Source: an uncultured Nitrososphaerota archaeon (GTDB taxonomy: Archaea; Thermoproteota; Nitrososphaeria; Nitrososphaerales; Gagatemarchaeaceae). From it: a stretch of 64,000 bases of DNA. Positions 1 through 64,000 of this stretch are shown here, piece by piece (positions within the stretch are counted from its first letter, which is position 1; each line of letters starts with the position of its first letter). The stretch covers positions 1,632,001 through 1,696,000 of the forward strand of contig OY969807.1 in the NCBI GenBank assembly GCA_963703285.1. Direction: 5' to 3'. The position numbers and the translations under genes were made by a program. Below the pieces are notes generated by a model. The model had not been told where the DNA came from. It made no database searches and saw nothing but the letters and a program-made list of their open reading frames with translations.

Positions 1-1
1 C

Positions 2-289
2 AGCGGTCTCGGCGCTGAACCTATCACAGTTGCATCTAACGCATTTCAGAAATACTTCGCGGTTTTAGCTCCGCAATATTCGTGGATTTTCTTTATCGCT
101 CCTTACCTGTTGATAATCGTTTCAGTCCTTATCATGTATGGAATAAGCGAACCTCACTGGCTTGGTCTATTGGCTCTCTTTCTTGGTTTTGTTTCAGGCG
201 TCCTCACTCTGAAGGTCAGTGATTACTTCGTCTTCTTGGCATTTGGTGCACTATTCATCGGAGCTGTGGCGACAAATCATCAATCGTGA
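2..289 (+). CDS. 3' part of a hydrophobic membrane protein (truncated by window edge)
   Basis: Open frame 2 (SGLGAEPITV...FIGAVATNHQS*), several hydrophobic stretches; translated by hand. Confidence 0.6.
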   Translation, partial: SGLGAEPITVASNAFQKYFAVLAPQYSWIFFIAPYLLIIVSVLIMYGISEPHWLGLLALFLGFVSGVLTLKVSDYFVFLAFGALFIGAVATNHQS

Positions 290-399
290 CGATGATATCT
301 GTCTCAGTGGCAATTAAATCGGATTCGAAGATATTAAATCAGACTAAACATGGTTAAGGGCCCAAGGGAGAAGTCTGCCCAAGAGACCAAACAGGGTTC

Positions 400-1356
400 G
401 TGCCATTGCCATCAGTAATTAAGATACTGAGACTCAGACAGATAATTCTTCATTCAAGTCCCGAAGTCAGAGAAATAACAGATGAATACACGTTCTACAA
501 CGACTCCAAGCAGAGCCAGAATTTCATAGTGATTGAAGCTTATGCATACAAAATTAACTTGCACATCTACGACAATGATGGATCCGAATTGCCTGTCTAC
601 CCTAACGACTTCGTGAGACACTTGTTAGGGCAATTTCGTGAGGAATGGGCAACCAGTCTTCTTACCGATATAAATCAACGCAAACGCTATGTTCAGATTA
701 TTCCGCTTCCTCCTGAAAGGCCGATTCATGCGGGAGAAGCCCGAGTAATTCGGTTCACCTATCAAGACGCGAGCATTACAAAAAATGTATCTCGGAAAAG
801 AGCCCTCCTCAACATACCGAAGTTCAAAGTCCAAGTCGAGAAGGCTGCTAACGAAGGATTCCTTACGCACATTCTAATCTCATCTCCCGCTGATTTCGAC
901 TTGCGAAATCAAAAGCCAATCCTGTACAAAATCGAATCAGACGGCAGTAAGTCGCCGCTCACTATGACAGACCATTATCATGTCTCAGTTTTTAATCACG
1001 TAGCCGAATTTACCGTTCCGGACGCGACCTTTCCATTGTCTTTCGATGCCACATACTACATCTATCCAAACCGAGTGGAATCGATACTCTTTCGAGGTCT
1101 ATTTTATGCTCTAACTGCATTCGCCTTGTTTGCATTTCTGTCCGTGGTAGGCTGCCTAAACGACATACTTGTTCTGCGAGCGTTGGTTAGCGGCATCAAT
1201 AAGTCGGATTACATCTTGACCGGGACAATAGTTGCGATTTACCTAGGCTTCTTTGGTCTCATAACCAACCCGCTCACGCACAGGATAAAATTGTGGATGT
1301 TGTTCCCATTAGCTGTATCCATTGTGACGCTTATAGTTGGCAATCAATTACACTAG
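400..1356 (+). CDS. Hypothetical protein with C-terminal transmembrane helices
   Basis: 318-aa ORF, three hydrophobic C-terminal segments. Confidence 0.65.
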   Translation: MPLPSVIKILRLRQIILHSSPEVREITDEYTFYNDSKQSQNFIVIEAYAYKINLHIYDNDGSELPVYPNDFVRHLLGQFREEWATSLLTDINQRKRYVQIIPLPPERPIHAGEARVIRFTYQDASITKNVSRKRALLNIPKFKVQVEKAANEGFLTHILISSPADFDLRNQKPILYKIESDGSKSPLTMTDHYHVSVFNHVAEFTVPDATFPLSFDATYYIYPNRVESILFRGLFYALTAFALFAFLSVVGCLNDILVLRALVSGINKSDYILTGTIVAIYLGFFGLITNPLTHRIKLWMLFPLAVSIVTLIVGNQLH

Positions 1357-1644
1357 ACTCGCTGACAGTTATCATGTTTCATGCACGAAGGTACTGAACC
1401 TGTATCAATCAACGAAATGGTTTCACGCGCCATACGAAAACAATAATAGGTGCACATCTTCGTCTAATGCTATGGCAGAGCGGAAGAAGATGGAATTGAC
1501 AAGCGCGAAGTTTCAAGAACTACTGATAAAAGTAACTCCGCCGCAAACCGAGCCCGGCGGAAAGGATCCATGAGATCTAGAAAAGTAACCGAGTCGTAGC
1601 AAACTCCTTAACTGTTAAATATAAACCATCATCAATCGAGATTC

Positions 1645-2190
1645 TTGGTCTCCACTCTCCTTCAGGGAGATTGCGTCATCTGGAGAAATAATGTTGGTGG
1701 CCGCAAGATGTTTAGCTCCTTATGGTTCGATGAAAAGATACAGAAATTTCAAATTATGGCAAATGGGGTCACGGTGACCAGTTTTTCCCCATATATTGTT
1801 ACCTCGATTCGAGTTTCAGAAACGGGAGCTCTCCGAAAGAAAGCGACACTCGCGCTTGTCGTAAAATTCTCTGATGGAGACGTAACCTTCGCGTACACGG
1901 TTCCAAACAAGAGCGAGCCCCAAGCGATAAAGACAAACCTTGAAAGAATTGTACGCGCGTCCGTTGCAACAGAAAATGTGATTCGCTTGCTGGGTGGAAA
2001 AGAGACCACGTCCATCTTAGAGGTGACTGAAATGCTCTCAAAGTTTTATTCACCCGCAACTGATATCATGGCCCGAAAAATCATAGAGGACGGCATATCG
2101 TCGGGAAGAGTAGAGGGAATTCTCGAAGGACAGATGTTTGTTAGCAAATATGCTTTGCAGAAACGAAGTAAGCATTCCGGGATTGCCTAG
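1645..2190 (+). CDS. Hypothetical protein
   Basis: 181-aa ORF with AT-rich promoter-like sequence at 1605-1625. Confidence 0.5.
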   Translation: MVSTLLQGDCVIWRNNVGGRKMFSSLWFDEKIQKFQIMANGVTVTSFSPYIVTSIRVSETGALRKKATLALVVKFSDGDVTFAYTVPNKSEPQAIKTNLERIVRASVATENVIRLLGGKETTSILEVTEMLSKFYSPATDIMARKIIEDGISSGRVEGILEGQMFVSKYALQKRSKHSGIA

Positions 2191-2202
2191 CGCAGGAGCC
2201 TC

Positions 2203-2892
2203 CTAACTCGGACTTGACGTTGCCACAGGCCATAATGTCTTGTAGATTGGAAGCAGCCCGATTCTTTGCTCTCGGGCTTTTTCGTCCAACACTTTGTAGC
2301 TAGAAAACAAGTAGTAGGTTTGACCATCGTCTCGTAGTCCAGAGCCCGACCAGAAACGCCCTCCAAGGACGTGCTTCGCACTGGTCACAAGGTTGGCAAG
2401 ATTCGGCACTTGTTCGAGTTCTTTCAAATCTGTTATCTTCTTTGTGTTTTTGGGTACTGCGCAAGAAAGCTTGTAATGTACGCGTTTGTTGCCGCTTTTG
2501 GTATCGAATGTGGTTTCTATCGGAATTGTGACCTCCGCCACTTCCAATGCAGATAATGCAGTCGAGACCTGTGAGATCGGCTTATTCTTTATTGCGCCTG
2601 GATACCAAGCGCCAACCTGGAGTGCGATTGGTCCGATGTAGAAACTTTGAACGTACAATTTGAGTAAAGCAGGATTCCCCTTCTGAACTTGTCTTGGTCC
2701 TAACGTGCCATTGTAAATCAAACCATCATGTCTGAAGGCAACCTTGAATCCGAGTTGTGATATCCAGTTTGGGAACTCTCCCTTGAGGCTGTTGAGCAAG
2801 AGATCAAGAGGAAAGAGGAGAATCGTAGAGCATTTAGGGCATCTCTGAATTGTTGGAGCAGAATACAATCCGCACTTGGGACAAGAGGGCAC
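2203..2892 (-). CDS. Hypothetical protein with N-terminal zinc ribbon
   Basis: CPKC-x10-CPKC motif. Confidence 0.6.
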   Translation of the reverse strand: MPSCPKCGLYSAPTIQRCPKCSTILLFPLDLLLNSLKGEFPNWISQLGFKVAFRHDGLIYNGTLGPRQVQKGNPALLKLYVQSFYIGPIALQVGAWYPGAIKNKPISQVSTALSALEVAEVTIPIETTFDTKSGNKRVHYKLSCAVPKNTKKITDLKELEQVPNLANLVTSAKHVLGGRFWSGSGLRDDGQTYYLFSSYKVLDEKAREQRIGLLPIYKTLWPVATSSPS

Positions 2893-3051
2893 ATCTTTTA
2901 TTCTAAGGATTGTTATATGAGTCTAATGCCTGATTCCCTACAATGACTCTTTTGCTGACCAAGATGTAGATGCAAGGAGGATGCTGAGGATCGCATGTAA
3001 TGATTTACTAGCTAGATTTTTTTAGATTACCGATTCGAACCCGAAGGAATA

Positions 3052-3071
3052 AATTCCCACCCCCCGCACCA
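3052..3071 (+). repeat. tRNA-Leu-like 3'-end fragment (putative attR)
   Basis: AATTCCCACCCCCCGCACCA resembles the T-arm/acceptor/CCA end of archaeal tRNA-Leu (GCGGGGG acceptor); no 5' half upstream. Confidence 0.6.
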
Positions 3072-3283
3072 AACATCTGAATCGCCCGAGTGTTGGTACT
3101 CCCTCCAGCGAGCTGGAGTCTAGCAACCTGTTCAATCGTTCGCTGATTGTACCTGAGACGAAACGCTTGGGACCGTTCATTGATTGGCGGGTACGGGGGA
3201 TTGAAATGGTTTAACGATTGTATCAATTGTTTTTCGTCTGACCGGTGAAATGAGGTCATGATGGAAGTGACATTTGGTCGTCA

Positions 3284-3541
3284 TTGGAAGCAGTTGCACA
3301 ATACGTGGACCATAAGACAGAGCTCGAAGGACGGATTGAAGCGCTCGAGGCGGAGCAGGCATCGCTCATCGCGGACATCTCAGCCCTGAAGGAGAAATTA
3401 GCAACGCTGGAGTTGGAGAGGCATGTCTCTTCGCTCGCCAGCGATGTTGAGGCACTTCGCACTGAGAAGACAGTCCTGGAGGAGAAGATCGCGTCCTACG
3501 CCGTCGAGTCAACGGCTCCGAACGAAGGCTATCAGGTTTAA
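3284..3541 (+). CDS. Small coiled-coil protein
   Basis: Heptad-rich E/L/K sequence. Confidence 0.7.
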   Translation: MEAVAQYVDHKTELEGRIEALEAEQASLIADISALKEKLATLELERHVSSLASDVEALRTEKTVLEEKIASYAVESTAPNEGYQV

Positions 3542-3963
3542 CGGAACTTCGATACCTTCTCTTCGAGCTCTCCCTTCTCTTTTCTGAGATAGGAGACTTG
3601 GCCTTCCAGCGCGCTCACCTTGATTTCCAGTTGCTTGAGTTGGGATTCCTTCTCCTTTTGCTTTAGGGCTTCCTGCAACTCCTCTTGGTCCTTCACCAGA
3701 CCGTTGACCCTCTGCTCCAGTTCTTGGTTGGTTGTACGCATGTCACGAAGGTCGCTTTGAATCTTCTTCAGCTGATCCTCGGCGACAACCAGATATTTTT
3801 GGCGACTGACTATCACAGGAAACTTCGTATTGCACTTCGAGCATTGGTACATCCCGACCTTCCTCTGGGTAAGTCCGTGTTCTCCCTCGTTAGGCTCGAC
3901 TATGACGGTGAAGACCTTTGAGGGCGTATCGGCGGCGGTTCCACAACTGGGACATGCTGGCAA
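3538..3963 (-). CDS. Zinc-ribbon plus coiled-coil protein
   Basis: CPSC...CSKC followed by heptad repeats. Confidence 0.75.
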   Translation of the reverse strand: MPACPSCGTAADTPSKVFTVIVEPNEGEHGLTQRKVGMYQCSKCNTKFPVIVSRQKYLVVAEDQLKKIQSDLRDMRTTNQELEQRVNGLVKDQEELQEALKQKEKESQLKQLEIKVSALEGQVSYLRKEKGELEEKVSKFR

Positions 3964-4008
3964 CTTCTAGCGCGTCCGGTACAGCTTGGCCTGTTGTGTT
4001 AAGTCTTG

Positions 4009-4290
4009 CTACTCGCGGATTGATTCGAGTTCTGAGACGGCCGACCAGAGCGTAACCCTGGCGAAGGAGGGCATGTTCGGGTCCTGTGCTACTTCATCCA
4101 GCATGCTAATCGCGTTCGCCGCTCTCACAGCGACGCTCAGCTTGGAATCCTGGAGGACGACCATTGAGTCCTTGACGATTTTTCGGATGTTTCTGGGAGT
4201 GATGTTCGAGTCGGCGATTTGTTGAAGGCTCGCGCTCGCCTTCATGAGCCTGCTGTCATTCTCTTGTTGTTTCTTGATTTTTGTGCTCAA
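4009..4290 (-). CDS. UPF0147 family protein
   Basis: PRNIR...AANAISMLDEVAQDPNMPSFARVTLWSAVSELE signature. Confidence 0.85.
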   Translation of the reverse strand: MSTKIKKQQENDSRLMKASASLQQIADSNITPRNIRKIVKDSMVVLQDSKLSVAVRAANAISMLDEVAQDPNMPSFARVTLWSAVSELESIRE

Positions 4291-4421
4291 ATGTAACGCC
4301 TAGTGCGAGTTTCCACAGCCTTCTTTTGGGGGCATATGTGGTTTTCCATTGAGGAACACCGCTTCCCGAGAGCGGCTCTCGTGCGAATGATTAATAGGTT
4401 GGGCCCAGCAAACGAATCCAG

Positions 4422-4763
4422 ATGAGCAAATCGCGCGAGAAGATGCAGCTCACGGTAGAGTTGATGAGGCGCGGAGCTGTGATGATGAAAGAACCGTGCG
4501 CTCTCGACAATGGGGTCCAGATGAGGTACAAAGGGAAGGTCTACTGTACCACGCATGACGACCTTGATGCGGCGCTCTCGGCTAAGGAAATCACGTTTGG
4601 TGACGTGGCAGTGACCATGACGGACATGCTGCTAATCAAGATCAAGGAGAATATGGCTTCGCTCCAGAACGAGAAGGACCCTCAGAAGCAGGATCAGATT
4701 GTCTCCCTGATGGCAAAGTGCGTGGACCTGCTGAACAAGCTGGAATCAGCACAAAGAACTTAA
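4422..4763 (+). CDS. Sjogren/scleroderma autoantigen-1 (UPF0148)-like Zn-finger protein
   Basis: ELMRRGAVMMKEPC...GKVYC motif. Confidence 0.7.
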   Translation: MSKSREKMQLTVELMRRGAVMMKEPCALDNGVQMRYKGKVYCTTHDDLDAALSAKEITFGDVAVTMTDMLLIKIKENMASLQNEKDPQKQDQIVSLMAKCVDLLNKLESAQRT

Positions 4764-4787
4764 GATTACGGAACGTCTGGGCACAAC

Positions 4788-5261
4788 ATGGTCCTTAGAG
4801 TCGGCCAGCGTGTCCCGGACTTCGTTCTCCCCGACCAGTCAAAACAGGACCGGAGACTTTCTGAGTTCGTCCAGAAGGGGAATGTGGTTCTTGCGTTCTT
4901 TCCGTTCGCCTTCTCCGGAACGTGTGACAGAGAGATGTGCACCTTCAGGGACAGCATGACCAAGCTGAACGGATTACAGGCGAGCGTTGTCGGCATCAGC
5001 GTGGACAGCCTATTCACTCTCAGGGTGTTTGCGCAGACTTACAGCCTGGAATATACTCTCCTGAGCGATTTCAACAAGAAGGTCTCCCGGGCCTTCCATG
5101 TGTTGCAGGATCCTTGGGTGGATTTCGGCTACAGGGGGGTCGCAAAGCGTTCGGTGTTCGTGCTGGACCGGAAGGGGATACTGCGATACAGATGGGTCAC
5201 CGACGTGCCCAGCGAAGAGCCGCCGTACGACGAAGTGATGGCGTCGCTGACGAAACTGTAG
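4788..5261 (+). CDS. Peroxiredoxin (AhpC/TSA family)
   Basis: FFPFAFSGTCDREMC peroxidatic motif, GISVDS. Confidence 0.9.
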   Translation: MVLRVGQRVPDFVLPDQSKQDRRLSEFVQKGNVVLAFFPFAFSGTCDREMCTFRDSMTKLNGLQASVVGISVDSLFTLRVFAQTYSLEYTLLSDFNKKVSRAFHVLQDPWVDFGYRGVAKRSVFVLDRKGILRYRWVTDVPSEEPPYDEVMASLTKL

Positions 5262-5300
5262 GCTTGTTTTTATAGCACTGGTGAGGGGAATCCGAGAAAG

Positions 5301-5660
5301 ATGTCCCAGGAAGTCAAGGAGATCAAGCCGGTCGTCGAGATAACACCCGCGGCAGCTCAGGAACTCAGGGTGTATCTTGAAAAGCAAGGCAAGGCCGATG
5401 GCGGTTTGCGAGTCTTCGTCTCCGCGGGTGGTTGTTCTGGGCTTTCCTACGGGATGGTCCCGGAAGACAAGACCACCGAGGATGACTACGTCATTACGCA
5501 GCACGGTGCAAGGCTGATAGTCGACAAGTCCAGCATGCCTTTCATAGCAGGTTCGCTCATCGACTTCCAGTCCGACAAGCTCATGGGCGGCGGTTTTGTG
5601 GTCAAGAACCCCAACGCCGTCTCTACTTGTGGATGTGGGGAATCGTTCAAGACCGCCTAG
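5301..5660 (+). CDS. HesB/IscA iron-sulfur cluster assembly protein
   Basis: GGCSGLSY and CGCGESF motifs. Confidence 0.92.
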   Translation: MSQEVKEIKPVVEITPAAAQELRVYLEKQGKADGGLRVFVSAGGCSGLSYGMVPEDKTTEDDYVITQHGARLIVDKSSMPFIAGSLIDFQSDKLMGGGFVVKNPNAVSTCGCGESFKTA

Positions 5661-5704
5661 TTCCATTTCGAATCAGATAAAGCGCAAACTGCATGCGAAG
5701 GAGG

Positions 5705-5875
5705 CGCCGGGAGTGGGACTTTCACCCATCGAGAAACTCGCTCATCGAGTTTCCTCCTGGGATTTGAACCCACATGCCCCAGAGGGGCACGGGCTGACTT
5801 GCCAGTCGATCTCGAGTTGCGTATTCGCCTCGTCGGCGAATTGCCCGCGCGTTGGCCAGACTCCGCCATCCCGGC
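5705..5875 (-). tRNA. tRNA-Ser(CGA) with three putative introns
   Basis: Acceptor GCCGGGA/TCCCGGC, anticodon stem CGGGC/GCCCG with loop CT-CGA-GA, long variable arm TGCCCC-TCT-GGGGCA, GTGGG-TTCAAAT-CCCAC T-arm; three insertions must be removed to fold. Confidence 0.85.
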
Positions 5876-5965
5876 AAAGCTACCGGTCATCGTGCCCTCT
5901 TTATCCTTTGCAGATGAGATACGGTTCGATCTTGAGAGCGGCGGGCCTTGGGCCCGTGTGCGAGA

Positions 5966-6760
5966 TTAGACCTTGACGAACTTGGGGCGCCAGCTTCTGG
6001 TCTTGTCAGGTAGCTCCGTGAACTCGAAGTCTGCGTAGATTAGCGGAAACTTCTCCTTCATGATGCGCGCGACCTTGTCGAAGACGTATCTTATCTCGAC
6101 TTCGGCTGCTTCGGCCGTGCGCATTGTGATTACGTGCCTGATCGTGCGATGGTTGGCGGTCCAGACTATCGACGTGGCCATCCCGTCGGGCGCAATCCGC
6201 CTCAGGGCGGACGTCACACGCTTCTTGGCGTCGAAGTTCATGCTCTCCCAGTCGAACTCCCGTTCGAGCTCCCTGTAGTTTCCTTCGATGTTCTCGACAA
6301 TGGTCTTGAGCTGGGCTCTCCGGTCGGCGAGTTCCGGTGGGAGCCAGAACCCCAACTCGGAGGGGCGCACGTACCTGAGGGACTCCTGGCTGATTGCCGT
6401 CCCGACCCTGTGCCTGACGAGCTCGTGTGTGAAAACCCTGCTAACGTTGACGAAGGCGAAGGTGCAACTGGAGTGCTCGAAAATCGATCCGTCGCCCTTC
6501 GATAGCGTGTTCTGGATGTATTCCTCCGAGCTCTGACGAATCTTCGTGACGTTCGGGTTGAGCCCGACGCCGAAGCTCTTGTAGCAAACCCGTCCTGCAA
6601 CCTCGGTCAGCAACTCTCCCTCTGACTTCGACACCTTCTGGGTCTTTGAGAGCCACGCCAGCGCTGTAGTCCCGCCAATCGCTCTCAGCATCTCTTGGAG
6701 TTGTGTTGGGTCGATCTTGGTCTCGCCTATCATGTAGACTTGGGGTTCGACGAACTTCAT
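5966..6760 (-). CDS. thyX: FAD-dependent thymidylate synthase
   Basis: HELVRHR-x6-QESLRYV ThyX motif. Confidence 0.93.
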   Translation of the reverse strand: MKFVEPQVYMIGETKIDPTQLQEMLRAIGGTTALAWLSKTQKVSKSEGELLTEVAGRVCYKSFGVGLNPNVTKIRQSSEEYIQNTLSKGDGSIFEHSSCTFAFVNVSRVFTHELVRHRVGTAISQESLRYVRPSELGFWLPPELADRRAQLKTIVENIEGNYRELEREFDWESMNFDAKKRVTSALRRIAPDGMATSIVWTANHRTIRHVITMRTAEAAEVEIRYVFDKVARIMKEKFPLIYADFEFTELPDKTRSWRPKFVKV

Positions 6761-6930
6761 TCCTAGGAAGCTCCGACCGGTTGTGTTAATTAATCTGTAC
6801 TATCGTATGATGCATTTGGACTAGTGGGGCTTATCTGCGATGTTTACATTAATACGGGAATGCACCTCAGAGAGGTGGCAGCGAATGCTTTGCATTGTGA
6901 CTCATAGAAGAGTCGCGGGCTCGTGATACC

Positions 6931-8274
6931 TTGCCGGTATTCGGGACGGCCGGCGTCCGTGGCATCTTCAACTCCACACAGACACCGGAACAGGTGTACA
7001 AACTCGCGCTGACATCCGCGTTCACGTTTGGCAAGGGCCCATATGGTGTTGGGTGGGACGGACGAAAGAGTTCGGCAATGCTTGCTCGAGTGGTGGCGGC
7101 CGGGCTGTGGGCGGCCGGGAGCAAGGCGCTTGCGTTTGGACTAGTTCCCACCCCCGTGACGGCATACGGAACGAGGGAAGAGGGGTGCAAGCTCGGCTTC
7201 TCCGTAACTGCATCTCACAATCCCCCTGAGTATTCGGGGGTGAAGTTCTTCAACGGTGAAGGGATGGAGCTCTCCAAAGAAGAGGAGTTGAGGATGGAGA
7301 GGGCGATGGTGGTGGGTGCCGACATGAACTCGCGGGAGTTCGGAGAGGCGATGGGTGTTGAAGTACTGGCTTCCTATCTTGCCCGATTGATTGGGCGCTT
7401 TGAAAAATCTGAGAAGGGTCTGAAGGTAGTGGTCGACTGCGCTAACGGGCCGGGGGCCCTTGTTACTCCCAGGGCTTTGGAGGCACTCGGCCACAAGGTG
7501 ATTCCGATGAACGCGCAGATTTCTTGGCGGTTCTCTGCCCATCTGCCAGAACCGACCGCTCATAATCTGAAAGATACGGCGTCTGCTGTCGCGTCGTTGG
7601 GGGCCGATTTCGGATTTGCTCATGATGGAGATGCGGACAGGCTGGTCATCATCAACTCTGCGGGGGTAGTTGTCCCTGATTCCGTCGTATCGATACTCGC
7701 TCTCAGGGCATCCGTGCAGAAGGGGGCGGTAGTCATCCTCTCCGAGAATACGTCTTCTTCGGTAGAGGAAGAAGCGGTCAGGGTTGGTTGCCGCGTCGTG
7801 AGGGGCAGAATCGGCAAGACATTCGCAGAGATAAAGAGCGAAGGCGCGTCGTTTGCCACAGAACCAAGCAAAATCGTGGACCCGCGATGGGGGATGTGGG
7901 AGGACGGGATGTACGGTGCCCTGCTGATCGCAGACGCGGTCTCGAAGGATCCTGAACTGCTCGCCCTGATAAACCGGGAGCCGAAGTGGCACTACAAGCA
8001 GGTCAACATCCCCGTTTCGGCAAATCTATCCATACTCGCGCACACGATAGAGGAAGAATTCGCGAGGTTCCGGATAGCTGAGGTCAGGGGTCTCGACGGA
8101 CTGAAGCTGGTCTTCAAGGATGGGTCGTGGATCATGTTCCGATCCTCAGGCACAGAACCGAAGACGAGAATCTACTGCGAATCCCTCGACGAAACCAGGC
8201 TCGAGGAGCTTCTCGCGAGCGGTAGGAAAGTTCTGGAGGAGGGCCTGATGACTCCGGGAAAGAGGATGTGTTGA
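6931..8274 (+). CDS. Phosphoglucomutase/phosphomannomutase family protein
   Basis: FGTAGVRG, TASHNP, DGDADR, RSSGTEP motifs. Confidence 0.92.
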   Translation: MPVFGTAGVRGIFNSTQTPEQVYKLALTSAFTFGKGPYGVGWDGRKSSAMLARVVAAGLWAAGSKALAFGLVPTPVTAYGTREEGCKLGFSVTASHNPPEYSGVKFFNGEGMELSKEEELRMERAMVVGADMNSREFGEAMGVEVLASYLARLIGRFEKSEKGLKVVVDCANGPGALVTPRALEALGHKVIPMNAQISWRFSAHLPEPTAHNLKDTASAVASLGADFGFAHDGDADRLVIINSAGVVVPDSVVSILALRASVQKGAVVILSENTSSSVEEEAVRVGCRVVRGRIGKTFAEIKSEGASFATEPSKIVDPRWGMWEDGMYGALLIADAVSKDPELLALINREPKWHYKQVNIPVSANLSILAHTIEEEFARFRIAEVRGLDGLKLVFKDGSWIMFRSSGTEPKTRIYCESLDETRLEELLASGRKVLEEGLMTPGKRMC

Positions 8275-8281
8275 TCGGCTA

Positions 8282-9757
8282 ATGTCCTTGGAGTTGGCAA
8301 ACGCCGTCTCAAAGGCGCTGTCCGAGGGATACCAGATAGACGGAGAGGCGTTCGGGGTAATCTCGGCCCTCCCTGCCGGTACCGATGTAGAGCTTCTTGT
8401 CAAGAATGCGATTCGGAGGAAGACGGGGGACACTGACAGGGTGATTCGCAAGGCGGACATCGAAACGGTGATCCCTCAGGAGCTGCTGGCGGTCCAGGAA
8501 CCTGTCTTGCGTGTCTCGGGTGAAACCGGAGAAATCGAAGTGATGAGTGACCCAACCTCCCAGATTGCTCCTGCCGAGGCGGATATCGGGTTCAAGAAAC
8601 TGTTCCAAGACAGATACTGGAGGCTACTGGGCATAGCCAGAAGGAGGCCTGACTCGAGAAACATCTCCAACATAGAATCGATCAAGGGAAAGAAGGTTGA
8701 CAAGGTAAAGATCGCTGGTCTCCTCTCCTCGAAGAACAGCAGGCACGGAAACGTCGAGCTCGTTCTGGATGACCCGACCGGGAGCGCGCGGATCCAATGC
8801 ACCGATGAGTTCGCCGGTGCCGCCCTGAGGATTCCACTAGACAGTTTCGTGGTGGTGGAGCTGTCTGGCGGGAAGGGAGGGCAGACGTATGCGACGTCCC
8901 TGACCATGCCGGACGTCCCGAGTCGGAAGCCGGTGACAACGTCCCACCGCGCCTACGCGGTCCTGCTCTCGGATCTACACATAGGTAGCAAGATGTTCCT
9001 CCAAGAAGACTTCGGGAGGTTCATCTTGTGGCTCAACGGGAAGCTGGGCGACCTGGATATCGTGAGTAGAATCAAATATGTGATAATCGCAGGCGACGCC
9101 ATCGACGGCATAGGCGTCTATCCCGGCCAGGAGTACCAGCTCAGCGAGACGAACCTCAGCAAGCAATACTCTCTTGCAGCTCAGCTGATTTCGCAGATCC
9201 CCAAGCACGTCAAGGTGCTGCTGTCGCCGGGCAACCACGACTGCGTCCGCCAAGCGCTCCCTCAACCTGCGGTTCCGGTCGATGTTGCCGAGCCCTTGTA
9301 CAAGCTGGAGAACCTGAAGAATGTGGGCAACCCGTCCTATGTGAAGCTGGACGGCGTAAGCTTCCTCGTTTATCATGGAAGAAGTCTAGACGATATCATC
9401 GCGACCATTCCCAATCTTAGCTACGACAGGCCTGCGGCGGCTATGCAGGTCCTCTTGAAGGCTAGGCATCTGGCGCCCATGTATGGCAAGAGGACTCCCC
9501 TCTCCCCGGAGCTGAGGGACATGCTGGTGATTGACCCCGTCCCAGACGTGTTCCACTCCGGGCATGTCCATGCCATCGACGTGCTCGAATACCGAGGTAC
9601 TCTCATTGTGAACTCGGGGACCTTCCAAGCGCAGACGCCCTTTCAGGCAAACATGGGGATGGAACCGACGTGCTCGATCGTTCCAATCGTAGACCTCTCG
9701 ACCCTGGAGGTGGTCAAGAGGAGCTTCAGGAAGCAAGGTTTCGGTCTCGGGAACTAG
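8282..9757 (+). CDS. polB: DNA polymerase D small subunit (DP1)
   Basis: SDLHIGSK, GDAIDGIGVYPGQ, PGNHD, HGRSLDD, GHVH phosphoesterase motifs. Confidence 0.93.
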   Translation: MSLELANAVSKALSEGYQIDGEAFGVISALPAGTDVELLVKNAIRRKTGDTDRVIRKADIETVIPQELLAVQEPVLRVSGETGEIEVMSDPTSQIAPAEADIGFKKLFQDRYWRLLGIARRRPDSRNISNIESIKGKKVDKVKIAGLLSSKNSRHGNVELVLDDPTGSARIQCTDEFAGAALRIPLDSFVVVELSGGKGGQTYATSLTMPDVPSRKPVTTSHRAYAVLLSDLHIGSKMFLQEDFGRFILWLNGKLGDLDIVSRIKYVIIAGDAIDGIGVYPGQEYQLSETNLSKQYSLAAQLISQIPKHVKVLLSPGNHDCVRQALPQPAVPVDVAEPLYKLENLKNVGNPSYVKLDGVSFLVYHGRSLDDIIATIPNLSYDRPAAAMQVLLKARHLAPMYGKRTPLSPELRDMLVIDPVPDVFHSGHVHAIDVLEYRGTLIVNSGTFQAQTPFQANMGMEPTCSIVPIVDLSTLEVVKRSFRKQGFGLGN

Positions 9758-10944
9758 ACCAGGTCGAGCAGACGCGCATCCTCGCCGATGACGCGCGCGA
9801 GGGTGTCGTTGTCGACGAGGAGCTTGATTCGTTTCGTCCTGCCCCTCCTCCCCTTGCTGACGACGGCTGCGTCGATGAGCCCGAGCACGTCCAGTTCCGC
9901 TAGTATGCCGCTAACCCTTCTCTGTGTGAGGACCTCCACGCTCGATTTCCTCGCGAGGTTGGTATAGGCAAGGTAGACCTCCCCCGTGTTCGTCCCGCCG
10001 GGGAACTTCGAGGTTGCAATGATGATGACCTTCGTCTGGAGCGGGAGCGAGTGAAGAGCTTCCTCGACCGTGTCTCGCTCGATTTTGTCCGAGGCCTTGC
10101 GGATGCTCTCTTCGTCCACCAGCTGACGGCCTTCGCGCTCGGCGACTTCGCCGGCCACTCTCAGCAGGTCGACCGCCCTTCGGGCGTCCCCGTGTTCTGA
10201 CCCGGCCAGCGCTGCGCACAGGTTGATGGCTGATTCTGGTACCACCCCGGGCTTGAACGCTACCTTGACTCTCCCGGCGAGAATCGAACGCAGCTCTTCT
10301 GTGGTGTACGGCGGGAAGACTAGCTCCTCTTCGCCCAGGCTGCTCAGCACCCTCGGGTCGAGCGACTCCTTGAATCTCAAATCGTTCGAGATTCCTATGA
10401 TCGTCAGGAAGCCCGGGGCGACCTGCTCGCCAGCCCTCGTGAACTGGTAGAGGGTGTCGTCATCGGAGTTGACCAGATAGTCAATCTCGTCCAAGACGAG
10501 GATGAAGCGGATAGCGTGTTTGGAGATTGTCTTGAAGATGCGTTGGACGACTTCGGCTATGGAGAGTCCGGTGAGCGGTATCTTCTTGTCCTCGTCCAAG
10601 GGAAGGCTCTCGGCAATCTTGGCGAGCGTGAGGTATTGGTTCCTCGCCAGCCTGGAGTTCACGTACGCCGTAACTATCTGTTTCGATTCGTCCTGATTCT
10701 CGAGCTTGCCGACGACCAGCCTCGCCACGGCCGTCTTTCCGGTCCCTGTCTTACCGTAAAGCAGGACGTTTGATGGTTTGGAACCGAGAAGAGCCGGAGC
10801 AAGTATCTGTGCCACGCTAGCTATCTGCGTCTCTCTGAAAGGCAGGTGGTCGGGGACAAACTCGGTCGATAGAGCCTTCCTGTCCTGGAAGAGGACCCTG
10901 CCTTGCTTCGTCTTGTTGAAGATGGCGTCGACGGCGTCGGCCAT
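9754..10944 (-). CDS. cdc6: Orc1/Cdc6 replication initiator
   Basis: GKTGTGKT Walker A, VLDEID Walker B, HGDARRA, C-terminal wH SKGRRGRT. Confidence 0.95.
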   Translation of the reverse strand: MADAVDAIFNKTKQGRVLFQDRKALSTEFVPDHLPFRETQIASVAQILAPALLGSKPSNVLLYGKTGTGKTAVARLVVGKLENQDESKQIVTAYVNSRLARNQYLTLAKIAESLPLDEDKKIPLTGLSIAEVVQRIFKTISKHAIRFILVLDEIDYLVNSDDDTLYQFTRAGEQVAPGFLTIIGISNDLRFKESLDPRVLSSLGEEELVFPPYTTEELRSILAGRVKVAFKPGVVPESAINLCAALAGSEHGDARRAVDLLRVAGEVAEREGRQLVDEESIRKASDKIERDTVEEALHSLPLQTKVIIIATSKFPGGTNTGEVYLAYTNLARKSSVEVLTQRRVSGILAELDVLGLIDAAVVSKGRRGRTKRIKLLVDNDTLARVIGEDARLLDLV

Positions 10945-10951
10945 GCTTGGG

Positions 10952-10967
10952 TCAGTGGAAACACTGG
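10952..10967 (+). promoter_or_regulatory. mini-ORB-like site in the cdc6 promoter
   Basis: TCAGTGGAAACACTGG shares the CAGTGGAAAC core with the ORBs at 32.0-32.4 kb; lies just upstream of the cdc6 start. Confidence 0.6.
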
Positions 10968-11182
10968 TTAGATAAGCTCTCCGAGACTTTTGGGGCGTAG
11001 CCCCGACCTAAAAGCTGAAATTTTTGGGCTTTCTGCGTCGTCTAGGGTCGTTGGGCTGACCCCGCTCCTGCCGCTGAATCGGTTTGAACGCGTTTTGAAC
11101 GGTCCGGGTCTGAATCGTCGAACGTTTCTGCAGGTCGTTCTGTTGGTTAGTATTATATCAAGTCGGGTTCCTTACTTTGAGT

Positions 11183-12457
11183 ATGAAGAGATCCGGCCTG
11201 ACCGTGGCGGCAATGGCCCTCTTGCTGATAGTGATCATAGTCGTGTCCTCGGTGGCTGTTGTGGCTGCCTTCATGGGTGGCGCGGGAAAGACCACCACCT
11301 CCTCGAGCTCGTCCATGAGTTCGTCCACGAGCGCCAAGGACGGGCTGCGGTTGAGTCTGAACGCGACGGTTTCAGAGACGGGCTCCAGCGACCGCATAGC
11401 GATCAGCATCTCGGACTTCAACACGCTCTCTACGGCTAACACGCCTGCGATTGTGGGAATGCCCTCCGTCGGAGGCACGGCGCTTGGTCTCGACCCGTGC
11501 AGCCAGCTCCCTCTGGGGTTCGCGGTAGCAGAGGGGAACTACGGTGCGAACAACGTCTCTGAGGCGTCGCCCCTGAGCCTTTGGCAGCCCGGGACCTACA
11601 TGTGCCCCGCAGAGTTCGCGGTCGACTACTTCTCGTTCTCACCGCTCAGCGACAACGTAACGCTCTACAGCCCCCAGCCCTCCGGGTCGGGCAGCTCTAC
11701 GGTCCCCACGCCAATGTGGACCGCCCCCGACGCCTTCAACCAGAGCTTCTCCGGATACTGGACGGGAGGCAGCGAGGCTTCGCTTCAGAGCGGCGCATTT
11801 AATGCCTTCCAGCCGGGAATCTATACGCTGGTGGGAGGGGACGATTATGGTCAGCTCGTGTTTGTCCACGTCGTCTTGTCTTCCCAGGCCACGGTCACTT
11901 CGACCACCGGGCAGTCGAGCAGCTCGGTGAGCACTACGGTGCCGTCGGGCGGTCAGAACATCTCGGTCGCCTCGCAGTACGGGCTAAGGCTCATGGTGAA
12001 CATGAACGCGACGGAGATTGTTCCTGGCGAGTCGGTCCAGGTGAACTTGACCGAGTTCAACACGCTTCCCAGGGTCAACAACGTCTCGGCGTCCGGGGAT
12101 TGGCCGGTAGGGGTCGCGCTCGGCCCGTGCGAGAACGAGTTCGACCAACCCTTCGGGATCGCAGTCTACGCCGGGCACGTTGACGCGCAGAATCTCTCTC
12201 AGGGTCAGCGGGTGGACATATTCCCGGCTGTGGCCTGCCCGATGTACATCAGGCTGGTCACGGGGTACGAGTTCCAGCCCCAGAGCAACCTGGCTGTGGT
12301 CCTGCCAGGGTCGGCTACGCCGTCGCCGCTGGTCGGGAGCGTGGTCCTCAGCATGAGCTACTCACCTCAGGCCCAACCGCTGCCCCCTGGCGTCTACACC
12401 GTCGTAGCTGCTGATGAATGGGGCGCCTTGGCTTTCCTCTACTTCCAGGTCAACTGA
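11183..12457 (+). CDS. Membrane-anchored secreted protein with two copies of an uncharacterised Cys-containing domain
   Basis: N-terminal TM, S/T linkers, internal duplication (GLRL..NAT...FNTL...PC...P.G.AV..G...CP...PG.YT.V..D.[YW]G). Confidence 0.85.
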   Translation: MKRSGLTVAAMALLLIVIIVVSSVAVVAAFMGGAGKTTTSSSSSMSSSTSAKDGLRLSLNATVSETGSSDRIAISISDFNTLSTANTPAIVGMPSVGGTALGLDPCSQLPLGFAVAEGNYGANNVSEASPLSLWQPGTYMCPAEFAVDYFSFSPLSDNVTLYSPQPSGSGSSTVPTPMWTAPDAFNQSFSGYWTGGSEASLQSGAFNAFQPGIYTLVGGDDYGQLVFVHVVLSSQATVTSTTGQSSSSVSTTVPSGGQNISVASQYGLRLMVNMNATEIVPGESVQVNLTEFNTLPRVNNVSASGDWPVGVALGPCENEFDQPFGIAVYAGHVDAQNLSQGQRVDIFPAVACPMYIRLVTGYEFQPQSNLAVVLPGSATPSPLVGSVVLSMSYSPQAQPLPPGVYTVVAADEWGALAFLYFQVN

Positions 12458-12559
12458 AAAGATGGTCGTCGGCGCCGTCGCGTTACCTTGCTCGTGGCAA
12501 CTTGACGGTTCTCAGAGAGATTAATAGTCAACTGGCTTTGCAAAAGCGGGGAAGACGGG

Positions 12560-13228
12560 CTGGCTACGGACATCTTGCTCTCCTGGAGCGGCGGGAAGGA
12601 CAGTGCGCTCGCGCTCCGCGAAGTGAGCCTGACCCGCAAGTACAACATCAAGGCGCTGCTGACTACCGTCACCTCGGATTTTGGCAGAGTCAGCATGCAC
12701 GGCGTCAGGCGGAGCCTCCTGCACGCCCAGGCTTCTTCTCTTGGCCTGCCTCTGGAGGAAGTGTTGATCCCTAAGAACTGCTCCAACGCAATCTACGAAG
12801 CGCGGATGATGGCCGTGTTGACCAAGTACAGGGAGTTGGGTGTTGAACGGGTGGCGTTCGGAGACCTCTTCCTGCGGGATGTGCGCTCGTACAGGGAGGA
12901 GAGGCTTGGGCAAATCGGCATGCGAGGTGTGTTCCCGCTGTGGGGAAGAGACACAGGCGACCTGGCGAAGGAGTTCATCGAATTAGGCTTCCGGGCTGTG
13001 GTTTGCTGCGTAGACCCGAGAAAGCTGTCAGGAGAGTTCTGCGGGAAAGAGTATGATAGGGCCTTCCTGCGTTCGATTCCTGCTACCGTCGATCCTTGTG
13101 GTGAGAATGGCGAGTTTCATACGTTCGTCTACGCTGGACCAATCTTCGGCAGAGGCATACCAGTGCGGAGGGGACGGGTTGTCCTGAGGGACGGGTTCTA
13201 CTTCGGTGATTTGATCCTTCGCAATTAG
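12560..13228 (+). CDS. PP-loop ATPase, diphthine-ammonia ligase-like family
   Basis: SWSGGKDS, VSMHG, DPCGENGEFHTFV; frame extends to CTG at 12560 (start uncertain). Confidence 0.88.
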   Translation: MATDILLSWSGGKDSALALREVSLTRKYNIKALLTTVTSDFGRVSMHGVRRSLLHAQASSLGLPLEEVLIPKNCSNAIYEARMMAVLTKYRELGVERVAFGDLFLRDVRSYREERLGQIGMRGVFPLWGRDTGDLAKEFIELGFRAVVCCVDPRKLSGEFCGKEYDRAFLRSIPATVDPCGENGEFHTFVYAGPIFGRGIPVRRGRVVLRDGFYFGDLILRN

Positions 13229-13263
13229 GCGTGTTGCGCTCCAAGAGGCAGGAGGTCGGTACA

Positions 13264-13659
13264 TCACTGGGCCGTTGATTCCACGATTGATACCAAGCCA
13301 GAGATGTTCTTCATTAACTCGTCTGGTATGCCGTGACGTTCCTCCAGGTACTGCGGCGAGTTGAATGACACCCAAACCTTCTCGCTTTCGTCTTCGGATA
13401 CAAGGACCTTGAGAGGAAAATCTATCGCTAGGGTCGGCGCTGCCACCATGAGGGGAGTACCCGCCTTCGGGTTCCCGAAGATGACTAGCTGGGTGGGCTT
13501 CATGTCCAGCCCCGCCCTCTTCGCGTCTCCGCTGAAGTCGATTCTAGCAAAAATCGTGAGGCTGCGCGAGGATATTGTTGACTCCAGGCGGTCCACCGTA
13601 TCAGAGAAGGAGTGTGTGCTCATGACCTGTACGATTCCTTTCTTGCTAGCGAGTGACAT
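13264..13659 (-). CDS. DUF302 domain protein
   Basis: FARIDFSGDAKRAGL...IFGNPKAGTPLM...DFPLKVLV; ATG at 13659. Confidence 0.88.
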   Translation of the reverse strand: MSLASKKGIVQVMSTHSFSDTVDRLESTISSRSLTIFARIDFSGDAKRAGLDMKPTQLVIFGNPKAGTPLMVAAPTLAIDFPLKVLVSEDESEKVWVSFNSPQYLEERHGIPDELMKNISGLVSIVESTAQ

Positions 13660-13770
13660 GCGCGATTCTCTCCTTCTCCGTCTTCGATCCTGTCTGTTAA
13701 GCCTGTCTAATGTCCTGGCTTCGGCCGGAGAGCCCAAAGTTAAAGAGGGTTCGAGTCGTCTTGCGGTCTG

Positions 13771-13977
13771 ATGGTAGACATCGTCCTCGAGTGCGCCAAT
13801 ATCGCCTGCGCAAGAACGGGTGGTCCGCGCGAGATGATACTGAAGCACGAGTTGGACCGGCGGCTTCCGGGGCAGCGCGATGGCGCCTATTACTATGAGG
13901 TGTGGCAGTGTCACAATTGCGGGAACGCGGTGGCCCTGAAGATAAAGCGCGGAGAGCCTACGGCCGAGTCCGGTTGA
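13771..13977 (+). CDS. Small putative zinc-binding protein
   Basis: CxxxxC and CHNCG motifs; fills intergenic gap. Confidence 0.55.
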   Translation: MVDIVLECANIACARTGGPREMILKHELDRRLPGQRDGAYYYEVWQCHNCGNAVALKIKRGEPTAESG

Positions 13978-14023
13978 TGTCGGTGTTGTAGCGTCCTTGA
14001 ACCGCGCTATGAGGCTGTAGAAG

Positions 14024-14788
14024 ATGGTTAGGGTCGACAACCACAACCACATAATCCTGGCGGACATAGGGGACATGGTCGAATCCGCCAGGGCTAAGAA
14101 GCTCGACCGGTATTCTATCACTGAGCACGTGTCACAATTCAGAGGGCTGAGGGAATCGGTTGCCTTCGGTTCCGTGCACAGCAGGGGAAGGATCTTCGAG
14201 GACCTCAAGGAGTACAGGGAGGAGTTCTCTAGGGTCGAAGACTCCGCGCTCTCAGGGATGAAAATCAGGATGGGACTGGAGGTCGACTTCTCGCCACGCT
14301 TCGAGGCCAAGGTGGCCGAGTTCGTCAACCAGGAGAAGTGGGACGTTCTACTGTGCTCCGTCCACGAGCTAGGAGATGGGACCGATATCGAGGCCCCGAG
14401 ATTGAAGCTTGCCGACACTACCGAGGCCGGCAGGTTGTGGCGTGAGTACTTCGAGCTTCAGCAGATGGCGCTCGAGAGCGATTTCGTGCCCTTCAGCGTC
14501 TTGACCCACCCGACTAGGATGGCAAAGGGAACGAATCGATTGCCCGAGGATATGGACGGTCTCCTCCTGAACCTGGCAAAGACGGCGAGGGGGCGCGACA
14601 AGGCGCTAGAGCTCAATGGAAAAGACCTAGCTTACGCGCCGGAACTCGTCGATAGGGTCGCGAGGGCCTGCTCGAAAGCCGATTGCAAGGTGAGTCTCGG
14701 TTCGGATTCGCACCATCCGCAAGACGTCTTCAGAAACATGGAAGTTGCCGTTGCTATGGTTGAGGAGTTAGGCCTTGGACCCATCTGA
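14024..14788 (+). CDS. PHP-domain hydrolase (histidinol phosphatase-like)
   Basis: DNHNH, ITEH, GLEVD, SVH, GSDSH. Confidence 0.85.
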   Translation: MVRVDNHNHIILADIGDMVESARAKKLDRYSITEHVSQFRGLRESVAFGSVHSRGRIFEDLKEYREEFSRVEDSALSGMKIRMGLEVDFSPRFEAKVAEFVNQEKWDVLLCSVHELGDGTDIEAPRLKLADTTEAGRLWREYFELQQMALESDFVPFSVLTHPTRMAKGTNRLPEDMDGLLLNLAKTARGRDKALELNGKDLAYAPELVDRVARACSKADCKVSLGSDSHHPQDVFRNMEVAVAMVEELGLGPI

Positions 14789-14915
14789 GCACGGCTTTGT
14801 CGGTGCAAAACGAATGTTGGAGATAGCTACGAGCAATGCTGCAGTAGGGTGCGTCGCTGGATATAACTGAGAATTGCTCTCGACGAAGATTACTTGGATT
14901 GGTGTGTGGTGAATC

Positions 14916-15953
14916 CTACCTGGAAAGCCGGTTCAGGAAGTCCGAGAGTACGTCCAGCCCCGATTGCAGCGCCTCCTCCTGGGACGTGAAACAGAGCCTA
15001 AACGCCCTCGGGGCGCCGAAGAAGTCTCCGGGCGTGATGAGGGCGCCGGTCTCCCGCAACAAAGTCCTCGCTAGGACCACCGAACCCGGACCTCTCTTGT
15101 AGCGGACCAAGCAAAACGGGGGCGGGCCGAGCTCGGCCGACACCCCTTCGGTCTTCGCGATGAACCGGCGGACGGCGGCGATGTTTCTTGAACGGATTCT
15201 CCGCGCGCGTTCCAAGAACCGTTGCCTCTTCCTGAGTGCTTGGGCGGCGATCCATAGGGAATATTCGGAATCGTGACCGCTGACGGCCCACTTGGCGTAC
15301 AGCAGTTTTCGGGCCGTACTCTTGTCTGCAATTATCCACCCGACGCGGAGTCTGCCCAGCCCATAGAACTTGGTCATGGTGCTGCAGACGACTACGTTGC
15401 TGGCCTGGTCGAAGTGGGTGCGGGGCGAACGTGAAAAGGTGAACTCCCTGTAGGTCTCGTTGATGAAGACGGGATTGCGTCTCCCCCCAGGGGGCGCCGT
15501 CAGTCTTTCGATCAAGTCTGCGTCAAGGCTTCGGCCGGTCGGGTTGTTGGGGTCGGTGAGGCCGAGGATTGTCCCATCGGCAGCGCGTCCAGTCGGCAGG
15601 GTGTTTGTCACTCTCATACCGAGATACTTGGGCACTGTGAACATGGGTCCGTAGTTCGGAAGGGGGACGACCGCCCTTCTGGCGTTCCCTAGGACGGAGT
15701 ACACTAGAAAGATCGCTTCCGATGCACCGCTCGTAGCCACGATGTTCTCGGACTCGACGTTGTACTGGCGAGCGACCTCCTCTGCGAACAGCCTCTCGTG
15801 CTCGGTCTTCTCGGCCGCGAAGCTCTCAAACGATGTGTCGACCCCCATCGCGGACAGGTCGGGTTCGCCTAACCCGCTCGAAGTGAGGTTGTACTTGGCT
15901 TTGGGGCCGAGACTCAGTATCCAGCTGAATAGTTCGTTCTTGGCCGGTACCAA
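14916..15953 (-). CDS. PLP-dependent aminotransferase class I/II
   Basis: PNNPTG, STMTKFYGLGRLRVGW. Confidence 0.88.
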   Translation of the reverse strand: MVPAKNELFSWILSLGPKAKYNLTSSGLGEPDLSAMGVDTSFESFAAEKTEHERLFAEEVARQYNVESENIVATSGASEAIFLVYSVLGNARRAVVPLPNYGPMFTVPKYLGMRVTNTLPTGRAADGTILGLTDPNNPTGRSLDADLIERLTAPPGGRRNPVFINETYREFTFSRSPRTHFDQASNVVVCSTMTKFYGLGRLRVGWIIADKSTARKLLYAKWAVSGHDSEYSLWIAAQALRKRQRFLERARRIRSRNIAAVRRFIAKTEGVSAELGPPPFCLVRYKRGPGSVVLARTLLRETGALITPGDFFGAPRAFRLCFTSQEEALQSGLDVLSDFLNRLSR

Positions 15954-16054
15954 GAAATTCGCTCTCCCCTCAGACCGGGGTTTCTAGTTAAACTAAACGG
16001 TGAGAAAGGTCGTGGGTTCACTTATCGCACCTCAAGTCTCTCGCGATTGGGCTC

Positions 16055-16849
16055 TTAGACTTCCCTCAGCTCCCGCCTGCGGTACAGGGCTGCGCACAGG
16101 AGCAGCGAGACGACTATGTATCCGACCATTATAGCCGCTCCCTCGGCGGGCGTCGGAAAGTACGCGGTCGTCCCGCCCAAAGACTGCACGTGCGGTGGAT
16201 ACGGCGAGCCGTACAGCGCGCCGATGACGCTGGAGGCATAGGTGAGAAGCGGCCACGGCTCGATGCTTTTCGACGCGATTATCGCCTGGATGATGGGCAT
16301 CAATAGGACGATGGTCAGAATCGAGACTAGGATCGACTGGGTCTGGCTCCGATAGAACACGGCGCTCAGGAGCATGACGAACGCTATCATCGCCAGGGTA
16401 TAGAGGAGGCTGAAGCCGGTTATCTCCGCGTAGTTGGCAATGGTTGTCCCATAGAATCCGTACATCTCGGCGGCCCCCACCGCGAAGAAGACGAGGGTGA
16501 TTGCGGTCCCGGCGGTCGCTGCCGCCATGTATCGCGTGGCGGCGACCCTCTCCCTTCCGATGGGTTGCGATAGGGTGAAGAGCCCCTGTCTGCTGAAGTC
16601 CTGCGATATCGAGTCGCCCGCGAGCACGGCGGCCCCGACGGTGGCGAGGAAGATGAAGAACCCCTGCGGGAAGGAGAAGAGCTCCCCGGCGCTCGCAGGT
16701 TTCGGCGTCACGTTGGTCAGTACCAGTATGGGTACGAGTAGGACTAGGAGGAGGTAGAAGAAGAGGAGGATGTAGAATCTCGCGCTCCGGAAGTGTAACC
16801 AGGTGTACGTCCTCAGCAGCGTGAGGTTCAGCGAGGGGGCTTCGCTCAC
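16055..16849 (-). CDS. ABC-2 type transporter permease
   Basis: Multi-TM, follows ABC ATPase with overlap. Confidence 0.85.
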   Translation of the reverse strand: MSEAPSLNLTLLRTYTWLHFRSARFYILLFFYLLLVLLVPILVLTNVTPKPASAGELFSFPQGFFIFLATVGAAVLAGDSISQDFSRQGLFTLSQPIGRERVAATRYMAAATAGTAITLVFFAVGAAEMYGFYGTTIANYAEITGFSLLYTLAMIAFVMLLSAVFYRSQTQSILVSILTIVLLMPIIQAIIASKSIEPWPLLTYASSVIGALYGSPYPPHVQSLGGTTAYFPTPAEGAAIMVGYIVVSLLLCAALYRRRELREV

Positions 16850-17751
16850 TGCTTCCCACCCATCAGCTCCGAATACGCCTGCTCCAGACCCAGGCCGGCG
16901 TCCTGGAGGGTCCGTATCCGCAGCTTCACGACCTCCTCGACTAACCTCTCCCTGCCCTCCTCGGTGCCGTCGAAGTCCAAGACGTAGGTCCTCTCGCTCT
17001 CCTTGGTGTATCTGGTCGCAAGCCCCCTCTGTTGCAGTGCCGCCACCGCCGACTGGTCCACGGGCCGCGTGAACTCAACCCTGATCGACTTCGAGCTGAA
17101 CCGCCTTGCCAGCTCCTCGACGCCGCCGCTCTCGACTATCCTTCCCTTGTCGATGAACGTGACCCGGTCGCACAACTGCGTCACCTCGTACAGCAGGTGC
17201 GATGAGAGGAAGACCAGCTTCTCCTTCTTCATGGTGAGTATCATCTTCCGGAATATCAGTGACTCCTTGGGGTCGAGGCCGGCCGTCGGCTCGTCCAGTA
17301 TGAGGACCTCGGGGTCCTGCGCGACCACGGCGCCCAGCAGGACCCGCCTCTTCTGGCCCTTCGAGAGCTTGTTGCACCTCGATTCGAGGGGAGGCAGGTC
17401 GAGCATCTCCTTCAGCTCGTCAAGGTGCGGGTCGGCCACCCTTCTTATCCTGGCCGCGAAAGTTATGAACTCCCTGACGTTCATCGAGCTGTAGGGCTCC
17501 GGGTCCTCCACGATGGAGCCCACGAACTTCAGCGCCTTGGTCGGTTCCTTCGTGACGTTGAACCCGTTGATGCTTGCCGTGCCGCTGTCCGGCCTGATCA
17601 GTGAGGTCAACACCTTCATGGAGGTCGTCTTGCCTGCGCCGTTCGGTCCAAGGTAGCCGAGGCAGCCCTTCCCCTCCATCCTGAGCGAGACGTTGTCGAG
17701 GATTGTGTGCTTCCCGAACTTTTTGGACACGTTGTCCAGTACGATGTCCAA
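16846..17751 (-). CDS. ABC transporter ATP-binding protein
   Basis: GPNGAGKTT, LSKGQ, ILDEPT, SSH. Confidence 0.93.
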   Translation of the reverse strand: MDIVLDNVSKKFGKHTILDNVSLRMEGKGCLGYLGPNGAGKTTSMKVLTSLIRPDSGTASINGFNVTKEPTKALKFVGSIVEDPEPYSSMNVREFITFAARIRRVADPHLDELKEMLDLPPLESRCNKLSKGQKRRVLLGAVVAQDPEVLILDEPTAGLDPKESLIFRKMILTMKKEKLVFLSSHLLYEVTQLCDRVTFIDKGRIVESGGVEELARRFSSKSIRVEFTRPVDQSAVAALQQRGLATRYTKESERTYVLDFDGTEEGRERLVEEVVKLRIRTLQDAGLGLEQAYSELMGGKQ

Positions 17752-17788
17752 CGGCGGCGTTCGTCCAGCGCGCGTTATTTAGGAGTTA

Positions 17789-17808
17789 TTCGGACAAAAC
17801 CGTAAATC
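17789..17808 (+). repeat. Dispersed 20-bp element copy A
   Basis: TTCGGACAAAACCGTAAATC, 31 nt before ATG 17840. Confidence 0.75.
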
Positions 17809-17839
17809 GAAGATGCTTGCCGGCTTGAAACGAAGAGCC

Positions 17840-18829
17840 ATGGAGCGACCGACGAAATTCGCTCTGGATCTAGCGATGGTGGTCTTTGGCCTAGGTCTCC
17901 TTCTCTTCCCGATGGCACCAACACAGGCGATGCAGAACCCTGGTCAGCCGAAGCCGGAGAGCGCGCCCGGCGGTTGCTGTGTTGATTCCGTAACTTTCCA
18001 CTTGACAGGGGCAAAATACGAAGTCGTCGGGGATTATGCTGGTGTGGCGGTTAGCGTGACGAATGGTTGGATCTCCAGCCTAGGGTTGGTCGTCTACGCC
18101 ACGCTCAAATCCGGTGCGAGCACCTACGTAGCGGCAGGCACCGTGACGATCGCCGCAAACGCGACCGCCTCAGTGTTCTGCGTAGACCTCCAGTTCGTTC
18201 CAGCGGGAGCTTACGCCGTCACCTTTGCGGCTGTTACGCTTTCTGATAATGCGGTGTCCGCCCCGACGGCTCCAATCTCGTTGGTCACCAGCGCTGAGTG
18301 GTCGGGTGAGGTCGGCATCTATGCGAATTCGAACAGCGGCAACCAGTTCCGCTTGTCCATAAGCTCGGACCAGGTGTACGTTGGCGACACGATCACGGTG
18401 AACGTCAGCGAGTTCAACACGAACAACGTTGCAAACAACGACACCAGGGCGGACCATTGGCAGATACCGGCAGCCCTGAACTCCTGCCCCAGCACGAACA
18501 TCCTGCCGTTCGGCATTGCAGTCTACAAGGGGTATTACACTGCGGGGAACGTGTCCCAGGGCATTCAGGTCCAGATTTTCCCCCAAGTGGTATGTCCAAC
18601 CGAAGCGACCGCAGTCACTGGGTACCTTATCCTGCCTAACAGCGACACGGCCTTCGTGCTGCCAGGCTTCTCATCGACAGCGATGGCCGCGAGCGTAGAC
18701 ATCGTCAATGGGACCTCCATCGGCATGGGGCAGTCGTTGCCGCTGAATCCGGGTTTCTATACGGTCGTTGCGGCAGACGAATGGGGCACCTTGGCGTTCC
18801 TCTACTTCCAGATCAACGGACTTCCGTAG
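17840..18829 (+). CDS. Membrane-anchored secreted protein, paralog of 11183-12457
   Basis: C-terminus YTVVAADEWGTLAFLYFQIN vs YTVVAADEWGALAFLYFQVN. Confidence 0.85.
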   Translation: MERPTKFALDLAMVVFGLGLLLFPMAPTQAMQNPGQPKPESAPGGCCVDSVTFHLTGAKYEVVGDYAGVAVSVTNGWISSLGLVVYATLKSGASTYVAAGTVTIAANATASVFCVDLQFVPAGAYAVTFAAVTLSDNAVSAPTAPISLVTSAEWSGEVGIYANSNSGNQFRLSISSDQVYVGDTITVNVSEFNTNNVANNDTRADHWQIPAALNSCPSTNILPFGIAVYKGYYTAGNVSQGIQVQIFPQVVCPTEATAVTGYLILPNSDTAFVLPGFSSTAMAASVDIVNGTSIGMGQSLPLNPGFYTVVAADEWGTLAFLYFQINGLP

Positions 18830-18846
18830 GATAGGTTGGAGATTTA

Positions 18847-18867
18847 TTCCGACCATAGCATTCAAAC
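18847..18867 (+). repeat. Degenerate element copy B
   Basis: TTCCGACCATAGCATTCAAAC preceded by TTA as in copies A/H/I; followed by a short MNTGVGGFGSL start. Confidence 0.4.
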
Positions 18868-18915
18868 GCTAACAGAACTCACATGAACACCGGAGTTGGG
18901 GGATTCGGAAGTCTT

Positions 18916-19560
18916 TCATGTGGTGGTACTGGTGGTGCAGAAGAACACGTTCGCGGCGCCCTGCTCGACCTGCGCGCTCGAGAACTGGAGGATGCCGGTC
19001 GGGCTGGCTGGTATGACGACCTGGAGCACTCCGAGCTCGTCGTACGTCCAGTAACTGGTGCTCCCGCAGGGATAGAGCCTCTGGCTGCTGTACAGGATGA
19101 AGTTGAAGACGTCATACTGTCCTGTGGAGTTGGTTATCTTCGACTGGTAGGAACAGTTGCACGCGTTCGTCGCCTCGTAGGTGAAGCCGCCCTCGGCCGC
19201 GATGAACTTGGGGTTCGACTCTATGGTGGAGTCGACGATGTAGTTGGCGGGCGTGACCGGGACCGGGCACGCGTCGAGAGGGAAGAAAGCCTGCGTGCCG
19301 TTCGGGTATGTCACGGAGTATCCCTCCCACGTTGAGTTGGAGTAGCTGCTGAAGTCCGAGTCCGGCGGGACCTGCTTGAGGCAGCTGTCGTAAGCGGGTT
19401 GGGTGAGCGTGGAGGTGCGCGTGATAGTCTCGGTTGTGGTGGTTGTCGTGGTCTCAGGCGGCTTGGTGAAGACGAGCAGCACGCTCGCAGATATCAGCAC
19501 CCCGGCTATGATGATCGCCGCGACGACGGCCAGATAGCCTCGGGTCTGCTGGCTGCTCAT
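18916..19560 (-). CDS. Membrane-anchored Cys-rich secreted protein
   Basis: AAIIIAGVLISAS TM, Thr run, several Cys. Confidence 0.85.
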   Translation of the reverse strand: MSSQQTRGYLAVVAAIIIAGVLISASVLLVFTKPPETTTTTTTETITRTSTLTQPAYDSCLKQVPPDSDFSSYSNSTWEGYSVTYPNGTQAFFPLDACPVPVTPANYIVDSTIESNPKFIAAEGGFTYEATNACNCSYQSKITNSTGQYDVFNFILYSSQRLYPCGSTSYWTYDELGVLQVVIPASPTGILQFSSAQVEQGAANVFFCTTSTTT

Positions 19561-19589
19561 GAGAATCGTGGGAAAATCTGGCGTTTTGT

Positions 19590-19609
19590 GATTAATAGTT
19601 TTGTCCGAA
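19590..19609 (-). repeat. Dispersed element copy C
   Basis: TTCGGACAAAACTATTAATC exact consensus. Confidence 0.9.
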
Positions 19610-19618
19610 CGGACGTCC

Positions 19619-20032
19619 TTAGATTCCTCGGCCGAGCTTCTCGCTGACTACGGTTGATAGATAGTACGTGCCATCGACAATCTCAGGGCTGAGCAGGATT
19701 ACGAGGCTGCAGAGGCTGAGGAGTATGATGGCCAGACCGGGGATGATGAAAGAGGTGGTGTACCCCGTGGTCCCGATAAGGTACTGGTACGGACCGAGCA
19801 CCAGTGTTGAGAAGTAGTATCCGTGACTCTGAGACGAATAGCTCCCGCCCCAGTTGAAGAGAGCGAGCGCTATGGAGTTGAAGCCGGTGTAGTGGCCGTT
19901 GTTTGGACAGTTACCGTAAAGCCCGGAACAGATGACCCTAGTCGAGTATGGGATTATCGGCGCAAAGAACGCAAAGAGCGTCGCGAGGATGCTCGCGGCG
20001 GCGCCCCAACGAAGGCGACTCTTCCATCCCAT
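19619..20032 (-). CDS. Small membrane protein (FFAPIIP family)
   Basis: Two hydrophobic segments, Cys pair; resembles 47681-47959. Confidence 0.7.
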   Translation of the reverse strand: MGWKSRLRWGAAASILATLFAFFAPIIPYSTRVICSGLYGNCPNNGHYTGFNSIALALFNWGGSYSSQSHGYYFSTLVLGPYQYLIGTTGYTTSFIIPGLAIILLSLCSLVILLSPEIVDGTYYLSTVVSEKLGRGI

Positions 20033-20054
20033 AATGCTGTTCGGGTGGGTTCGA

Positions 20055-20074
20055 GATTAATAGTTTTGTCCGAG
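20055..20074 (-). repeat. Dispersed element copy D
   Basis: CTCGGACAAAACTATTAATC. Confidence 0.9.
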
Positions 20075-20172
20075 CGTGAGAAACCTGCTACTCCTTCTCG
20101 GTGGCCGGCAATGTCGCTGCACGGTGGACTTCATAATTTACCATCGACTGAGTTCGATAAAATTCTGTTAAA

Positions 20173-20901
20173 TCATCCGGCACGTCTTTCGATAGTTACT
20201 CCAATCGCTTCAGTTCGCTCAGCAAGGGTCGGGTAGAATCTCGTCTGAATCCTGTACCTCATCGCCTTCCTAGTCTTCTCGCTTATCGCGCTCTCCCAAA
20301 GGGACAGGGCGCGTATCAGATCCTCGCCGTTCACGTACCTTGCAGCATCCGCGTCGCAGTTCAGCTCCGTCCGTCGTCTCCAATGAGCGTTGATCAGGCT
20401 GAGAAACGTGGAAGACAACACGAAGATGAGCACGGTAGCGACGCCTACGCCCACTTCCTCAAGGACAGCTGCAGACGCGCTGTAGGGCAGCACAGAAGAA
20501 ATCGTGATCATCAACGCGAGCGTGACAGCGAGGGATGGTAGAGGAATACGCAGGAACCTCCTAACACCGTCGTTCGACTTGATGTGAGAGAACTCGTGCG
20601 CCGCTATGGCCATTCTCTCGCCGTCGTCAAGCTTGTTCCAGTACCATCTCCCGAAGGCAACCCCGCCGGGGAAGCTGAATGCAGAATACGCGCGTCTCGC
20701 GAAGAAGTATCGCTGCTTTCTGTTCAGGCGATTGAGCACACCCATCCGCTCTGCGAGTTCATCCAATTGCGGCGAGTCGAACGGCTCGAGCTTGCGGCGG
20801 AACCTGAGAAATCGATATGCGAGGAAGCTCAAGCGAAGTCCAGCGTCAGTCGACGAAGGATATACGATTTCGTCTCCCTTTCGTGCTTGATTCTTAGCCA
20901 C
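20173..20901 (-). CDS. M48 (HtpX-like) zinc metalloprotease
   Basis: AIAAHEFSH, two TMs, ELNCDADA, C-terminal YPTLAER. Confidence 0.8.
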   Translation of the reverse strand: MAKNQARKGDEIVYPSSTDAGLRLSFLAYRFLRFRRKLEPFDSPQLDELAERMGVLNRLNRKQRYFFARRAYSAFSFPGGVAFGRWYWNKLDDGERMAIAAHEFSHIKSNDGVRRFLRIPLPSLAVTLALMITISSVLPYSASAAVLEEVGVGVATVLIFVLSSTFLSLINAHWRRRTELNCDADAARYVNGEDLIRALSLWESAISEKTRKAMRYRIQTRFYPTLAERTEAIGVTIERRAG

Positions 20902-21024
20902 TCGTCAATGCGTTGCAGACTTGAGTATCCCGTGCAGTCCGGCCCCCGCCAGGAGGAGGCCGACAAAAGCCAGCCCGTATTCTATCGGTCCGGGTCCGCC
21001 AATCGAGCTGATTCCGCGGTCGTT

Positions 21025-21861
21025 TCACGTCGCTATGCTTGGGCAAGACCGGCCGCTGTGATTAATAGCTATGTCATGTCCGAACCTGAGAAATCTGCTA
21101 GTCATTCTCGATGACCAGCTTCCCTCTCTTGAGCCTCTGCTGCAGTTCTTGGCCCAGGGTCTCGCAGACGACGATACTTGAGCGCATTCTTGCTTCGACC
21201 GTCGCTGGGGCTCGCGGGCACCCACTCGCAGGCCTACCAGCCAAGGCCGTGAGTCGGTACTTTCGGTTGCGTTCCAGCTAGACGCCGGCGGCGACGGGGT
21301 CGGTGGGGCGTGCGCTGTCGACGCCGTTTGGCCTTCGTCGCGCTTCCTGGCGCTGAACGCCTCGACCGCGAAGATGAGCAGGATGATGGCAGCAACTAGG
21401 ATGTAGTTGAGAGGCGGCGGGAACGCCTCCGAGATCCTACCCAGGAACGGCAGCGAGAAGACGACCAGCCCCTTCACGCACTCGGCGGCGACTGGAGGCC
21501 ACCCGGTCGGCTCGTCGGGTGCCGGGTTCGTTTGCCTGTTGTCGCCCTGCGTTATCAGACCCTCGCTCGTGATGCCGACGACCCTGTGCACTATGACCTC
21601 GCTCGTGCACCCTCCTCCGACGGCCGGCCGCGCGAACACAATCACGTCTCCCACGTGGATGCTGCTGTACTGGATCGGCACGACGACCACTAGGTCCCCG
21701 ACTTCGAGGGTGGGCCTCATGCTGAGGGTTGGGTAGACGTCGTAGACCTGGATGCCACCTATCCGGTCGTTGATGAGGAACGCCGCCCCGGCCACGACGA
21801 GCAGGACGACCACCGCGTAGGCGGCGGCGTGGCTTACCTTGCTCTTCGAGTTCATGTGCAC
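21025..21861 (-). CDS. Signal peptidase I (S26, Sec11-like); 3' end probably over-extended
   Basis: SMRPTLEVGD, IVHRV, TQGDN motifs; last ~80 aa look non-coding. Confidence 0.82.
   Translation of the reverse strand: MHMNSKSKVSHAAAYAVVVLLVVAGAAFLINDRIGGIQVYDVYPTLSMRPTLEVGDLVVVVPIQYSSIHVGDVIVFARPAVGGGCTSEVIVHRVVGITSEGLITQGDNRQTNPAPDEPTGWPPVAAECVKGLVVFSLPFLGRISEAFPPPLNYILVAAIILLIFAVEAFSARKRDEGQTASTAHAPPTPSPPASSWNATESTDSRPWLVGLRVGAREPQRRSKQECAQVSSSARPWAKNCSRGSREGSWSSRMTSRFLRFGHDIAINHSGRSCPSIAT
21060..21084 (-). repeat. Dispersed element copy E with a 5-bp internal duplication
   Basis: TTCGGACAT(GACAT)AGCTATTAATC. Confidence 0.75.
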
Positions 21862-21975
21862 CGGAAGCGTGCTAGTCAGCAGGGGTGGGAGATGAGGTTG
21901 TCGATGGGCTCGTGGGGGCCCTGGGACGTGTAGTCGCCAACGCTTATCTCCAGATAGAGGACGGGCCTCCCTTCC

Positions 21976-23252
21976 TTGAAAGCGGGCGGCGCGCTCCGTA
22001 ACCGGGACTTCGCGCGACTCTTCTTCGCGGGCGCTGCGTCTATCGGGGGATTCTCAATAGGTCAGGTCGCCGTAAATTATCTGGTCTTCACCAGAACTCG
22101 CTCTTCGATAGACCTCGCCGAAGTCGGAGTGGCCTTCACTATCGGCTTGGTCACTCTAAGTCTCTTCGCGGGGACACTTGCCGATAGGCAAGATTGGCGG
22201 GTACTCATGATAGTCTGCGATGTGGTCAGGGCCGCGGCACTTGGCCTCGGGACGCTCTGGCTCCTCTTGATCGGGTTCAACCTGTCGCTGGTCCTCGTGG
22301 TGAGCTTCATTCTCGGCTCGTTCACCGCGTTATTCCAGCCCGCGGAGCGCGCGATGATGCCAACAATCCTGCAGAAGCACCTGCTCGCGGAAGGTAATGG
22401 TCTGGTCCAGCTGACCAGCTCCCTTGCCCAGGCTATCTCGAACGCTCTCGGCGGGGCCCTCGTCGTCGCAGTCGGGGCCATCCTGGCCATTGGATTGAAC
22501 TCCGTAACCTTCCTCGTGTCCGGCCTGCTCATCGTGACGCTGACGATAAGGAGACCGCAGGCGGACCCCGGCGGCAGACCGTCGCATGAAGCGAGGCCCA
22601 GCTTCATCGAGGACACTCGGGAGGGCGCCAGGTACCTGAGGGGCAACAGGCCACTCTTCCTGCTGACGATTTCGGCGGGCTTCGTGAATTTCTTCTTCTA
22701 TATGATGCTCCCCTATTTCGTAATCTACACGACCGACGTTCTGCATGGTGACGCGACCATCTACGGGCTCTTCCTCGGCGCCTTCGCGCTTGGCGCGGCC
22801 CGGGATCGCTGATGGTTGGAAGGTTCGGCATGGTCAAGCGCGCGGGTCTCGTGTGGACGGTTTCCGGGGTGGTGGGTGGAGCCCTTCTTCTATCGCTCAT
22901 ACTCGTCCCCGTCCCGGCGGTTGCCTTTGGAGCTATCTTCGCATTCGGAGTAGTGCTCGGAATCTCCAATACTACCTGGCTCTCGATCGTTCAGATAATC
23001 GTCCCCAACGAGATGCAGGGGCGCTACTTCGGGATCGACCAGCTCGGGAGCGTCGCTCTCCTCCCGGTCGGTCAGGCGCTAGGAGGCCTCGCCATCGCCT
23101 CGTTCGGACTTCCATGGACCTATGAGTTCGCTGGCGGCGCCTTCCTTCTAAGCGGCCTTGTCTTCCTTGGATTCCCCGCGCTCAGGAACCTTGGATACTC
23201 GAGCGGCGCGGAGCACGAGAAGGGAATGGGGCCAGGTTCGGGTCAAAATTGA
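21976..23252 (+). CDS. MFS transporter split by a frameshift near 22797
   Basis: GTLADR motif in ORF1; ORF2 (22812-23252) continues the TM pattern; one extra G restores ...GAGPGSLM. Confidence 0.85.
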
Positions 23253-23303
23253 GGGAGCAGACGCATGGCCGAAGGCGGGCGTTCTTTGCTGTTAGGCCAA
23301 GGT

Positions 23304-23612
23304 CTATGGACCGTTGGGAGTGGGCCGGTGTTTCGCAAGAGCCGCTCTTTCTTCCTCACTAATGGAATCCGAGTGTTTGATTAGTTCGTGGACGTAATCT
23401 TCGGCTTCGATCAACATTTTTTTGATTCCGTCCAGTGTCTTCACTTTGGTCATGTGTTCTATGTCATCAGCCAGCCCGATCAAACTCCTTGCCTCAACAA
23501 GGAGATATTTCAACTCTGGGTTCTCACTAGTTGACTTGGATAAGGCTTCGACTACTTGTCTTCGAATCTCTTCAGTCCTATCTTTAGACACTTGTGGCAT
23601 TCGCGTTATCAA
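23304..23612 (-). CDS. Putative immunity protein of RHS toxin
   Basis: Small, AT-richer, overlaps the toxin stop codon. Confidence 0.55.
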   Translation of the reverse strand: MITRMPQVSKDRTEEIRRQVVEALSKSTSENPELKYLLVEARSLIGLADDIEHMTKVKTLDGIKKMLIEAEDYVHELIKHSDSISEEERAALAKHRPTPNGP

Positions 23613-26567
23613 AGTGTCATTTGAATATAACTAATTCCGTAGTCTTCGAGTGCTTGCCTGAAAGCTTGTCCTGCAAATGTTCCTGACCATGGATTGTCAA
23701 GCAGGATGAACAGAACCCTCGATGTTTGACCGGACATCTGTGCGAGCGCGTACTTGGCCATCTGTGTATCTGCGAAGTCACTGACCGATTGAGAACCGAC
23801 TTTGACGTCAACGCTTATTTCCGTGTCTGGATTGAAGAAATCTGGATAGAGCTTCCCGGCAAAAGTCGGAATCATCTTGCCTTCGATGAACCCAAGGGAT
23901 TTCATCAGTGGCCTCATGAAAGTCTTCCCCCACTCTCCTGTTGCTTGGGAATTGTCGGCTTTGGGACCGAGATCTTCCAGCATTGATGCCATTTCAGTAT
24001 TAACGCTGTCCTGTAGTACGCCGCCTGTTTCGTCCGAAATGGTTGCTTGGACAGGTAGCTCCTCTTGTGCTGCTGCCGCGGCTACCCCTGATATTGCACC
24101 TCCGACAAATGATGATGTTAGCGCAGATTCTGCTACGACCTCGCTTGCATCTGTAATAGGATCCAAACCGAGCTGAAACACATTAGCTATGGTAAGCCCT
24201 ATGACTGCGCTGAGAAGAATTGCTTGGGTCGGGGTCCATGAGAGGGGATTCCACCATGTCAGTCCTGAAGGATCGATTATCGCGAGGGGATTGTCCCGGG
24301 CATAAGCGTAAGCGTTCATGCTTTGTGGGTCCGACTGGACTCCGCCGATTGGGTCTGCCGTTAGGAACTTCCCGGTGCTCGGATTGTAGAACCTTGCGTT
24401 ATCGTAATAGAGGCCGCTCGCCGCGTCGAAGAGCATTCCGGCGTACATGAACTCCTCGCTGCCCGTCGCCCCGTACTGGATGCCGTACGGCACGTAGTCG
24501 CTGCTGAAGACCGGGGAGCCCCCGCTGGTCACTAGCCTCGTGCTCTCGAGCTCGTCCTGGTGGAGGAAGAGCGTCGACGATGTCGTGATGCTGGCCACCT
24601 GCATCCCGCTCGCGTAGGCGTATTTGGTAGCCACGCCCGTCTGGAGGCTCTTCTGGTAGACCACGTTCAGCCCCGAGTAGAGGTAGAGAGTAGTCCCGGC
24701 GCTCGTGGTCTGTTCGACGCGCCTCCCGTCCCCGTCGTAGTAGTTCTGCTGGACCAGCACGCCGTTATCGAACGCCTTCGTCATCTCGCTCTGGGTGTTG
24801 TACTCGTACGTCCAGACGTTGGTTCCATCGTTCTGCATCACGAGGTCGCCGTCTCCGTCGTAGGAGTACGTCGTCGTCCCGCTCGCGGTGGTAGACCTTA
24901 CGAGCTCGTCCATGCTGTTGTAGGTGTACTCGACCGTCGCCGACGAGTTCTGCTCCTTGACCATGTTCCCCGCCGCGTCGTAGGAGTAGGTGGTAGTCCC
25001 CCAGGGGCCTGTCGAGCTGGTGAGCCTGTCCAGCGCGTCGTACCCGAACTTCTCGGAGCCAATCGACATCACGTTGCCGTCTGCGTCGTACGTATACGAG
25101 AGGCTCAGCTCCTGCGTGGACCCCTTCGTGGTCGTGATGCTCGTCGGCTGGTCCATGCTGTCGTAGGCGTAGCTCGTTACCTCCCCGTTGCCGTAGGTTA
25201 TCGCGCTCGATCGTGTCGTCTGGGTTGTAGGTTAACGAGGCGTAGGTCGTCCCGCCGCTGGAGACCTTCGTCACCCTGTCGAGGGCATCGTACGAATATG
25301 ATACCTTGGTGGTGTCTGGGTACGTGATCGACTGCACGTCTCCGTCCACGTTGTAGGCGTACGAGGCGGTGTACGAGGCGGTGTACGAGGCGGTGTACGA
25401 GGCGGTGTACGAGGTACCGCCGATGATGTCGGTCTCGGACGTCTCCTCGTTAAGGGCGTTGTAGGAGTACTTGATCTGGTCGACGCCGTTCGTGACGGTG
25501 AGCTCGTTCCCGTTCTTGTCGTAGGTGTAGCTCGTGCTCGTGCCGTCTGGGTAGTTCACCGTAGCCAGCCGGTAGAGAAAGTCGTAGGAGTACGTCGTGA
25601 CGCGGCCCTCTTCATCCGTCGTGCTGACCACGTTGCCCACGGAGTCGTAGCTGGTCTTCTCGGTCGTGCCGTCCGGGTTGACGGTCTCGACCAAGCGGTT
25701 GAGGTCGTCATAGGAGTAGCGTGTGACTTGGTTCGCATCAGGCCCCACAACCTTCACGAGGTTTCCGGCGCCGTCGTATGTGTATGTGGTCGCGTTGTAG
25801 CCGCTGCCCCAGTACTCCCTGACCGCGACCAGGTTCTGCATGAAGTCGTAGACGTCCTGCGTGACGTGGTCGTCGCCGTCGGTCGTCGTCTCGGTGTTCG
25901 TCGTGTCGTTGTATGCCATTGATTCGTGCGACCCGTTGGGGTTAGTCACCCCGGTCTGCCTCCCGAGGCTGTCGTAGGTGTACCTGTAGGTCGCCCCGTT
26001 CGGCGCCTGTTCCGTCAGGACCTCGTTGAGCCAGTTGTAGGTGTAGTACTCGGCGGAGTAGGGCGCGGAGGGGGAGGAGTACGTCTGCTCTTCCGTGAGC
26101 CTCCCCAGCCCGTCGTAGTAGTACTTCGTCATGTTGCCGCTCGGATTGGTCTCGGTGACTACGTTGCTCGCGTCGTTGTAGGAGTAAGATGTGGTCGCGA
26201 CCACCCCATCGACGGCTGGAGAGGTCTCGGACGTGAGGCGCCCCAGCGCGTCGTACGTGTAGGTAGTCGTGTTCCCCTCGCCGTTGGTCTGGGACGTCAT
26301 ATCCCCGGTCGCGAAGTTGTAGGTGTAGGAGACCGTGTCGTCTGGCGCCGCGTAGCAGTTTGAGGTCCCCGACGAGGTCTCCGAGGTCACGTATGCGCTC
26401 TCGTAGGTCGAGGAGTAGGTGTAGCAGGTCTCGTGGTGAAGCGGGTCCGTCATCGTCTGCACATTAGCGAGGACGTCGTAGGTATAGGAGGTGATGAGCC
26501 ACGTGTTCACGCCGGGGGAGGGACTGTAGAGCTGCGCTTGCCTGAGCACCTCGCTGTTGCTGTAGTA
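23609..26567 (-). pseudogene. RHS/YD-repeat protein with C-terminal PD-(D/E)xK-like toxin; 5'-truncated, frameshift near 25205
   Basis: YTYDALGRL repeats, core LYYDNARFYNP...YAYARDNPLAIIDPSG, tip YPDFFNPDTEISVDVKVG; frame begins after a stop at 26568-26570. Confidence 0.85.
25359..25414. repeat. 12-bp tandem repeat (GTACGAGGCGGT) x4.7 encoding SYTA repeats
   Basis: Direct reading. Confidence 0.9.
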
Positions 26568-26570
26568 TCA

Positions 26571-27335
26571 GAGTGGATTGCATCGACTGTAGGCCTCCTT
26601 GAATTAGAAGGAATCCTTGCTGGCGCAAGTTTCCTCGCCTATTTTACGTTACACGAACAGAAAGACAAATCCGTTAAGAGATTGGAAAAACTCAGGCTCC
26701 AACGAGTCAGATTAAGACTCTCAGATATGATAAAAGAGAATGCCAATTCTAAGGAGATAACCAAGGAGACCGAAGATAAGTTCCAAAATCTGTTTGAGAA
26801 CGAATACTCCGAAGCCTCTGAACCTTCGGGAACTCTCCGTACGATGGATGCGGCATTTCTATTCTCAGGGGTGCTTCTCTCTGTCGCCGCTCTCATAGAT
26901 TGGGCACAATCTAATCCCTCGCTCGTGCTACCGGCAGGGTCGCTTGTGCCGGTCGAAGCCGAGACTTTCGGGCTCGGGGTGTTACTCCTTGGCGTAGGAA
27001 TCTTCGAACTTGAAGGGCTTCGTAGAATGAGCGACAAGGAGCCAGACCTCGACCCTGCGCCCTTCGGCTATATCCTAATCTTTGGGTTGATATTCGCCAC
27101 CGACGCATATTTCCTATGGTTGACAACGACCTACTATAGCCAGCTCACACAGTTCGGTCAAACCCTCTTCTTTGCTTCTTTCTTGCCGATTGCCGGAATC
27201 ATTCTAGTTATCACGACATGGGAGGACGAAGATTGGAGGCGCATTCTGGGAATGATTCTTTTGTTTGCCCCATATGTGGTATACGCTATTTGGATTCTCG
27301 CCTATTCCTTGAGTTCGGTCGTTCACCTTGGTTAG
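26571..27335 (+). CDS. Multi-pass membrane protein, possibly 5'-truncated
   Basis: AT-richer codon usage starts near 26570; upstream part of the listed ORF is antisense RHS. Confidence 0.6.
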   Translation, partial: EWIASTVGLLELEGILAGASFLAYFTLHEQKDKSVKRLEKLRLQRVRLRLSDMIKENANSKEITKETEDKFQNLFENEYSEASEPSGTLRTMDAAFLFSGVLLSVAALIDWAQSNPSLVLPAGSLVPVEAETFGLGVLLLGVGIFELEGLRRMSDKEPDLDPAPFGYILIFGLIFATDAYFLWLTTTYYSQLTQFGQTLFFASFLPIAGIILVITTWEDEDWRRILGMILLFAPYVVYAIWILAYSLSSVVHLG

Positions 27336-27691
27336 CCCTTCGCCAGATACTCGCTCAGTATGTATCGAATCGTCTCCGGTATCGACTTCGATCATGGGGA
27401 TGTCCGACGCATGTCGGAGAGCTCAGTCTTCGCGATAGCTTCGCGCTCTTCGGGTGTCGCAAACGAATCGTGGAAGAAAGAGATGGTCACTGAGGGGTTC
27501 TGCGGATCCGGCATTCTGATTTCGCCGCCGCCCCAGCCGTCGCAGACCTGGGTGAGCAGGACGAGTGCGGAGTAGGACATGCAAACTGTGCCGAGCTCGC
27601 CGAGCTGCCTCGAGTGGCGGCAGTTAGCGCAGGAGGCTTCCATAATCATGCCTCGCTTCTCTCTGGATGCTCTGTAGTGCGGCGGCTCCAT
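27332..27691 (-). pseudogene. Cys-motif small ORF in frame with a ribbon-helix-helix-like ORF containing an internal TGA
   Basis: CANCRH...C...C; frame continues past TGA (27392-27394) as SKSIPETIRYILSEYLAKG*. Confidence 0.4.
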
Positions 27692-27822
27692 GGCGAACTA
27701 GGTCGGAGGGCTACAAAAGGACCAACGTGTCTTGGATTCGTCTAGTCGCCGACGCTCTAGCCTGTGTAATTCTTCCACTCTGCCACAGGTTAATCGTTAA
27801 GAGCCCCCGATTCCGCTAGAGG

Positions 27823-28059
27823 ATGGAGGGCACCGGGTTGGATACCAGGAGGCTCAAGAATGGTCCCGAAATCGTCTTCCTGCTCGGGCTGATCGGCTTC
27901 CTTGTCTGGCTCTACTGGATGCTCTCCAGCCACCCCGCCCCCAATCCCTTCGTGACCTACACCATTCTCCTGATCTTCGTCTGGCTGATGATAATCTCCG
28001 CCGTCGAGATAGTCTACTCGTTCCGGGCAAGGCGGACCGCCGCGCAAAAGCCGAGGTGA
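27823..28059 (+). CDS. Small two-TM membrane protein
   Basis: Two hydrophobic helices. Confidence 0.65.
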   Translation: MEGTGLDTRRLKNGPEIVFLLGLIGFLVWLYWMLSSHPAPNPFVTYTILLIFVWLMIISAVEIVYSFRARRTAAQKPR

Positions 28060-28129
28060 GCCCTAGACGTTGTTCGCGACGAGGATGAAAAGCGCCAGCG
28101 AAGAACACGGCAGGCAGGACACACCTTCG

Positions 28130-28149
28130 TTCGGACAAAACTATTAATC
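28130..28149 (+). repeat. Dispersed element copy F
   Basis: TTCGGACAAAACTATTAATC exact consensus. Confidence 0.9.
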
Positions 28150-28186
28150 AAAAACTCGGAGGAGCGCCTAGCGGGCGCTTTCAGTC

Positions 28187-28684
28187 GTGAACCCCCAGTC
28201 CACCCGGCCCCAACTGGTCATACCCGCGGCGATTATCATAGCGGCCATCCTGATTGCCGTGAGTATATCCGTCGCGGTCGGGGGAGAAAGGACGACGACG
28301 GTCACAGTCACCCCCACGAACTCAACTGGCGAAGTGGTCTACAAGGTGACTTTCCAGCAGGTCCAGTACTGCGGCCTGTACAATATCCTGCCCTGGGCGG
28401 TGACTGTCGGCGGCCTGACGCAGGTCCAGCCGTCCAACCAGACTCTTCCATTGCCGACGAACACGTTCTCCACGGTCGTTCCGGACCAGAGCCTCACACG
28501 GATGACGTTCTACCTCCCCCCGGGCGCCTACAGCTACATCGTGTACGGTGGTTCGGGCAACGGCCCCGGGGGGCAGCTTTACCCGACCAGCGGGACCTTC
28601 CAGGTTGTCGGGTCGAACCTCGTCCTCAACGAGGACGTCTACCTGAGCTTCACGTGCGCGCCGACGACCAGTAGTATTGCATGA
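28187..28684 (+). CDS. Membrane-anchored secreted beta-rich protein
   Basis: AAIIIAAILIAVS TM like 18916-19560, Thr run, Cys pair. Confidence 0.82.
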   Translation: MNPQSTRPQLVIPAAIIIAAILIAVSISVAVGGERTTTVTVTPTNSTGEVVYKVTFQQVQYCGLYNILPWAVTVGGLTQVQPSNQTLPLPTNTFSTVVPDQSLTRMTFYLPPGAYSYIVYGGSGNGPGGQLYPTSGTFQVVGSNLVLNEDVYLSFTCAPTTSSIA

Positions 28685-28722
28685 GAGACCAGAAACCCGA
28701 CCTCAGATGCCCAAGACCGGAT

Positions 28723-28756
28723 TTTAGGGCCCTAAACGCGCTTATTAGGCATCTAA
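28723..28756. promoter_or_regulatory. Two TTAG-N4-CTAA palindromes upstream of the AbrB-like gene
   Basis: TTTAGGGCCCTAAA (28723-28736) and TTAGGCATCTAA (28745-28756). Confidence 0.55.
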
Positions 28757-28775
28757 ACCAACACCTGGTCGTCAG

Positions 28776-28937
28776 ATGCGCCTGCAGAAGCAGAAGACGC
28801 GGGTCGTCAAGGGCAAGGAGTACTTCCGGTGGACGGTCGTCATTCCTCCGTCCAAGGTCAGGGAGCTCGGATGGAAGGAGGGGCAGGAGCTCCGCCAGAG
28901 GCTGAAGAAGGGGAAGCTGGTCATCGAGAAGGATTAG
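28776..28937 (+). CDS. AbrB/MazE/SpoVT-family DNA-binding protein (53 aa, absent from ORF track)
   Basis: MRLQKQKTRVVKGKEYFRWTVVIPPSKVRELGWKEGQEL...GKLVIEKD. Confidence 0.8.
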   Translation: MRLQKQKTRVVKGKEYFRWTVVIPPSKVRELGWKEGQELRQRLKKGKLVIEKD

Positions 28938-28950
28938 CGGGCTTCTTGCG

Positions 28951-28970
28951 TTCGGACAAAACTGTTAATG
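28951..28970 (+). repeat. Dispersed element copy G
   Basis: TTCGGACAAAACTGTTAATG, no intact gene downstream. Confidence 0.85.
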
Positions 28971-29106
28971 AGAAGTAGTGTAGCTTTTCATTGAGATTTA
29001 GGGTTCTAAACTTGGCCATTTGGTATCTAAGATCAATCTACGTCGTCGCTTTCTGATTCTGCTCTGGAAGTGAAAGGGGCGTAAGAACTTACCTATTATG
29101 AATTGT

Positions 29107-29853
29107 CTACTTGATTGCTTTGACTATAGCGGCCAGCTTCTCCTCGAAGTCCTTGGTCTGGAGCAGGTTGCCGATTACTACTAAGTCAGCTCCGGCCCTG
29201 GAGGCTGCCGAGGCGGTTTCTGGGGTTGTGACCCCACCCCCCACGATGAGAAACCCGGGGTACGACGCCCGAACGTCGGCTATCACGCCGGGTAGGATGG
29301 CCCTGTCGGCCCCGCTCCCCGCCTCGAGGTAGAGGAAGCGCATCCCAAGGTAGTGCGCAGCCATGGCGTACATGAGAGCGATGGCGGGCTTGTCGAGCGG
29401 GATGCCCCTCACCTGACCGACGAAGCCGGTCGTGCTGAACTCCCCGAAGACGAGATAGCCCATTGGAATAGCCTCGAGGCCTGTTTTCATGACCTGGATG
29501 GATCCGATGGCCTGGGCGCCGACGATGAAGTAGGGATTTGTGGAATTCAGGAGGGAACTGAAAAGAATTGCATCGGCGTGCGGTGAGATACCTGTGATGT
29601 TGCCTGGAAAGAGGATGACAGGGAGTGTGATGTCACGCTTCAGACGCATCACAACCTCGTCTAAACGTCCCTGATCGGCTATTGTTGAGCCTCCGATGAA
29701 GATGCAGGAGACTCCGAGCTCCTGGACCTTCTTGCCGAGCGCCGCGGCAGCATCTGGAGTGAACTCCTCGGGATCTATCAGAGCGGCTATCAGGGTGCCC
29801 TTCTCCTTCCTCACGCTCAGAAGAGCCCTCTCAGTAGGTCCAGGCTGGCTCAA
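29107..29853 (-). CDS. Geranylgeranylglyceryl phosphate synthase
   Basis: LIDPE, IGGST, LFPGN, YLEAGSGA, VGGG. Confidence 0.92.
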   Translation of the reverse strand: MSQPGPTERALLSVRKEKGTLIAALIDPEEFTPDAAAALGKKVQELGVSCIFIGGSTIADQGRLDEVVMRLKRDITLPVILFPGNITGISPHADAILFSSLLNSTNPYFIVGAQAIGSIQVMKTGLEAIPMGYLVFGEFSTTGFVGQVRGIPLDKPAIALMYAMAAHYLGMRFLYLEAGSGADRAILPGVIADVRASYPGFLIVGGGVTTPETASAASRAGADLVVIGNLLQTKDFEEKLAAIVKAIK

Positions 29854-29856
29854 AGG

Positions 29857-30111
29857 TTACGCACCGGTCTTGGCGAAGTCGTCCACGAAGGTGTTGTAGA
29901 CGTCGATGTCCGGCTTCTGGGTGGCGAACCTGAACTCGCGCCTAAGCTTGCAATTACTGTTTCCGCAGGCCACGACGGTTACGAAATCTTGTGATACTTC
30001 GTCCTGTTGTGATGTGATTCTGACGGCAACAACTCCGCAACGAGGGCAGCTGAATACTTTTGGAAGCGAACGCTTGTTGGCTCGTAGAACTTTCCTTCTT
30101 CTTCTCCCCAT
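29857..30111 (-). CDS. elf1: Transcription elongation factor Elf1
   Basis: MGRRRRK...LPKVFSCPRCG...C..C...DVYNTFVD; ATG at 30111. Confidence 0.88.
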   Translation of the reverse strand: MGRRRRKVLRANKRSLPKVFSCPRCGVVAVRITSQQDEVSQDFVTVVACGNSNCKLRREFRFATQKPDIDVYNTFVDDFAKTGA

Positions 30112-30317
30112 TTTGCTCGTCCAAGCCCTTTCACGCTCATATATAATATGGTTTTGCGAGGGAACTGTAGTCAATCGAAGCCCGGGCGAAGCCGATTTCT
30201 TGCAGATAACAGTCCAGAATACCAATATATTATACGGATAGATGCGAGAGTTGCTAAGATGTGTGCTAGACGGGTCCAGAAACACTAATACAGATTCGTA
30301 GATGCAGCTCTGGTCGG

Positions 30318-30674
30318 ATGCCATCTCAACTCGACGACTTCCTCGCGTCGCAGTCTTCGCTCACGCGTGTTCAAATCGAGCGGCTGCTGCTCCAGTTTTC
30401 GCTTCAAAACGACACGTCTGAAGGGGAAAGCAGGCCCAAAATCAGCGGCGTGAGCCCCGGAGCGTACTACCGGGTGCTGGGCCAGGCGAAGTCCAACATA
30501 GATCAGGCGCTCTACACCGTGCTGCTGTGCTCGAGGATTGGAGTGCTCCAGATGGACGATCTGCGGCGCCTGCTGGACCTGGTGAGCAAGGTTCCATCCG
30601 ATGTTGCGGACGTCGAGGCCCAGCAAGTGACCCAGCTCGTCGAGGCCCTCGTGAAGAAGATTGTGATGCTATGA
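30318..30674 (+). CDS. Hypothetical protein (possible HTH)
   Basis: VSPGAYYRVLGQAKSNI helix; host-like codon usage. Confidence 0.75.
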   Translation: MPSQLDDFLASQSSLTRVQIERLLLQFSLQNDTSEGESRPKISGVSPGAYYRVLGQAKSNIDQALYTVLLCSRIGVLQMDDLRRLLDLVSKVPSDVADVEAQQVTQLVEALVKKIVML

Positions 30675-30695
30675 TACGCACGCTTATATCATGTT

Positions 30696-31310
30696 GTGTC
30701 ACAGCCCCTTTTCGGGGTCGCGTTGGTCCTTATCGATGATGTAGTCGTCTCCATAGCCGCGGCCGTCACGACTGCGACCCTGGTCGTCCTCGTCGTCCTC
30801 CTCGCGAGGTACAGGGCTCTTGTAAAAGATGCAACCAAGTCTACGGATCTTGCGAAGAACCTCTGGGACGCCATGAATGAGAGGCTCACGACCCAGGACT
30901 CTCGTATCGTCGACATGATGGCGAAGTTCGAGGTGTACTCCGTGAGGAAGGGGGTAGGGCTCCCGCCGCCCGCGAGGCCACCCCCAACGTCCACAAACGT
31001 CCCCAGGTCGCCCGAGACTCGAGCTCAAGAGATGAGACTAGAGACATCACACCCAGTATCACAGGCCTCTCAGGCTCCGTCACAGTCAGGAATCACTACC
31101 AGGGAGAGGGAAAACCAGATTCTGCGCGCCCTTCTGGACGGTCCGAGGACCTCCAACGACATCCGGGCCGTGCTGGATGTGTCTAGGGAGCACAACGCGA
31201 GGCTGCTGAAGGCTCTTTACGGACGCGGGTTACTCCTGCGGAACGACGAGCACAAGCCCTTCGTGTACGAGATAACTGAGGCCGGCCGGCGCTATCTCGG
31301 TGCCGCCTGA
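30696..31310 (+). CDS. N-terminal TM, helical region and C-terminal winged-helix protein
   Basis: TM segment, then SREHNARLLKALY...KPFVYEITEAG wHTH. Confidence 0.8.
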   Translation: MSQPLFGVALVLIDDVVVSIAAAVTTATLVVLVVLLARYRALVKDATKSTDLAKNLWDAMNERLTTQDSRIVDMMAKFEVYSVRKGVGLPPPARPPPTSTNVPRSPETRAQEMRLETSHPVSQASQAPSQSGITTRERENQILRALLDGPRTSNDIRAVLDVSREHNARLLKALYGRGLLLRNDEHKPFVYEITEAGRRYLGAA

Positions 31311-31526
31311 AGTACCTCCGTGCGTGCGCGCGTCAGGAGAGAGCGAAGCTTCGATTACCTTCCTGGATGCAGTCCAGTGAGTTCCGGGCTTTTACGTGCG
31401 AACCGTGTCGGGCCGCGGGGCCTTCCAGGCTGTTTTTCTGAAAAGGCTCAGGGTAGGCAGGTCCACTCCGCCGAGGTTGTTCCTTATATCGGAGAACCAC
31501 AACATACGATAAGGAGCTGCCAGAGA

Positions 31527-31877
31527 GTGGGAATAACCAAGGCATCAATCACCATTTTGGGCGACTCGGCCCATTCCGAAGTCGAGTTGGTTGTGGACAC
31601 AGGCTCCATCTTGACGTGGGTCAAATCCGACCGATTGAAGTCGATAGGGAGCAGGCCAAGGAGAGAGAAGGAATTCAGGACGATTGAGGGCAAAATCATT
31701 CACAGGAAGACAGGTCCGGCGACCGTTCGTTACGATGGAGTAGAAGCCGATGTCGAAGTCGTCTTCGGGGAGGAAGGCGACGCTGAAGTGCTTGGCGTTA
31801 CCGCCCTGGAGTCTCTGGGACTCCAGATAGATCCAGTGACTCTCAAGATAAACCGGTCGAGTCTTCTAGCTCTGTGA
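31527..31877 (+). CDS. Retropepsin-like aspartyl protease
   Basis: VVDTGS catalytic motif, VLGVTALESLGL; GTG start 31527. Confidence 0.85.
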   Translation: MGITKASITILGDSAHSEVELVVDTGSILTWVKSDRLKSIGSRPRREKEFRTIEGKIIHRKTGPATVRYDGVEADVEVVFGEEGDAEVLGVTALESLGLQIDPVTLKINRSSLLAL

Positions 31878-32028
31878 TTAGGGAGAAGACGCCAATCGCC
31901 CCAAAGAAGGGAGATGGGTTCAGATTCACCGGCAGTCAGCAGTTCCCATTCATGGACGTGATATGAATGACGCTACCTGAGGAGATGAGAAGGGTCGCGC
32001 AAACTGCTGTGACTCGTTCTTAGATCGA

Positions 32029-32362
32029 CCCGCCCGCCCCTACCTTTCCACTGGAACCCTAAAGATGCCCGCAAAATATTTCATATTTTGATATATTAAA
32101 GATGCTCGCTCTTGGATGGATTTCTGTTTAGATAATACTAATCATCCATTTCTTGTGACTTTGGCGCGAGTTGGCGCCCTCAAAGCTGAGAAGGAGCCCG
32201 AATCGACCTCCACTGGAAACGGAGGGGTGTGGGGGTTCCGGTGAACACCTGTGAACAAAGCAGGCCGGCGGGGGCGATGAAGACTTCTCTGGCCCAAACA
32301 GGCCCGTTCCTCCCTCCTTCTGGCGATGGGCGCACCCGCCGACCCCTGTGTTTCCACTGGAG
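32029..32362. other. Putative replication origin (three ORBs plus AT-rich segment)
   Basis: ORB- 32029-32056 (TTCCAGTGGAAAGGTAGGGG...), ORB+ 32208-32235 (CTCCACTGGAAACGGAGGGG...), ORB- 32333-32362 (CTCCAGTGGAAACACAGGGG...), AT-rich 32073-32143. Confidence 0.8.
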
Positions 32363-32516
32363 CCTGTGCAGCCTGGGGCCGCAGTGAGCCCGCTGTGAAC
32401 CCCTGTGAACGCCTCGAATCCTATCGCAGGGTGGTCAAGACTAGTTTGCAACCCGTTCACAAGTTCACACCACTATACCATTTATCCGCCGTCTCCGGGC
32501 GTCCCCCGTCTGTCGC

Positions 32517-32918
32517 TTGCAGAAACGGGTCAAGGTCGAGTTCCAGGACGGCAGGGGCACCAAGTACAGCCTCGCGGTCGAGGGGCGGATATCGAGGGAG
32601 AAGGTCCTCAAGATCATGGACCTCATGGAGCTCGTCGAGGGCAACGACGCCATCGAGGAGCCTGCGCCGAACGAGGCGAGCAGCTTCGGGCGCGTCTTCA
32701 AGGTCATCGAGACATCGTACATGGGGAAGGAGTTCTCGTCGGCCGACATAGCGAGAGACTACGAGGAGCTCCACGGCGAGCCGATAGGGCTGTCCACAGT
32801 CTCGACGTACCTCTCACGGATGGCGGAGCGGGGGGCACTCAAGCGGCAGAAGTTCGGCAACTCTTGGGTGTACAGACGCGTGCACCTAGCGCCAAATCAG
32901 GTCCAGACGCTCAAGTAG
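32517..32918 (+). CDS. Winged-helix protein adjacent to the origin
   Basis: FSSADI...IGLSTVSTYLSRMAERG...WVYR. Confidence 0.82.
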   Translation: MQKRVKVEFQDGRGTKYSLAVEGRISREKVLKIMDLMELVEGNDAIEEPAPNEASSFGRVFKVIETSYMGKEFSSADIARDYEELHGEPIGLSTVSTYLSRMAERGALKRQKFGNSWVYRRVHLAPNQVQTLK

Positions 32919-32945
32919 AACCGAATCACGTCGACCGGCAGCGAA

Positions 32946-32997
32946 TTAGGTAGCTAATGTTTTCTGTATCCCGATTATTCGGACAAAACTATTAGTC
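32946..32997 (+). repeat. Extended element copy H (52 bp; core 32978-32997)
   Basis: TTAGGTAGCTAA-TGTTTTCTGTATCCCGATTA-TTCGGACAAAACTATTAGTC; near-duplicate of 40357-40409. Confidence 0.85.
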
Positions 32998-33035
32998 AAG
33001 GTGAGGCTCTTGAACACTTTCGAGGTTCTTCTCGA

Positions 33036-33191
33036 ATGAACACCCAGCCAACTCGAAGCTTCACTCACCTCACCATAGCAATTGTCGTAGCGGAGGGTGG
33101 TAATTGGGGCTGTCATCCTTCCTCGTCCTACCTCGGGACTGCGACTGCGACAACCGTGACTAGAACCTCGACGACAACCCACGCCGACTAG
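33036..33191 (+). pseudogene. Decayed leader of a cassette-family surface protein
   Basis: MNTQPTRSFTHLTIAIVVA/VVIGAVIL/SSYLGTATATTVTRTSTTT with two compensating frameshifts and an early stop. Confidence 0.65.
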
Positions 33192-33248
33192 CTGCTGCAT
33201 CCAGAGGTCATGTCGGATGGATATCCCATACCTTTCATGAGTATGGAA

Positions 33249-33458
33249 CTACTGCTTGCTCGACAAGTAGCCCCAGAGCATTACCCCGACAAGCATGACC
33301 ATCGACCCCGCCAGACCGGTCACGAACGCGCCCGCCATGTCTGAGCTGAGGCCGACCCCCTGAAACGAGTTGATGATCGACGGTGCCACGAGCCAGGCGA
33401 CGAAGCCCAGAGCGTACCCAATCAGCCAGAATACGAACAATGCAGCTTTTCGACCCAA
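33249..33458 (-). CDS. Small two-TM membrane protein
   Basis: Two hydrophobic helices. Confidence 0.7.
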   Translation of the reverse strand: MGRKAALFVFWLIGYALGFVAWLVAPSIINSFQGVGLSSDMAGAFVTGLAGSMVMLVGVMLWGYLSSKQ

Positions 33459-33752
33459 TCTTGATTACCGATACATGATGGGACGGGAATGGAGTAAATG
33501 CAACGAGAGTTGAATCCCTTAACCTTCAGGTCGAATTTCTGGACGACCCGGATAAATATTTTGCATCAGACGAGCCGCATTTATCCGGTGACCGAAGGTC
33601 CGAAAGCCGGTCGCACGAATTGCCGATTGATCAAAGAGTCGTCTTGATTGTCGTCCTTACTGCAATTGTAATAGTCGTGGTTAGTGTATGGAAGGCTAGG
33701 GCTCGGGGTTCTTCTTAATAATGTGAGAGACTTGTGATAGAGGTGAAAGAAA

Positions 33753-34031
33753 GTGTCGAAAAACAAATTTGAAATCGGAGAGAAGGAGAAGCACTCGCTC
33801 ACAGTCGATGCCGACCAGGTTATGAAGCGAATCAGTATCGAAGTGGATGGCCAGAAGGTCATTGACGAATCCCTCTTCTCGCTTGGCGCGAAGAAGTTCG
33901 CGTTCGATGTCGGGAGTTCAGAGGTCCACAAAGTCGAAGTCAACCTCGGAATGACGCGCTGGGCATTTGGGAGAAAAATCAGCGTGCTCGTAGATGGCAA
34001 GCCCGCACAGAGCTCAAGTGTGGGTAAGTAA
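33753..34031 (+). CDS. Hypothetical beta-rich protein
   Basis: RBS-like GAGGTGA upstream; repeated VDG motif. Confidence 0.7.
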   Translation: MSKNKFEIGEKEKHSLTVDADQVMKRISIEVDGQKVIDESLFSLGAKKFAFDVGSSEVHKVEVNLGMTRWAFGRKISVLVDGKPAQSSSVGK

Positions 34032-34068
34032 AGCGGGGCACTTGCCATCAGTGATGCCGCCGGATGAG

Positions 34069-34212
34069 GTCGCGTTGAGCGACCCTGACAAGCAGAACGC
34101 GGCTGTAATCGAGGTGATCGTCAAGGCCGGAGGGCACATTCAGTCCGTGACGATAGCGGGAGCCTCACTTGAAGACGTTTATCTGAAGCTGGTGAGGGAA
34201 GGGGGAAGCTAG
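34069..34212 (+). pseudogene. C-terminal remnant of an ABC ATPase
   Basis: ASLEDVYLKLVRE tail directly before a permease; no Walker motifs upstream. Confidence 0.65.
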
Positions 34213-34217
34213 GAACC

Positions 34218-34949
34218 GTGCGGCTCTCCAAGTCCTGGATTATTGCAGCAAAGGACCTCAAGACTCTCGGCAAGAAGAAGAGCATAATCTATTTGGTGGC
34301 CTTCATTCCGCTTTTCGTCGCCATTCTCATCCCCACAGTCATAGGCTACGTCGGCCAGAGGAAGACCCCTGCCGAGCTGGTGGTCCTGCTGCCTGCGTTC
34401 CTCTTCTTCTACGTCATTCTGGGCTCGTATCTCTCCACTCCGATAGCATCCTACACCATCGCTGGAGAAAAACTCGAGAAGAGCCTCGAGCCGCTGCTTG
34501 CGACGCCAACGACGGACAGCGAGATTCTACTCGGAAAGGGCATAGCTGCCTTCCTTCCGCCGCTGGCTGCGGTGCTGGGAGGGTCCGCCCTCTTCATGCT
34601 TCTCATGGACCTGACCACCAAGGGCAAGCTTGGTTACTACTACTTCCCGGACTGGAATTCGGCCATCGTCATACTGTTGCTTCTTCCGCTCGCGTTGTTG
34701 ATGAGCGTGCAGGTGAATGTGATCATGTCCTCGAAGGTGACCGACATCAGGGCTGGACAACAACTCGGGGCGCTAACAATCGTTCCATTCATAGGGCTGT
34801 ACGTCTCCGGAGAACTGGGCCTGATCAACCTCGGAGACGCCAGCAACCTGCTGATAATCGCGGGAGCCTTGGTCGTGGTGGACATGCTGCTCTTCTTCGT
34901 CTCGACAGCGACCTTCCGCAGAGAGGAGATACTGACAAAATGGAAGTAG
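34218..34949 (+). CDS. ABC-2 permease
   Basis: IAGEKLEKSLEPLLATP...ILLGK, C-terminal FRREEIL. Confidence 0.88.
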   Translation: MRLSKSWIIAAKDLKTLGKKKSIIYLVAFIPLFVAILIPTVIGYVGQRKTPAELVVLLPAFLFFYVILGSYLSTPIASYTIAGEKLEKSLEPLLATPTTDSEILLGKGIAAFLPPLAAVLGGSALFMLLMDLTTKGKLGYYYFPDWNSAIVILLLLPLALLMSVQVNVIMSSKVTDIRAGQQLGALTIVPFIGLYVSGELGLINLGDASNLLIIAGALVVVDMLLFFVSTATFRREEILTKWK

Positions 34950-35084
34950 GCGCCTCAATTTCAAGACCTGAGACACGAACCTACTGTTTGAGCCATTCCT
35001 TGAGCGTCCTGGGCATAATTCTCAATTGAGGGAGAGCATCCTATAGACTTGACCGGGAATCGGGCGAAGGCGAGAGCCCGCTGA

Positions 35085-35414
35085 CTACCCGCTCTTCGGG
35101 GAAAAACCACGGCGGGCGTTCATCTGGGCAGCCATCCTGAAAACAACGGGCGCCATACCTAAAGCGACGATCATCGCCACGATGAAGTTCTCGAGCGCAG
35201 TAACCGGGCCGACGCTAATCGTAACCGAGCCAATAACCAGACCGATGACTCCTCCGGCCACGAAGAAAGCCATCCACGCTTCAATGAATCTCCAGTACCC
35301 CAGATGCTGCAGCTTCGGGTAGAGCCAATTGAAGAAAATGACTATGCTCACGACTCCTACAGGAATGAGAATCAGCAATGCCTCCAATGGATCCAACAGC
35401 AACTTACTAACCAC
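35085..35414 (-). CDS. Small membrane protein
   Basis: Three hydrophobic segments. Confidence 0.6.
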   Translation of the reverse strand: MVSKLLLDPLEALLILIPVGVVSIVIFFNWLYPKLQHLGYWRFIEAWMAFFVAGGVIGLVIGSVTISVGPVTALENFIVAMIVALGMAPVVFRMAAQMNARRGFSPKSG

Positions 35415-35516
35415 CTTCCAATGGCGAACCCAAGGATATCAACCTAGCTACAAACGCTGTCGCAGACCACAGGCAATCGGGAGTGCCTATTACCGCGGGT
35501 TTCGGTACAGGGGTCG

Positions 35517-35999
35517 ATGCCAAGCTACACCATCCACTTTGGCTTCAGCCAGCGGTTCCCCGTCCCAGCCGCCGAGGCGTACGAGTGGTGCACCGACTAC
35601 GACGCCGGCGACATCGCGCTCGAAGGCATGAAGGGTGCCCGACAGGTAGAGTGGACCGACGATGCCACGGTAATACTGACGGACACGGTGGAGGCCGGCG
35701 CCGTGAAGACCACGAAGGTCAAGGTCGTCCGGCTCTACCCGGCGCTGCTGATGTGGACCAACACGAGGATTTCCAGCCCCGGGAAATATTCCCAGTTCAT
35801 CTACCAGATCGTCCCCGAGGGGAAGAACGCCTCGCGCCTCGACTACAACGGCGCTCAGGTCGAGGAAGGGAAGAGCGTTCCGTCACCGTCCCAGGCTGCC
35901 GCCATGGCGGAGAAACTCACGGAGGAGGACTCCCAGGCGTGGATCAAGCTCGCGGCGGCGATGGAGAAGGATCTCGCCCGGAAACCATCCCGTGCGTGA
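35517..35999 (+). CDS. Hypothetical protein (possible SRPBCC-like fold)
   Basis: PVPAAEAYEWCTDY N-terminus and C-terminal helix. Confidence 0.65.
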   Translation: MPSYTIHFGFSQRFPVPAAEAYEWCTDYDAGDIALEGMKGARQVEWTDDATVILTDTVEAGAVKTTKVKVVRLYPALLMWTNTRISSPGKYSQFIYQIVPEGKNASRLDYNGAQVEEGKSVPSPSQAAAMAEKLTEEDSQAWIKLAAAMEKDLARKPSRA

Positions 36000-36020
36000 C
36001 TAGGTTCTAGGCTCGGTGAC

Positions 36021-37037
36021 CTAGGTGGTGCAACTAGGGAGTGGCGACTGTCTTTGCTTGCCTAGCCAGCCGAGAATAGAGTTGGCGCCCTCTTCGTCGA
36101 GCTTGGCGTCCGGCACATTGTAGTGAGCGGCGACGTATTGCGCCGTTAGTTCTTCGACGGGTAGCGCCTCGTGCTTTAGCACGTGATTTGCGTTCTCCGG
36201 ATAGGCGAACGAGACGGTCGTCTTTCCCGCCGTCGCATCTTCGAGCGCCTTCCCGTCCACCTTCCAATTGACCTGGATGTCTTTCTTGCCGATTACGACC
36301 AACACGGGATCATCGACCTCTGCGATGTGCTCTGGGAGACTGTAGGCCCATAGTTCCCTGGCGAACGGCAGGTTGTTTGGATTCTCGAGGCTGCGCAGAA
36401 GCACTTTCAGACCTTCCGGAAGAGACGGGTCCATGGTCATAGGCATGTTGGCCAGGAACTCCGCGATGGCGTCGTCATAGTGTCCAATGACTGTCTCTGC
36501 TTCGGGCAGAGACTTGCCCTGCTCAAGGAGCTGACTCCGAGCCACTTCGCCAACAGCCCTCCCGGGGGCACCGGTCAGTACCATTCCTCTGAAGCGGTTG
36601 TTCTTCGTCCGTAACTGGTAGTTCACGGCATGAATGGCGCCCTCGCTGTTGGTGAGCGCGAAAAGGTGGTCCCCGTCGACATTCCTCTCGGAGAGGATCG
36701 TTTCGACCGCGCCAGTTAGCTCGTCCAGGAATGTTTGCATCCCGACTTTTCCGGAGATTTTGGGCAGATACTCCTTGACGCGAGGTCCCGAACCGAGCTT
36801 GTCATAGCGTAGGGTGACAAAGCCCCAACTCGCCAGAGACTCCGCCAGTATCTTGGCGGTGCCGTTCGACCCGGGCAGAAGAGGGGAGCACCAGTTCCTG
36901 TCGGTTGGACCACTTCCCGCCAGTAAAATAACCGCCGGACGAGGCGCATTGTTTGAAGGTGCGGTCAAGGTTCCGTATACCGGAATATCAAGAGCCTTCC
37001 ATGTCACTTCTTTATCCTCAACGGACGCGGCGCTCAT
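36021..37037 (-). CDS. Alpha/beta hydrolase
   Basis: AGSGPTDRN, RYDKLG, TNSEG nucleophile elbow, GKKDIQV, NHVLK. Confidence 0.85.
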   Translation of the reverse strand: MSAASVEDKEVTWKALDIPVYGTLTAPSNNAPRPAVILLAGSGPTDRNWCSPLLPGSNGTAKILAESLASWGFVTLRYDKLGSGPRVKEYLPKISGKVGMQTFLDELTGAVETILSERNVDGDHLFALTNSEGAIHAVNYQLRTKNNRFRGMVLTGAPGRAVGEVARSQLLEQGKSLPEAETVIGHYDDAIAEFLANMPMTMDPSLPEGLKVLLRSLENPNNLPFARELWAYSLPEHIAEVDDPVLVVIGKKDIQVNWKVDGKALEDATAGKTTVSFAYPENANHVLKHEALPVEELTAQYVAAHYNVPDAKLDEEGANSILGWLGKQRQSPLPSCTT

Positions 37038-37103
37038 GTTTCTTCTTCCAATTCGTCTCGCTGTTCGACAGCTATATAGAAATGAGTAAAGTGCTTCCCC
37101 CTG

Positions 37104-37604
37104 ATGAAACTACTCCGGGTACTGGACGCTCCCAGCACCACTCTGGTGTACGACCTCCACAACCAGATGATACTGAAGGAGCTTGTGGAATCGGAGGGCT
37201 CCGTGACTGAACTCGCGAGAAAGCTGAACATCCCGATGGTGACGCTCTGGAAACGGATGCAGAAACTTCTGGCTGCTAACTTGGTGGAGCTTTCGAGGGT
37301 CAAGAAGTCAGGCAACCTCGAGAAAAAACTGTATCGGGCGACTGCGGCAAGATTCGTCCCTGCGCAGCTCCTGAGCTTCAAACCGAAGGACCGTCACCTC
37401 AGGGAGGCATCCGAGGTTTACTCGCAGATTCAGAATATGGGTGTGAAGCTCCTGACGCAAACATACGAGATACCCGAGGATGCGGATCCCTCTGACTATG
37501 CACTGTACGCAAACTTGCTTGCATTCGTACAGGTCAGCAGGATGCCGGACTTTGAGAGGAGAGTCGCTGAACTTCAGAAGAAGCTCTCCGAGTACAAACC
37601 CTGA
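37104..37604 (+). CDS. ArsR-like winged-helix regulator
   Basis: SVTELARKLNIP...EKKLYRA. Confidence 0.75.
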   Translation: MKLLRVLDAPSTTLVYDLHNQMILKELVESEGSVTELARKLNIPMVTLWKRMQKLLAANLVELSRVKKSGNLEKKLYRATAARFVPAQLLSFKPKDRHLREASEVYSQIQNMGVKLLTQTYEIPEDADPSDYALYANLLAFVQVSRMPDFERRVAELQKKLSEYKP

Positions 37605-37678
37605 CGATATGCGAAGGGTCGTTAGTCAATAAATACTCCCTCCATTTTCTGCCAAAAGCATCGGTTGTACGATTACTA

Positions 37679-38428
37679 TTGCACGCCCAGCCCCAATCAT
37701 CATTCCCTTGTGCCGGCTGCAAGCGGCAATGTACCTCAGAGATGCTGGGAACCTACTTGCTTGTGCTCTTTGGCCCGGGTTCTGTGGTCGCAGCCTCTCT
37801 CTGGGGTTTGTCCCCAGCTGAGACGTTGCTCTTTGTGGCGGCCGTCTTCGGCTCCACAGTTGCTTGCGTAATCGTTGGCCTGGGTCGCTTTTCCGGGGCT
37901 CACATCAATCCGGCGATTTCTGTCGGAAGCGCCGTGGCGGGGTTGCTCAAGCGCGAGTTGTTCGTCCAATACCTCGTCTTCCAGGTCGTCGGCGCGCTGC
38001 TTGCAGGGATATGCCTCAGGGTCATCTTCGGGACAGGGGGATTGGGTACCCATCTTGGTTCGACCGAGCTGGCGGCGGGAATAGGCCCAGTCGAAGGACT
38101 CGCTCTGGAAATCGCTGGAACCTTCTTCCTGGCAATGTCGGCGCTCATAGCAGGCTCTTCCGTAAAGAGCCCAGTGAAGCAGGCCCTCTTGGTCGGGGGG
38201 ACGCTATTCGTCCTCATCCTCTTCATAGGGCCGCTGACCGGGGGTTCGTTCAATCCTGCCAGAAGCCTCGGACCTTCCCTCCTCTCGGGATACCTGAGCG
38301 GTCAGCTCATCTACTATGTGGGGCCGGTCATCGGTGCTGTGTTCGCAGGATTGATGTTCGGAGTGCTGAAGTCATATGGCAAAAAGAGAAGCGGCAAGAC
38401 CAAACTCAATCTTGTTTGTATGTGTTGA
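37679..38428 (+). CDS. MIP/aquaporin family channel (probable arsenite channel)
   Basis: SGAHINPA and GGSFNPARS; arsenic role inferred from neighbours. Confidence 0.88.
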   Translation: MHAQPQSSFPCAGCKRQCTSEMLGTYLLVLFGPGSVVAASLWGLSPAETLLFVAAVFGSTVACVIVGLGRFSGAHINPAISVGSAVAGLLKRELFVQYLVFQVVGALLAGICLRVIFGTGGLGTHLGSTELAAGIGPVEGLALEIAGTFFLAMSALIAGSSVKSPVKQALLVGGTLFVLILFIGPLTGGSFNPARSLGPSLLSGYLSGQLIYYVGPVIGAVFAGLMFGVLKSYGKKRSGKTKLNLVCMC

Positions 38429-38813
38429 GAACGCTGGACGGAGCCAGATGGCGGAGGCGTTCGCAAGAAGGCATGGTCTTCAGGCCTCTAGCGCCGGAAC
38501 CGTCCCCTCTTCGAGAGTAAACCCCGTGGTTGTACAGGCGATGAAAGAGAAGGGCCTTGATATCGCGCAGAACAAGCCCAAGATGCTCACCAGCGAGATG
38601 ATCAAAGACGCCAGTCTGGTGGTGACCATGGGCTGCTCGGTCGAAGAAGCTTGCCCGCGACCCATGCTCGCCCAGATGCAGAAGAAACTCGTCGACTGGG
38701 ACCTCCAGGACCCAAAGGGGAAGCCGATAGAGCAGGTCCGTAAGATCAGGGACGAAATCGAGAGGAGGGTTACCGGTCTCACGAAGGTCGGGTTGCCGGC
38801 TTCTTCGCCTTGA
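38376..38813 (+). CDS. arsC: Arsenate reductase, LMW-PTP type
   Basis: CVENAGRSQMAE, TMGC..EACP, DPKG. Confidence 0.88.
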   Translation: MAKREAARPNSILFVCVENAGRSQMAEAFARRHGLQASSAGTVPSSRVNPVVVQAMKEKGLDIAQNKPKMLTSEMIKDASLVVTMGCSVEEACPRPMLAQMQKKLVDWDLQDPKGKPIEQVRKIRDEIERRVTGLTKVGLPASSP

Positions 38814-39528
38814 TGTGCGAGCTGTAATACTTGAAGGGGTACTCCCCTATGTTCGAGTCCGAGATGTGCTCAATCTCGATGTCTGCGAATCCGGCGGCTT
38901 GCAGCTTGCTCCTGTACTCCGAATCCACGAGAGCCCCTGCGATGCAGGCGGACCACGAATCCATGTCCTCCCTCGCGCTATCGGGAATCTCGTTCTGAAG
39001 CGTCACGTCTGCCACGGCGAAGGTTCCACCCTGCCTCAGAACCCGGAATGACTCCCTGAACACGGCCAGCTTTTCCGGAACAAGATTGATTACACAATTC
39101 GAGATGATGTAGTCGACGCTGTCTGATTCAACGGGCAGGTGCTCGATCTCACCCAGCCTGAACTCTACGTTCTGATACTTGCTTCCATACTTCGCCTTTG
39201 TTTCCCTCGCTCTCCAGACCATCTCGGGAGTGGCGTCTACGCCCATGACCTTTCCACTCTCACCCACAAGCCGCGAAGCCCTGAATACGTCGATTCCTCC
39301 CCCGCTGCCCAAATCCAGCACCACATCTCCATCCGTGGGGCTGACCAACATGAGAGGAGACCCGCACCCGGCGTTCACTGAGGACGCCTCGACAGGAACC
39401 GAACTATCCAAGACTATGAGATTCACATCGCCGCAGCAAGCCTCGCTTTCACAACAGTCAGCGCCGGAGGATATCGCTATCTTCGCATATCGTTCCTTCA
39501 CCGCCTTCCTAATTTCTACCTCGGACAT
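38779..39528 (-). CDS. arsM: Arsenite methyltransferase
   Basis: GCGSP, LDLGSGGGID, ISNCVINL, WSACIAGA. Confidence 0.88.
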   Translation of the reverse strand: MSEVEIRKAVKERYAKIAISSGADCCESEACCGDVNLIVLDSSVPVEASSVNAGCGSPLMLVSPTDGDVVLDLGSGGGIDVFRASRLVGESGKVMGVDATPEMVWRARETKAKYGSKYQNVEFRLGEIEHLPVESDSVDYIISNCVINLVPEKLAVFRESFRVLRQGGTFAVADVTLQNEIPDSAREDMDSWSACIAGALVDSEYRSKLQAAGFADIEIEHISDSNIGEYPFKYYSSHIKAKKPATRPS

Positions 39529-39694
39529 TATCAGAACTAGTCTCTCTCTGCGTTATTTATTGACTCCCTCACTGCGTTTTGGTGCTCTGGGACGTGTTCC
39601 AGCGGCTTCATCAAGGCACCAACCCTTAATTTGTGCCCCTGCGAATCTTGTTACCGATTGCCTTGGTAGGCGGCCTGTCGACGAGGATTTGGGA

Positions 39695-40360
39695 ATGAAA
39701 TCTGCAACGCATAGTGCAGAGGTACCTGGCCCCAAACCGAAGGACAGCCCTGAAGTGCCTAGGGTACCCGACTTCGGAACCTACCATCATTCATCAATGA
39801 GAGAGTCCGTGAGCACGAGAACAAAGATCAGGGCCATCTTCGCGGAAGCCTTTGAAGCTCTGCCGTTTGACAGGAACGAGCGCTTACGAATCTTAGACAT
39901 GGGATGCGGACTCGGCTTCCTCTCGACCGTCTGTGCCGAGCGCTATTCCCGCGCCCTCATCACGGGTGTCGACACCTTCGCCCACTCGAGCCTTAAGGGT
40001 TCCAGTATCGCGAGGGCTAAAGAGAATTCTGAGATTCTAGGGTTCTCGGACAGGATAACGTTCGAGGAGGGAGACATTCTAACCGCTGACTTCAGACGAA
40101 AGACGTTCGAGCTTTTCGTCTCCAACCTCGTGTTCCACAATCTCGGAGAAAGACGATTCGAAGCATACCGGAGGGTAGCCTCTTGGATGCCCCCGGAAGC
40201 TTTTTGCTTGCTCGGTGACCTATTCTTCGAGCACAAGGCCGATCTAAAATTCCTCTCGACGATTTTCAACACCATCAAAGAGGTAAAACCCGCGAGAAGC
40301 TTGAGCGAGTACAGCCTCTTCGTGCTATCCGGGGCTCCCGCACCGATTCGTGTAACTTAG
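39695..40360 (+). CDS. Class I SAM-dependent methyltransferase
   Basis: ILDMGCGLG, VSNLVFHN; start uncertain. Confidence 0.82.
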   Translation: MKSATHSAEVPGPKPKDSPEVPRVPDFGTYHHSSMRESVSTRTKIRAIFAEAFEALPFDRNERLRILDMGCGLGFLSTVCAERYSRALITGVDTFAHSSLKGSSIARAKENSEILGFSDRITFEEGDILTADFRRKTFELFVSNLVFHNLGERRFEAYRRVASWMPPEAFCLLGDLFFEHKADLKFLSTIFNTIKEVKPARSLSEYSLFVLSGAPAPIRVT

Positions 40361-40409
40361 GTAGCTAACAATTTTCTGTATCCTAGTTATCCGGACAAAG
40401 GTATTAATC
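40357..40409 (+). repeat. Extended element copy I (core 40390-40409)
   Basis: TTAGGTAGCTAA-CAATTTTCTGTATCCTAGTTA-TCCGGACAAAGGTATTAATC. Confidence 0.85.
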
Positions 40410-40439
40410 GGAAGTCACCTATCCAAGCACCGATTCGGC

Positions 40440-41240
40440 GTGGAATCTCAACGAAGAGCCATCGGGAAAACAGCGGCAGCCGTAATCATCGTTGCCGTAA
40501 TCCTGGTCGGTGTGACAGCCGTAGAATTACTGACCACTTCCAATTCGTTCTGCGGTCAGCCAGCTTATCTCGTCACACTCGCCTCAAAGGTGGAGCAGAC
40601 GCAAAGCTTCGCCCAGCAGTCGCATGGGTTGAGCTACGTGCTCGCATCGGGCAATAATCAAACCGAGACTGGAGAGGCCAACGGAAACTCAATCTTCTAT
40701 CCGCCGGAGACGGACCTGATCTTCTACTCATACGGTACCGCTTCGACTCCGGCTTGCCCCAACCTTGACACCAGGGGCGTCGTCGGAGCACTCTGGATTC
40801 AAGTCCCAGTCAATATCAACGGTTCATACAATCTCATGACCATGTCGGTCTACTTCACGCCCGGAGTCCTCACCAACAACACGGTACTCACTACAATAAC
40901 CAACAACACAACTTCCCTCCTTGACTATTGTAATAGTACTCAAGGGACTGGCCTCTACGTCACCGTGCTATCGGACGCAGGTCAGCCAATACAAGGAGTT
41001 CAGGTCGGGGGCACCATGGTAGGTCAGATGAATGGCGGAATGTGCTACTATGGCATAGGCCCCTACACCACGAACTCGACGGGCAGCGTCCTCATCACTC
41101 CAAACATCGGCAGCTACTATCTGCTCACCGTGCAGTATCAGGGCAAGAACTACACCGCCAAGGCGCCGATCGAACCGATGTTAACGACCTACGTGACCCT
41201 GAAAGTTCCCTCAGGCAACGTCACTATCACCGAAGAATGA
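40440..41240 (+). CDS. Two-domain membrane-anchored secreted protein
   Basis: RRAIGK plus TM; domain 1 resembles 18916-19560, domain 2 resembles 41885-42373. Confidence 0.85.
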   Translation: MESQRRAIGKTAAAVIIVAVILVGVTAVELLTTSNSFCGQPAYLVTLASKVEQTQSFAQQSHGLSYVLASGNNQTETGEANGNSIFYPPETDLIFYSYGTASTPACPNLDTRGVVGALWIQVPVNINGSYNLMTMSVYFTPGVLTNNTVLTTITNNTTSLLDYCNSTQGTGLYVTVLSDAGQPIQGVQVGGTMVGQMNGGMCYYGIGPYTTNSTGSVLITPNIGSYYLLTVQYQGKNYTAKAPIEPMLTTYVTLKVPSGNVTITEE

Positions 41241-41345
41241 CCTAGCACTCGCGGACCGTTAGAAACGTCCTCATTGCGGATTCCGACAGACCGGTGAGCT
41301 TTCGAATCTCAGAATCGACTCCCGACAGCCCGAAGGTGGAGGTGT

Positions 41346-41684
41346 CTATATGGCGAGGCCGAACTTGGCCACGAACGCCTCGATCTCCTTTACCCGATTA
41401 ACGAAGTCGAGGCCCCTCGTGGTGAGCGTGTATGTCTTGGTGGAGCCGTCCCGCTTCTCCTGTATCAGTCTCTGCGAGACCAGCTCTCTCAGATACTTGG
41501 CCGATCTCCCCCCTGAGAGGTTCGCATAGGAGACTATCTTGGATGACTTGCTTGGGCCTTCGTCCCTTATGGACTGGAGGATGTCGAGACGTATCTTGAG
41601 GGCTGTCCTGGGGCGCTCATCCGGCGGCACCGCCGCTTTGGCAGGAGGAGGTTGATGGGGAGACCGAGCCCGGGAGGCTGACAC
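41346..41684 (-). CDS. Winged-helix transcriptional regulator
   Basis: RT..IRLDIL...IVSYANLS...YL.EL...YTLTTRG. Confidence 0.8.
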   Translation of the reverse strand: MSASRARSPHQPPPAKAAVPPDERPRTALKIRLDILQSIRDEGPSKSSKIVSYANLSGGRSAKYLRELVSQRLIQEKRDGSTKTYTLTTRGLDFVNRVKEIEAFVAKFGLAI

Positions 41685-41835
41685 GTGAGACTCTCGCGAG
41701 GTTCGGCCGCAGCATATTTACCGGAATTCCCAGAACTCTCCTAAATCGTTAGAGAATCGCGCCCTAATGCTGCATTCGGGGGGTGTAACACTTGACGCCG
41801 TTCTCCATCGACAGTACGACCCAGCCGAGTCGCCG

Positions 41836-41855
41836 TTCGGCCATAACTATTAATC
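41836..41855 (+). repeat. Dispersed element copy J
   Basis: TTCGGCCATAACTATTAATC. Confidence 0.85.
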
Positions 41856-41884
41856 AAGAATCACCTCCCGACTACTGACCCGGC

Positions 41885-42373
41885 GTGGAAGCTCGACCGA
41901 GAGCAAGGTCCACATTCGACCAAATCTTAGTCATTACCATAGTCGTCCTTTCGGTCGCGGTGGTCGTCATAGGCGTCGGATTGTACATCACCACCGGCCC
42001 ACACCCCTCCACGCTCCCCTGCTTCGAAACCGGGTTCATCGGAACGCTGTACGTCCGGGTGGTCGCGGACGGCACGAACCAGTCTGTCTCTGGGGCCAAA
42101 GTCACCGCAGATATCTCCAACTACTGCGGTTCTGACGAGACCATTGACATGGGTGTGACCAACTCCACGGGGTACTCGAGCGGATGGAGCTGGTCGGCTA
42201 ACTATACCATGTCTGTCGTGTACGTTAGCACGAGCTACACGTTCGCTGTCCAGGTCTCTGGAGGCGTGGACATAGCGACACTTAGCGTTCCGTCTGGCGT
42301 CGTGGTAGAGATTACGACTGGGGTTGGATCCAACAGCACCGCCAATTCTACCACCACAGTCACCGCATATTAA
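41885..42373 (+). CDS. Membrane-anchored secreted protein
   Basis: TM, LYVRVVAD...TNSTG...LSVPSG. Confidence 0.82.
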   Translation: MEARPRARSTFDQILVITIVVLSVAVVVIGVGLYITTGPHPSTLPCFETGFIGTLYVRVVADGTNQSVSGAKVTADISNYCGSDETIDMGVTNSTGYSSGWSWSANYTMSVVYVSTSYTFAVQVSGGVDIATLSVPSGVVVEITTGVGSNSTANSTTTVTAY

Positions 42374-42395
42374 TCGCTCAATTCTGGACGTTTTT

Positions 42396-42415
42396 CATTA
42401 ATAGTTTTGTCCGAA
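42396..42415 (-). repeat. Dispersed element copy K (inverted relative to J)
   Basis: TTCGGACAAAACTATTAATG. Confidence 0.9.
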
Positions 42416-42463
42416 CCAAGACGCTGGGTCAGTGGCGTGTCTGATTGCAGATTCGCCCACACG

Positions 42464-43360
42464 TCAATGGACCCACACGCCCACGAGTACGACGAATCCG
42501 AGCAGCATGGGTATTGGCAATCCCGGGAGAGCAGGATGCTTCCCTGCCCTTAGGATGTAGAACGTGATTAGGGCCCCGAGCACGACCACCGCCATGACCA
42601 ATGCTCCGGTGAGAGCGCTCAGCTCTAGACCCACCATCGTGATTATCGAGTAGAAGACGATATCTCCGAGTCCTATCCCCGATTCGCCTATGTGGGCCAC
42701 GAGCATCTCTCCGATGCTGACTCCGTGCCTCTCACTCGTATCGCGCTTGTCGTCTTCTTTAATGTCGGACACCATCTTGCCGAGCGGCCCTCTCAGCACA
42801 GCGTACAGATCCCAGACGGCCATAATCCCACAGAGCGCCAGGAGGGTCACCAAGGGGAACAGGAGGACCATCAGCATCGCCGTGCCAGTCCCCAGCCAGA
42901 CCTGGAACGGAAGCCTGAGCGCCGAAGACCACAGCCTAGAGATTCCCGACTTGCTGGATAGAAGGAAGGCGACGGCGAGCAAGATTGCAATCGCCACGGC
43001 CGCGTACCACTCGATCCACCAGTAGGCCACCAGCGCAATCAAGAACGAACTGGTCGCGAATGCCGCCCCCGTGATGAGCGGGAGGACCCACGTCTTCCTC
43101 TTCTTCACCAGATAGGCCATGACGAACGTGAAGGCGATTATGGGGACGACATAGATCAGGGCGACGCTGAACTCCGAGGGAGCACTCGTCCCTGCCACAC
43201 TGTACTGAAGGTTGTTGCCGGTTATGTACTGCACGAGCGGGTCGTTCACTTCGTAGAGCACTGCGGCGAGCACCGTAAGGACAAGCACGAACAGGACGGG
43301 CGGGAAGACGTCCGCGAGCACTTTCGCGGCTGTCGGCCTGCCATCTGTCTCGGGGTTCAT
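42464..43360 (-). CDS. Presenilin/SPP-like (A22) intramembrane aspartyl protease
   Basis: WDLYAV, IGLGD, PALP motifs, multi-TM. Confidence 0.85.
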   Translation of the reverse strand: MNPETDGRPTAAKVLADVFPPVLFVLVLTVLAAVLYEVNDPLVQYITGNNLQYSVAGTSAPSEFSVALIYVVPIIAFTFVMAYLVKKRKTWVLPLITGAAFATSSFLIALVAYWWIEWYAAVAIAILLAVAFLLSSKSGISRLWSSALRLPFQVWLGTGTAMLMVLLFPLVTLLALCGIMAVWDLYAVLRGPLGKMVSDIKEDDKRDTSERHGVSIGEMLVAHIGESGIGLGDIVFYSIITMVGLELSALTGALVMAVVVLGALITFYILRAGKHPALPGLPIPMLLGFVVLVGVWVH

Positions 43361-43511
43361 TCCATCACATCCTTCGCTCCTACTTCAATCCATCCCGGCA
43401 ATGGAGGAAGATAACGTTTGCCGGGGCGATACTATTGCCAGCCTCCGTGATTTAAACCGCCGCTTAAACGTTAATCTAAGATGGGGCATCCGGCCCGCCG
43501 GTGCCGATCGG

Positions 43512-44471
43512 GTGGAGCGCGATTCTCACGACATCGAATATTGCGAACTCCGAATGGCCGACGTCCCCTCGTTTGAGAAGGTAGTGCTCCAGGGCATCGG
43601 TAAGTTCGAGCGGGCGACCGGCCTCGATCAGGTGGCGGCTACGCAGTTTCAGTCTCTCGAAAGTCGCAGCAATTGGGCTCTCATCACGTTCGTCCGGAAA
43701 CTAGGCGACGTGTTAGGCATGGCGCCGAACCTCACCTTCGTCGGTGTTTCTCAGGGTCAGGTCTTGGGTACAGCTTCGATAATCTTGCTCCACAAGACCG
43801 GATACATCATGGGCGTCGCGACCGACCCTTCTGCACGCCGCCGCGGAATCGCGACGCATCTCCTCGAGCAGGCGCACCTTGCCGCCCAAAAGAGAGGAAG
43901 GGCATGGCTGGCCCTCGATGTCGAGTCAGAGAACGAAGCCGCCGCCCGCGTCTACCAAAGGCTCGGCTATCGGGAGAAGGCGGTGTTCTCATGGTATACC
44001 GGTCAGCCTCCAGTCATGAACGCCAACGTCACCGGCATCGTGAATGAGGTACCCAATTCCCGGATGGGCGAAGTCGCTTCATGGGTCGCCCACAATCAGA
44101 CCCCGGCAATCCACGAAGCCTTTCCCGCCACGAAACGAAGGCTGTCGCACTTCGAGATCGTCACGAAGCTGCCCGGGTCGCCTGTGAAGACGTGGGAACT
44201 CTCCGGTTCGGGCCGCACCGCGGCGGTGGTCCGAGGATCCTACCTACCAGCCATCAAGGCAGGCTATGTGATTCCAGCATCCCCGGACCAAGCTCTCCCT
44301 GCAGACTCCCTCGTCGCCCTGCTGACCCCGGCAGCGAGTTGGCTCCGCTCTCTCGGAGCCACTCGGATGGTGGTACCCATACCAGAACCCACCGATTCAT
44401 ACACGCCCACCATGGCTGCCCTCGGTCTGACCAAGGCCGTCTCGACCGCGCTCATGATCCGGCCGGCGTGA
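43512..44471 (+). CDS. GNAT acetyltransferase
   Basis: VATDPSARRRGIA, NEAAARVYQRLGY; start uncertain. Confidence 0.82.
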   Translation: MERDSHDIEYCELRMADVPSFEKVVLQGIGKFERATGLDQVAATQFQSLESRSNWALITFVRKLGDVLGMAPNLTFVGVSQGQVLGTASIILLHKTGYIMGVATDPSARRRGIATHLLEQAHLAAQKRGRAWLALDVESENEAAARVYQRLGYREKAVFSWYTGQPPVMNANVTGIVNEVPNSRMGEVASWVAHNQTPAIHEAFPATKRRLSHFEIVTKLPGSPVKTWELSGSGRTAAVVRGSYLPAIKAGYVIPASPDQALPADSLVALLTPAASWLRSLGATRMVVPIPEPTDSYTPTMAALGLTKAVSTALMIRPA

Positions 44472-44551
44472 AGGCTCTCATTTCAAGCACCTGCCATCCA
44501 ATGCTTATATCGCTCACAACCGTCCAACTGTATCGATACGCTGACCATATC

Positions 44552-44872
44552 ATGATCATCGAAGTCTGGGAAGACATGGTCTGTCCCTGGTGCTACATCG
44601 GCGAGCGACGCCTCGAGACCGCTCTCGAGAGCTTTCCCCACAGATCAGAGGTGCAGATAGTCCGCCGCAGTTTCGAGCTGGACCTCTCCGCCCCCGTGAA
44701 CGCAGGCAAGAAGCAGAACATCCCCGAGATGCTCAGCGCCAAGTACGGCATCAGCCTCGAAGACACGACCCGGCGCGAGATGCAAGTCGCCGGACTGGCC
44801 AATGACGACGGCCTTACAATAAATCCCGACCGCGTGTTCACCAACACCCGCGCGGCGTCCCGCTGTACGTAG
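44552..44872 (+). pseudogene. Truncated DsbA/FrnE-like oxidoreductase
   Basis: DMVCPWCYIGERR, RSFEL; ends near the midpoint of the family length. Confidence 0.75.
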
Positions 44873-45105
44873 TGGACCGAAGATACGGCGTGTCGGGTGC
44901 CCAGCCGGCTGCCGTCTTCCTAGAGTTGCTCGAGAGAGCTTGGCAGGACGGGAAAATGGCCGGCCCAACCGCCGAGCCTCCGACGGCGACCAAACCCCCT
45001 GACGCGCCGACGACTTTGCCGCAAGGATAGACGCTACACCAAGTGGAGTCTTTACTAACAATCCCTCTACCATACTAAACCAGAGGACCACCAGCATTAC
45101 TGTGA

Positions 45106-45480
45106 ATGATAACCGCTGCCCGTGCGAGATCATCCTCTGCCGGTAATCGCTCAGCGCGGGCAGGCCCGTTTCTCCTAATGTCTCTCCTAGCCCTAGGGAT
45201 GCTTTCGGCGCTTCTGCGGCGCACGCCGAAGTCCTCGGGAGCTGGAATCCAACTGCAAGCCTTCCGGTCAGTAACACCAGTACATCATGCGCAGCGTATG
45301 GCGGTTACGTCTATTGTCTCGCCGACAATCAGGCGTTCTATGCTGCGCTCTCCTCCTCGGCTGTTGGTGAATGGAATAACACGACGGGCTACCCGGGACC
45401 CGCAAGTTACTATCCTCCATCATGTACGGCTAGCGAGGGCTACATCTTTATTGCGCAACCACGGAACGAGCCAATCTTGA
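45106..45480 (+). pseudogene. Remnant of a secreted kelch-like beta-propeller protein
   Basis: Alternative frame reads GSWNPTASLP...SCAAYGGYVYCL...SSSAVGEWNNTTGYP...SCTASEGYIF. Confidence 0.55.
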
Positions 45481-45530
45481 CCCTGACACGGGTCCTGATT
45501 TGAACAGACACCCGGCGCGTTAGCTCGCTG

Positions 45531-45833
45531 TCACTTTCGTTCCTTCGCGGCGGCCGCTTCCTCCGCTAAGAGCTGAACGAGCAGGCTCTGAGCATTGGAT
45601 ATCTCGCGCAGGTCCCTTCTTGCCTGGAAGACGAGTTGAGCCTGCTCCATCACGAGCTGCTCGATCTTCTCCAGCCATCGAACGGCGACAGGGTCAGAAT
45701 CCTTCAGGTGCTCCTTGGCCGTCTCGACCTCCATCAGCATCACTTGGTCCAAGTTTATGGAATCGTGCAGGGACTTGTCGGTCTTCTGGTAGAGCGATGA
45801 CAATTGTTTGGTAACGCCGGGAAGGCGAACCAA
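45531..45833 (-). CDS. Small helical hypothetical protein
   Basis: Host-like codon usage, amphipathic helices. Confidence 0.6.
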   Translation of the reverse strand: MVRLPGVTKQLSSLYQKTDKSLHDSINLDQVMLMEVETAKEHLKDSDPVAVRWLEKIEQLVMEQAQLVFQARRDLREISNAQSLLVQLLAEEAAAAKERK

Positions 45834-46092
45834 TTTTTTGATAATTTAACCGTTTGGAACATTGTTCTATGGCCGCGACCCTAGCCTCGGAAACCCGATT
45901 TTGCGTATCATACCCAACGTGGTCCGCCACCATCGCGGTACATTTCCCCCATCTTTTGTTGTGTAACACTTATATTGGCCTAGTATATCCATCATCCTGA
46001 GCGGCTTCGGAAGAGGCCGTGGAGGCAGAGCTGGGGGAGGACGTATACTCTCCCCTATGACTCTCCGAAAACTCCAGATTTCTCAAGACATG

Positions 46093-46587
46093 CTAAGTGA
46101 TTGCAACCACAGGAACTGTCTCAGCAGCATCACCTTGATTTTGAAATAGAACGATTATTACCAAGTTGTAGTTCATCCCGGCTGTGACGTTCCACACAGG
46201 AATCGACCCCGTCGCGGTTGCGCCCACGGGCAGAACATTCACAGGGCTGACTAAATTCCCGTCATAGCTCAGCCCTATTGCCGTCGCTCCAGGCACATCG
46301 GTAGCGTTGGTAACCCACACCCTCGCTATGGGTAGGGAGGCCGAATTCAGGACGGTCATGTTGAGTTGGCTGGAACCCTGTGGAGGCGCGGTTATCACCG
46401 CAGCCACACTCACAAAAAGGTACGGTCCGGGTCCATCGCCGCTCAAGGGAGCAGGCCTCCCAATCAGACCGGCTTCGTCGGCATATCCAAACGCCCCCAT
46501 GGCGATGATTGCGGCCATGACCAACGCCGACGCAACTACCCGGTGAGTGCTTTTCGTGCCCGACTTCCCCGCTGCACGCGTTTGCAG
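46093..46587 (-). CDS. Membrane-anchored pilin-like/beta-sandwich protein (start uncertain)
   Basis: N-terminal TM then LNMTVLN...VLPVGATATGS...VTAG.NY.L.I. Confidence 0.6.
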   Translation of the reverse strand: MQTRAAGKSGTKSTHRVVASALVMAAIIAMGAFGYADEAGLIGRPAPLSGDGPGPYLFVSVAAVITAPPQGSSQLNMTVLNSASLPIARVWVTNATDVPGATAIGLSYDGNLVSPVNVLPVGATATGSIPVWNVTAGMNYNLVIIVLFQNQGDAAETVPVVAIT

Positions 46588-46693
46588 ACGCTCCTTTAGG
46601 AATTCTCCCTCGAGGACAAACGGCAGTACCTCGAAACAGCCAGGAATCACCAACAGGTTTAGAGGGGCCCCGGTAGCACCTCCAAAACGAAGA

Positions 46694-47353
46694 TTGTACA
46701 ACCCGCGCTGGTTCAAAGAAGACAGGCTCGAGTTCCTCCATGCCGAGATGAAAAAGATCGGCTTCGGCACCCTCATCACCACCACGCCCGACTCTGCAAT
46801 TTTCGCCAGTCACATCCCAATCATGCTGGACAAGACGAAGGGAGAACACGGGACGCTCTTCGGGCACATCGCGCGTGGGAATGCGCAGTGGCGGAAGACG
46901 AGCGCTGGCAGCGAGGCCCTGGTGGTGTTCCTTGGGCCCGACGCCTACATAACGCCGAGGTGGTACCAGACCAAGAAGGAGGACGGCAAGGTGGTTCCGA
47001 CTTGGAACTACGTGGCGATTCACGTCAGAGGCCCCATCACCTTCTTCGAGGACCCCGAGCGCCTGAGGGAGGCGGTCACGAGGCTGACGGACCACCACGA
47101 ATCGGCAGCCGGCGACCCGTGGGAGGTGAGCGACGCCCCTGCCGGCTACATAGAGGCGCAACTCAGGTCGATAGTCGGCTTCGAGATTCCTGTCTCGAGC
47201 ATCGAAGGCAAGTGGAAGATGAACCAGAACCGCCCCGACACTGACCGCGCAGGCGTGATCGCCGGTCTGGAGGAGCGCGACCTGGCGCGCGACCGGGATG
47301 TCTCCACGGAAATGCGAGCGGGGAGCGACGATCCGAAGGCGCGCAGGAATTAA
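46694..47353 (+). CDS. FMN-binding negative transcriptional regulator (PaiB family)
   Basis: MYNPRWF, GHIARGN, YITPRWY, VPTWNY, GKWKMNQNR. Confidence 0.9.
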   Translation: MYNPRWFKEDRLEFLHAEMKKIGFGTLITTTPDSAIFASHIPIMLDKTKGEHGTLFGHIARGNAQWRKTSAGSEALVVFLGPDAYITPRWYQTKKEDGKVVPTWNYVAIHVRGPITFFEDPERLREAVTRLTDHHESAAGDPWEVSDAPAGYIEAQLRSIVGFEIPVSSIEGKWKMNQNRPDTDRAGVIAGLEERDLARDRDVSTEMRAGSDDPKARRN

Positions 47354-47382
47354 ATGGCAGACATCCACGGCGTGCCCACTCA

Positions 47383-47643
47383 GTGGTCCAGGTGACAATC
47401 CGCGTAAAGGTGCTCTACTTCGCGCAGGTCAGAGATGCCGCGGGAACCTACGAAGAATCGTACACTCTTCTTGATGGTGCGACGGTAGCCGAGCTGCTGA
47501 GCAGGATTTCATCCTCACACCAGAAGATTGGCAAGATAAGACGGATGATAAAGGCGGCCGTGAACGAAGACATGGCGGAGCCCGACCACCCGCTTCAGGA
47601 CAGGGACACGGTCGCGTTGTTCCCTCCGATCGCGGGCGGGTGA
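47383..47643 (+). CDS. MoaD/ThiS (SAMP-like) ubiquitin-like protein
   Basis: VLYFAQVRD, AVNE, C-terminal PPIAGG. Confidence 0.9.
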   Translation: MVQVTIRVKVLYFAQVRDAAGTYEESYTLLDGATVAELLSRISSSHQKIGKIRRMIKAAVNEDMAEPDHPLQDRDTVALFPPIAGG

Positions 47644-47680
47644 GTCGGCGAAGGCTGTACGACCGACGGAAGCGCTCTGA

Positions 47681-47959
47681 CTAGCCGAGGCAAACGACCC
47701 GAGCCCCCGACGATGGGAGCCACCAGAGGTAATCTCCTCTGAGGAGGAGGACCACCCCAGTACGGAGCGACGTATACGAAGCCGAGGCGAAAATCTCCGA
47801 CGTGGGAGCCGGAGTAACTAGGATTCCGCCGTAGCACGAACCATGCTGCTCGTACAGGCCAGGAGTGGGTACCCGCATCGGGACGACGGGAATGAAGAAG
47901 AAGGCCAGAACAACGAGGATGCAGAGTCCGGCTATCGTGGCCGCTCTTCTACGCCTCAT
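47681..47959 (-). CDS. Small membrane-anchored protein (FFFIPVVP family)
   Basis: Basic N-terminus, TM, similar to 19619-20032. Confidence 0.6.
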   Translation of the reverse strand: MRRRRAATIAGLCILVVLAFFFIPVVPMRVPTPGLYEQHGSCYGGILVTPAPTSEIFASASYTSLRTGVVLLLRGDYLWWLPSSGARVVCLG

Positions 47960-47988
47960 GAAATCACTTGATTCGGGCGCATCGGTCT

Positions 47989-48008
47989 GATTAGAAGCTT
48001 TGTCCGAA
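47989..48008 (-). repeat. Dispersed element copy L
   Basis: TTCGGACAAAGCTTCTAATC, 29 nt before ATG 47959. Confidence 0.75.
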
Positions 48009-48078
48009 TATGATGCAATTTGGATTGGAATGGAGTGCCGATATCTTTACAATCTCCGACACGGCCTTTCTAATCGAA

Positions 48079-48477
48079 TTGAAACGACTTCCGGATTCCG
48101 TCAAGAAACTCATCGCGTCGAAGACCTTCGCGAACGTCGCGACGCTAATGCCCGATGGGTCTCCTCAGGTGACGCAGACGTGGGTCGACCACGACGGCGA
48201 CATCGTCCTGATCAACACGCCCGAAGGAAGCCAGAAACACAGGAACGTCCTCAGGGATCCTAGAATCGCGCTCGACGTCTGTGACCCGACCAATCCTTTC
48301 AACGTCGCAGTGATTCGCGGGCGCGTCAAGGAGGTAACCTTTGAAGGCGCCGAGGAACACATCGACAAGATGGCGAAGAAATACATGGGTCTTGACAAAT
48401 ACCAAAGGCGGCAGCCGGGAAGACGCGTCCTCATCAAGGTCGAACCGACACACGTAACGGCTCCGTGGGGTTCCTGA
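48079..48477 (+). CDS. PPOX-class F420-dependent oxidoreductase
   Basis: ATLMPDGSPQVTQTW...KHRNVLRDPRIAL. Confidence 0.88.
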   Translation: MKRLPDSVKKLIASKTFANVATLMPDGSPQVTQTWVDHDGDIVLINTPEGSQKHRNVLRDPRIALDVCDPTNPFNVAVIRGRVKEVTFEGAEEHIDKMAKKYMGLDKYQRRQPGRRVLIKVEPTHVTAPWGS

Positions 48478-48560
48478 TAGTAGTGCGTCCGTCTGGGGAA
48501 CGGGGGAACACTTCTCGCTGAAGCTAAGCCTTTATCCTCCCTCCGAGGCTCACACGCTCT

Positions 48561-51500
48561 ATGCCCTTCTCAGCCGAGGCGTCTTGGGAGCGCACCAAAC
48601 GCCTTACGGCGTTCCCCCCTCACCTAGACGATTACTACAAGGGCATACTGGCCGAATACGAGTCTACCTTCAACGCGGCCGAGAAGGCGAAGGCCAAGGG
48701 GCTCGACCCGAACGAGTTCGTAGAGTCTAAGGCTGTCTTCGATCTGGCTGACCGAGTCAACCAGATGCTCGGCCTGACCCAATTCGAGGGTCTGGCAGAG
48801 AGACTGCGCGAACTCCTGAAATCCACTTCGAAAGAGAGAGCGACCCTGACCATAGCAGAGGAGATAGCCCTTGGAAAGTTCGGGCCGATGAAGGTCGAAC
48901 AGGCGCTGGATCAGGCGGTACGGGCAGGGCTCGCGGTCATCACGGACGGCGTGACGGTGGCGCCGGTCCAGGGCATCTACACGGTATCGATCAAGAGGAA
49001 CGACGACAACAGCGAGTACGCCTCGATCTCCTACGCGGGTCCCATACGCTCGGCCGGAGGGACCGAAGCCGCGCTATCGGTTCTGATCGGGGACGTCGTG
49101 GCGAAGAAGCTGGGCCTCTCTCCGTACAGGGCGCGAAGAAGAGATCGGGCGGTACATCGAAGAGCTACGAGTGTACGAGCGCGAGGTGGGCAACTTCCAG
49201 TACAGGGTCACCGACGAAGACGTGCGCGTCGCCATTTCGAACCTCCCCGTCGAGATCGACGGAGTGGAGACGGACCCCGTCGAAGTTGTCGTACACCGCA
49301 ACCTCAAGAGGGTGAACACCGACAGGGTCAGGGGCGGAGCGCTCAGGGTGCTCAACGACGGAATCATCGGGCGCGCCCACAAGATATCCAAGGTCCTCCG
49401 CATACTAGAGATACCAGGCTGGGAATGGCTGTCCCAGCTCAAGGGCGGAAAGCAGGAGTCCACCAACGAGACAGAGAAGGCCGGCGCCCACTTCGAGGAG
49501 GTCATCTCGGGCCGCGCCGTTCTTTCCTCGCACGAGGCCAGAGGGGGTTTCAGGATCAGGTACGGCAGGGCCGTCAACACCGGGCTCTCCACCCTGGGCA
49601 TCCATCCGGCGCTCGCCACCCTGCTCGACGACGCCGTCGTCGCCGGGACCCAAGTGAAGGTGGACACGCCGGGCAAGTCAGCGACGATAGCCTTCGTGGA
49701 CTCGCTAGAGGGTCCGACCGTCGCGCTGCGCGACGGCTCCGTACGAAGGATAAACACGGTGAAGGAGGCGGAGGCGTTCCACGACCGGGTGCTCCGCATC
49801 ATCGACCTCGGGGATGCGCTGATCAGTTTCGGCGATTTCCTTGAGAACAACAAGACCATCCAGCCCTCTCCTTACGTGCAGGAATGGTGGCTGCAAGACC
49901 TCGAGCGCGCCCTCGGTGGCCGCGAGAATGCCGGGGTCGAGGCGACTACAATCCCGAGCGCGAGGATGGCAGAGATCCGGACCGGCGGTCTCCCGACGGC
50001 TCAGGAGGCGTTGGAGATATCCGAAGACCTGGACATACCAATCAACCCATACTACAACCCGCGCTTCGACAGGCTCTCGGTGTCCGACCTCAAGACCCTG
50101 AGGAGCTGCATGAACCTCGCCGGTCGCGAGATAAGGATAGAGATCGCGTCGAATCAGACAGAGGCGATGTTACGGAGCCTCTTGGTCCCGTACACGCGTC
50201 AGGCCGACACGGCCATCATAGATGGAGAGACGGCGCTCGTTCTCACCAGGCTGTTGCGACTGGGCGAGAACACAGATTCCGAGGCCGAATATGAGAACAC
50301 GCTGGAGATGGTGAAGAAGACCTCAGGAATCCGAGTGACCCATCAGACGACAGCCACGGTCGGGATGCGCGTTGGCAGGCCGGAGAAGGCCATGCTGAGA
50401 CACCTGAAACCACCCGTCCACGTCCTCTTTCCGGTCGGCACCGGAGGCGGCACCACGAGGGACCTGCTGCTGGCTGCCAAGCAGGGGACCGTCCCGATCG
50501 ACGTCGTGAACGTGATATGCCCTTCGTGCGGGCAGCGGAAGCTCTCTAGCAAGTGCCAGGAATGCAGCGAAGCCACGATACGCTTTCTCAGCTGTCCGAG
50601 GTGCGGTCAGATCCTGAAGGAGGAGAGGACCTGTCCGAATTGCAAGGTTGACGGGGTCAGGCACTCGAGCTATGGATATGACCTCAAGGGTGGAATGGAA
50701 CGTGCGCTCCGGAGGGTGCCCGACCTAGGCCAGAAGCCTATCAAAGGTGTCCGTGGGCTGTCGAGCGAGTCGAAATTCTGCGAGCTGATAGAGAAGGGCG
50801 CCCTGCGAAGCAAACACGACATCTACGTCTACAAGGACGGGACGACCAGGATAGACCTCACGAACGCGACGCTCACGCACTTCCGCCCGCGGGACGTCCA
50901 CGGCGACGTGGAGAAGCTCAGGTCACTCGGTTACACAAGCGACGTGCACCAAGAGCCCCTGACCAGTCCGGACCAGATACTCGAACTCAAACCCCAGGAC
51001 ATCATCATCCCTGAGAACATAGCGGCCGACCTCGTCAGGATTGCAAAGTTCGCCGACGAGGAACTGGAGACAATCTACAGCCTCGAGAGAGTCTACAACA
51101 TAGCCGGCGTCTCGGACCTCCTCGGCAGGATTGCGGTCGGGCTGGCTCCCCACACCTCCGTCGGCGTCGTCGGGAGGATAGTCGGTTTCACGAACGCTCA
51201 GGTCTGCTTCGCAAACCCATGCTGGCACGCGGCAAAGAGGAGAGACTGCGACGGCGACGGTGACTCTCTCCTGCTTCTCCTCGACGTGCTGCTGAACTTC
51301 TCTGTCGAGTTCATCCCCAACCAGATAGGCGGCCTGATGGACACACCCTTGCTGATTCAGCCGATTCTGCTGCCGGCGGAAGTGGACGACCAGGCCCACA
51401 ACTTCGACATATCTTGGAGGTACCCGCTGGAGTTCTACCAGCTAAGCCTGGAGTCACCCAACCCATCAAAGGTCTCGCCCCTCATTGAGCGGATAGGCGA

Positions 51501-52008
51501 CAGGCTCAACAAGGAGGGACAGCTCTCCGGCTACGGCTTCACCAATCCCACCGAATCGATAACCATCAGGCACTCTCGGAGCGCATATCCAACACTGACC
51601 AGCCTCAACGAGAAGATATCCAAGCAGATTGAGGTAGCGGAGAAAATCGAGGCCGTCTCGACCAAGGAAGTGGTCGAATCGATAATCAAGACCCACCTAA
51701 TCAGAGACATAATGGGCAACACAAAGAAGTACGCCACCCAATCGTTCAAGTGCAGAGGGTGCGGGCGGTCCTTCAGGAGGCCGACCATATCGGGCAGGTG
51801 CGACGTGTGCGGCGAGGAGCTTAGGGAGACCCTGACGCGGGGCTCGGTGGAGAAGTACCTATCCCTCGCAAGGAAGCTCGCCAACGACTACGACGTCGAC
51901 GACTACATCAAGGGCCGGCTTGACCTCCTCGTCAGGGAGCTAAACCAGTTGTTTGACGAGCGCGAACGTTCGACTCAGCTCGAGCTGACGGACTTCAACC
52001 CCGCCTGA
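48561..52008 (+). CDS. polC: DNA polymerase D large subunit (DP2), apparent frameshift near 49132
   Basis: YAGPIRSAGGTEAA, GMRVGRPEKA, HAAKRRDCDGDGD, Zn fingers; two ORFs join at YRAR/EEEIGRYIEE. Confidence 0.93.
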
Positions 52009-53300
52009 TTATAGAAGTACGCAGGCGTATCCTTGAACGAGTAGTGGACGTCCTGGTGCGACTTGCGCAGCCTCCGGACGCGCCGCTTGACCTCTGCCCC
52101 GTCCTCCGAGCCCAGAGCCAGGTGAAGGATGTCTGCCACCTCGCGCATCTCGTCCTTCTTCATTCCCAGCCTAGTTAACTCAGAGACACCCAACCTTACG
52201 CCGCCAGGGTTCGTGTAGTGCCTCCCCGCCTGCAGGTCGCCGGGCAGCAGCTGCCTGTTAGCTATTATGTTCATGGATTCGAGCTTCTTCTCGACCAGCC
52301 CCCCATCCCCATATCGGGTCACGTCGAGGGCGACCTGGTGGGATTTGGTGAAGCCTGCCTTCTCCCCGATCACGACCTCGCCGAGTTCCGAGAGCCGTTC
52401 GGCGAGGGCCAGGGCGTTCCCCGTGACGTCCCTCGCGTAAGCTCGACCGTATTGCAGGAACTCCGCGAACGTCATCGCCTTGGCGGCGACGTTGTGGAGG
52501 TGGTGGTTGCTGGAGGTTCCCGGGAAGACGGCCTTCTTCAAGCTCTCGCCGTACTGCGCCTTCGCCACGATGGCGCCCCCCTGAGGACCGAAGAGGGTTT
52601 TGTGCGTGCTGAAGGTCATCAGGTCGGCTCCTTCACGGAGAGGGTCCTGGAACTGCCTTCCCGCGATGAGGCCCGCGACGTGCGCAGCGTCATAGCACGG
52701 GACGGCTCCGGCGTCCCTGATGGCCTCGCTCAGTTCGCGCACAGGCTGCGGGAAGAGGAGGAGGCTCCCTCCAAACATGACTATCTTCAGCTTCCCTCCG
52801 GCCTTGAGAGCCCTCAGTTTCTTCTTGGTCTCATCGACATCGATGTTCATGCTCTCCCTGTCGAACGAGAAGTACTCTATCTGCAGACCGTGCACCAGGC
52901 CGGCCGTACCTGAGAAATCCTTCTTCGCGGCGGAGACGTGACCACCGTTGGGGATGGAAAGGGCCATCAAGGTGTCGTTGGGGTCGGAGAGCGCGGAGTA
53001 GAGGGCGAGGTTCGCGCAGGCTCCTGAGACGGGCCTGACATCGACGAATTCCGCCCTGAAGAGCTTCTTGGCCAGATCGATGGCGAGCAGCTCGATTTGG
53101 TCGATGTATCTGCAACCGGCATACACCCTCTCGCCCGGCCATCCTTCGGCGTACCGCTGCCCAAGGTCGGAGGAAAGAACCTCCCTGACTCCGCGCGAGG
53201 CAACGTTCTCGCTTGCGACGAGCGGGAGGCTCTCGGAGAACCACCTCTCATGGTCGTTCACCAGACGAGCGATTTTCCTGAAATCAGAGGCATAGGACAT
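51975..53300 (-). CDS. glyA: Serine hydroxymethyltransferase
   Basis: LVASEN, YAEGWPGERVYAGC, STHKTLFGPQGG. Confidence 0.94.
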   Translation of the reverse strand: MSYASDFRKIARLVNDHERWFSESLPLVASENVASRGVREVLSSDLGQRYAEGWPGERVYAGCRYIDQIELLAIDLAKKLFRAEFVDVRPVSGACANLALYSALSDPNDTLMALSIPNGGHVSAAKKDFSGTAGLVHGLQIEYFSFDRESMNIDVDETKKKLRALKAGGKLKIVMFGGSLLLFPQPVRELSEAIRDAGAVPCYDAAHVAGLIAGRQFQDPLREGADLMTFSTHKTLFGPQGGAIVAKAQYGESLKKAVFPGTSSNHHLHNVAAKAMTFAEFLQYGRAYARDVTGNALALAERLSELGEVVIGEKAGFTKSHQVALDVTRYGDGGLVEKKLESMNIIANRQLLPGDLQAGRHYTNPGGVRLGVSELTRLGMKKDEMREVADILHLALGSEDGAEVKRRVRRLRKSHQDVHYSFKDTPAYFYNQAGLKSVSSS

Positions 53301-53420
53301 AGGGTCCCTCCAACCCCAATTTCGCTAATTATGTCTTTGCGGAAGGGATGGTAAATTTTCTGCACAACGTATTTAGAAGGGTCCTGCGACCACCGGAACG
53401 AGCGTAGGGAGCGACCAACA

Positions 53421-53585
53421 ATGAGCAACAAGAAGAAGAACGCGCCGATGCCCGCATCCAGCGCAGGTCTACTGCGCTTCTTCGAAGACGAGACTGAAGG
53501 AGTGAAGATAGCGCCGCAGTTCGTGCTGGGCGCGTGCATGGCTCTGATCATCGGCTCCATAATAATCAATCTGCTCTTCAGGTAG
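53421..53585 (+). CDS. secG: Preprotein translocase subunit Sec61beta/SecG (absent from ORF track)
   Basis: MPASSAGLLRFFEDETEGVKIAP plus TM. Confidence 0.9.
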   Translation: MSNKKKNAPMPASSAGLLRFFEDETEGVKIAPQFVLGACMALIIGSIIINLLFR

Positions 53586-53591
53586 GTCCAA

Positions 53592-55340
53592 CTGTACGGG
53601 GAATCAACGGACCAGCTAGCACGGAGATACAGACATCTCTTCATCCTGCCTTCGTTCGCCGTCTCCTTCCTGATGGTCGTCGGCGCGAGCGCGGCTCTTA
53701 TGGGGCTGACATATCTCGCCAGACAGACTTCGCCGGCCGTCGCTGCCGCTGGGGTCCTGGCCCCGCTCGTCGCAGGATTCCTGGCGGCTGGCCTGATCCG
53801 AATCATCGATCATAGGTCAATCGCGTCCTCCAGGAGGCTCTTCGGTCTGTTCTTCGTGTCCACAGTGATCTGGATCGTACCCTTGGTAATCGGGCTGGTC
53901 GCAGCTGACTTTGGGCTGACCAGCGCGGGCATCAACGAGTTCGTGTTCGGAGCGTTCCTAGCGTGGGGGTTCGAAACCATCGTAATCAACGGAGCCTTCA
54001 TCGCCAGCTCCCCCACGAGCCTGGCGCTAGGCGCGATACACCCCATCCCAATCCTGCTCATCGTGCTGTCCGCTACGGGGCACCTGTACCTCTACCCGGC
54101 CGTGACCGGGTTGCTGGCCATGGCGCTGATGATGGCATTCCTGCTCAGGCTCGAGGGCCTGAAGACAAGGCGCGGGGTGCCTGCATTGCGGCTCCTTCGG
54201 GCCTTCCTCAAGACCTGGGTGGGTCACAATCCCGAAGACCTTGAAGGATACTTCTCGAGCTACGCAAACAAGGAACGAGTGGCCACCGACGTCATGGTGG
54301 CAGAAGGCGGGCAGAACAAGGTCGTCTTCGTGCTACCAGGCGTACACCCAGGTCCCTTCTACCCTGTGGGGAGTTACAACCTCTCAGAACTAATCTACCG
54401 CGCCCTCGCCGACGAGGGGGCAAGTCCGGTCGTGCTTCACGGGACGGGCGGGCACGAGAGGAACACGCCGGCAAACAGCCAGGCTGCGTCATATGCCGCC
54501 GAGATTTCAGGCTTCGTCAGCTCCCTCAACGCTTCCGAGCGCATGATGAGGGGCCCCGTGTACGACAAAATCGGGATAACCAACATAACCTCCATGGCGT
54601 TCGGAAAAGGAATCCTGTCAATCCTCTCCAACTCGCCCTTTCTCTCCGACGATCTCGATCCAAAGACCATAACCGAAGCCTCGGACGTAGCGTCGAAGCT
54701 CGGGTTCACCCTCTCCATGATCGACGCCCACAACTCGGTGGACGGCGAAAGTCGCCCCCAGACGCAGATAACAAAAGACGCCTGGGAGGCCATGTTCACG
54801 AGGCTCTTGGCGCTTCCGGAGAGGGCGTTCAGCATCGGCTTCGCGAGCTCGACCAAGACAAACCTGAAGCTAGGTCCCGATGTCAGCGAAGGTGGAATCA
54901 ACGTCGCCCTCTTCTCCACCCAGGAGTCCAAGAACGCGCTCGTGTGTGCGGACTCCAACAACGCGGTGTCATGTCTGCGGGAAAGAATCGCGGAGGCACT
55001 TGGGAAGGATGGGATAGGGTTCCTCGAACTTTGCACCTCTGACACTCATAGTTCGGCGGCGCGGGGCCTTACGGACAGAGGCTACCTAGCGCTGGGCGAA
55101 GGCACCGGGATGGACGCTGTGATAGAAGCGGTAAGCAAGCTCGCCGGCATAGCGGAGAGCAACATCGCTCCCTGTGACTTCGTTCTCGCCCGGTTCGAGA
55201 CCGAGACGCCCCTCATCGGCTCGGAATCGCTCGACGAGTTTGCAGGACTGACCAAGAACGCGATATCATATTCCAAGACCTACGCGAAGCTGCTCGGCCT
55301 GACCATCGTCGTTCTGGCTGCCATAACACTCTTTTACTGA
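53592..55340 (+). CDS. DUF2070 family membrane protein
   Basis: VHPGPF..VGSYNL, IDAHN, DSNN, CTSDTH; frame extends to CTG at 53592. Confidence 0.85.
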   Translation: MYGESTDQLARRYRHLFILPSFAVSFLMVVGASAALMGLTYLARQTSPAVAAAGVLAPLVAGFLAAGLIRIIDHRSIASSRRLFGLFFVSTVIWIVPLVIGLVAADFGLTSAGINEFVFGAFLAWGFETIVINGAFIASSPTSLALGAIHPIPILLIVLSATGHLYLYPAVTGLLAMALMMAFLLRLEGLKTRRGVPALRLLRAFLKTWVGHNPEDLEGYFSSYANKERVATDVMVAEGGQNKVVFVLPGVHPGPFYPVGSYNLSELIYRALADEGASPVVLHGTGGHERNTPANSQAASYAAEISGFVSSLNASERMMRGPVYDKIGITNITSMAFGKGILSILSNSPFLSDDLDPKTITEASDVASKLGFTLSMIDAHNSVDGESRPQTQITKDAWEAMFTRLLALPERAFSIGFASSTKTNLKLGPDVSEGGINVALFSTQESKNALVCADSNNAVSCLRERIAEALGKDGIGFLELCTSDTHSSAARGLTDRGYLALGEGTGMDAVIEAVSKLAGIAESNIAPCDFVLARFETETPLIGSESLDEFAGLTKNAISYSKTYAKLLGLTIVVLAAITLFY

Positions 55341-55360
55341 AGACGGCCGAGTCGAGCTCG

Positions 55361-55975
55361 TTGAATCGCAAGGGGCGAATAGTCGCGATAGAGGGAATAG
55401 ATGCCGTAGGAAAGCAAACACAGAGCCTCCTCTTGCAGACGTGGCTGAAGAACCAGGGCCGTAACGCAGCGTCACTCTCCTTCCCCGATTACGGGACCCA
55501 GATTGGGAAGGAGATCAGGTCCTTCCTGGCTGGCAAGAGAGACTACGGAGCCGAGGTAAGGCACATGCTTTTCGCGGCCAACAGGTGGGAGAAGGTGCCA
55601 TTGATCAGGGAGTTCCAAACCGAGAACGAAGTAGTCATCGTCAACAGGTACACCGAATCGAACCTAGCCTACGGCGTCGCGAACGGGCTGCGCCTCGAAT
55701 GGCTGGTCGCGCTGGAGGAAGGCATGCCGAAATCAGACTTGGTGATAGTCCTCGACGCCCCATCCGCCAGCCTAATCTCGAGGAGGCGCGGCCCGAAGGA
55801 TTCCTACGAGAAGGACCGGAGGCTGCAGGCACGCGTCCAGACGTCCTACAGGGAGCTCGCGACGGAGTTTGGCTGGGTAATCATCGACGGGTCTAGGAGC
55901 GTGAAATCGGTGCACAACTCGATAGTGGAAGTCGTGACTGACAGCATCGGGAAACCACGGGGAGCGAGAGCATGA
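55361..55975 (+). CDS. tmk: Thymidylate kinase
   Basis: IEGIDAVGKQTQ, FAANRWE, NRYTESNLAYG. Confidence 0.92.
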   Translation: MNRKGRIVAIEGIDAVGKQTQSLLLQTWLKNQGRNAASLSFPDYGTQIGKEIRSFLAGKRDYGAEVRHMLFAANRWEKVPLIREFQTENEVVIVNRYTESNLAYGVANGLRLEWLVALEEGMPKSDLVIVLDAPSASLISRRRGPKDSYEKDRRLQARVQTSYRELATEFGWVIIDGSRSVKSVHNSIVEVVTDSIGKPRGARA

Positions 55976-57264
55976 CCCTCCGATACGTGGCAGAGATCAG
56001 GGACCCAGTGCACGGGTACATCAGAATCACCCAAGTGGAACGCGCCGTGATAGATTCGCCTTTCGTTCAGAGGCTGAGGAGGATTCACCAGTTGGCCGGC
56101 GCGTACATGGTCTACCCCGGCGGGGTCCACAGCAGATTCGAGCACGTGTTGGGAACGATGCACGTGGCGGGACTGATAGCGGAGTCGATCGCTGACAAGG
56201 TGGACCTCGACGAAGGACAGATACAGGAACTCAGGCTCGCCGCTCTCTTGCACGACGTGGGCCACGGACCGTTCTCGCATCTCTTCGAGGAGGTGCTCAC
56301 CGAAAAGACCGGCCTCACTCACGAGGACATGTCCCAGCGGATAGTCATCGAATCAGACATCAAGGGGATACTCGAGAAACAGGGGATATCCTCGAAAGAG
56401 ATGTCACAGCTCTGCGTCGGGAAGAAGAAGGCCCAGCCCTTCATGAACGAGGTGATAGCCGGCGGCCTGAGTGCCGACATCATGGACTACTTGCTCAGAG
56501 ACTCATACTTCACAGGTGTCGAGTACGGCAAGGTGGACATCCGTCGCGTGATCGACTCGCTTGACGTGATGGACGGCCACATGGTCCTCGACCAGGCCGC
56601 TCTGTACGCCTTCGAGGCCCTCCTCATCGCCAGATACGAGATGTTCAAGGCGGTCTACTTCCACAGGACCGTCAGGGCGGCGGAATTGATGCTCGCTCAC
56701 TCGATGGCCCTAGCCGACGAAGAGCTCGGACTCACAGACGTCTCAAGGATTGACAACTATCTGAAGCTGACCGACGAGGTGGTCGTCTATCGTCTCACCT
56801 CTCTTCGCCTCAAGAACCAGAGGCTACGGCTCGCACGAAAACTGGCCGAGAACTACAACAACAGAAAGCTCGTAAAATGCGTCTTTGAGAGGGTGATGCA
56901 GCGAAAGGACCGCGTCGTCGAGAGGATCTTCAGCCAAAAGAGGTTCAGGAACAAGCTCATCGAGGACATAGCCAGAGAGGCGAAGGTGGAGCCCGCCGAC
57001 GTCTACGTAGACGTCCCGACGACCCCCTCGGTGCCCCACACATATACGAGGGAGGCCTTTAACTCAATCACGCTCGTCTCGAACGACTTCAGCGGGAAGC
57101 ACACCGAGAAAATCTCGATCACGGAGCTCCCTCTGGTGGGGTCCATCACTGGCTTCACCGACGTCCTCCGAGTCTACTCCGTCCCGGACCACAGGGATAA
57201 GGTCGCGCGAGCGGTCCAGACGATATTCGGGAGGGAGGATTTCACTTCCCGGGTCTCTCTCTAA
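55972..57264 (+). CDS. HD-domain phosphohydrolase (dNTPase-like)
   Basis: RDPVHG, HSRFEH, LHDVGHGPFSH, DYLLRD. Confidence 0.9.
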   Translation: MTLRYVAEIRDPVHGYIRITQVERAVIDSPFVQRLRRIHQLAGAYMVYPGGVHSRFEHVLGTMHVAGLIAESIADKVDLDEGQIQELRLAALLHDVGHGPFSHLFEEVLTEKTGLTHEDMSQRIVIESDIKGILEKQGISSKEMSQLCVGKKKAQPFMNEVIAGGLSADIMDYLLRDSYFTGVEYGKVDIRRVIDSLDVMDGHMVLDQAALYAFEALLIARYEMFKAVYFHRTVRAAELMLAHSMALADEELGLTDVSRIDNYLKLTDEVVVYRLTSLRLKNQRLRLARKLAENYNNRKLVKCVFERVMQRKDRVVERIFSQKRFRNKLIEDIAREAKVEPADVYVDVPTTPSVPHTYTREAFNSITLVSNDFSGKHTEKISITELPLVGSITGFTDVLRVYSVPDHRDKVARAVQTIFGREDFTSRVSL

Positions 57265-57304
57265 CCTTGGTTTGCCCTAAAATACCCTGCCAGACTGCAA
57301 ACGC

Positions 57305-59164
57305 GTGGAAATCAACGAACTGTTCCCATACGCCTCCTTCAGGGAAGGACAGCGAGACCTCACAAGCTCGGTATACGAGGCTTGCAAAGACGGGAACAGA
57401 CTCGTCATCGAAGCAATGAGCGGCTTTGGGAAGACGGCCCCCGTTCTCACCGGGTCCGTCCTCGCGGCCGAGGAGGACGACAGCCGCGTGATTTACGCCT
57501 GCAGGACAAAGAGGCAGGTCTTCAGGGTGATGGAGGAGCTGGAGCGAATGCAGAGGAAGATCCCCCTGCGCACCACTTACCTGTTCTCCAAGAACGACTA
57601 CTGCCTGCTGAAGGAGACGTCCAAGTTCCCCGTCAGCCAGGAGTCCTTCAAGTGGTACTGCAGCTTCAACGTCACGAACAACCTCTGCTCCTACTTCCTG
57701 AACCTGAGCCTGGTGAGCAAGGAGGTCGATTCACTCGTGAGAGACTTCGGCTCTTCGGTGCGCCCCCACTCGAGCTTCCTTGAGACGTGCAGGGCCACCC
57801 ACGTCTGCCCCTACGAAGTCGCCCGTCTCGCCATAAGCAGCTCAAGGGTGCTGGTCACCACCTACCACTACCTCTTCGACGACGCGTCGAGATCAATCCT
57901 TCTGAACGGCGCTCGCTGGAGCCCTTCCGAGACGATCGTCGTCATAGACGAGGCACACAACCTCAGAGATTTCATGAGAGACTCATCCACCACCGAGCTT
58001 TCCTTTGCGGACATCGAACTCGCCTTGAGAGACTCTCGCGAACTCTACTTGGAACGGATCGAGAAATCCCTCGCCGAAATTCTGGAGTCAATCCGCGATT
58101 TCTGCGCCAGGGACGCGTCTTGGTACGTGGACAAGAACCGGTTTGTGGAGGGGATGGCCGGGTCGCACGACGCGACCTGGCTGCCAAACATCGCGTTCGA
58201 GCTCTCGACCTGCTCGGGTGTGGCATGGCAATCGATTGCGACGGGAAAGAACCTTCCAACCTCGATCACGCGAGTAGGCGACTTCCTGCGGGACCTTCTC
58301 TCCTCGATAGCGTTGGAGAAGACAATCCTTGCGAAGTCTGACAGAGCGCTGTTTCTCGTAAACACGGACACGTCAAACAGATTCCTCAGCTGCGTGCAGG
58401 GTTACAAGAGCCTGGTGTTGCTCTCTGCTACGATAAACCCCAGTGAGCTGTTCCTGAAGTCAATCGGCCTGGATGAGCGCACGCGGGTCCACAAGGTCAA
58501 TCCAGGCCGGACATTTCGAGTCAGGACGGTCATCGACGTAGGAGTCAGCACGCGTTTCAAGCTGCGAACGCCCGAGATGTTCCGCAGGATGTCAGACAAG
58601 ATAGCGGCGATATGCAACGCCGTCCAGGGAGGCGTAGGCATCTTCGCCCCCTCGTACGGGGTCCTCGAGTCGCTCCGGCCCCTCCTATTGAATCTGGGGA
58701 ACCGAAACCTATTGACCGAGTCTCGCAGCCTTGGCAACGTCGAGGCGGACGAGATGATGGAATCATTCAAGTCGAGTCCCGGTTCCATACTCCTCGCCGT
58801 CCAAGGAGCGCGCTTCTCAGAAGGAGAGGACTTCCCTGGGGAACAGATGGCCGCGTCCGTCATCGTAGGTCTCTCTCTACCTCCACCTTCCCCCACGATG
58901 TACGCAGAATACATCAGGTCCGGTTTCAGCAAGCACGACGCCTACCTGGTCATATCTTTGCTCCCCGCCGTGAGGAAGGCAATCCAATCAGCAGGGAGGC
59001 ACATGCGAAGCCCCGACAAGCGGGGGCTGGTCTTCCTACTTGACTCGAGATTCCACGACCAAGAGGTAATCGAGATGCTCCCGCATTGGCTCAAACAGGA
59101 CCTTCACGAAGGTGACTTCAAGCCCCTCGAAGTCGAACGAATCGTGAAGGAGTTCGCAATCTGA
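57305..59164 (+). CDS. XPD/Rad3/DinG family Fe-S helicase
   Basis: SGFGKT, Cys cluster, IDEAHN, SATI, QSAGR. Confidence 0.9.
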   Translation: MEINELFPYASFREGQRDLTSSVYEACKDGNRLVIEAMSGFGKTAPVLTGSVLAAEEDDSRVIYACRTKRQVFRVMEELERMQRKIPLRTTYLFSKNDYCLLKETSKFPVSQESFKWYCSFNVTNNLCSYFLNLSLVSKEVDSLVRDFGSSVRPHSSFLETCRATHVCPYEVARLAISSSRVLVTTYHYLFDDASRSILLNGARWSPSETIVVIDEAHNLRDFMRDSSTTELSFADIELALRDSRELYLERIEKSLAEILESIRDFCARDASWYVDKNRFVEGMAGSHDATWLPNIAFELSTCSGVAWQSIATGKNLPTSITRVGDFLRDLLSSIALEKTILAKSDRALFLVNTDTSNRFLSCVQGYKSLVLLSATINPSELFLKSIGLDERTRVHKVNPGRTFRVRTVIDVGVSTRFKLRTPEMFRRMSDKIAAICNAVQGGVGIFAPSYGVLESLRPLLLNLGNRNLLTESRSLGNVEADEMMESFKSSPGSILLAVQGARFSEGEDFPGEQMAASVIVGLSLPPPSPTMYAEYIRSGFSKHDAYLVISLLPAVRKAIQSAGRHMRSPDKRGLVFLLDSRFHDQEVIEMLPHWLKQDLHEGDFKPLEVERIVKEFAI

Positions 59165-59779
59165 CTAATTCGAACGTCGGTTGGGGGAGGTGCCCTTTCG
59201 AAAGGCTATCCTCTCCGCTGCACGCTGGTCCTTTGTCAGACCCTTGGACCTTATCCTGTTGATGGTCGTTCCCCTCTCATCGACGACCTCGACCCTGGCC
59301 TCAGGAAGTTGCTCCGTCATCGTCCTGATTATCCTCCTCGAAAGCTTCGGAGCTCCGTCTCCCACCTTGATTATGACTTCGGCGTGAGGTATGTTGCGCA
59401 CCAGGCTGACCACCTTCCACTGGAGCAGGTCGGGCGAGTTGACAGTGAATGAGCCCAGGGCGGAACCCCCATAGATGACCACGACCCCTATCCTCAAACC
59501 CGGATCCACGCCCACGAGGATGACCTGCCTGTCCTCTCTCAGGGTCTTCGACAGTATCTGCCCTTCCATGATCAGGGGGTTCTCGTCCAAGTCCTCTATC
59601 GGTATTGATACGACGCTGAAAAGCCCGAGCTCGTTCTTGGTTGTTATTATCGGCTCGGGGACCACATCGGCCACCTGGGAAGGCGTCAAGCTTACGAAAC
59701 TCAGGTTGGTCTCCTTCAACCTAGATAGAATCGAGTAGTATGCCCTGCTATCGGAGGTTGCGACGCCAACAACCTTCAT
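59165..59779 (-). CDS. Hypothetical protein with RNase H-like motif
   Basis: VGVDPG, VDERGTT. Confidence 0.75.
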   Translation of the reverse strand: MKVVGVATSDSRAYYSILSRLKETNLSFVSLTPSQVADVVPEPIITTKNELGLFSVVSIPIEDLDENPLIMEGQILSKTLREDRQVILVGVDPGLRIGVVVIYGGSALGSFTVNSPDLLQWKVVSLVRNIPHAEVIIKVGDGAPKLSRRIIRTMTEQLPEARVEVVDERGTTINRIRSKGLTKDQRAAERIAFRKGTSPNRRSN

Positions 59780-59805
59780 ATCTTCTGCCGGAACGCTCGC
59801 TCCTA

Positions 59806-60423
59806 ATGAGCGTTCCTACCTCTAGGCAGGCGTTCGCCTTCCTCGCTCCGCTCAGGAGGAAGACTTCGGTCTTCATCGCGCAGAACAGGAGGGGAAACTT
59901 AGAGGTCGCCCGTTTCCTTCTAGGGTGTCTCGCGGCATCCAGGAAGCGCACGGTCATATTCGATACGAGCGCCTTCTACGGCGCCAACATCAGAGACCTT
60001 GCCGAGTCCTTGCCGAAGGACTTCCTCCAGCGGTCGGTGCTAGTCACTCCGCAGGACGACCAAAATCTGGAAGATTCGATAACGGACGTGCTGAGCATGA
60101 AGACGGATGCAATCCTGATCGACGACCTCAACTCCCTGCACTATCTCCTCTCTTCGAATACGCCGAAATCAGGGATTCACGAACTGTTCACCCTGCTTCG
60201 GATCCTCTCCTACTACGCAAGGATCAACAACGTGTCCGTCCTCGGAACGGTCTACAGGTCGGAGAGAGAGCCTGCGGCCGAAAGAGGGACGAGGCGGTCG
60301 CTCTCCGCCGCCGCCGATTTGCAGATTTCCACCGACGTCCGTGGCGACCAGCTCACGTTCAGGTGCAACGAGATAAAGAGCTGGCCGAACAACAAGTTCA
60401 GCGCGCGGTTTACTTCTGAGTGA
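59806..60423 (+). CDS. Hypothetical protein, degenerate RecA/RadB-like fold
   Basis: ILIDDLNSL Walker-B-like strand; no Walker A. Confidence 0.6.
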   Translation: MSVPTSRQAFAFLAPLRRKTSVFIAQNRRGNLEVARFLLGCLAASRKRTVIFDTSAFYGANIRDLAESLPKDFLQRSVLVTPQDDQNLEDSITDVLSMKTDAILIDDLNSLHYLLSSNTPKSGIHELFTLLRILSYYARINNVSVLGTVYRSEREPAAERGTRRSLSAAADLQISTDVRGDQLTFRCNEIKSWPNNKFSARFTSE

Positions 60424-60805
60424 GCACGTAGTATCCCATGTACACAGCTATCGCGATGAGCACCAGCCCGATACCGAGCAAGAAGTTGACCATCCTCGGC
60501 TTGGTGGTCTGCCTCCCGCTGAGGTATGACATGTATATGCCCACCGCCCCTATGATGATGGTGAGGGCGTCGACTCCGGTCTCAGTTGCCGACTGCGCGC
60601 CTGTTGACGGGAATATCACATAGCCGAAATTGACAGGTTGAATCACTGCGCTGACCAACCCCGCCGTCATCAGGACTATCCCCAAGACGTAGAGTACCTG
60701 CATCCATTCGGTCTTGATTTCGGAGACCAGTCCGCTCTTGCCGGTGGCCTTGTCCAGTCTCCTCCAGACCGCATTCAGGTGGGAATCGACCCAACTTCTT
60801 ATCAT
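60410..60805 (-). CDS. Three-TM protein resembling OST3/OST6-OSTC oligosaccharyltransferase subunits
   Basis: TAGLVSAVIQP...AQSATE...IGAVG...KPR...LLGIG pattern; similarity judged by eye. Confidence 0.55.
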   Translation of the reverse strand: MIRSWVDSHLNAVWRRLDKATGKSGLVSEIKTEWMQVLYVLGIVLMTAGLVSAVIQPVNFGYVIFPSTGAQSATETGVDALTIIIGAVGIYMSYLSGRQTTKPRMVNFLLGIGLVLIAIAVYMGYYVLTQK

Positions 60806-61017
60806 TGGCTGGTCTCCTCCAAGTTGATCACTTCTTTTATCCACTGACCCGTCTCGTCAAGAGCTTTAACTCTATTCAAGTAATCTTTCCACGACATGCC
60901 GGAATAGGCTTCCTGCCAGCTCGAATATGCCCTTTTAAGCGCATCTCTCGCCTCCGAGTGATGGCCGCAGAGGTCGCCGTCTGTCCTAGCTTCTCTCTTG
61001 CACACTCTGCACTGCAT
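60802..61017 (-). CDS. Small Zn-binding protein downstream of topA
   Basis: MQCRVC...CGHH...WKDYL...TGQW. Confidence 0.75.
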   Translation of the reverse strand: MQCRVCKREARTDGDLCGHHSEARDALKRAYSSWQEAYSGMSWKDYLNRVKALDETGQWIKEVINLEETSQ

Positions 61018-63091
61018 GTTTTCTCTCCACCTTGCTCGGACATTTGAAGTTGACGCACAGCCTCCATGGGTATCTGCCCGCCCTGACATACACCACCGGC
61101 CATCCGCAGAGCTTACAGGGCCGGTTCGTGGTCTTTATGGTCCCCCGCTGAGGAAGTGGCGCGGAGGCCCTGCACCCGTTCGGATAGTTGGTGCAACCGA
61201 CGAACCTCTTCTTGGTTTTGAAGGATCGGATGATTCTGAGCCGGCCCGTCCCGCACACGGGGCAGACACCGAGGACGCTCTGGGAGATTGTTGTCTGAAC
61301 CGCCGAATCGTTCATCCTGCGGCCGATTTCAAGCTCGTTCAGCTTCAGCCTCTCAATCTGCTTCGATAAGAGGTCGACGACCCGCTCTATGAGGACCGCC
61401 CCTTCGCCAGCCCCGCTCTCGATCTCGTCGAGCGCGCTCTCCGTCTCTCGGGTCAGCGCTGTGGAAACTATCTGAGGGCAGTATTCCTGCATCATCTCGT
61501 ACACGGATATTCCCAGGTCGGTGGCGACCAGGCTGTCGCCCGACGCGTAACCTCTGGTCACCAGGGTCGAGATAATGTCGGCCCGGGTCGCCTTCGTGCC
61601 GATCGATTCGCTCTCCATCTTCTCGAGCAGGCTGCTCTGGTTGTACCTCCGAGGGGCGCCCTCGAACTTCTCGGCGGAATCCACCTTCAGGACCGAGAGG
61701 ACGTCGTCCTCCTTCAGCGACGGGATGCTCTTGTCCTCTATTCCCGTGTACTTCCTGTAGTATCTCATCCACCCGGCCTTGAGGGTTCTTCTTCCGGTGA
61801 TTCGGAACAGATGCGCTCCCACCTCGATGTCCGCGTTCACCCTCTCGCGGATGGCCTCCTTCCCGAAGCACGCAAGGAAGCGCCGCACCACCAGGTCAAA
61901 CAACCTGCGCGCGTTAGAATCGAGGTTCCGCTTCGGCGATTCGCCGGTCGGGTAGATGGCGGGGTGCGCCTGGTCCGATTTGTCGCCCTCTCTCGGCCTC
62001 AGGTCTTCCTTCAGCAGTTCCTCGACCAGAAGGCTGTACTCCTGCATCCTGCCGATGTTCGATATTGTCTCATGGTACCTGAGAGAGGCCGGAAGCTTCT
62101 GGCTGCTCGTCCTGGGATACGATATCAGGGCGTCGAGATAGAGCCTCTCGGCGATTTGAAGGGTCCTGCTGGGCGTATATCCGAAGTTCCTGTATGCCTC
62201 TCTCTGAAGGTCTCCTAAGTTGAAGGGTGGCGGAGGGGGCTCCTTGTAGACGCTCCTTGAGAGCCCTGAGACGCGAGCGTTCCTCCCCTCGCATTCGTCC
62301 CTGACGGACTCGGCGTCGGCCCTCCTACCAAACCTAGACTCGGCGCTCGGCGCTTCGAACCTGAATCCATCCTTCTCGAAGAGCCCGGTGACGGTCCAGT
62401 AAGGCGTCGGCACGAAGCTCCGGATCTCTACCTCGCGCTCTACCACAAAACCAAGGGTGGGACCTTGCACGCGACCCATGCTGACGGTTCTGTATCCCGA
62501 ATACGCTGTCGCAAGAGACGAGGAGAGAGCCCGGGATAGGTTGATTCCCCACATGAAATCCAGCGCGTGTCTGATTCTGCCGGCCCTCGCTAGGCCCTCG
62601 CCGAGACCGGTCGCTGCTTCGTCGAAGGCCTTCACAAGTTCCTCCTTCGTCAATGTGGAGAACTTGGCCCGGAGAGCCTCAGCCTCTCTCCCGCCACAGG
62701 CGTATCTTAGGATGTTATAGCCGATGGTCTCTCCCTCCACGTCGAAGTCGCAGGCGTTGACGAGAGAACCCGCTCTTGCGGCGAGCCTTTCTATGGACTG
62801 AATGCGCTTCTCGATGTTCTTCGCTTTCTTATCGATCATGTGAACAGGATACCACTCGAGATCGAAGACTGGGTAGATGTCCCTCCCGCGGAAAGAATCT
62901 GAAATCGCGTATAGATGACCTATCGCGGAGCAGACCACGTAGTCGTGACCATCCCTTGTGAAGCCAAACACCTGAACGCCGTTGACGTTCATCGCCCTCG
63001 TCCCATCGACAGCCAGTGCGTCGGCGACCCTCCTGGCCGCGTCAGGTTTCTCACAGATGACCAGACGGTAGTCGGAGGGTAGCTTGTCCAT
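60986..63091 (-). CDS. topA: DNA topoisomerase IA
   Basis: ICEKPDAA, CDFDVEGE, MGRVQGP, ISYPRT, C-terminal Zn ribbons. Confidence 0.93.
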   Translation of the reverse strand: MDKLPSDYRLVICEKPDAARRVADALAVDGTRAMNVNGVQVFGFTRDGHDYVVCSAIGHLYAISDSFRGRDIYPVFDLEWYPVHMIDKKAKNIEKRIQSIERLAARAGSLVNACDFDVEGETIGYNILRYACGGREAEALRAKFSTLTKEELVKAFDEAATGLGEGLARAGRIRHALDFMWGINLSRALSSSLATAYSGYRTVSMGRVQGPTLGFVVEREVEIRSFVPTPYWTVTGLFEKDGFRFEAPSAESRFGRRADAESVRDECEGRNARVSGLSRSVYKEPPPPPFNLGDLQREAYRNFGYTPSRTLQIAERLYLDALISYPRTSSQKLPASLRYHETISNIGRMQEYSLLVEELLKEDLRPREGDKSDQAHPAIYPTGESPKRNLDSNARRLFDLVVRRFLACFGKEAIRERVNADIEVGAHLFRITGRRTLKAGWMRYYRKYTGIEDKSIPSLKEDDVLSVLKVDSAEKFEGAPRRYNQSSLLEKMESESIGTKATRADIISTLVTRGYASGDSLVATDLGISVYEMMQEYCPQIVSTALTRETESALDEIESGAGEGAVLIERVVDLLSKQIERLKLNELEIGRRMNDSAVQTTISQSVLGVCPVCGTGRLRIIRSFKTKKRFVGCTNYPNGCRASAPLPQRGTIKTTNRPCKLCGWPVVYVRAGRYPWRLCVNFKCPSKVERKHAVQSVQERS

Positions 63092-63160
63092 GGAAAAGGT
63101 CACTGTGGGCGAACAATGCATTTATTCCAATGCTTTAAAGACTGAGGCGCTGTCTCACCG

Positions 63161-63337
63161 TTGACGTACGAACTCATCTGCTCAAAATGCGGCCACACGA
63201 TATACTCAGGATTCGACCTACGTTCGCCCAACGATATCCTGAAGCCGATGGGCTACTCCTGCAAGAAATGCGGCACCAAGCTGACCCCGAGCAACTTCAA
63301 GGTCGATGTCATGAAGCTCGAGGGAAGGTTCGCCTAG
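63161..63337 (+). CDS. Small zinc-ribbon protein (58 aa, absent from ORF track)
   Basis: CSKCG...CKKCG; TATA-like TTTAAA upstream. Confidence 0.7.
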   Translation: MTYELICSKCGHTIYSGFDLRSPNDILKPMGYSCKKCGTKLTPSNFKVDVMKLEGRFA

Positions 63338-64000
63338 CCGAATAACCAAGGCTCCTCATGTACACGCATTGATCCGCCCGAACGGAGAAACTCGACGCTG
63401 AATAGCTGGCCTGCCCGACGAGGCTGCTCTCCACCCCCCTCACCAAGACGAAGGGAGTGGCCTGGTCAGATTCTCCCATGACGAGCTGGGCCGCGGAGCA
63501 AAGGTCGTCGGCTATTGCCTGGCTGGTAACCCTCAGGATGTTACCGAACAAATCCTTCTTTCCCCGCAGGTCCAGTACCGCCTCCAGACCTGCGGCGGCA
63601 AGGGCTACGCCTATGGTGCCCCGGCGGGTGGGCATCAACCTGCTGTCGGAGACGACGACGCCCACTCGCACACCGTGCCGGAACTCCATCGCTTCAACGA
63701 GGGCAGATGCCGACTCGAGCGCGTTTCTCGGGTAGAGCACGACCTTTCCTGGTTCTATGTTTGATTTGTCGATTCCCGCGTTCGGAGAGAGGAGTCCGTC
63801 CTTGGATGCGAGTACGAACCCGGTGACCCCCCCGAGCACTTCGTCCGACTCCCTGATTATCAGCTCGCAAAGCCGAGGCGGAATGTTGAACCTGGATGAG
63901 AGTTCCCCCGCATATTCCGACGGTATCACGGTGTCCAGTGACAAGACCCTCCCTTCGGAGATCGCGATGAATTTGCTCGACGCTACCAGGACGTCTCCGC
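63309..64000 (-). CDS. cofE: F420-0:gamma-glutamyl ligase (5' end outside window)
   Basis: PNAGIDKSN, SDSR..PTRRG, DLFG..L.VT..AIAD, MGE. Confidence 0.9.
   Translation of the reverse strand, partial: GDVLVASSKFIAISEGRVLSLDTVIPSEYAGELSSRFNIPPRLCELIIRESDEVLGGVTGFVLASKDGLLSPNAGIDKSNIEPGKVVLYPRNALESASALVEAMEFRHGVRVGVVVSDSRLMPTRRGTIGVALAAAGLEAVLDLRGKKDLFGNILRVTSQAIADDLCSAAQLVMGESDQATPFVLVRGVESSLVGQASYSASSFSVRADQCVYMRSLGYSARRTFPRAS

Follow-up and report, generated by a model that had tools for sequence, protein, structure and literature searches.

A genus-wide promoter-like element precedes genes for anchored surface proteins in a Nitrososphaerota archaeon

Introduction

The chromosome of an uncultured Nitrososphaerota archaeon carries a 20-bp sequence that recurs between genes and mostly faces short open reading frames (ORFs) for anchored proteins. 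Is it a promoter or a mobile site? A preliminary description of the 64,000-nt stretch analysed here (hereafter the window), made from the sequence alone, listed 12 copies and proposed either a dedicated regulon promoter or a promoter-bearing recombination site by which modules of one site and one gene are inserted and shuffled. Here we examine the anatomy of the element, its distribution and the genes behind it, and weigh these readings against each other and against further alternatives.

Results

Copies of the element in the window

Ten matches to the 20-mer with at most three mismatches were found in the window (Table 1), compared to an expectation of zero (none of 100 shuffles contained any match). 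An eleventh copy is a variant interrupted by five bases and has a 3' remnant of an AbrB-like gene upstream. The last entry of the original list, a 'degenerate' copy at 18847 (+), gave no convincing alignment, sits in the 86-nt gap of two convergent genes and is not counted, leaving 11 of the 12 listed copies. Seven sites (17789, 19590, 20055, 28130, 40390, 41836 and 47989) lie ahead of intact ORFs with an N-terminal hydrophobic anchor, at gaps of 22–37 nt, five of which are 29–31 nt, just as first described. The copies at 28951, 42396 and 32978 face nothing or a truncated frame; at locus L029, a site occupies the same position behind an orthologue of gene 32405-32953 as site 32978.

Table 1. 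Motif copies and neighbouring genes, in positions of the window. Gap, distance from motif to start codon.
Feature	Position	Strand	Details
Motif copy, 3 mismatches	17789..17808	+	TTCGGACAAAACCGTAAATC; 30.4 bits; before ORF 17813/17840-18829
Putative regulon gene, 338 aa (~329 aa from second ATG)	17813..18829	+	N-terminal hydrophobic segment, two tandem beta-sandwich domains; gap 31 nt (second ATG)
Putative regulon gene, 214 aa	18916..19560	-	Conserved N-terminal helix (…RGYLAVVAAIIIAGVLISAS…), then Thr stalk, Cys-containing all-beta domain; gap 29 nt
Exact motif copy	19590..19609	-	47.6 bits
Putative regulon gene, 137 aa	19619..20032	-	Small Cys-containing membrane-anchored protein; no family found; gap 22 nt
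Motif copy, 1 mismatch	20055..20074	-	
Variant motif copy, 5-base insertion	21060..21084	-	TTCGGACA+TGACATAGC+TATTAATC; read 21084..21060
Exact motif copy	28130..28149	+	48.4 bits
Putative regulon gene, 165 aa	28187..28684	+	N-terminal anchor and Thr stalk; gap 37 nt
Small AbrB/MazE-like DNA-binding protein gene, 53 aa	28776..28937	+	Stop 13 nt ahead of site 28951
Orphan motif copy, 2 mismatches	28951..28970	+	No ORF downstream
Motif copy, 1 mismatch	32978..32997	+	Ahead of truncated 51-codon frame 33036-33191
Motif copy, 3 mismatches	40390..40409	+	
Putative regulon gene, 266 aa	40440..41240	+	'RRAIGK' type N-terminus; gap 30 nt
Motif copy, 2 mismatches	41836..41855	+	
Putative regulon gene, 162 aa	41885..42373	+	N-terminal anchor; gap 29 nt
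Orphan motif copy, 1 mismatch	42396..42415	-	Aimed into 3' end of gene 41885-42373; a gene would not fit downstream
Putative regulon gene, 92 aa	47681..47959	-	Small Cys-containing, '…FF.PVVPM…' class; gap 29 nt
Motif copy, 3 mismatches	47989..48008	-	

Anatomy and promoter geometry

The conserved island measures 27 bp and reads yR-TTCGGACAAAAC-TATTAAT-C-A-n-R-A-A, its first block consisting of TTCGGAC and AAAAC. Both edges are sharp, with information content near zero beyond positions -2 to +25 (84 sites; 118 unique metagenome sites). The abrupt 5' edge pointed out in the preliminary description was recovered in the same two sets as a fall from >1 bit to nearly none two bases upstream of TTCGG.

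A promoter model trained on 915 other upstream regions of this genome reads rAAA-n3-TTAWATA. Its TATA start peaks at -31 relative to start codons, and mRNAs are therefore predicted to be mostly leaderless. This model aligns best within the motif, at position 7 (9.9 bits), with the BRE AAA on A8-A10 and the TATA part on motif positions 14-20, which supports the earlier suggestion that the AAAA part fits the archaeal BRE/TATA layout. The alignment predicts a transcript start 24–25 nt downstream of the motif, and purines make up 87% of bases at +24 and 82% at +25, though the purine peak at +23 to +25 could alternatively be a ribosome-binding site rather than an initiator. Every strong site having an ORF is oriented toward it, and the start-codon gaps cluster at 29–37 nt. 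As in archaeal core promoters, an AT-rich TATA-like box follows a purine/A-rich BRE, and both orientation and spacing relative to the gene are fixed. The element departs from the general model in its TATA-like part (TATTAAT, where the consensus is TTAWATA) and in conserved bases outside the two boxes, 7–9 bp on the upstream side of the BRE (yRTTCGG) and 5 bp beyond the TATA-like box, where the model holds no information.

Distribution across the genome, genus and metagenomes

Scanning the genome and its relatives, as the preliminary description had suggested, revealed the motif throughout the genus and mostly before ORFs for anchored proteins. The genome contains ~25 strong sites, and 35 matches to the position weight matrix reached 12 bits or more, compared to a single match for the reversed control. 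Of the 22 other genomes of the genus, 20 contained the 20-mer at up to two mismatches, compared to none of 18 genomes from other genera; the reversed pattern was found nowhere. Exact copies were identified in at least 142 metagenome stretches. The identity of the relatives' coding DNA is only 67–79%. Judged from these sequence comparisons, the motif is a lineage-wide element well beyond chance expectation, and its island is under selection rather than a relic of duplication.

Proteins encoded behind the sites

Behind the strong genomic sites, 20 of 21 ORFs encode an N-terminal hydrophobic segment, compared to 439 of 2371 among all genes (18.5%; Fisher p = 6e-14). Such a segment is encoded by 44 of 55 ORFs behind sites in two relatives and by 87 of 109 behind metagenome sites. 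Identical N-terminal classes recur behind sites of different species, and the '…FF.PVVPM…' class of the window is one that is also found behind sites in relatives. Four of the 25 strong sites have no ORF of at least 60 aa starting within 70 nt; one of these, an exact site, has a gene for a PMT_2 (PMT-type) glycosyltransferase 129 nt downstream. In the window no copy precedes a housekeeping gene, as stated before, and genome-wide one 2-mismatch site lies ahead of a cytoplasmic MetE-like enzyme.

The proteins themselves show few pairwise similarities, and their domains are mosaic: the C-terminal 109 aa of the protein from 40440..41240, which gave weak leads to beta-sandwich families only, are 74% identical to part of a putative regulon protein at genome position 1713231. 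The protein from 17813..18829 matched 748 representative clusters at E ≤ 1e-3 and no Pfam family; its AlphaFold2 model (pLDDT 77.4) had tandem beta-sandwich proteins as top Foldseek matches (RbmA and transglutaminase C-terminal barrels, TM 0.2–0.3). Just 8 homologues were found for the protein from 18916..19560, and its structure model is poor (pLDDT 44.6). Orthologues of 28187..28684 in genomes G009 and G014 share 61–64% amino acid identity, the one in G014 being without its own motif; in all, relatives' orthologues of two putative regulon genes stand without it.

We also considered type IV pilins with class III signal peptides, but searches of Pfam and NCBIfam with seven proteins of the window returned nothing even at E ≤ 1. 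In pilins the globular domain comes directly after the hydrophobic helix, whereas in many downstream proteins a Thr/Ser stalk follows it. Because of the missing pilin-model match and the stalk after the helix, we classify the downstream proteins as N-terminally anchored surface proteins rather than pilins. Elsewhere in the genome there are pilus ATPases and a weak match to a prepilin peptidase, all without the motif.

The AbrB/MazE-like gene at 28776..28937 (PF04014 at E = 6.6e-4, short of the cut-off) is 80–87% conserved at the DNA level in four relatives. A 14-bp palindrome, TTTAGGGCCCTAAA, is located near 28715, ~50 nt ahead of the gene start. The gene lies beside the sites and is not an established regulon member.

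Alternative readings

One alternative is a very strong general promoter, read by ordinary TBP and TFB, that spread by copying as a gene family expanded and was retained for high expression, with no dedicated factor. In its favour, the general model scores the element positively, many of the downstream genes are paralogous or share domains, and the number of TBP copies does not vary with the motif. We nevertheless regard it as unlikely: the conserved bases on either side of the BRE and TATA-like box, and the use of TATTAAT in place of the general consensus, speak against it. Moreover, 18 of the 54 TATTAAT heptamers in the genome belong to a TTCGGAC-type module, and ribosomal and other highly expressed housekeeping genes are without a strong site. 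In two other genera, homologues of one regulon family were without the motif at 4 of 4 loci. Because it serves unrelated families and is absent from these sister-genus homologues, the motif does not merely travel with a single gene family.

The second reading of the preliminary description, in which modules are inserted, excised and shuffled as in an integron by a site-specific recombinase working at the motif's 5' edge, found no support, and we consider it very improbable. Modules do occur as tandem same-strand arrays with one site per gene, between 0 and 5 of them separate conserved anchor genes depending on the species, the proteins are mosaic, orphan sites exist and the 5' boundary is sharp. 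However, the 3' boundary is just as sharp, and the anatomy is that of a promoter. Neither direct repeats (k = 3–6) nor inverted repeats (k = 4–6) flanking the island were in excess over shuffled pairings (118 sites), and no target-site duplications were found. Flank similarity among 25 genomic sites amounted to one duplicate pair (a 3.3-kb duplication, with a 31-nt stretch common to a third site) and one 37-nt stretch. This duplication, the one recent case that carries a module, contains a group II intron and starts 146 nt upstream of the motif, so that its edge lies away from the site. The window has no recombinase, as already observed, and the hypothesized co-occurrence did not hold up for tyrosine recombinases: the only one of the genome (one PF00589 match) is an integrase that abuts a tRNA-Leu in a low-GC integrated element 3.4 kb ahead of the window start, 21 kb from the first and nearest site. 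The exact 20-mer was missing from a viral contig collection, and the contigs of four runs contained no joints at sites. Comparison of syntenic loci did confirm that modules are gained and lost between species, with breakpoints that cannot be placed at 67–79% DNA identity. In integrons, cassettes have no promoter and carry attC, an imperfect palindrome that depends on an integrase nearby, at their 3' end; the arrays of short, unrelated same-strand genes with one conserved site each are similar, whereas the element described here is 5' and promoter-like, without dyad structure or a neighbouring tyrosine recombinase. The same repeat counts speak against a small transposable (MITE-like) element, which would have terminal inverted repeats and target-site duplications.

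Finally, the fixed position 22–37 nt ahead of start codons could suggest an RNA-level element in a transcribed 5' leader (a protein or small-RNA binding site, or a structure), but this has hardly any likelihood, as it needs a promoter upstream of the motif, where a conserved or AT-rich signal is absent, while the distance from motif to start codon is exactly that of the genome's promoters, Rfam gave no match in the window and no internal complementarity in the motif was seen by eye.

Candidate factors

Five TFB paralogues are encoded in this genome and up to ~14 in relatives. Short TFB-like paralogues, without the Zn ribbon or B-reader, were found in G000, G001, G002, G009, G010 and G014, which are 6 of the 8 genomes having at least 10 sites (kin that are not independent). 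They are absent from the other two (G012 and G017), and the proposed co-occurrence with extra TFB paralogues is partial. None were seen in 14 of 15 motif-poor genomes of the genus (G004 has one ambiguous frame, of 258 codons) or in 18 genomes of other genera. Counts of TFB repeats and motifs were also correlated (rho = 0.79; 0.59 with genome size removed), and the shortened paralogues that accompany high motif counts are a lead only. For a divergent wHTH gene (41346-41684), close orthologues are confined to 3 relatives. None of the candidates examined (short TFBs, TBP and this wHTH protein) fully matches the distribution of the motif. Regulators of the EarA or ArnR type did not emerge either, the top match of a window protein to the ArnR model having an E value of 0.015.

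Discussion

The fixed orientation and distance, the fit to BRE and TATA, the conservation across the genus amid random flanks and the enrichment of anchored proteins all favour the first of the two original readings. We consider it likely that the element serves as core promoter for a lineage-specific, dedicated regulon of anchored, Thr-stalked beta-sandwich surface proteins.

Bacterial ECF sigma-factor regulons combine a lineage-specific, strongly conserved promoter on cell-envelope genes with expanded initiation-factor paralogues. Both traits have a likeness here, although the initiation machinery is a different one and the link to TFB paralogues is a lead only.

Closer in machinery are the GTF-directed promoters of haloarchaea, such as the Halobacterium hsp5 promoter read by TFBb, or by Haloferax TFB2 (PMC2396416). 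Specificity there also resides in the core promoter (BRE and TATA box), and there are likewise several TFB paralogues. The conserved bases of our element exceed BRE and TATA on both sides and are near-invariant over dozens of genes and the whole genus, and a TFB is only a candidate reader, with the shortened paralogues co-occurring with the element in part. Activator sites just upstream of the BRE are described for EarA at the fla promoter of Methanococcus maripaludis (PMC5512572) and in Pyrococcus (PMC10665913), and for ArnR/ArnR1 in Sulfolobus (PMC6396743). There, a short conserved sequence likewise abuts the BRE of cell-surface-structure genes, transcription requires the dedicated regulator, and control extends to one or a few operons (archaellum, pili); here, ~25 to 40 separate putative promoters per genome are involved, and the BRE and TATA are themselves fixed.

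In the regulon model, an A-rich BRE and a TATA-like box, flanked by conserved bases, would span the region from ~45 to 20 bp ahead of the transcript start, and we infer transcription from the element. The whole module would be recognised by a dedicated DNA-reading factor, possibly a transcription factor straddling BRE and TATA or a specialised TFB paralogue. Most likely, then, the element is a special promoter rather than a mobile DNA site, and through its presumed factor dozens of monocistronic genes may be switched together, yielding N-terminally anchored, Thr/Ser-stalked extracellular beta-sandwich proteins and small Cys-containing membrane proteins.

Conservation of the element across the genus

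The dispersed 20-mer TTCGGACAAAACTATTAATC is part of a real, strongly selected and genus-specific module, best read as a predicted promoter marking a surface-protein regulon; the preliminary description had weighed this dedicated promoter against a promoter-bearing recombination site that moves site-plus-gene cassettes. In the window, ten of the copies it had located were all matched at ≤3 mismatches, with 0 matches in 100 shuffles. The copy at 21060 (−) is genuine, though with a 5-base insertion, and the match at 18847 (+) was unconvincing. Seven sites precede intact ORFs whose N terminus is basic and then hydrophobic, with the gaps originally reported (22–37 nt, and 29–31 nt in five cases).

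Across the complete source genome (a single contig of 2.25 Mb, 60.6% GC), we found 25 matches at ≤4 mismatches, ten of them in the window. Using a position weight matrix (PWM), 35 hits scored ≥12 bits compared to 1 in a reversed-sequence control; the 25 hits at ≥24 bits are referred to as strong sites. At ≤2 mismatches, the 20-mer was present in 20 of 22 other genomes of the genus (up to 41 copies each), the two genomes without it being 71% and 59% complete, and in 0 of 18 genomes from other genera of the family and order, with a reversed-pattern control giving 0 in every genome. Exact copies of the 20-mer, with either A or T at position 9, occurred in at least 142 metagenome stretches and 0 viral contigs, and a literature search on motif strings returned only unrelated primers and sequences, none in an archaeal context. 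Coding DNA of the relatives is only 67–79% identical to that of the window and the 20-mer is invariant, which therefore indicates direct selection on the element. Scanning the genome and its relatives and classing the downstream genes thus placed the motif genus-wide, with anchored-protein genes dominating behind its sites.

Coordinates of features in the window (plain numbers) and elsewhere in the source genome (G000, contig C1)
Feature	Coordinates	Strand	Remark
Low-GC integrated element	1-3500		part within the window; carries the genome's tyrosine recombinase
tRNA-Leu(CAG) block	G000:C1:1627269-1635500		fetched locus L066, 9269-17500
338-aa protein gene	17813-18829
214-aa protein gene	18916-19560
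MFS transporter gene	21976-23252	+	two adjoining ORFs, 278 and 146 aa
RHS-repeat protein gene	23609-26549	−	broken into two overlapping frames
Joint in run contigs	25805->27530		skips 1724 bp, in RHS region
Palindrome region	28700-29010		around AbrB/MazE-like gene
AbrB/MazE-like gene	28776-28937		53 aa
Site	28951		nothing behind
Anchor gene	32405-32953
33-nt stretches	32945-32977, 40357-40389		before sites 32978 and 40390
Site	32978		truncated frame behind
wHTH gene	41346-41684		divergent from site 41836
Site	42396		nothing behind
PolD large subunit (DP2) gene	48561-52008	+	two overlapping frames, 48561-49844 and 49171-52008
Short TFB gene	genome 857725-858291		188 aa
Full-length TFB gene	G000:C1:1880983-1881921		285 nt beyond one copy of the duplication
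3,315-bp exact inverted duplication	G000:C1:1882206-1885520, G000:C1:2039889-2043203

Module architecture and predicted promoter geometry

Information profiles, computed from 84 sites of three genomes and from 118 unique metagenome sites with the same outcome, confirmed the sharp 5' edge first noticed by eye and revealed that the 3' edge is sharp too. Around the motif, information extends only from −2 (y, R) to five bases downstream (A-n-R-A-A) and is ~0 bit elsewhere, which makes the unit a 27-bp island sharply bounded at both ends. The ordinary promoter model of the genome, based on 915 other upstream regions, is rAAA-n3-TTAWATA with a TATA start peak at −31 from start codons, indicating mostly leaderless mRNAs; the AT peak upstream of start codons spans −34 to −27. 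Inside the motif, this model aligned best at position 7 (9.9 bits), an alignment from which transcription is predicted to start 25 nt behind the motif. Gaps between motif and start codon cluster at 29–37 nt, implying predicted leaders of ~5–12 nt. Around this predicted start, purines account for 87% of bases at +24 and 82% at +25 in the metagenome sites, a peak that may reflect either an initiator or a ribosome-binding site. Only 18 of the 54 TATTAAT heptamers in the genome carry a TTCGGAC-type module, and the upstream part thus adds a specificity of its own. On visual inspection, TTCG (positions 1–4) and a frequent CGAA (22–25) might form a weak dyad around the BRE/TATA.

Two further arrangements near sites were observed. 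The 33-nt stretches before sites 32978 and 40390 are mutually similar; both have stops in several frames (TTAGGTAGCTAA) and then a T-run (TTTTCTGTATCC), and they may be a common stop-plus-terminator block directly upstream of the promoter. The AbrB/MazE-like gene has a perfect 14-bp palindrome, TTTAGGGCCCTAAA, ~50 nt upstream of its start, and an imperfect palindrome-like copy, TTTAGGGTTCTAAA, lies behind the orphan site 28951. Its DNA is 80–87% conserved in four relatives, well above adjoining genes. We rejected this gene as a recurrent part of the module: the genome has only one intact copy and one remnant.

Genes and proteins behind the sites

For 21 of the 25 strong sites in the genome, an ORF of ≥60 aa starts ≤70 nt away, and 20 of these 21 ORFs have a hydrophobic 19-mer at the N terminus compared to 439 of all 2,371 genes (Fisher p = 5.6e-14). 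A hydrophobic N terminus was also found for 44 of 55 downstream ORFs in two relatives (20 stretches, 59 sites) and for 87 of 109 open frames at metagenome sites. The same N-terminal classes were seen again in different species, among them an 'RRAIG…' class, small '…FLFVLLVPIVPMG…' proteins with Cys residues, and proteins in which a near-invariant '…RSYLVIAAAIVIAGVLISASLF…' helix leads into a Thr stalk and C-terminal domains that vary. Because the stalk comes after the helix and pilin models gave no match, we dropped a pilin reading and classed the regulon proteins as N-terminally anchored surface proteins. One exception is a MetE-like enzyme gene behind a 2-mismatch site. A PMT_2 glycosyltransferase gene lies 129 nt behind one exact site, which would fit glycosylation of the Thr/Ser stalks.

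Searches of Pfam and NCBIfam assigned no family to seven regulon proteins, and Rfam gave zero matches over the window. The 338-aa protein is one of a large family that has no name and comprises 748 representative clusters; for 62 of its members, Pfam likewise assigned no family. The model of the 338-aa protein comprises two tandem beta-sandwiches (pLDDT 77.4). Among solved structures, those closest to it, at low TM scores, are of the generic tandem beta-sandwich kind, the Vibrio biofilm scaffold RbmA being one example. The 214-aa protein has only 8 homologues and a poor structure model (pLDDT 44.6). An ESM Atlas search yielded sub-threshold leads only, to Ig-like beta-sandwich families (scores ≤0.88). 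Several regulon proteins have domains in common, in mosaic arrangement.

Possible mobility of the modules

The idea that the element is a recombination site by which cassettes move was not supported by the flanks, the repeats, the position of the recombinase or the contigs of sequencing runs. The exact inverted duplication does contain one motif-driven gene (188 aa), together with a group II intron-type reverse transcriptase (RVT_1, GIIM, HNH); its edge lies 146 nt upstream of the motif and hence not at the site. Except for this duplicated pair and two short stretches, the flanks of the 25 strong sites have no DNA similarity in common, and direct or inverted repeats flanking sites were not above chance. 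The only tyrosine recombinase of the genome adjoins tRNA-Leu, 3.4 kb ahead of the window start. A strain check compared the contigs of four DNA runs, all of a single study, with window positions 17500–37499 and found no junctions at sites; the only well-supported joint, in contigs of two runs, has 7 letters that fit both sides.

Modules do come and go. Between conserved anchors (PcrB-Elf1-wHTH and gene 32405-32953), their number ranges from 0 to 5 among species, with one site position common to the window and a single fetched locus (L029). The motif is absent at two orthologues of regulon genes in relatives and at homologues in two sister genera (4 of 4 loci). Such gain and loss would be expected of a regulon that evolves fast, and fits with or without recombination at the site.

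In the block at the window start, the tyrosine recombinase lies directly behind tRNA-Leu(CAG); it is an integrase of 412 aa that has a zinc ribbon, and after it come an AAA/FtsK-like ATPase and a block of 44–46% GC. This looks like a mobile element integrated at the tRNA gene and reaching into the window start.

A candidate reader of the predicted promoter

The source genome encodes five TFB paralogues and three TBPs. Among the matches listed, motif count correlated with TFB repeats across 23 genomes of the genus, which are kin and not independent (Spearman's ρ = 0.79, or 0.59 with genome size removed). One TFB paralogue of the source genome is without zinc ribbon and B-reader and consists of two cyclin repeats only. 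Clear relatives of this short TFB (49–59% identity, frames of ≤254 codons) were found in G001, G002, G009, G010 and G014. Short TFBs are thereby present in six of the eight genomes with ≥10 sites, the source genome included (G012 and G017 are without one). Within the genus, none was seen in 14 of the 15 motif-poor genomes (a single frame in G004 is ambiguous), nor was any seen in 18 genomes of other genera. At 7 of 11 places examined (the fetched loci L219–L227 among them), a surface-protein gene precedes the short TFB gene, which begins at the stop codon of this neighbour. The product of the preceding gene has a signal peptide and a long Thr stalk and is held in the membrane by a C-terminal anchor ending '…GLAIGYVVKR…'; in the source genome the upstream gene is degraded. 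No motif (≤3 mismatches) was found around short TFB genes in 10 fetched stretches.

Other candidates were set aside. The copy number of TBP paralogues does not follow the motif (19 sites and 1 TBP in G012, 41 sites and 2 TBPs in G014), and the divergent wHTH gene (41346-41684), considered as a general regulator, has close orthologues only in G001, G010 and G014. As a lead, the short TFBs are the best candidate reader of the element. The fuller proposal, in which a specialised TFB-family member rather than a classical regulator reads the module and the short cyclin-core-only paralogues are the candidates, we consider rather unlikely.

Source organism and assembly

Members of the Gagatemarchaeaceae (Group I.1c Thaumarchaeota) inhabit acid soils and peat, where they are abundant, and have no cultured member. 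To our knowledge, nothing is known about gene regulation in this family; the main text of its genome paper has zero mentions of promoter, pili, pilin or transcription factor. The window codes for PolD, Cdc6, GGGP synthase, Elf1 and diphthamide synthase, a set that identifies the organism as archaeal. Relatives of the GGGP synthase at 73–78% identity include 'Candidatus Gagatemarchaeum stordalenia' and 'Nitrososphaerales archaeon', and the source organism is a non-ammonia-oxidising Group I.1c thaumarchaeon.

Several genes of the window are divided. In PolD DP2, the Pfam N-terminal domain is split between both frames near 49160, the gene being frameshifted, misassembled or split, and the MFS transporter is possibly frameshifted or split. 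One letter at position 25208 of the RHS gene is absent in contigs from three runs, and its break may therefore be an assembly artefact.

Relation to known systems and implications

As a predicted promoter, the module would belong among regulon-specific archaeal promoters, a known class; fixation of the whole 27-bp TBP/TFB-contact region over dozens of genes is unusual. Based on sequence, we infer transcription from the module, co-regulation of its genes and the existence of a factor. In the literature examined, the closest mechanism is GTF-directed control in haloarchaea: for the hsp5 promoter, BRE and TATA are enough for control by the TFB paralogues TFBb or TFB2 (PMC2396416). Activator sites abutting the BRE, such as those of EarA and ArnR, also appear close.

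As a regulon marker, the 27-bp pattern picks out ~25–40 surface-protein genes per genome, predicts transcript starts and is usable directly as bait for the factor. For research on archaeal transcription, it is a rare natural case of a whole TBP/TFB-contact region fixed across a genus, in which promoter-class specificity can be put to the test where several TFB paralogues coexist. If short TFBs do read the module, this genus would have an archaeal analogue of the ECF sigma/anti-sigma arrangement of bacteria, in which a membrane-linked initiation-factor paralogue would switch a private promoter class for cell-surface proteins.
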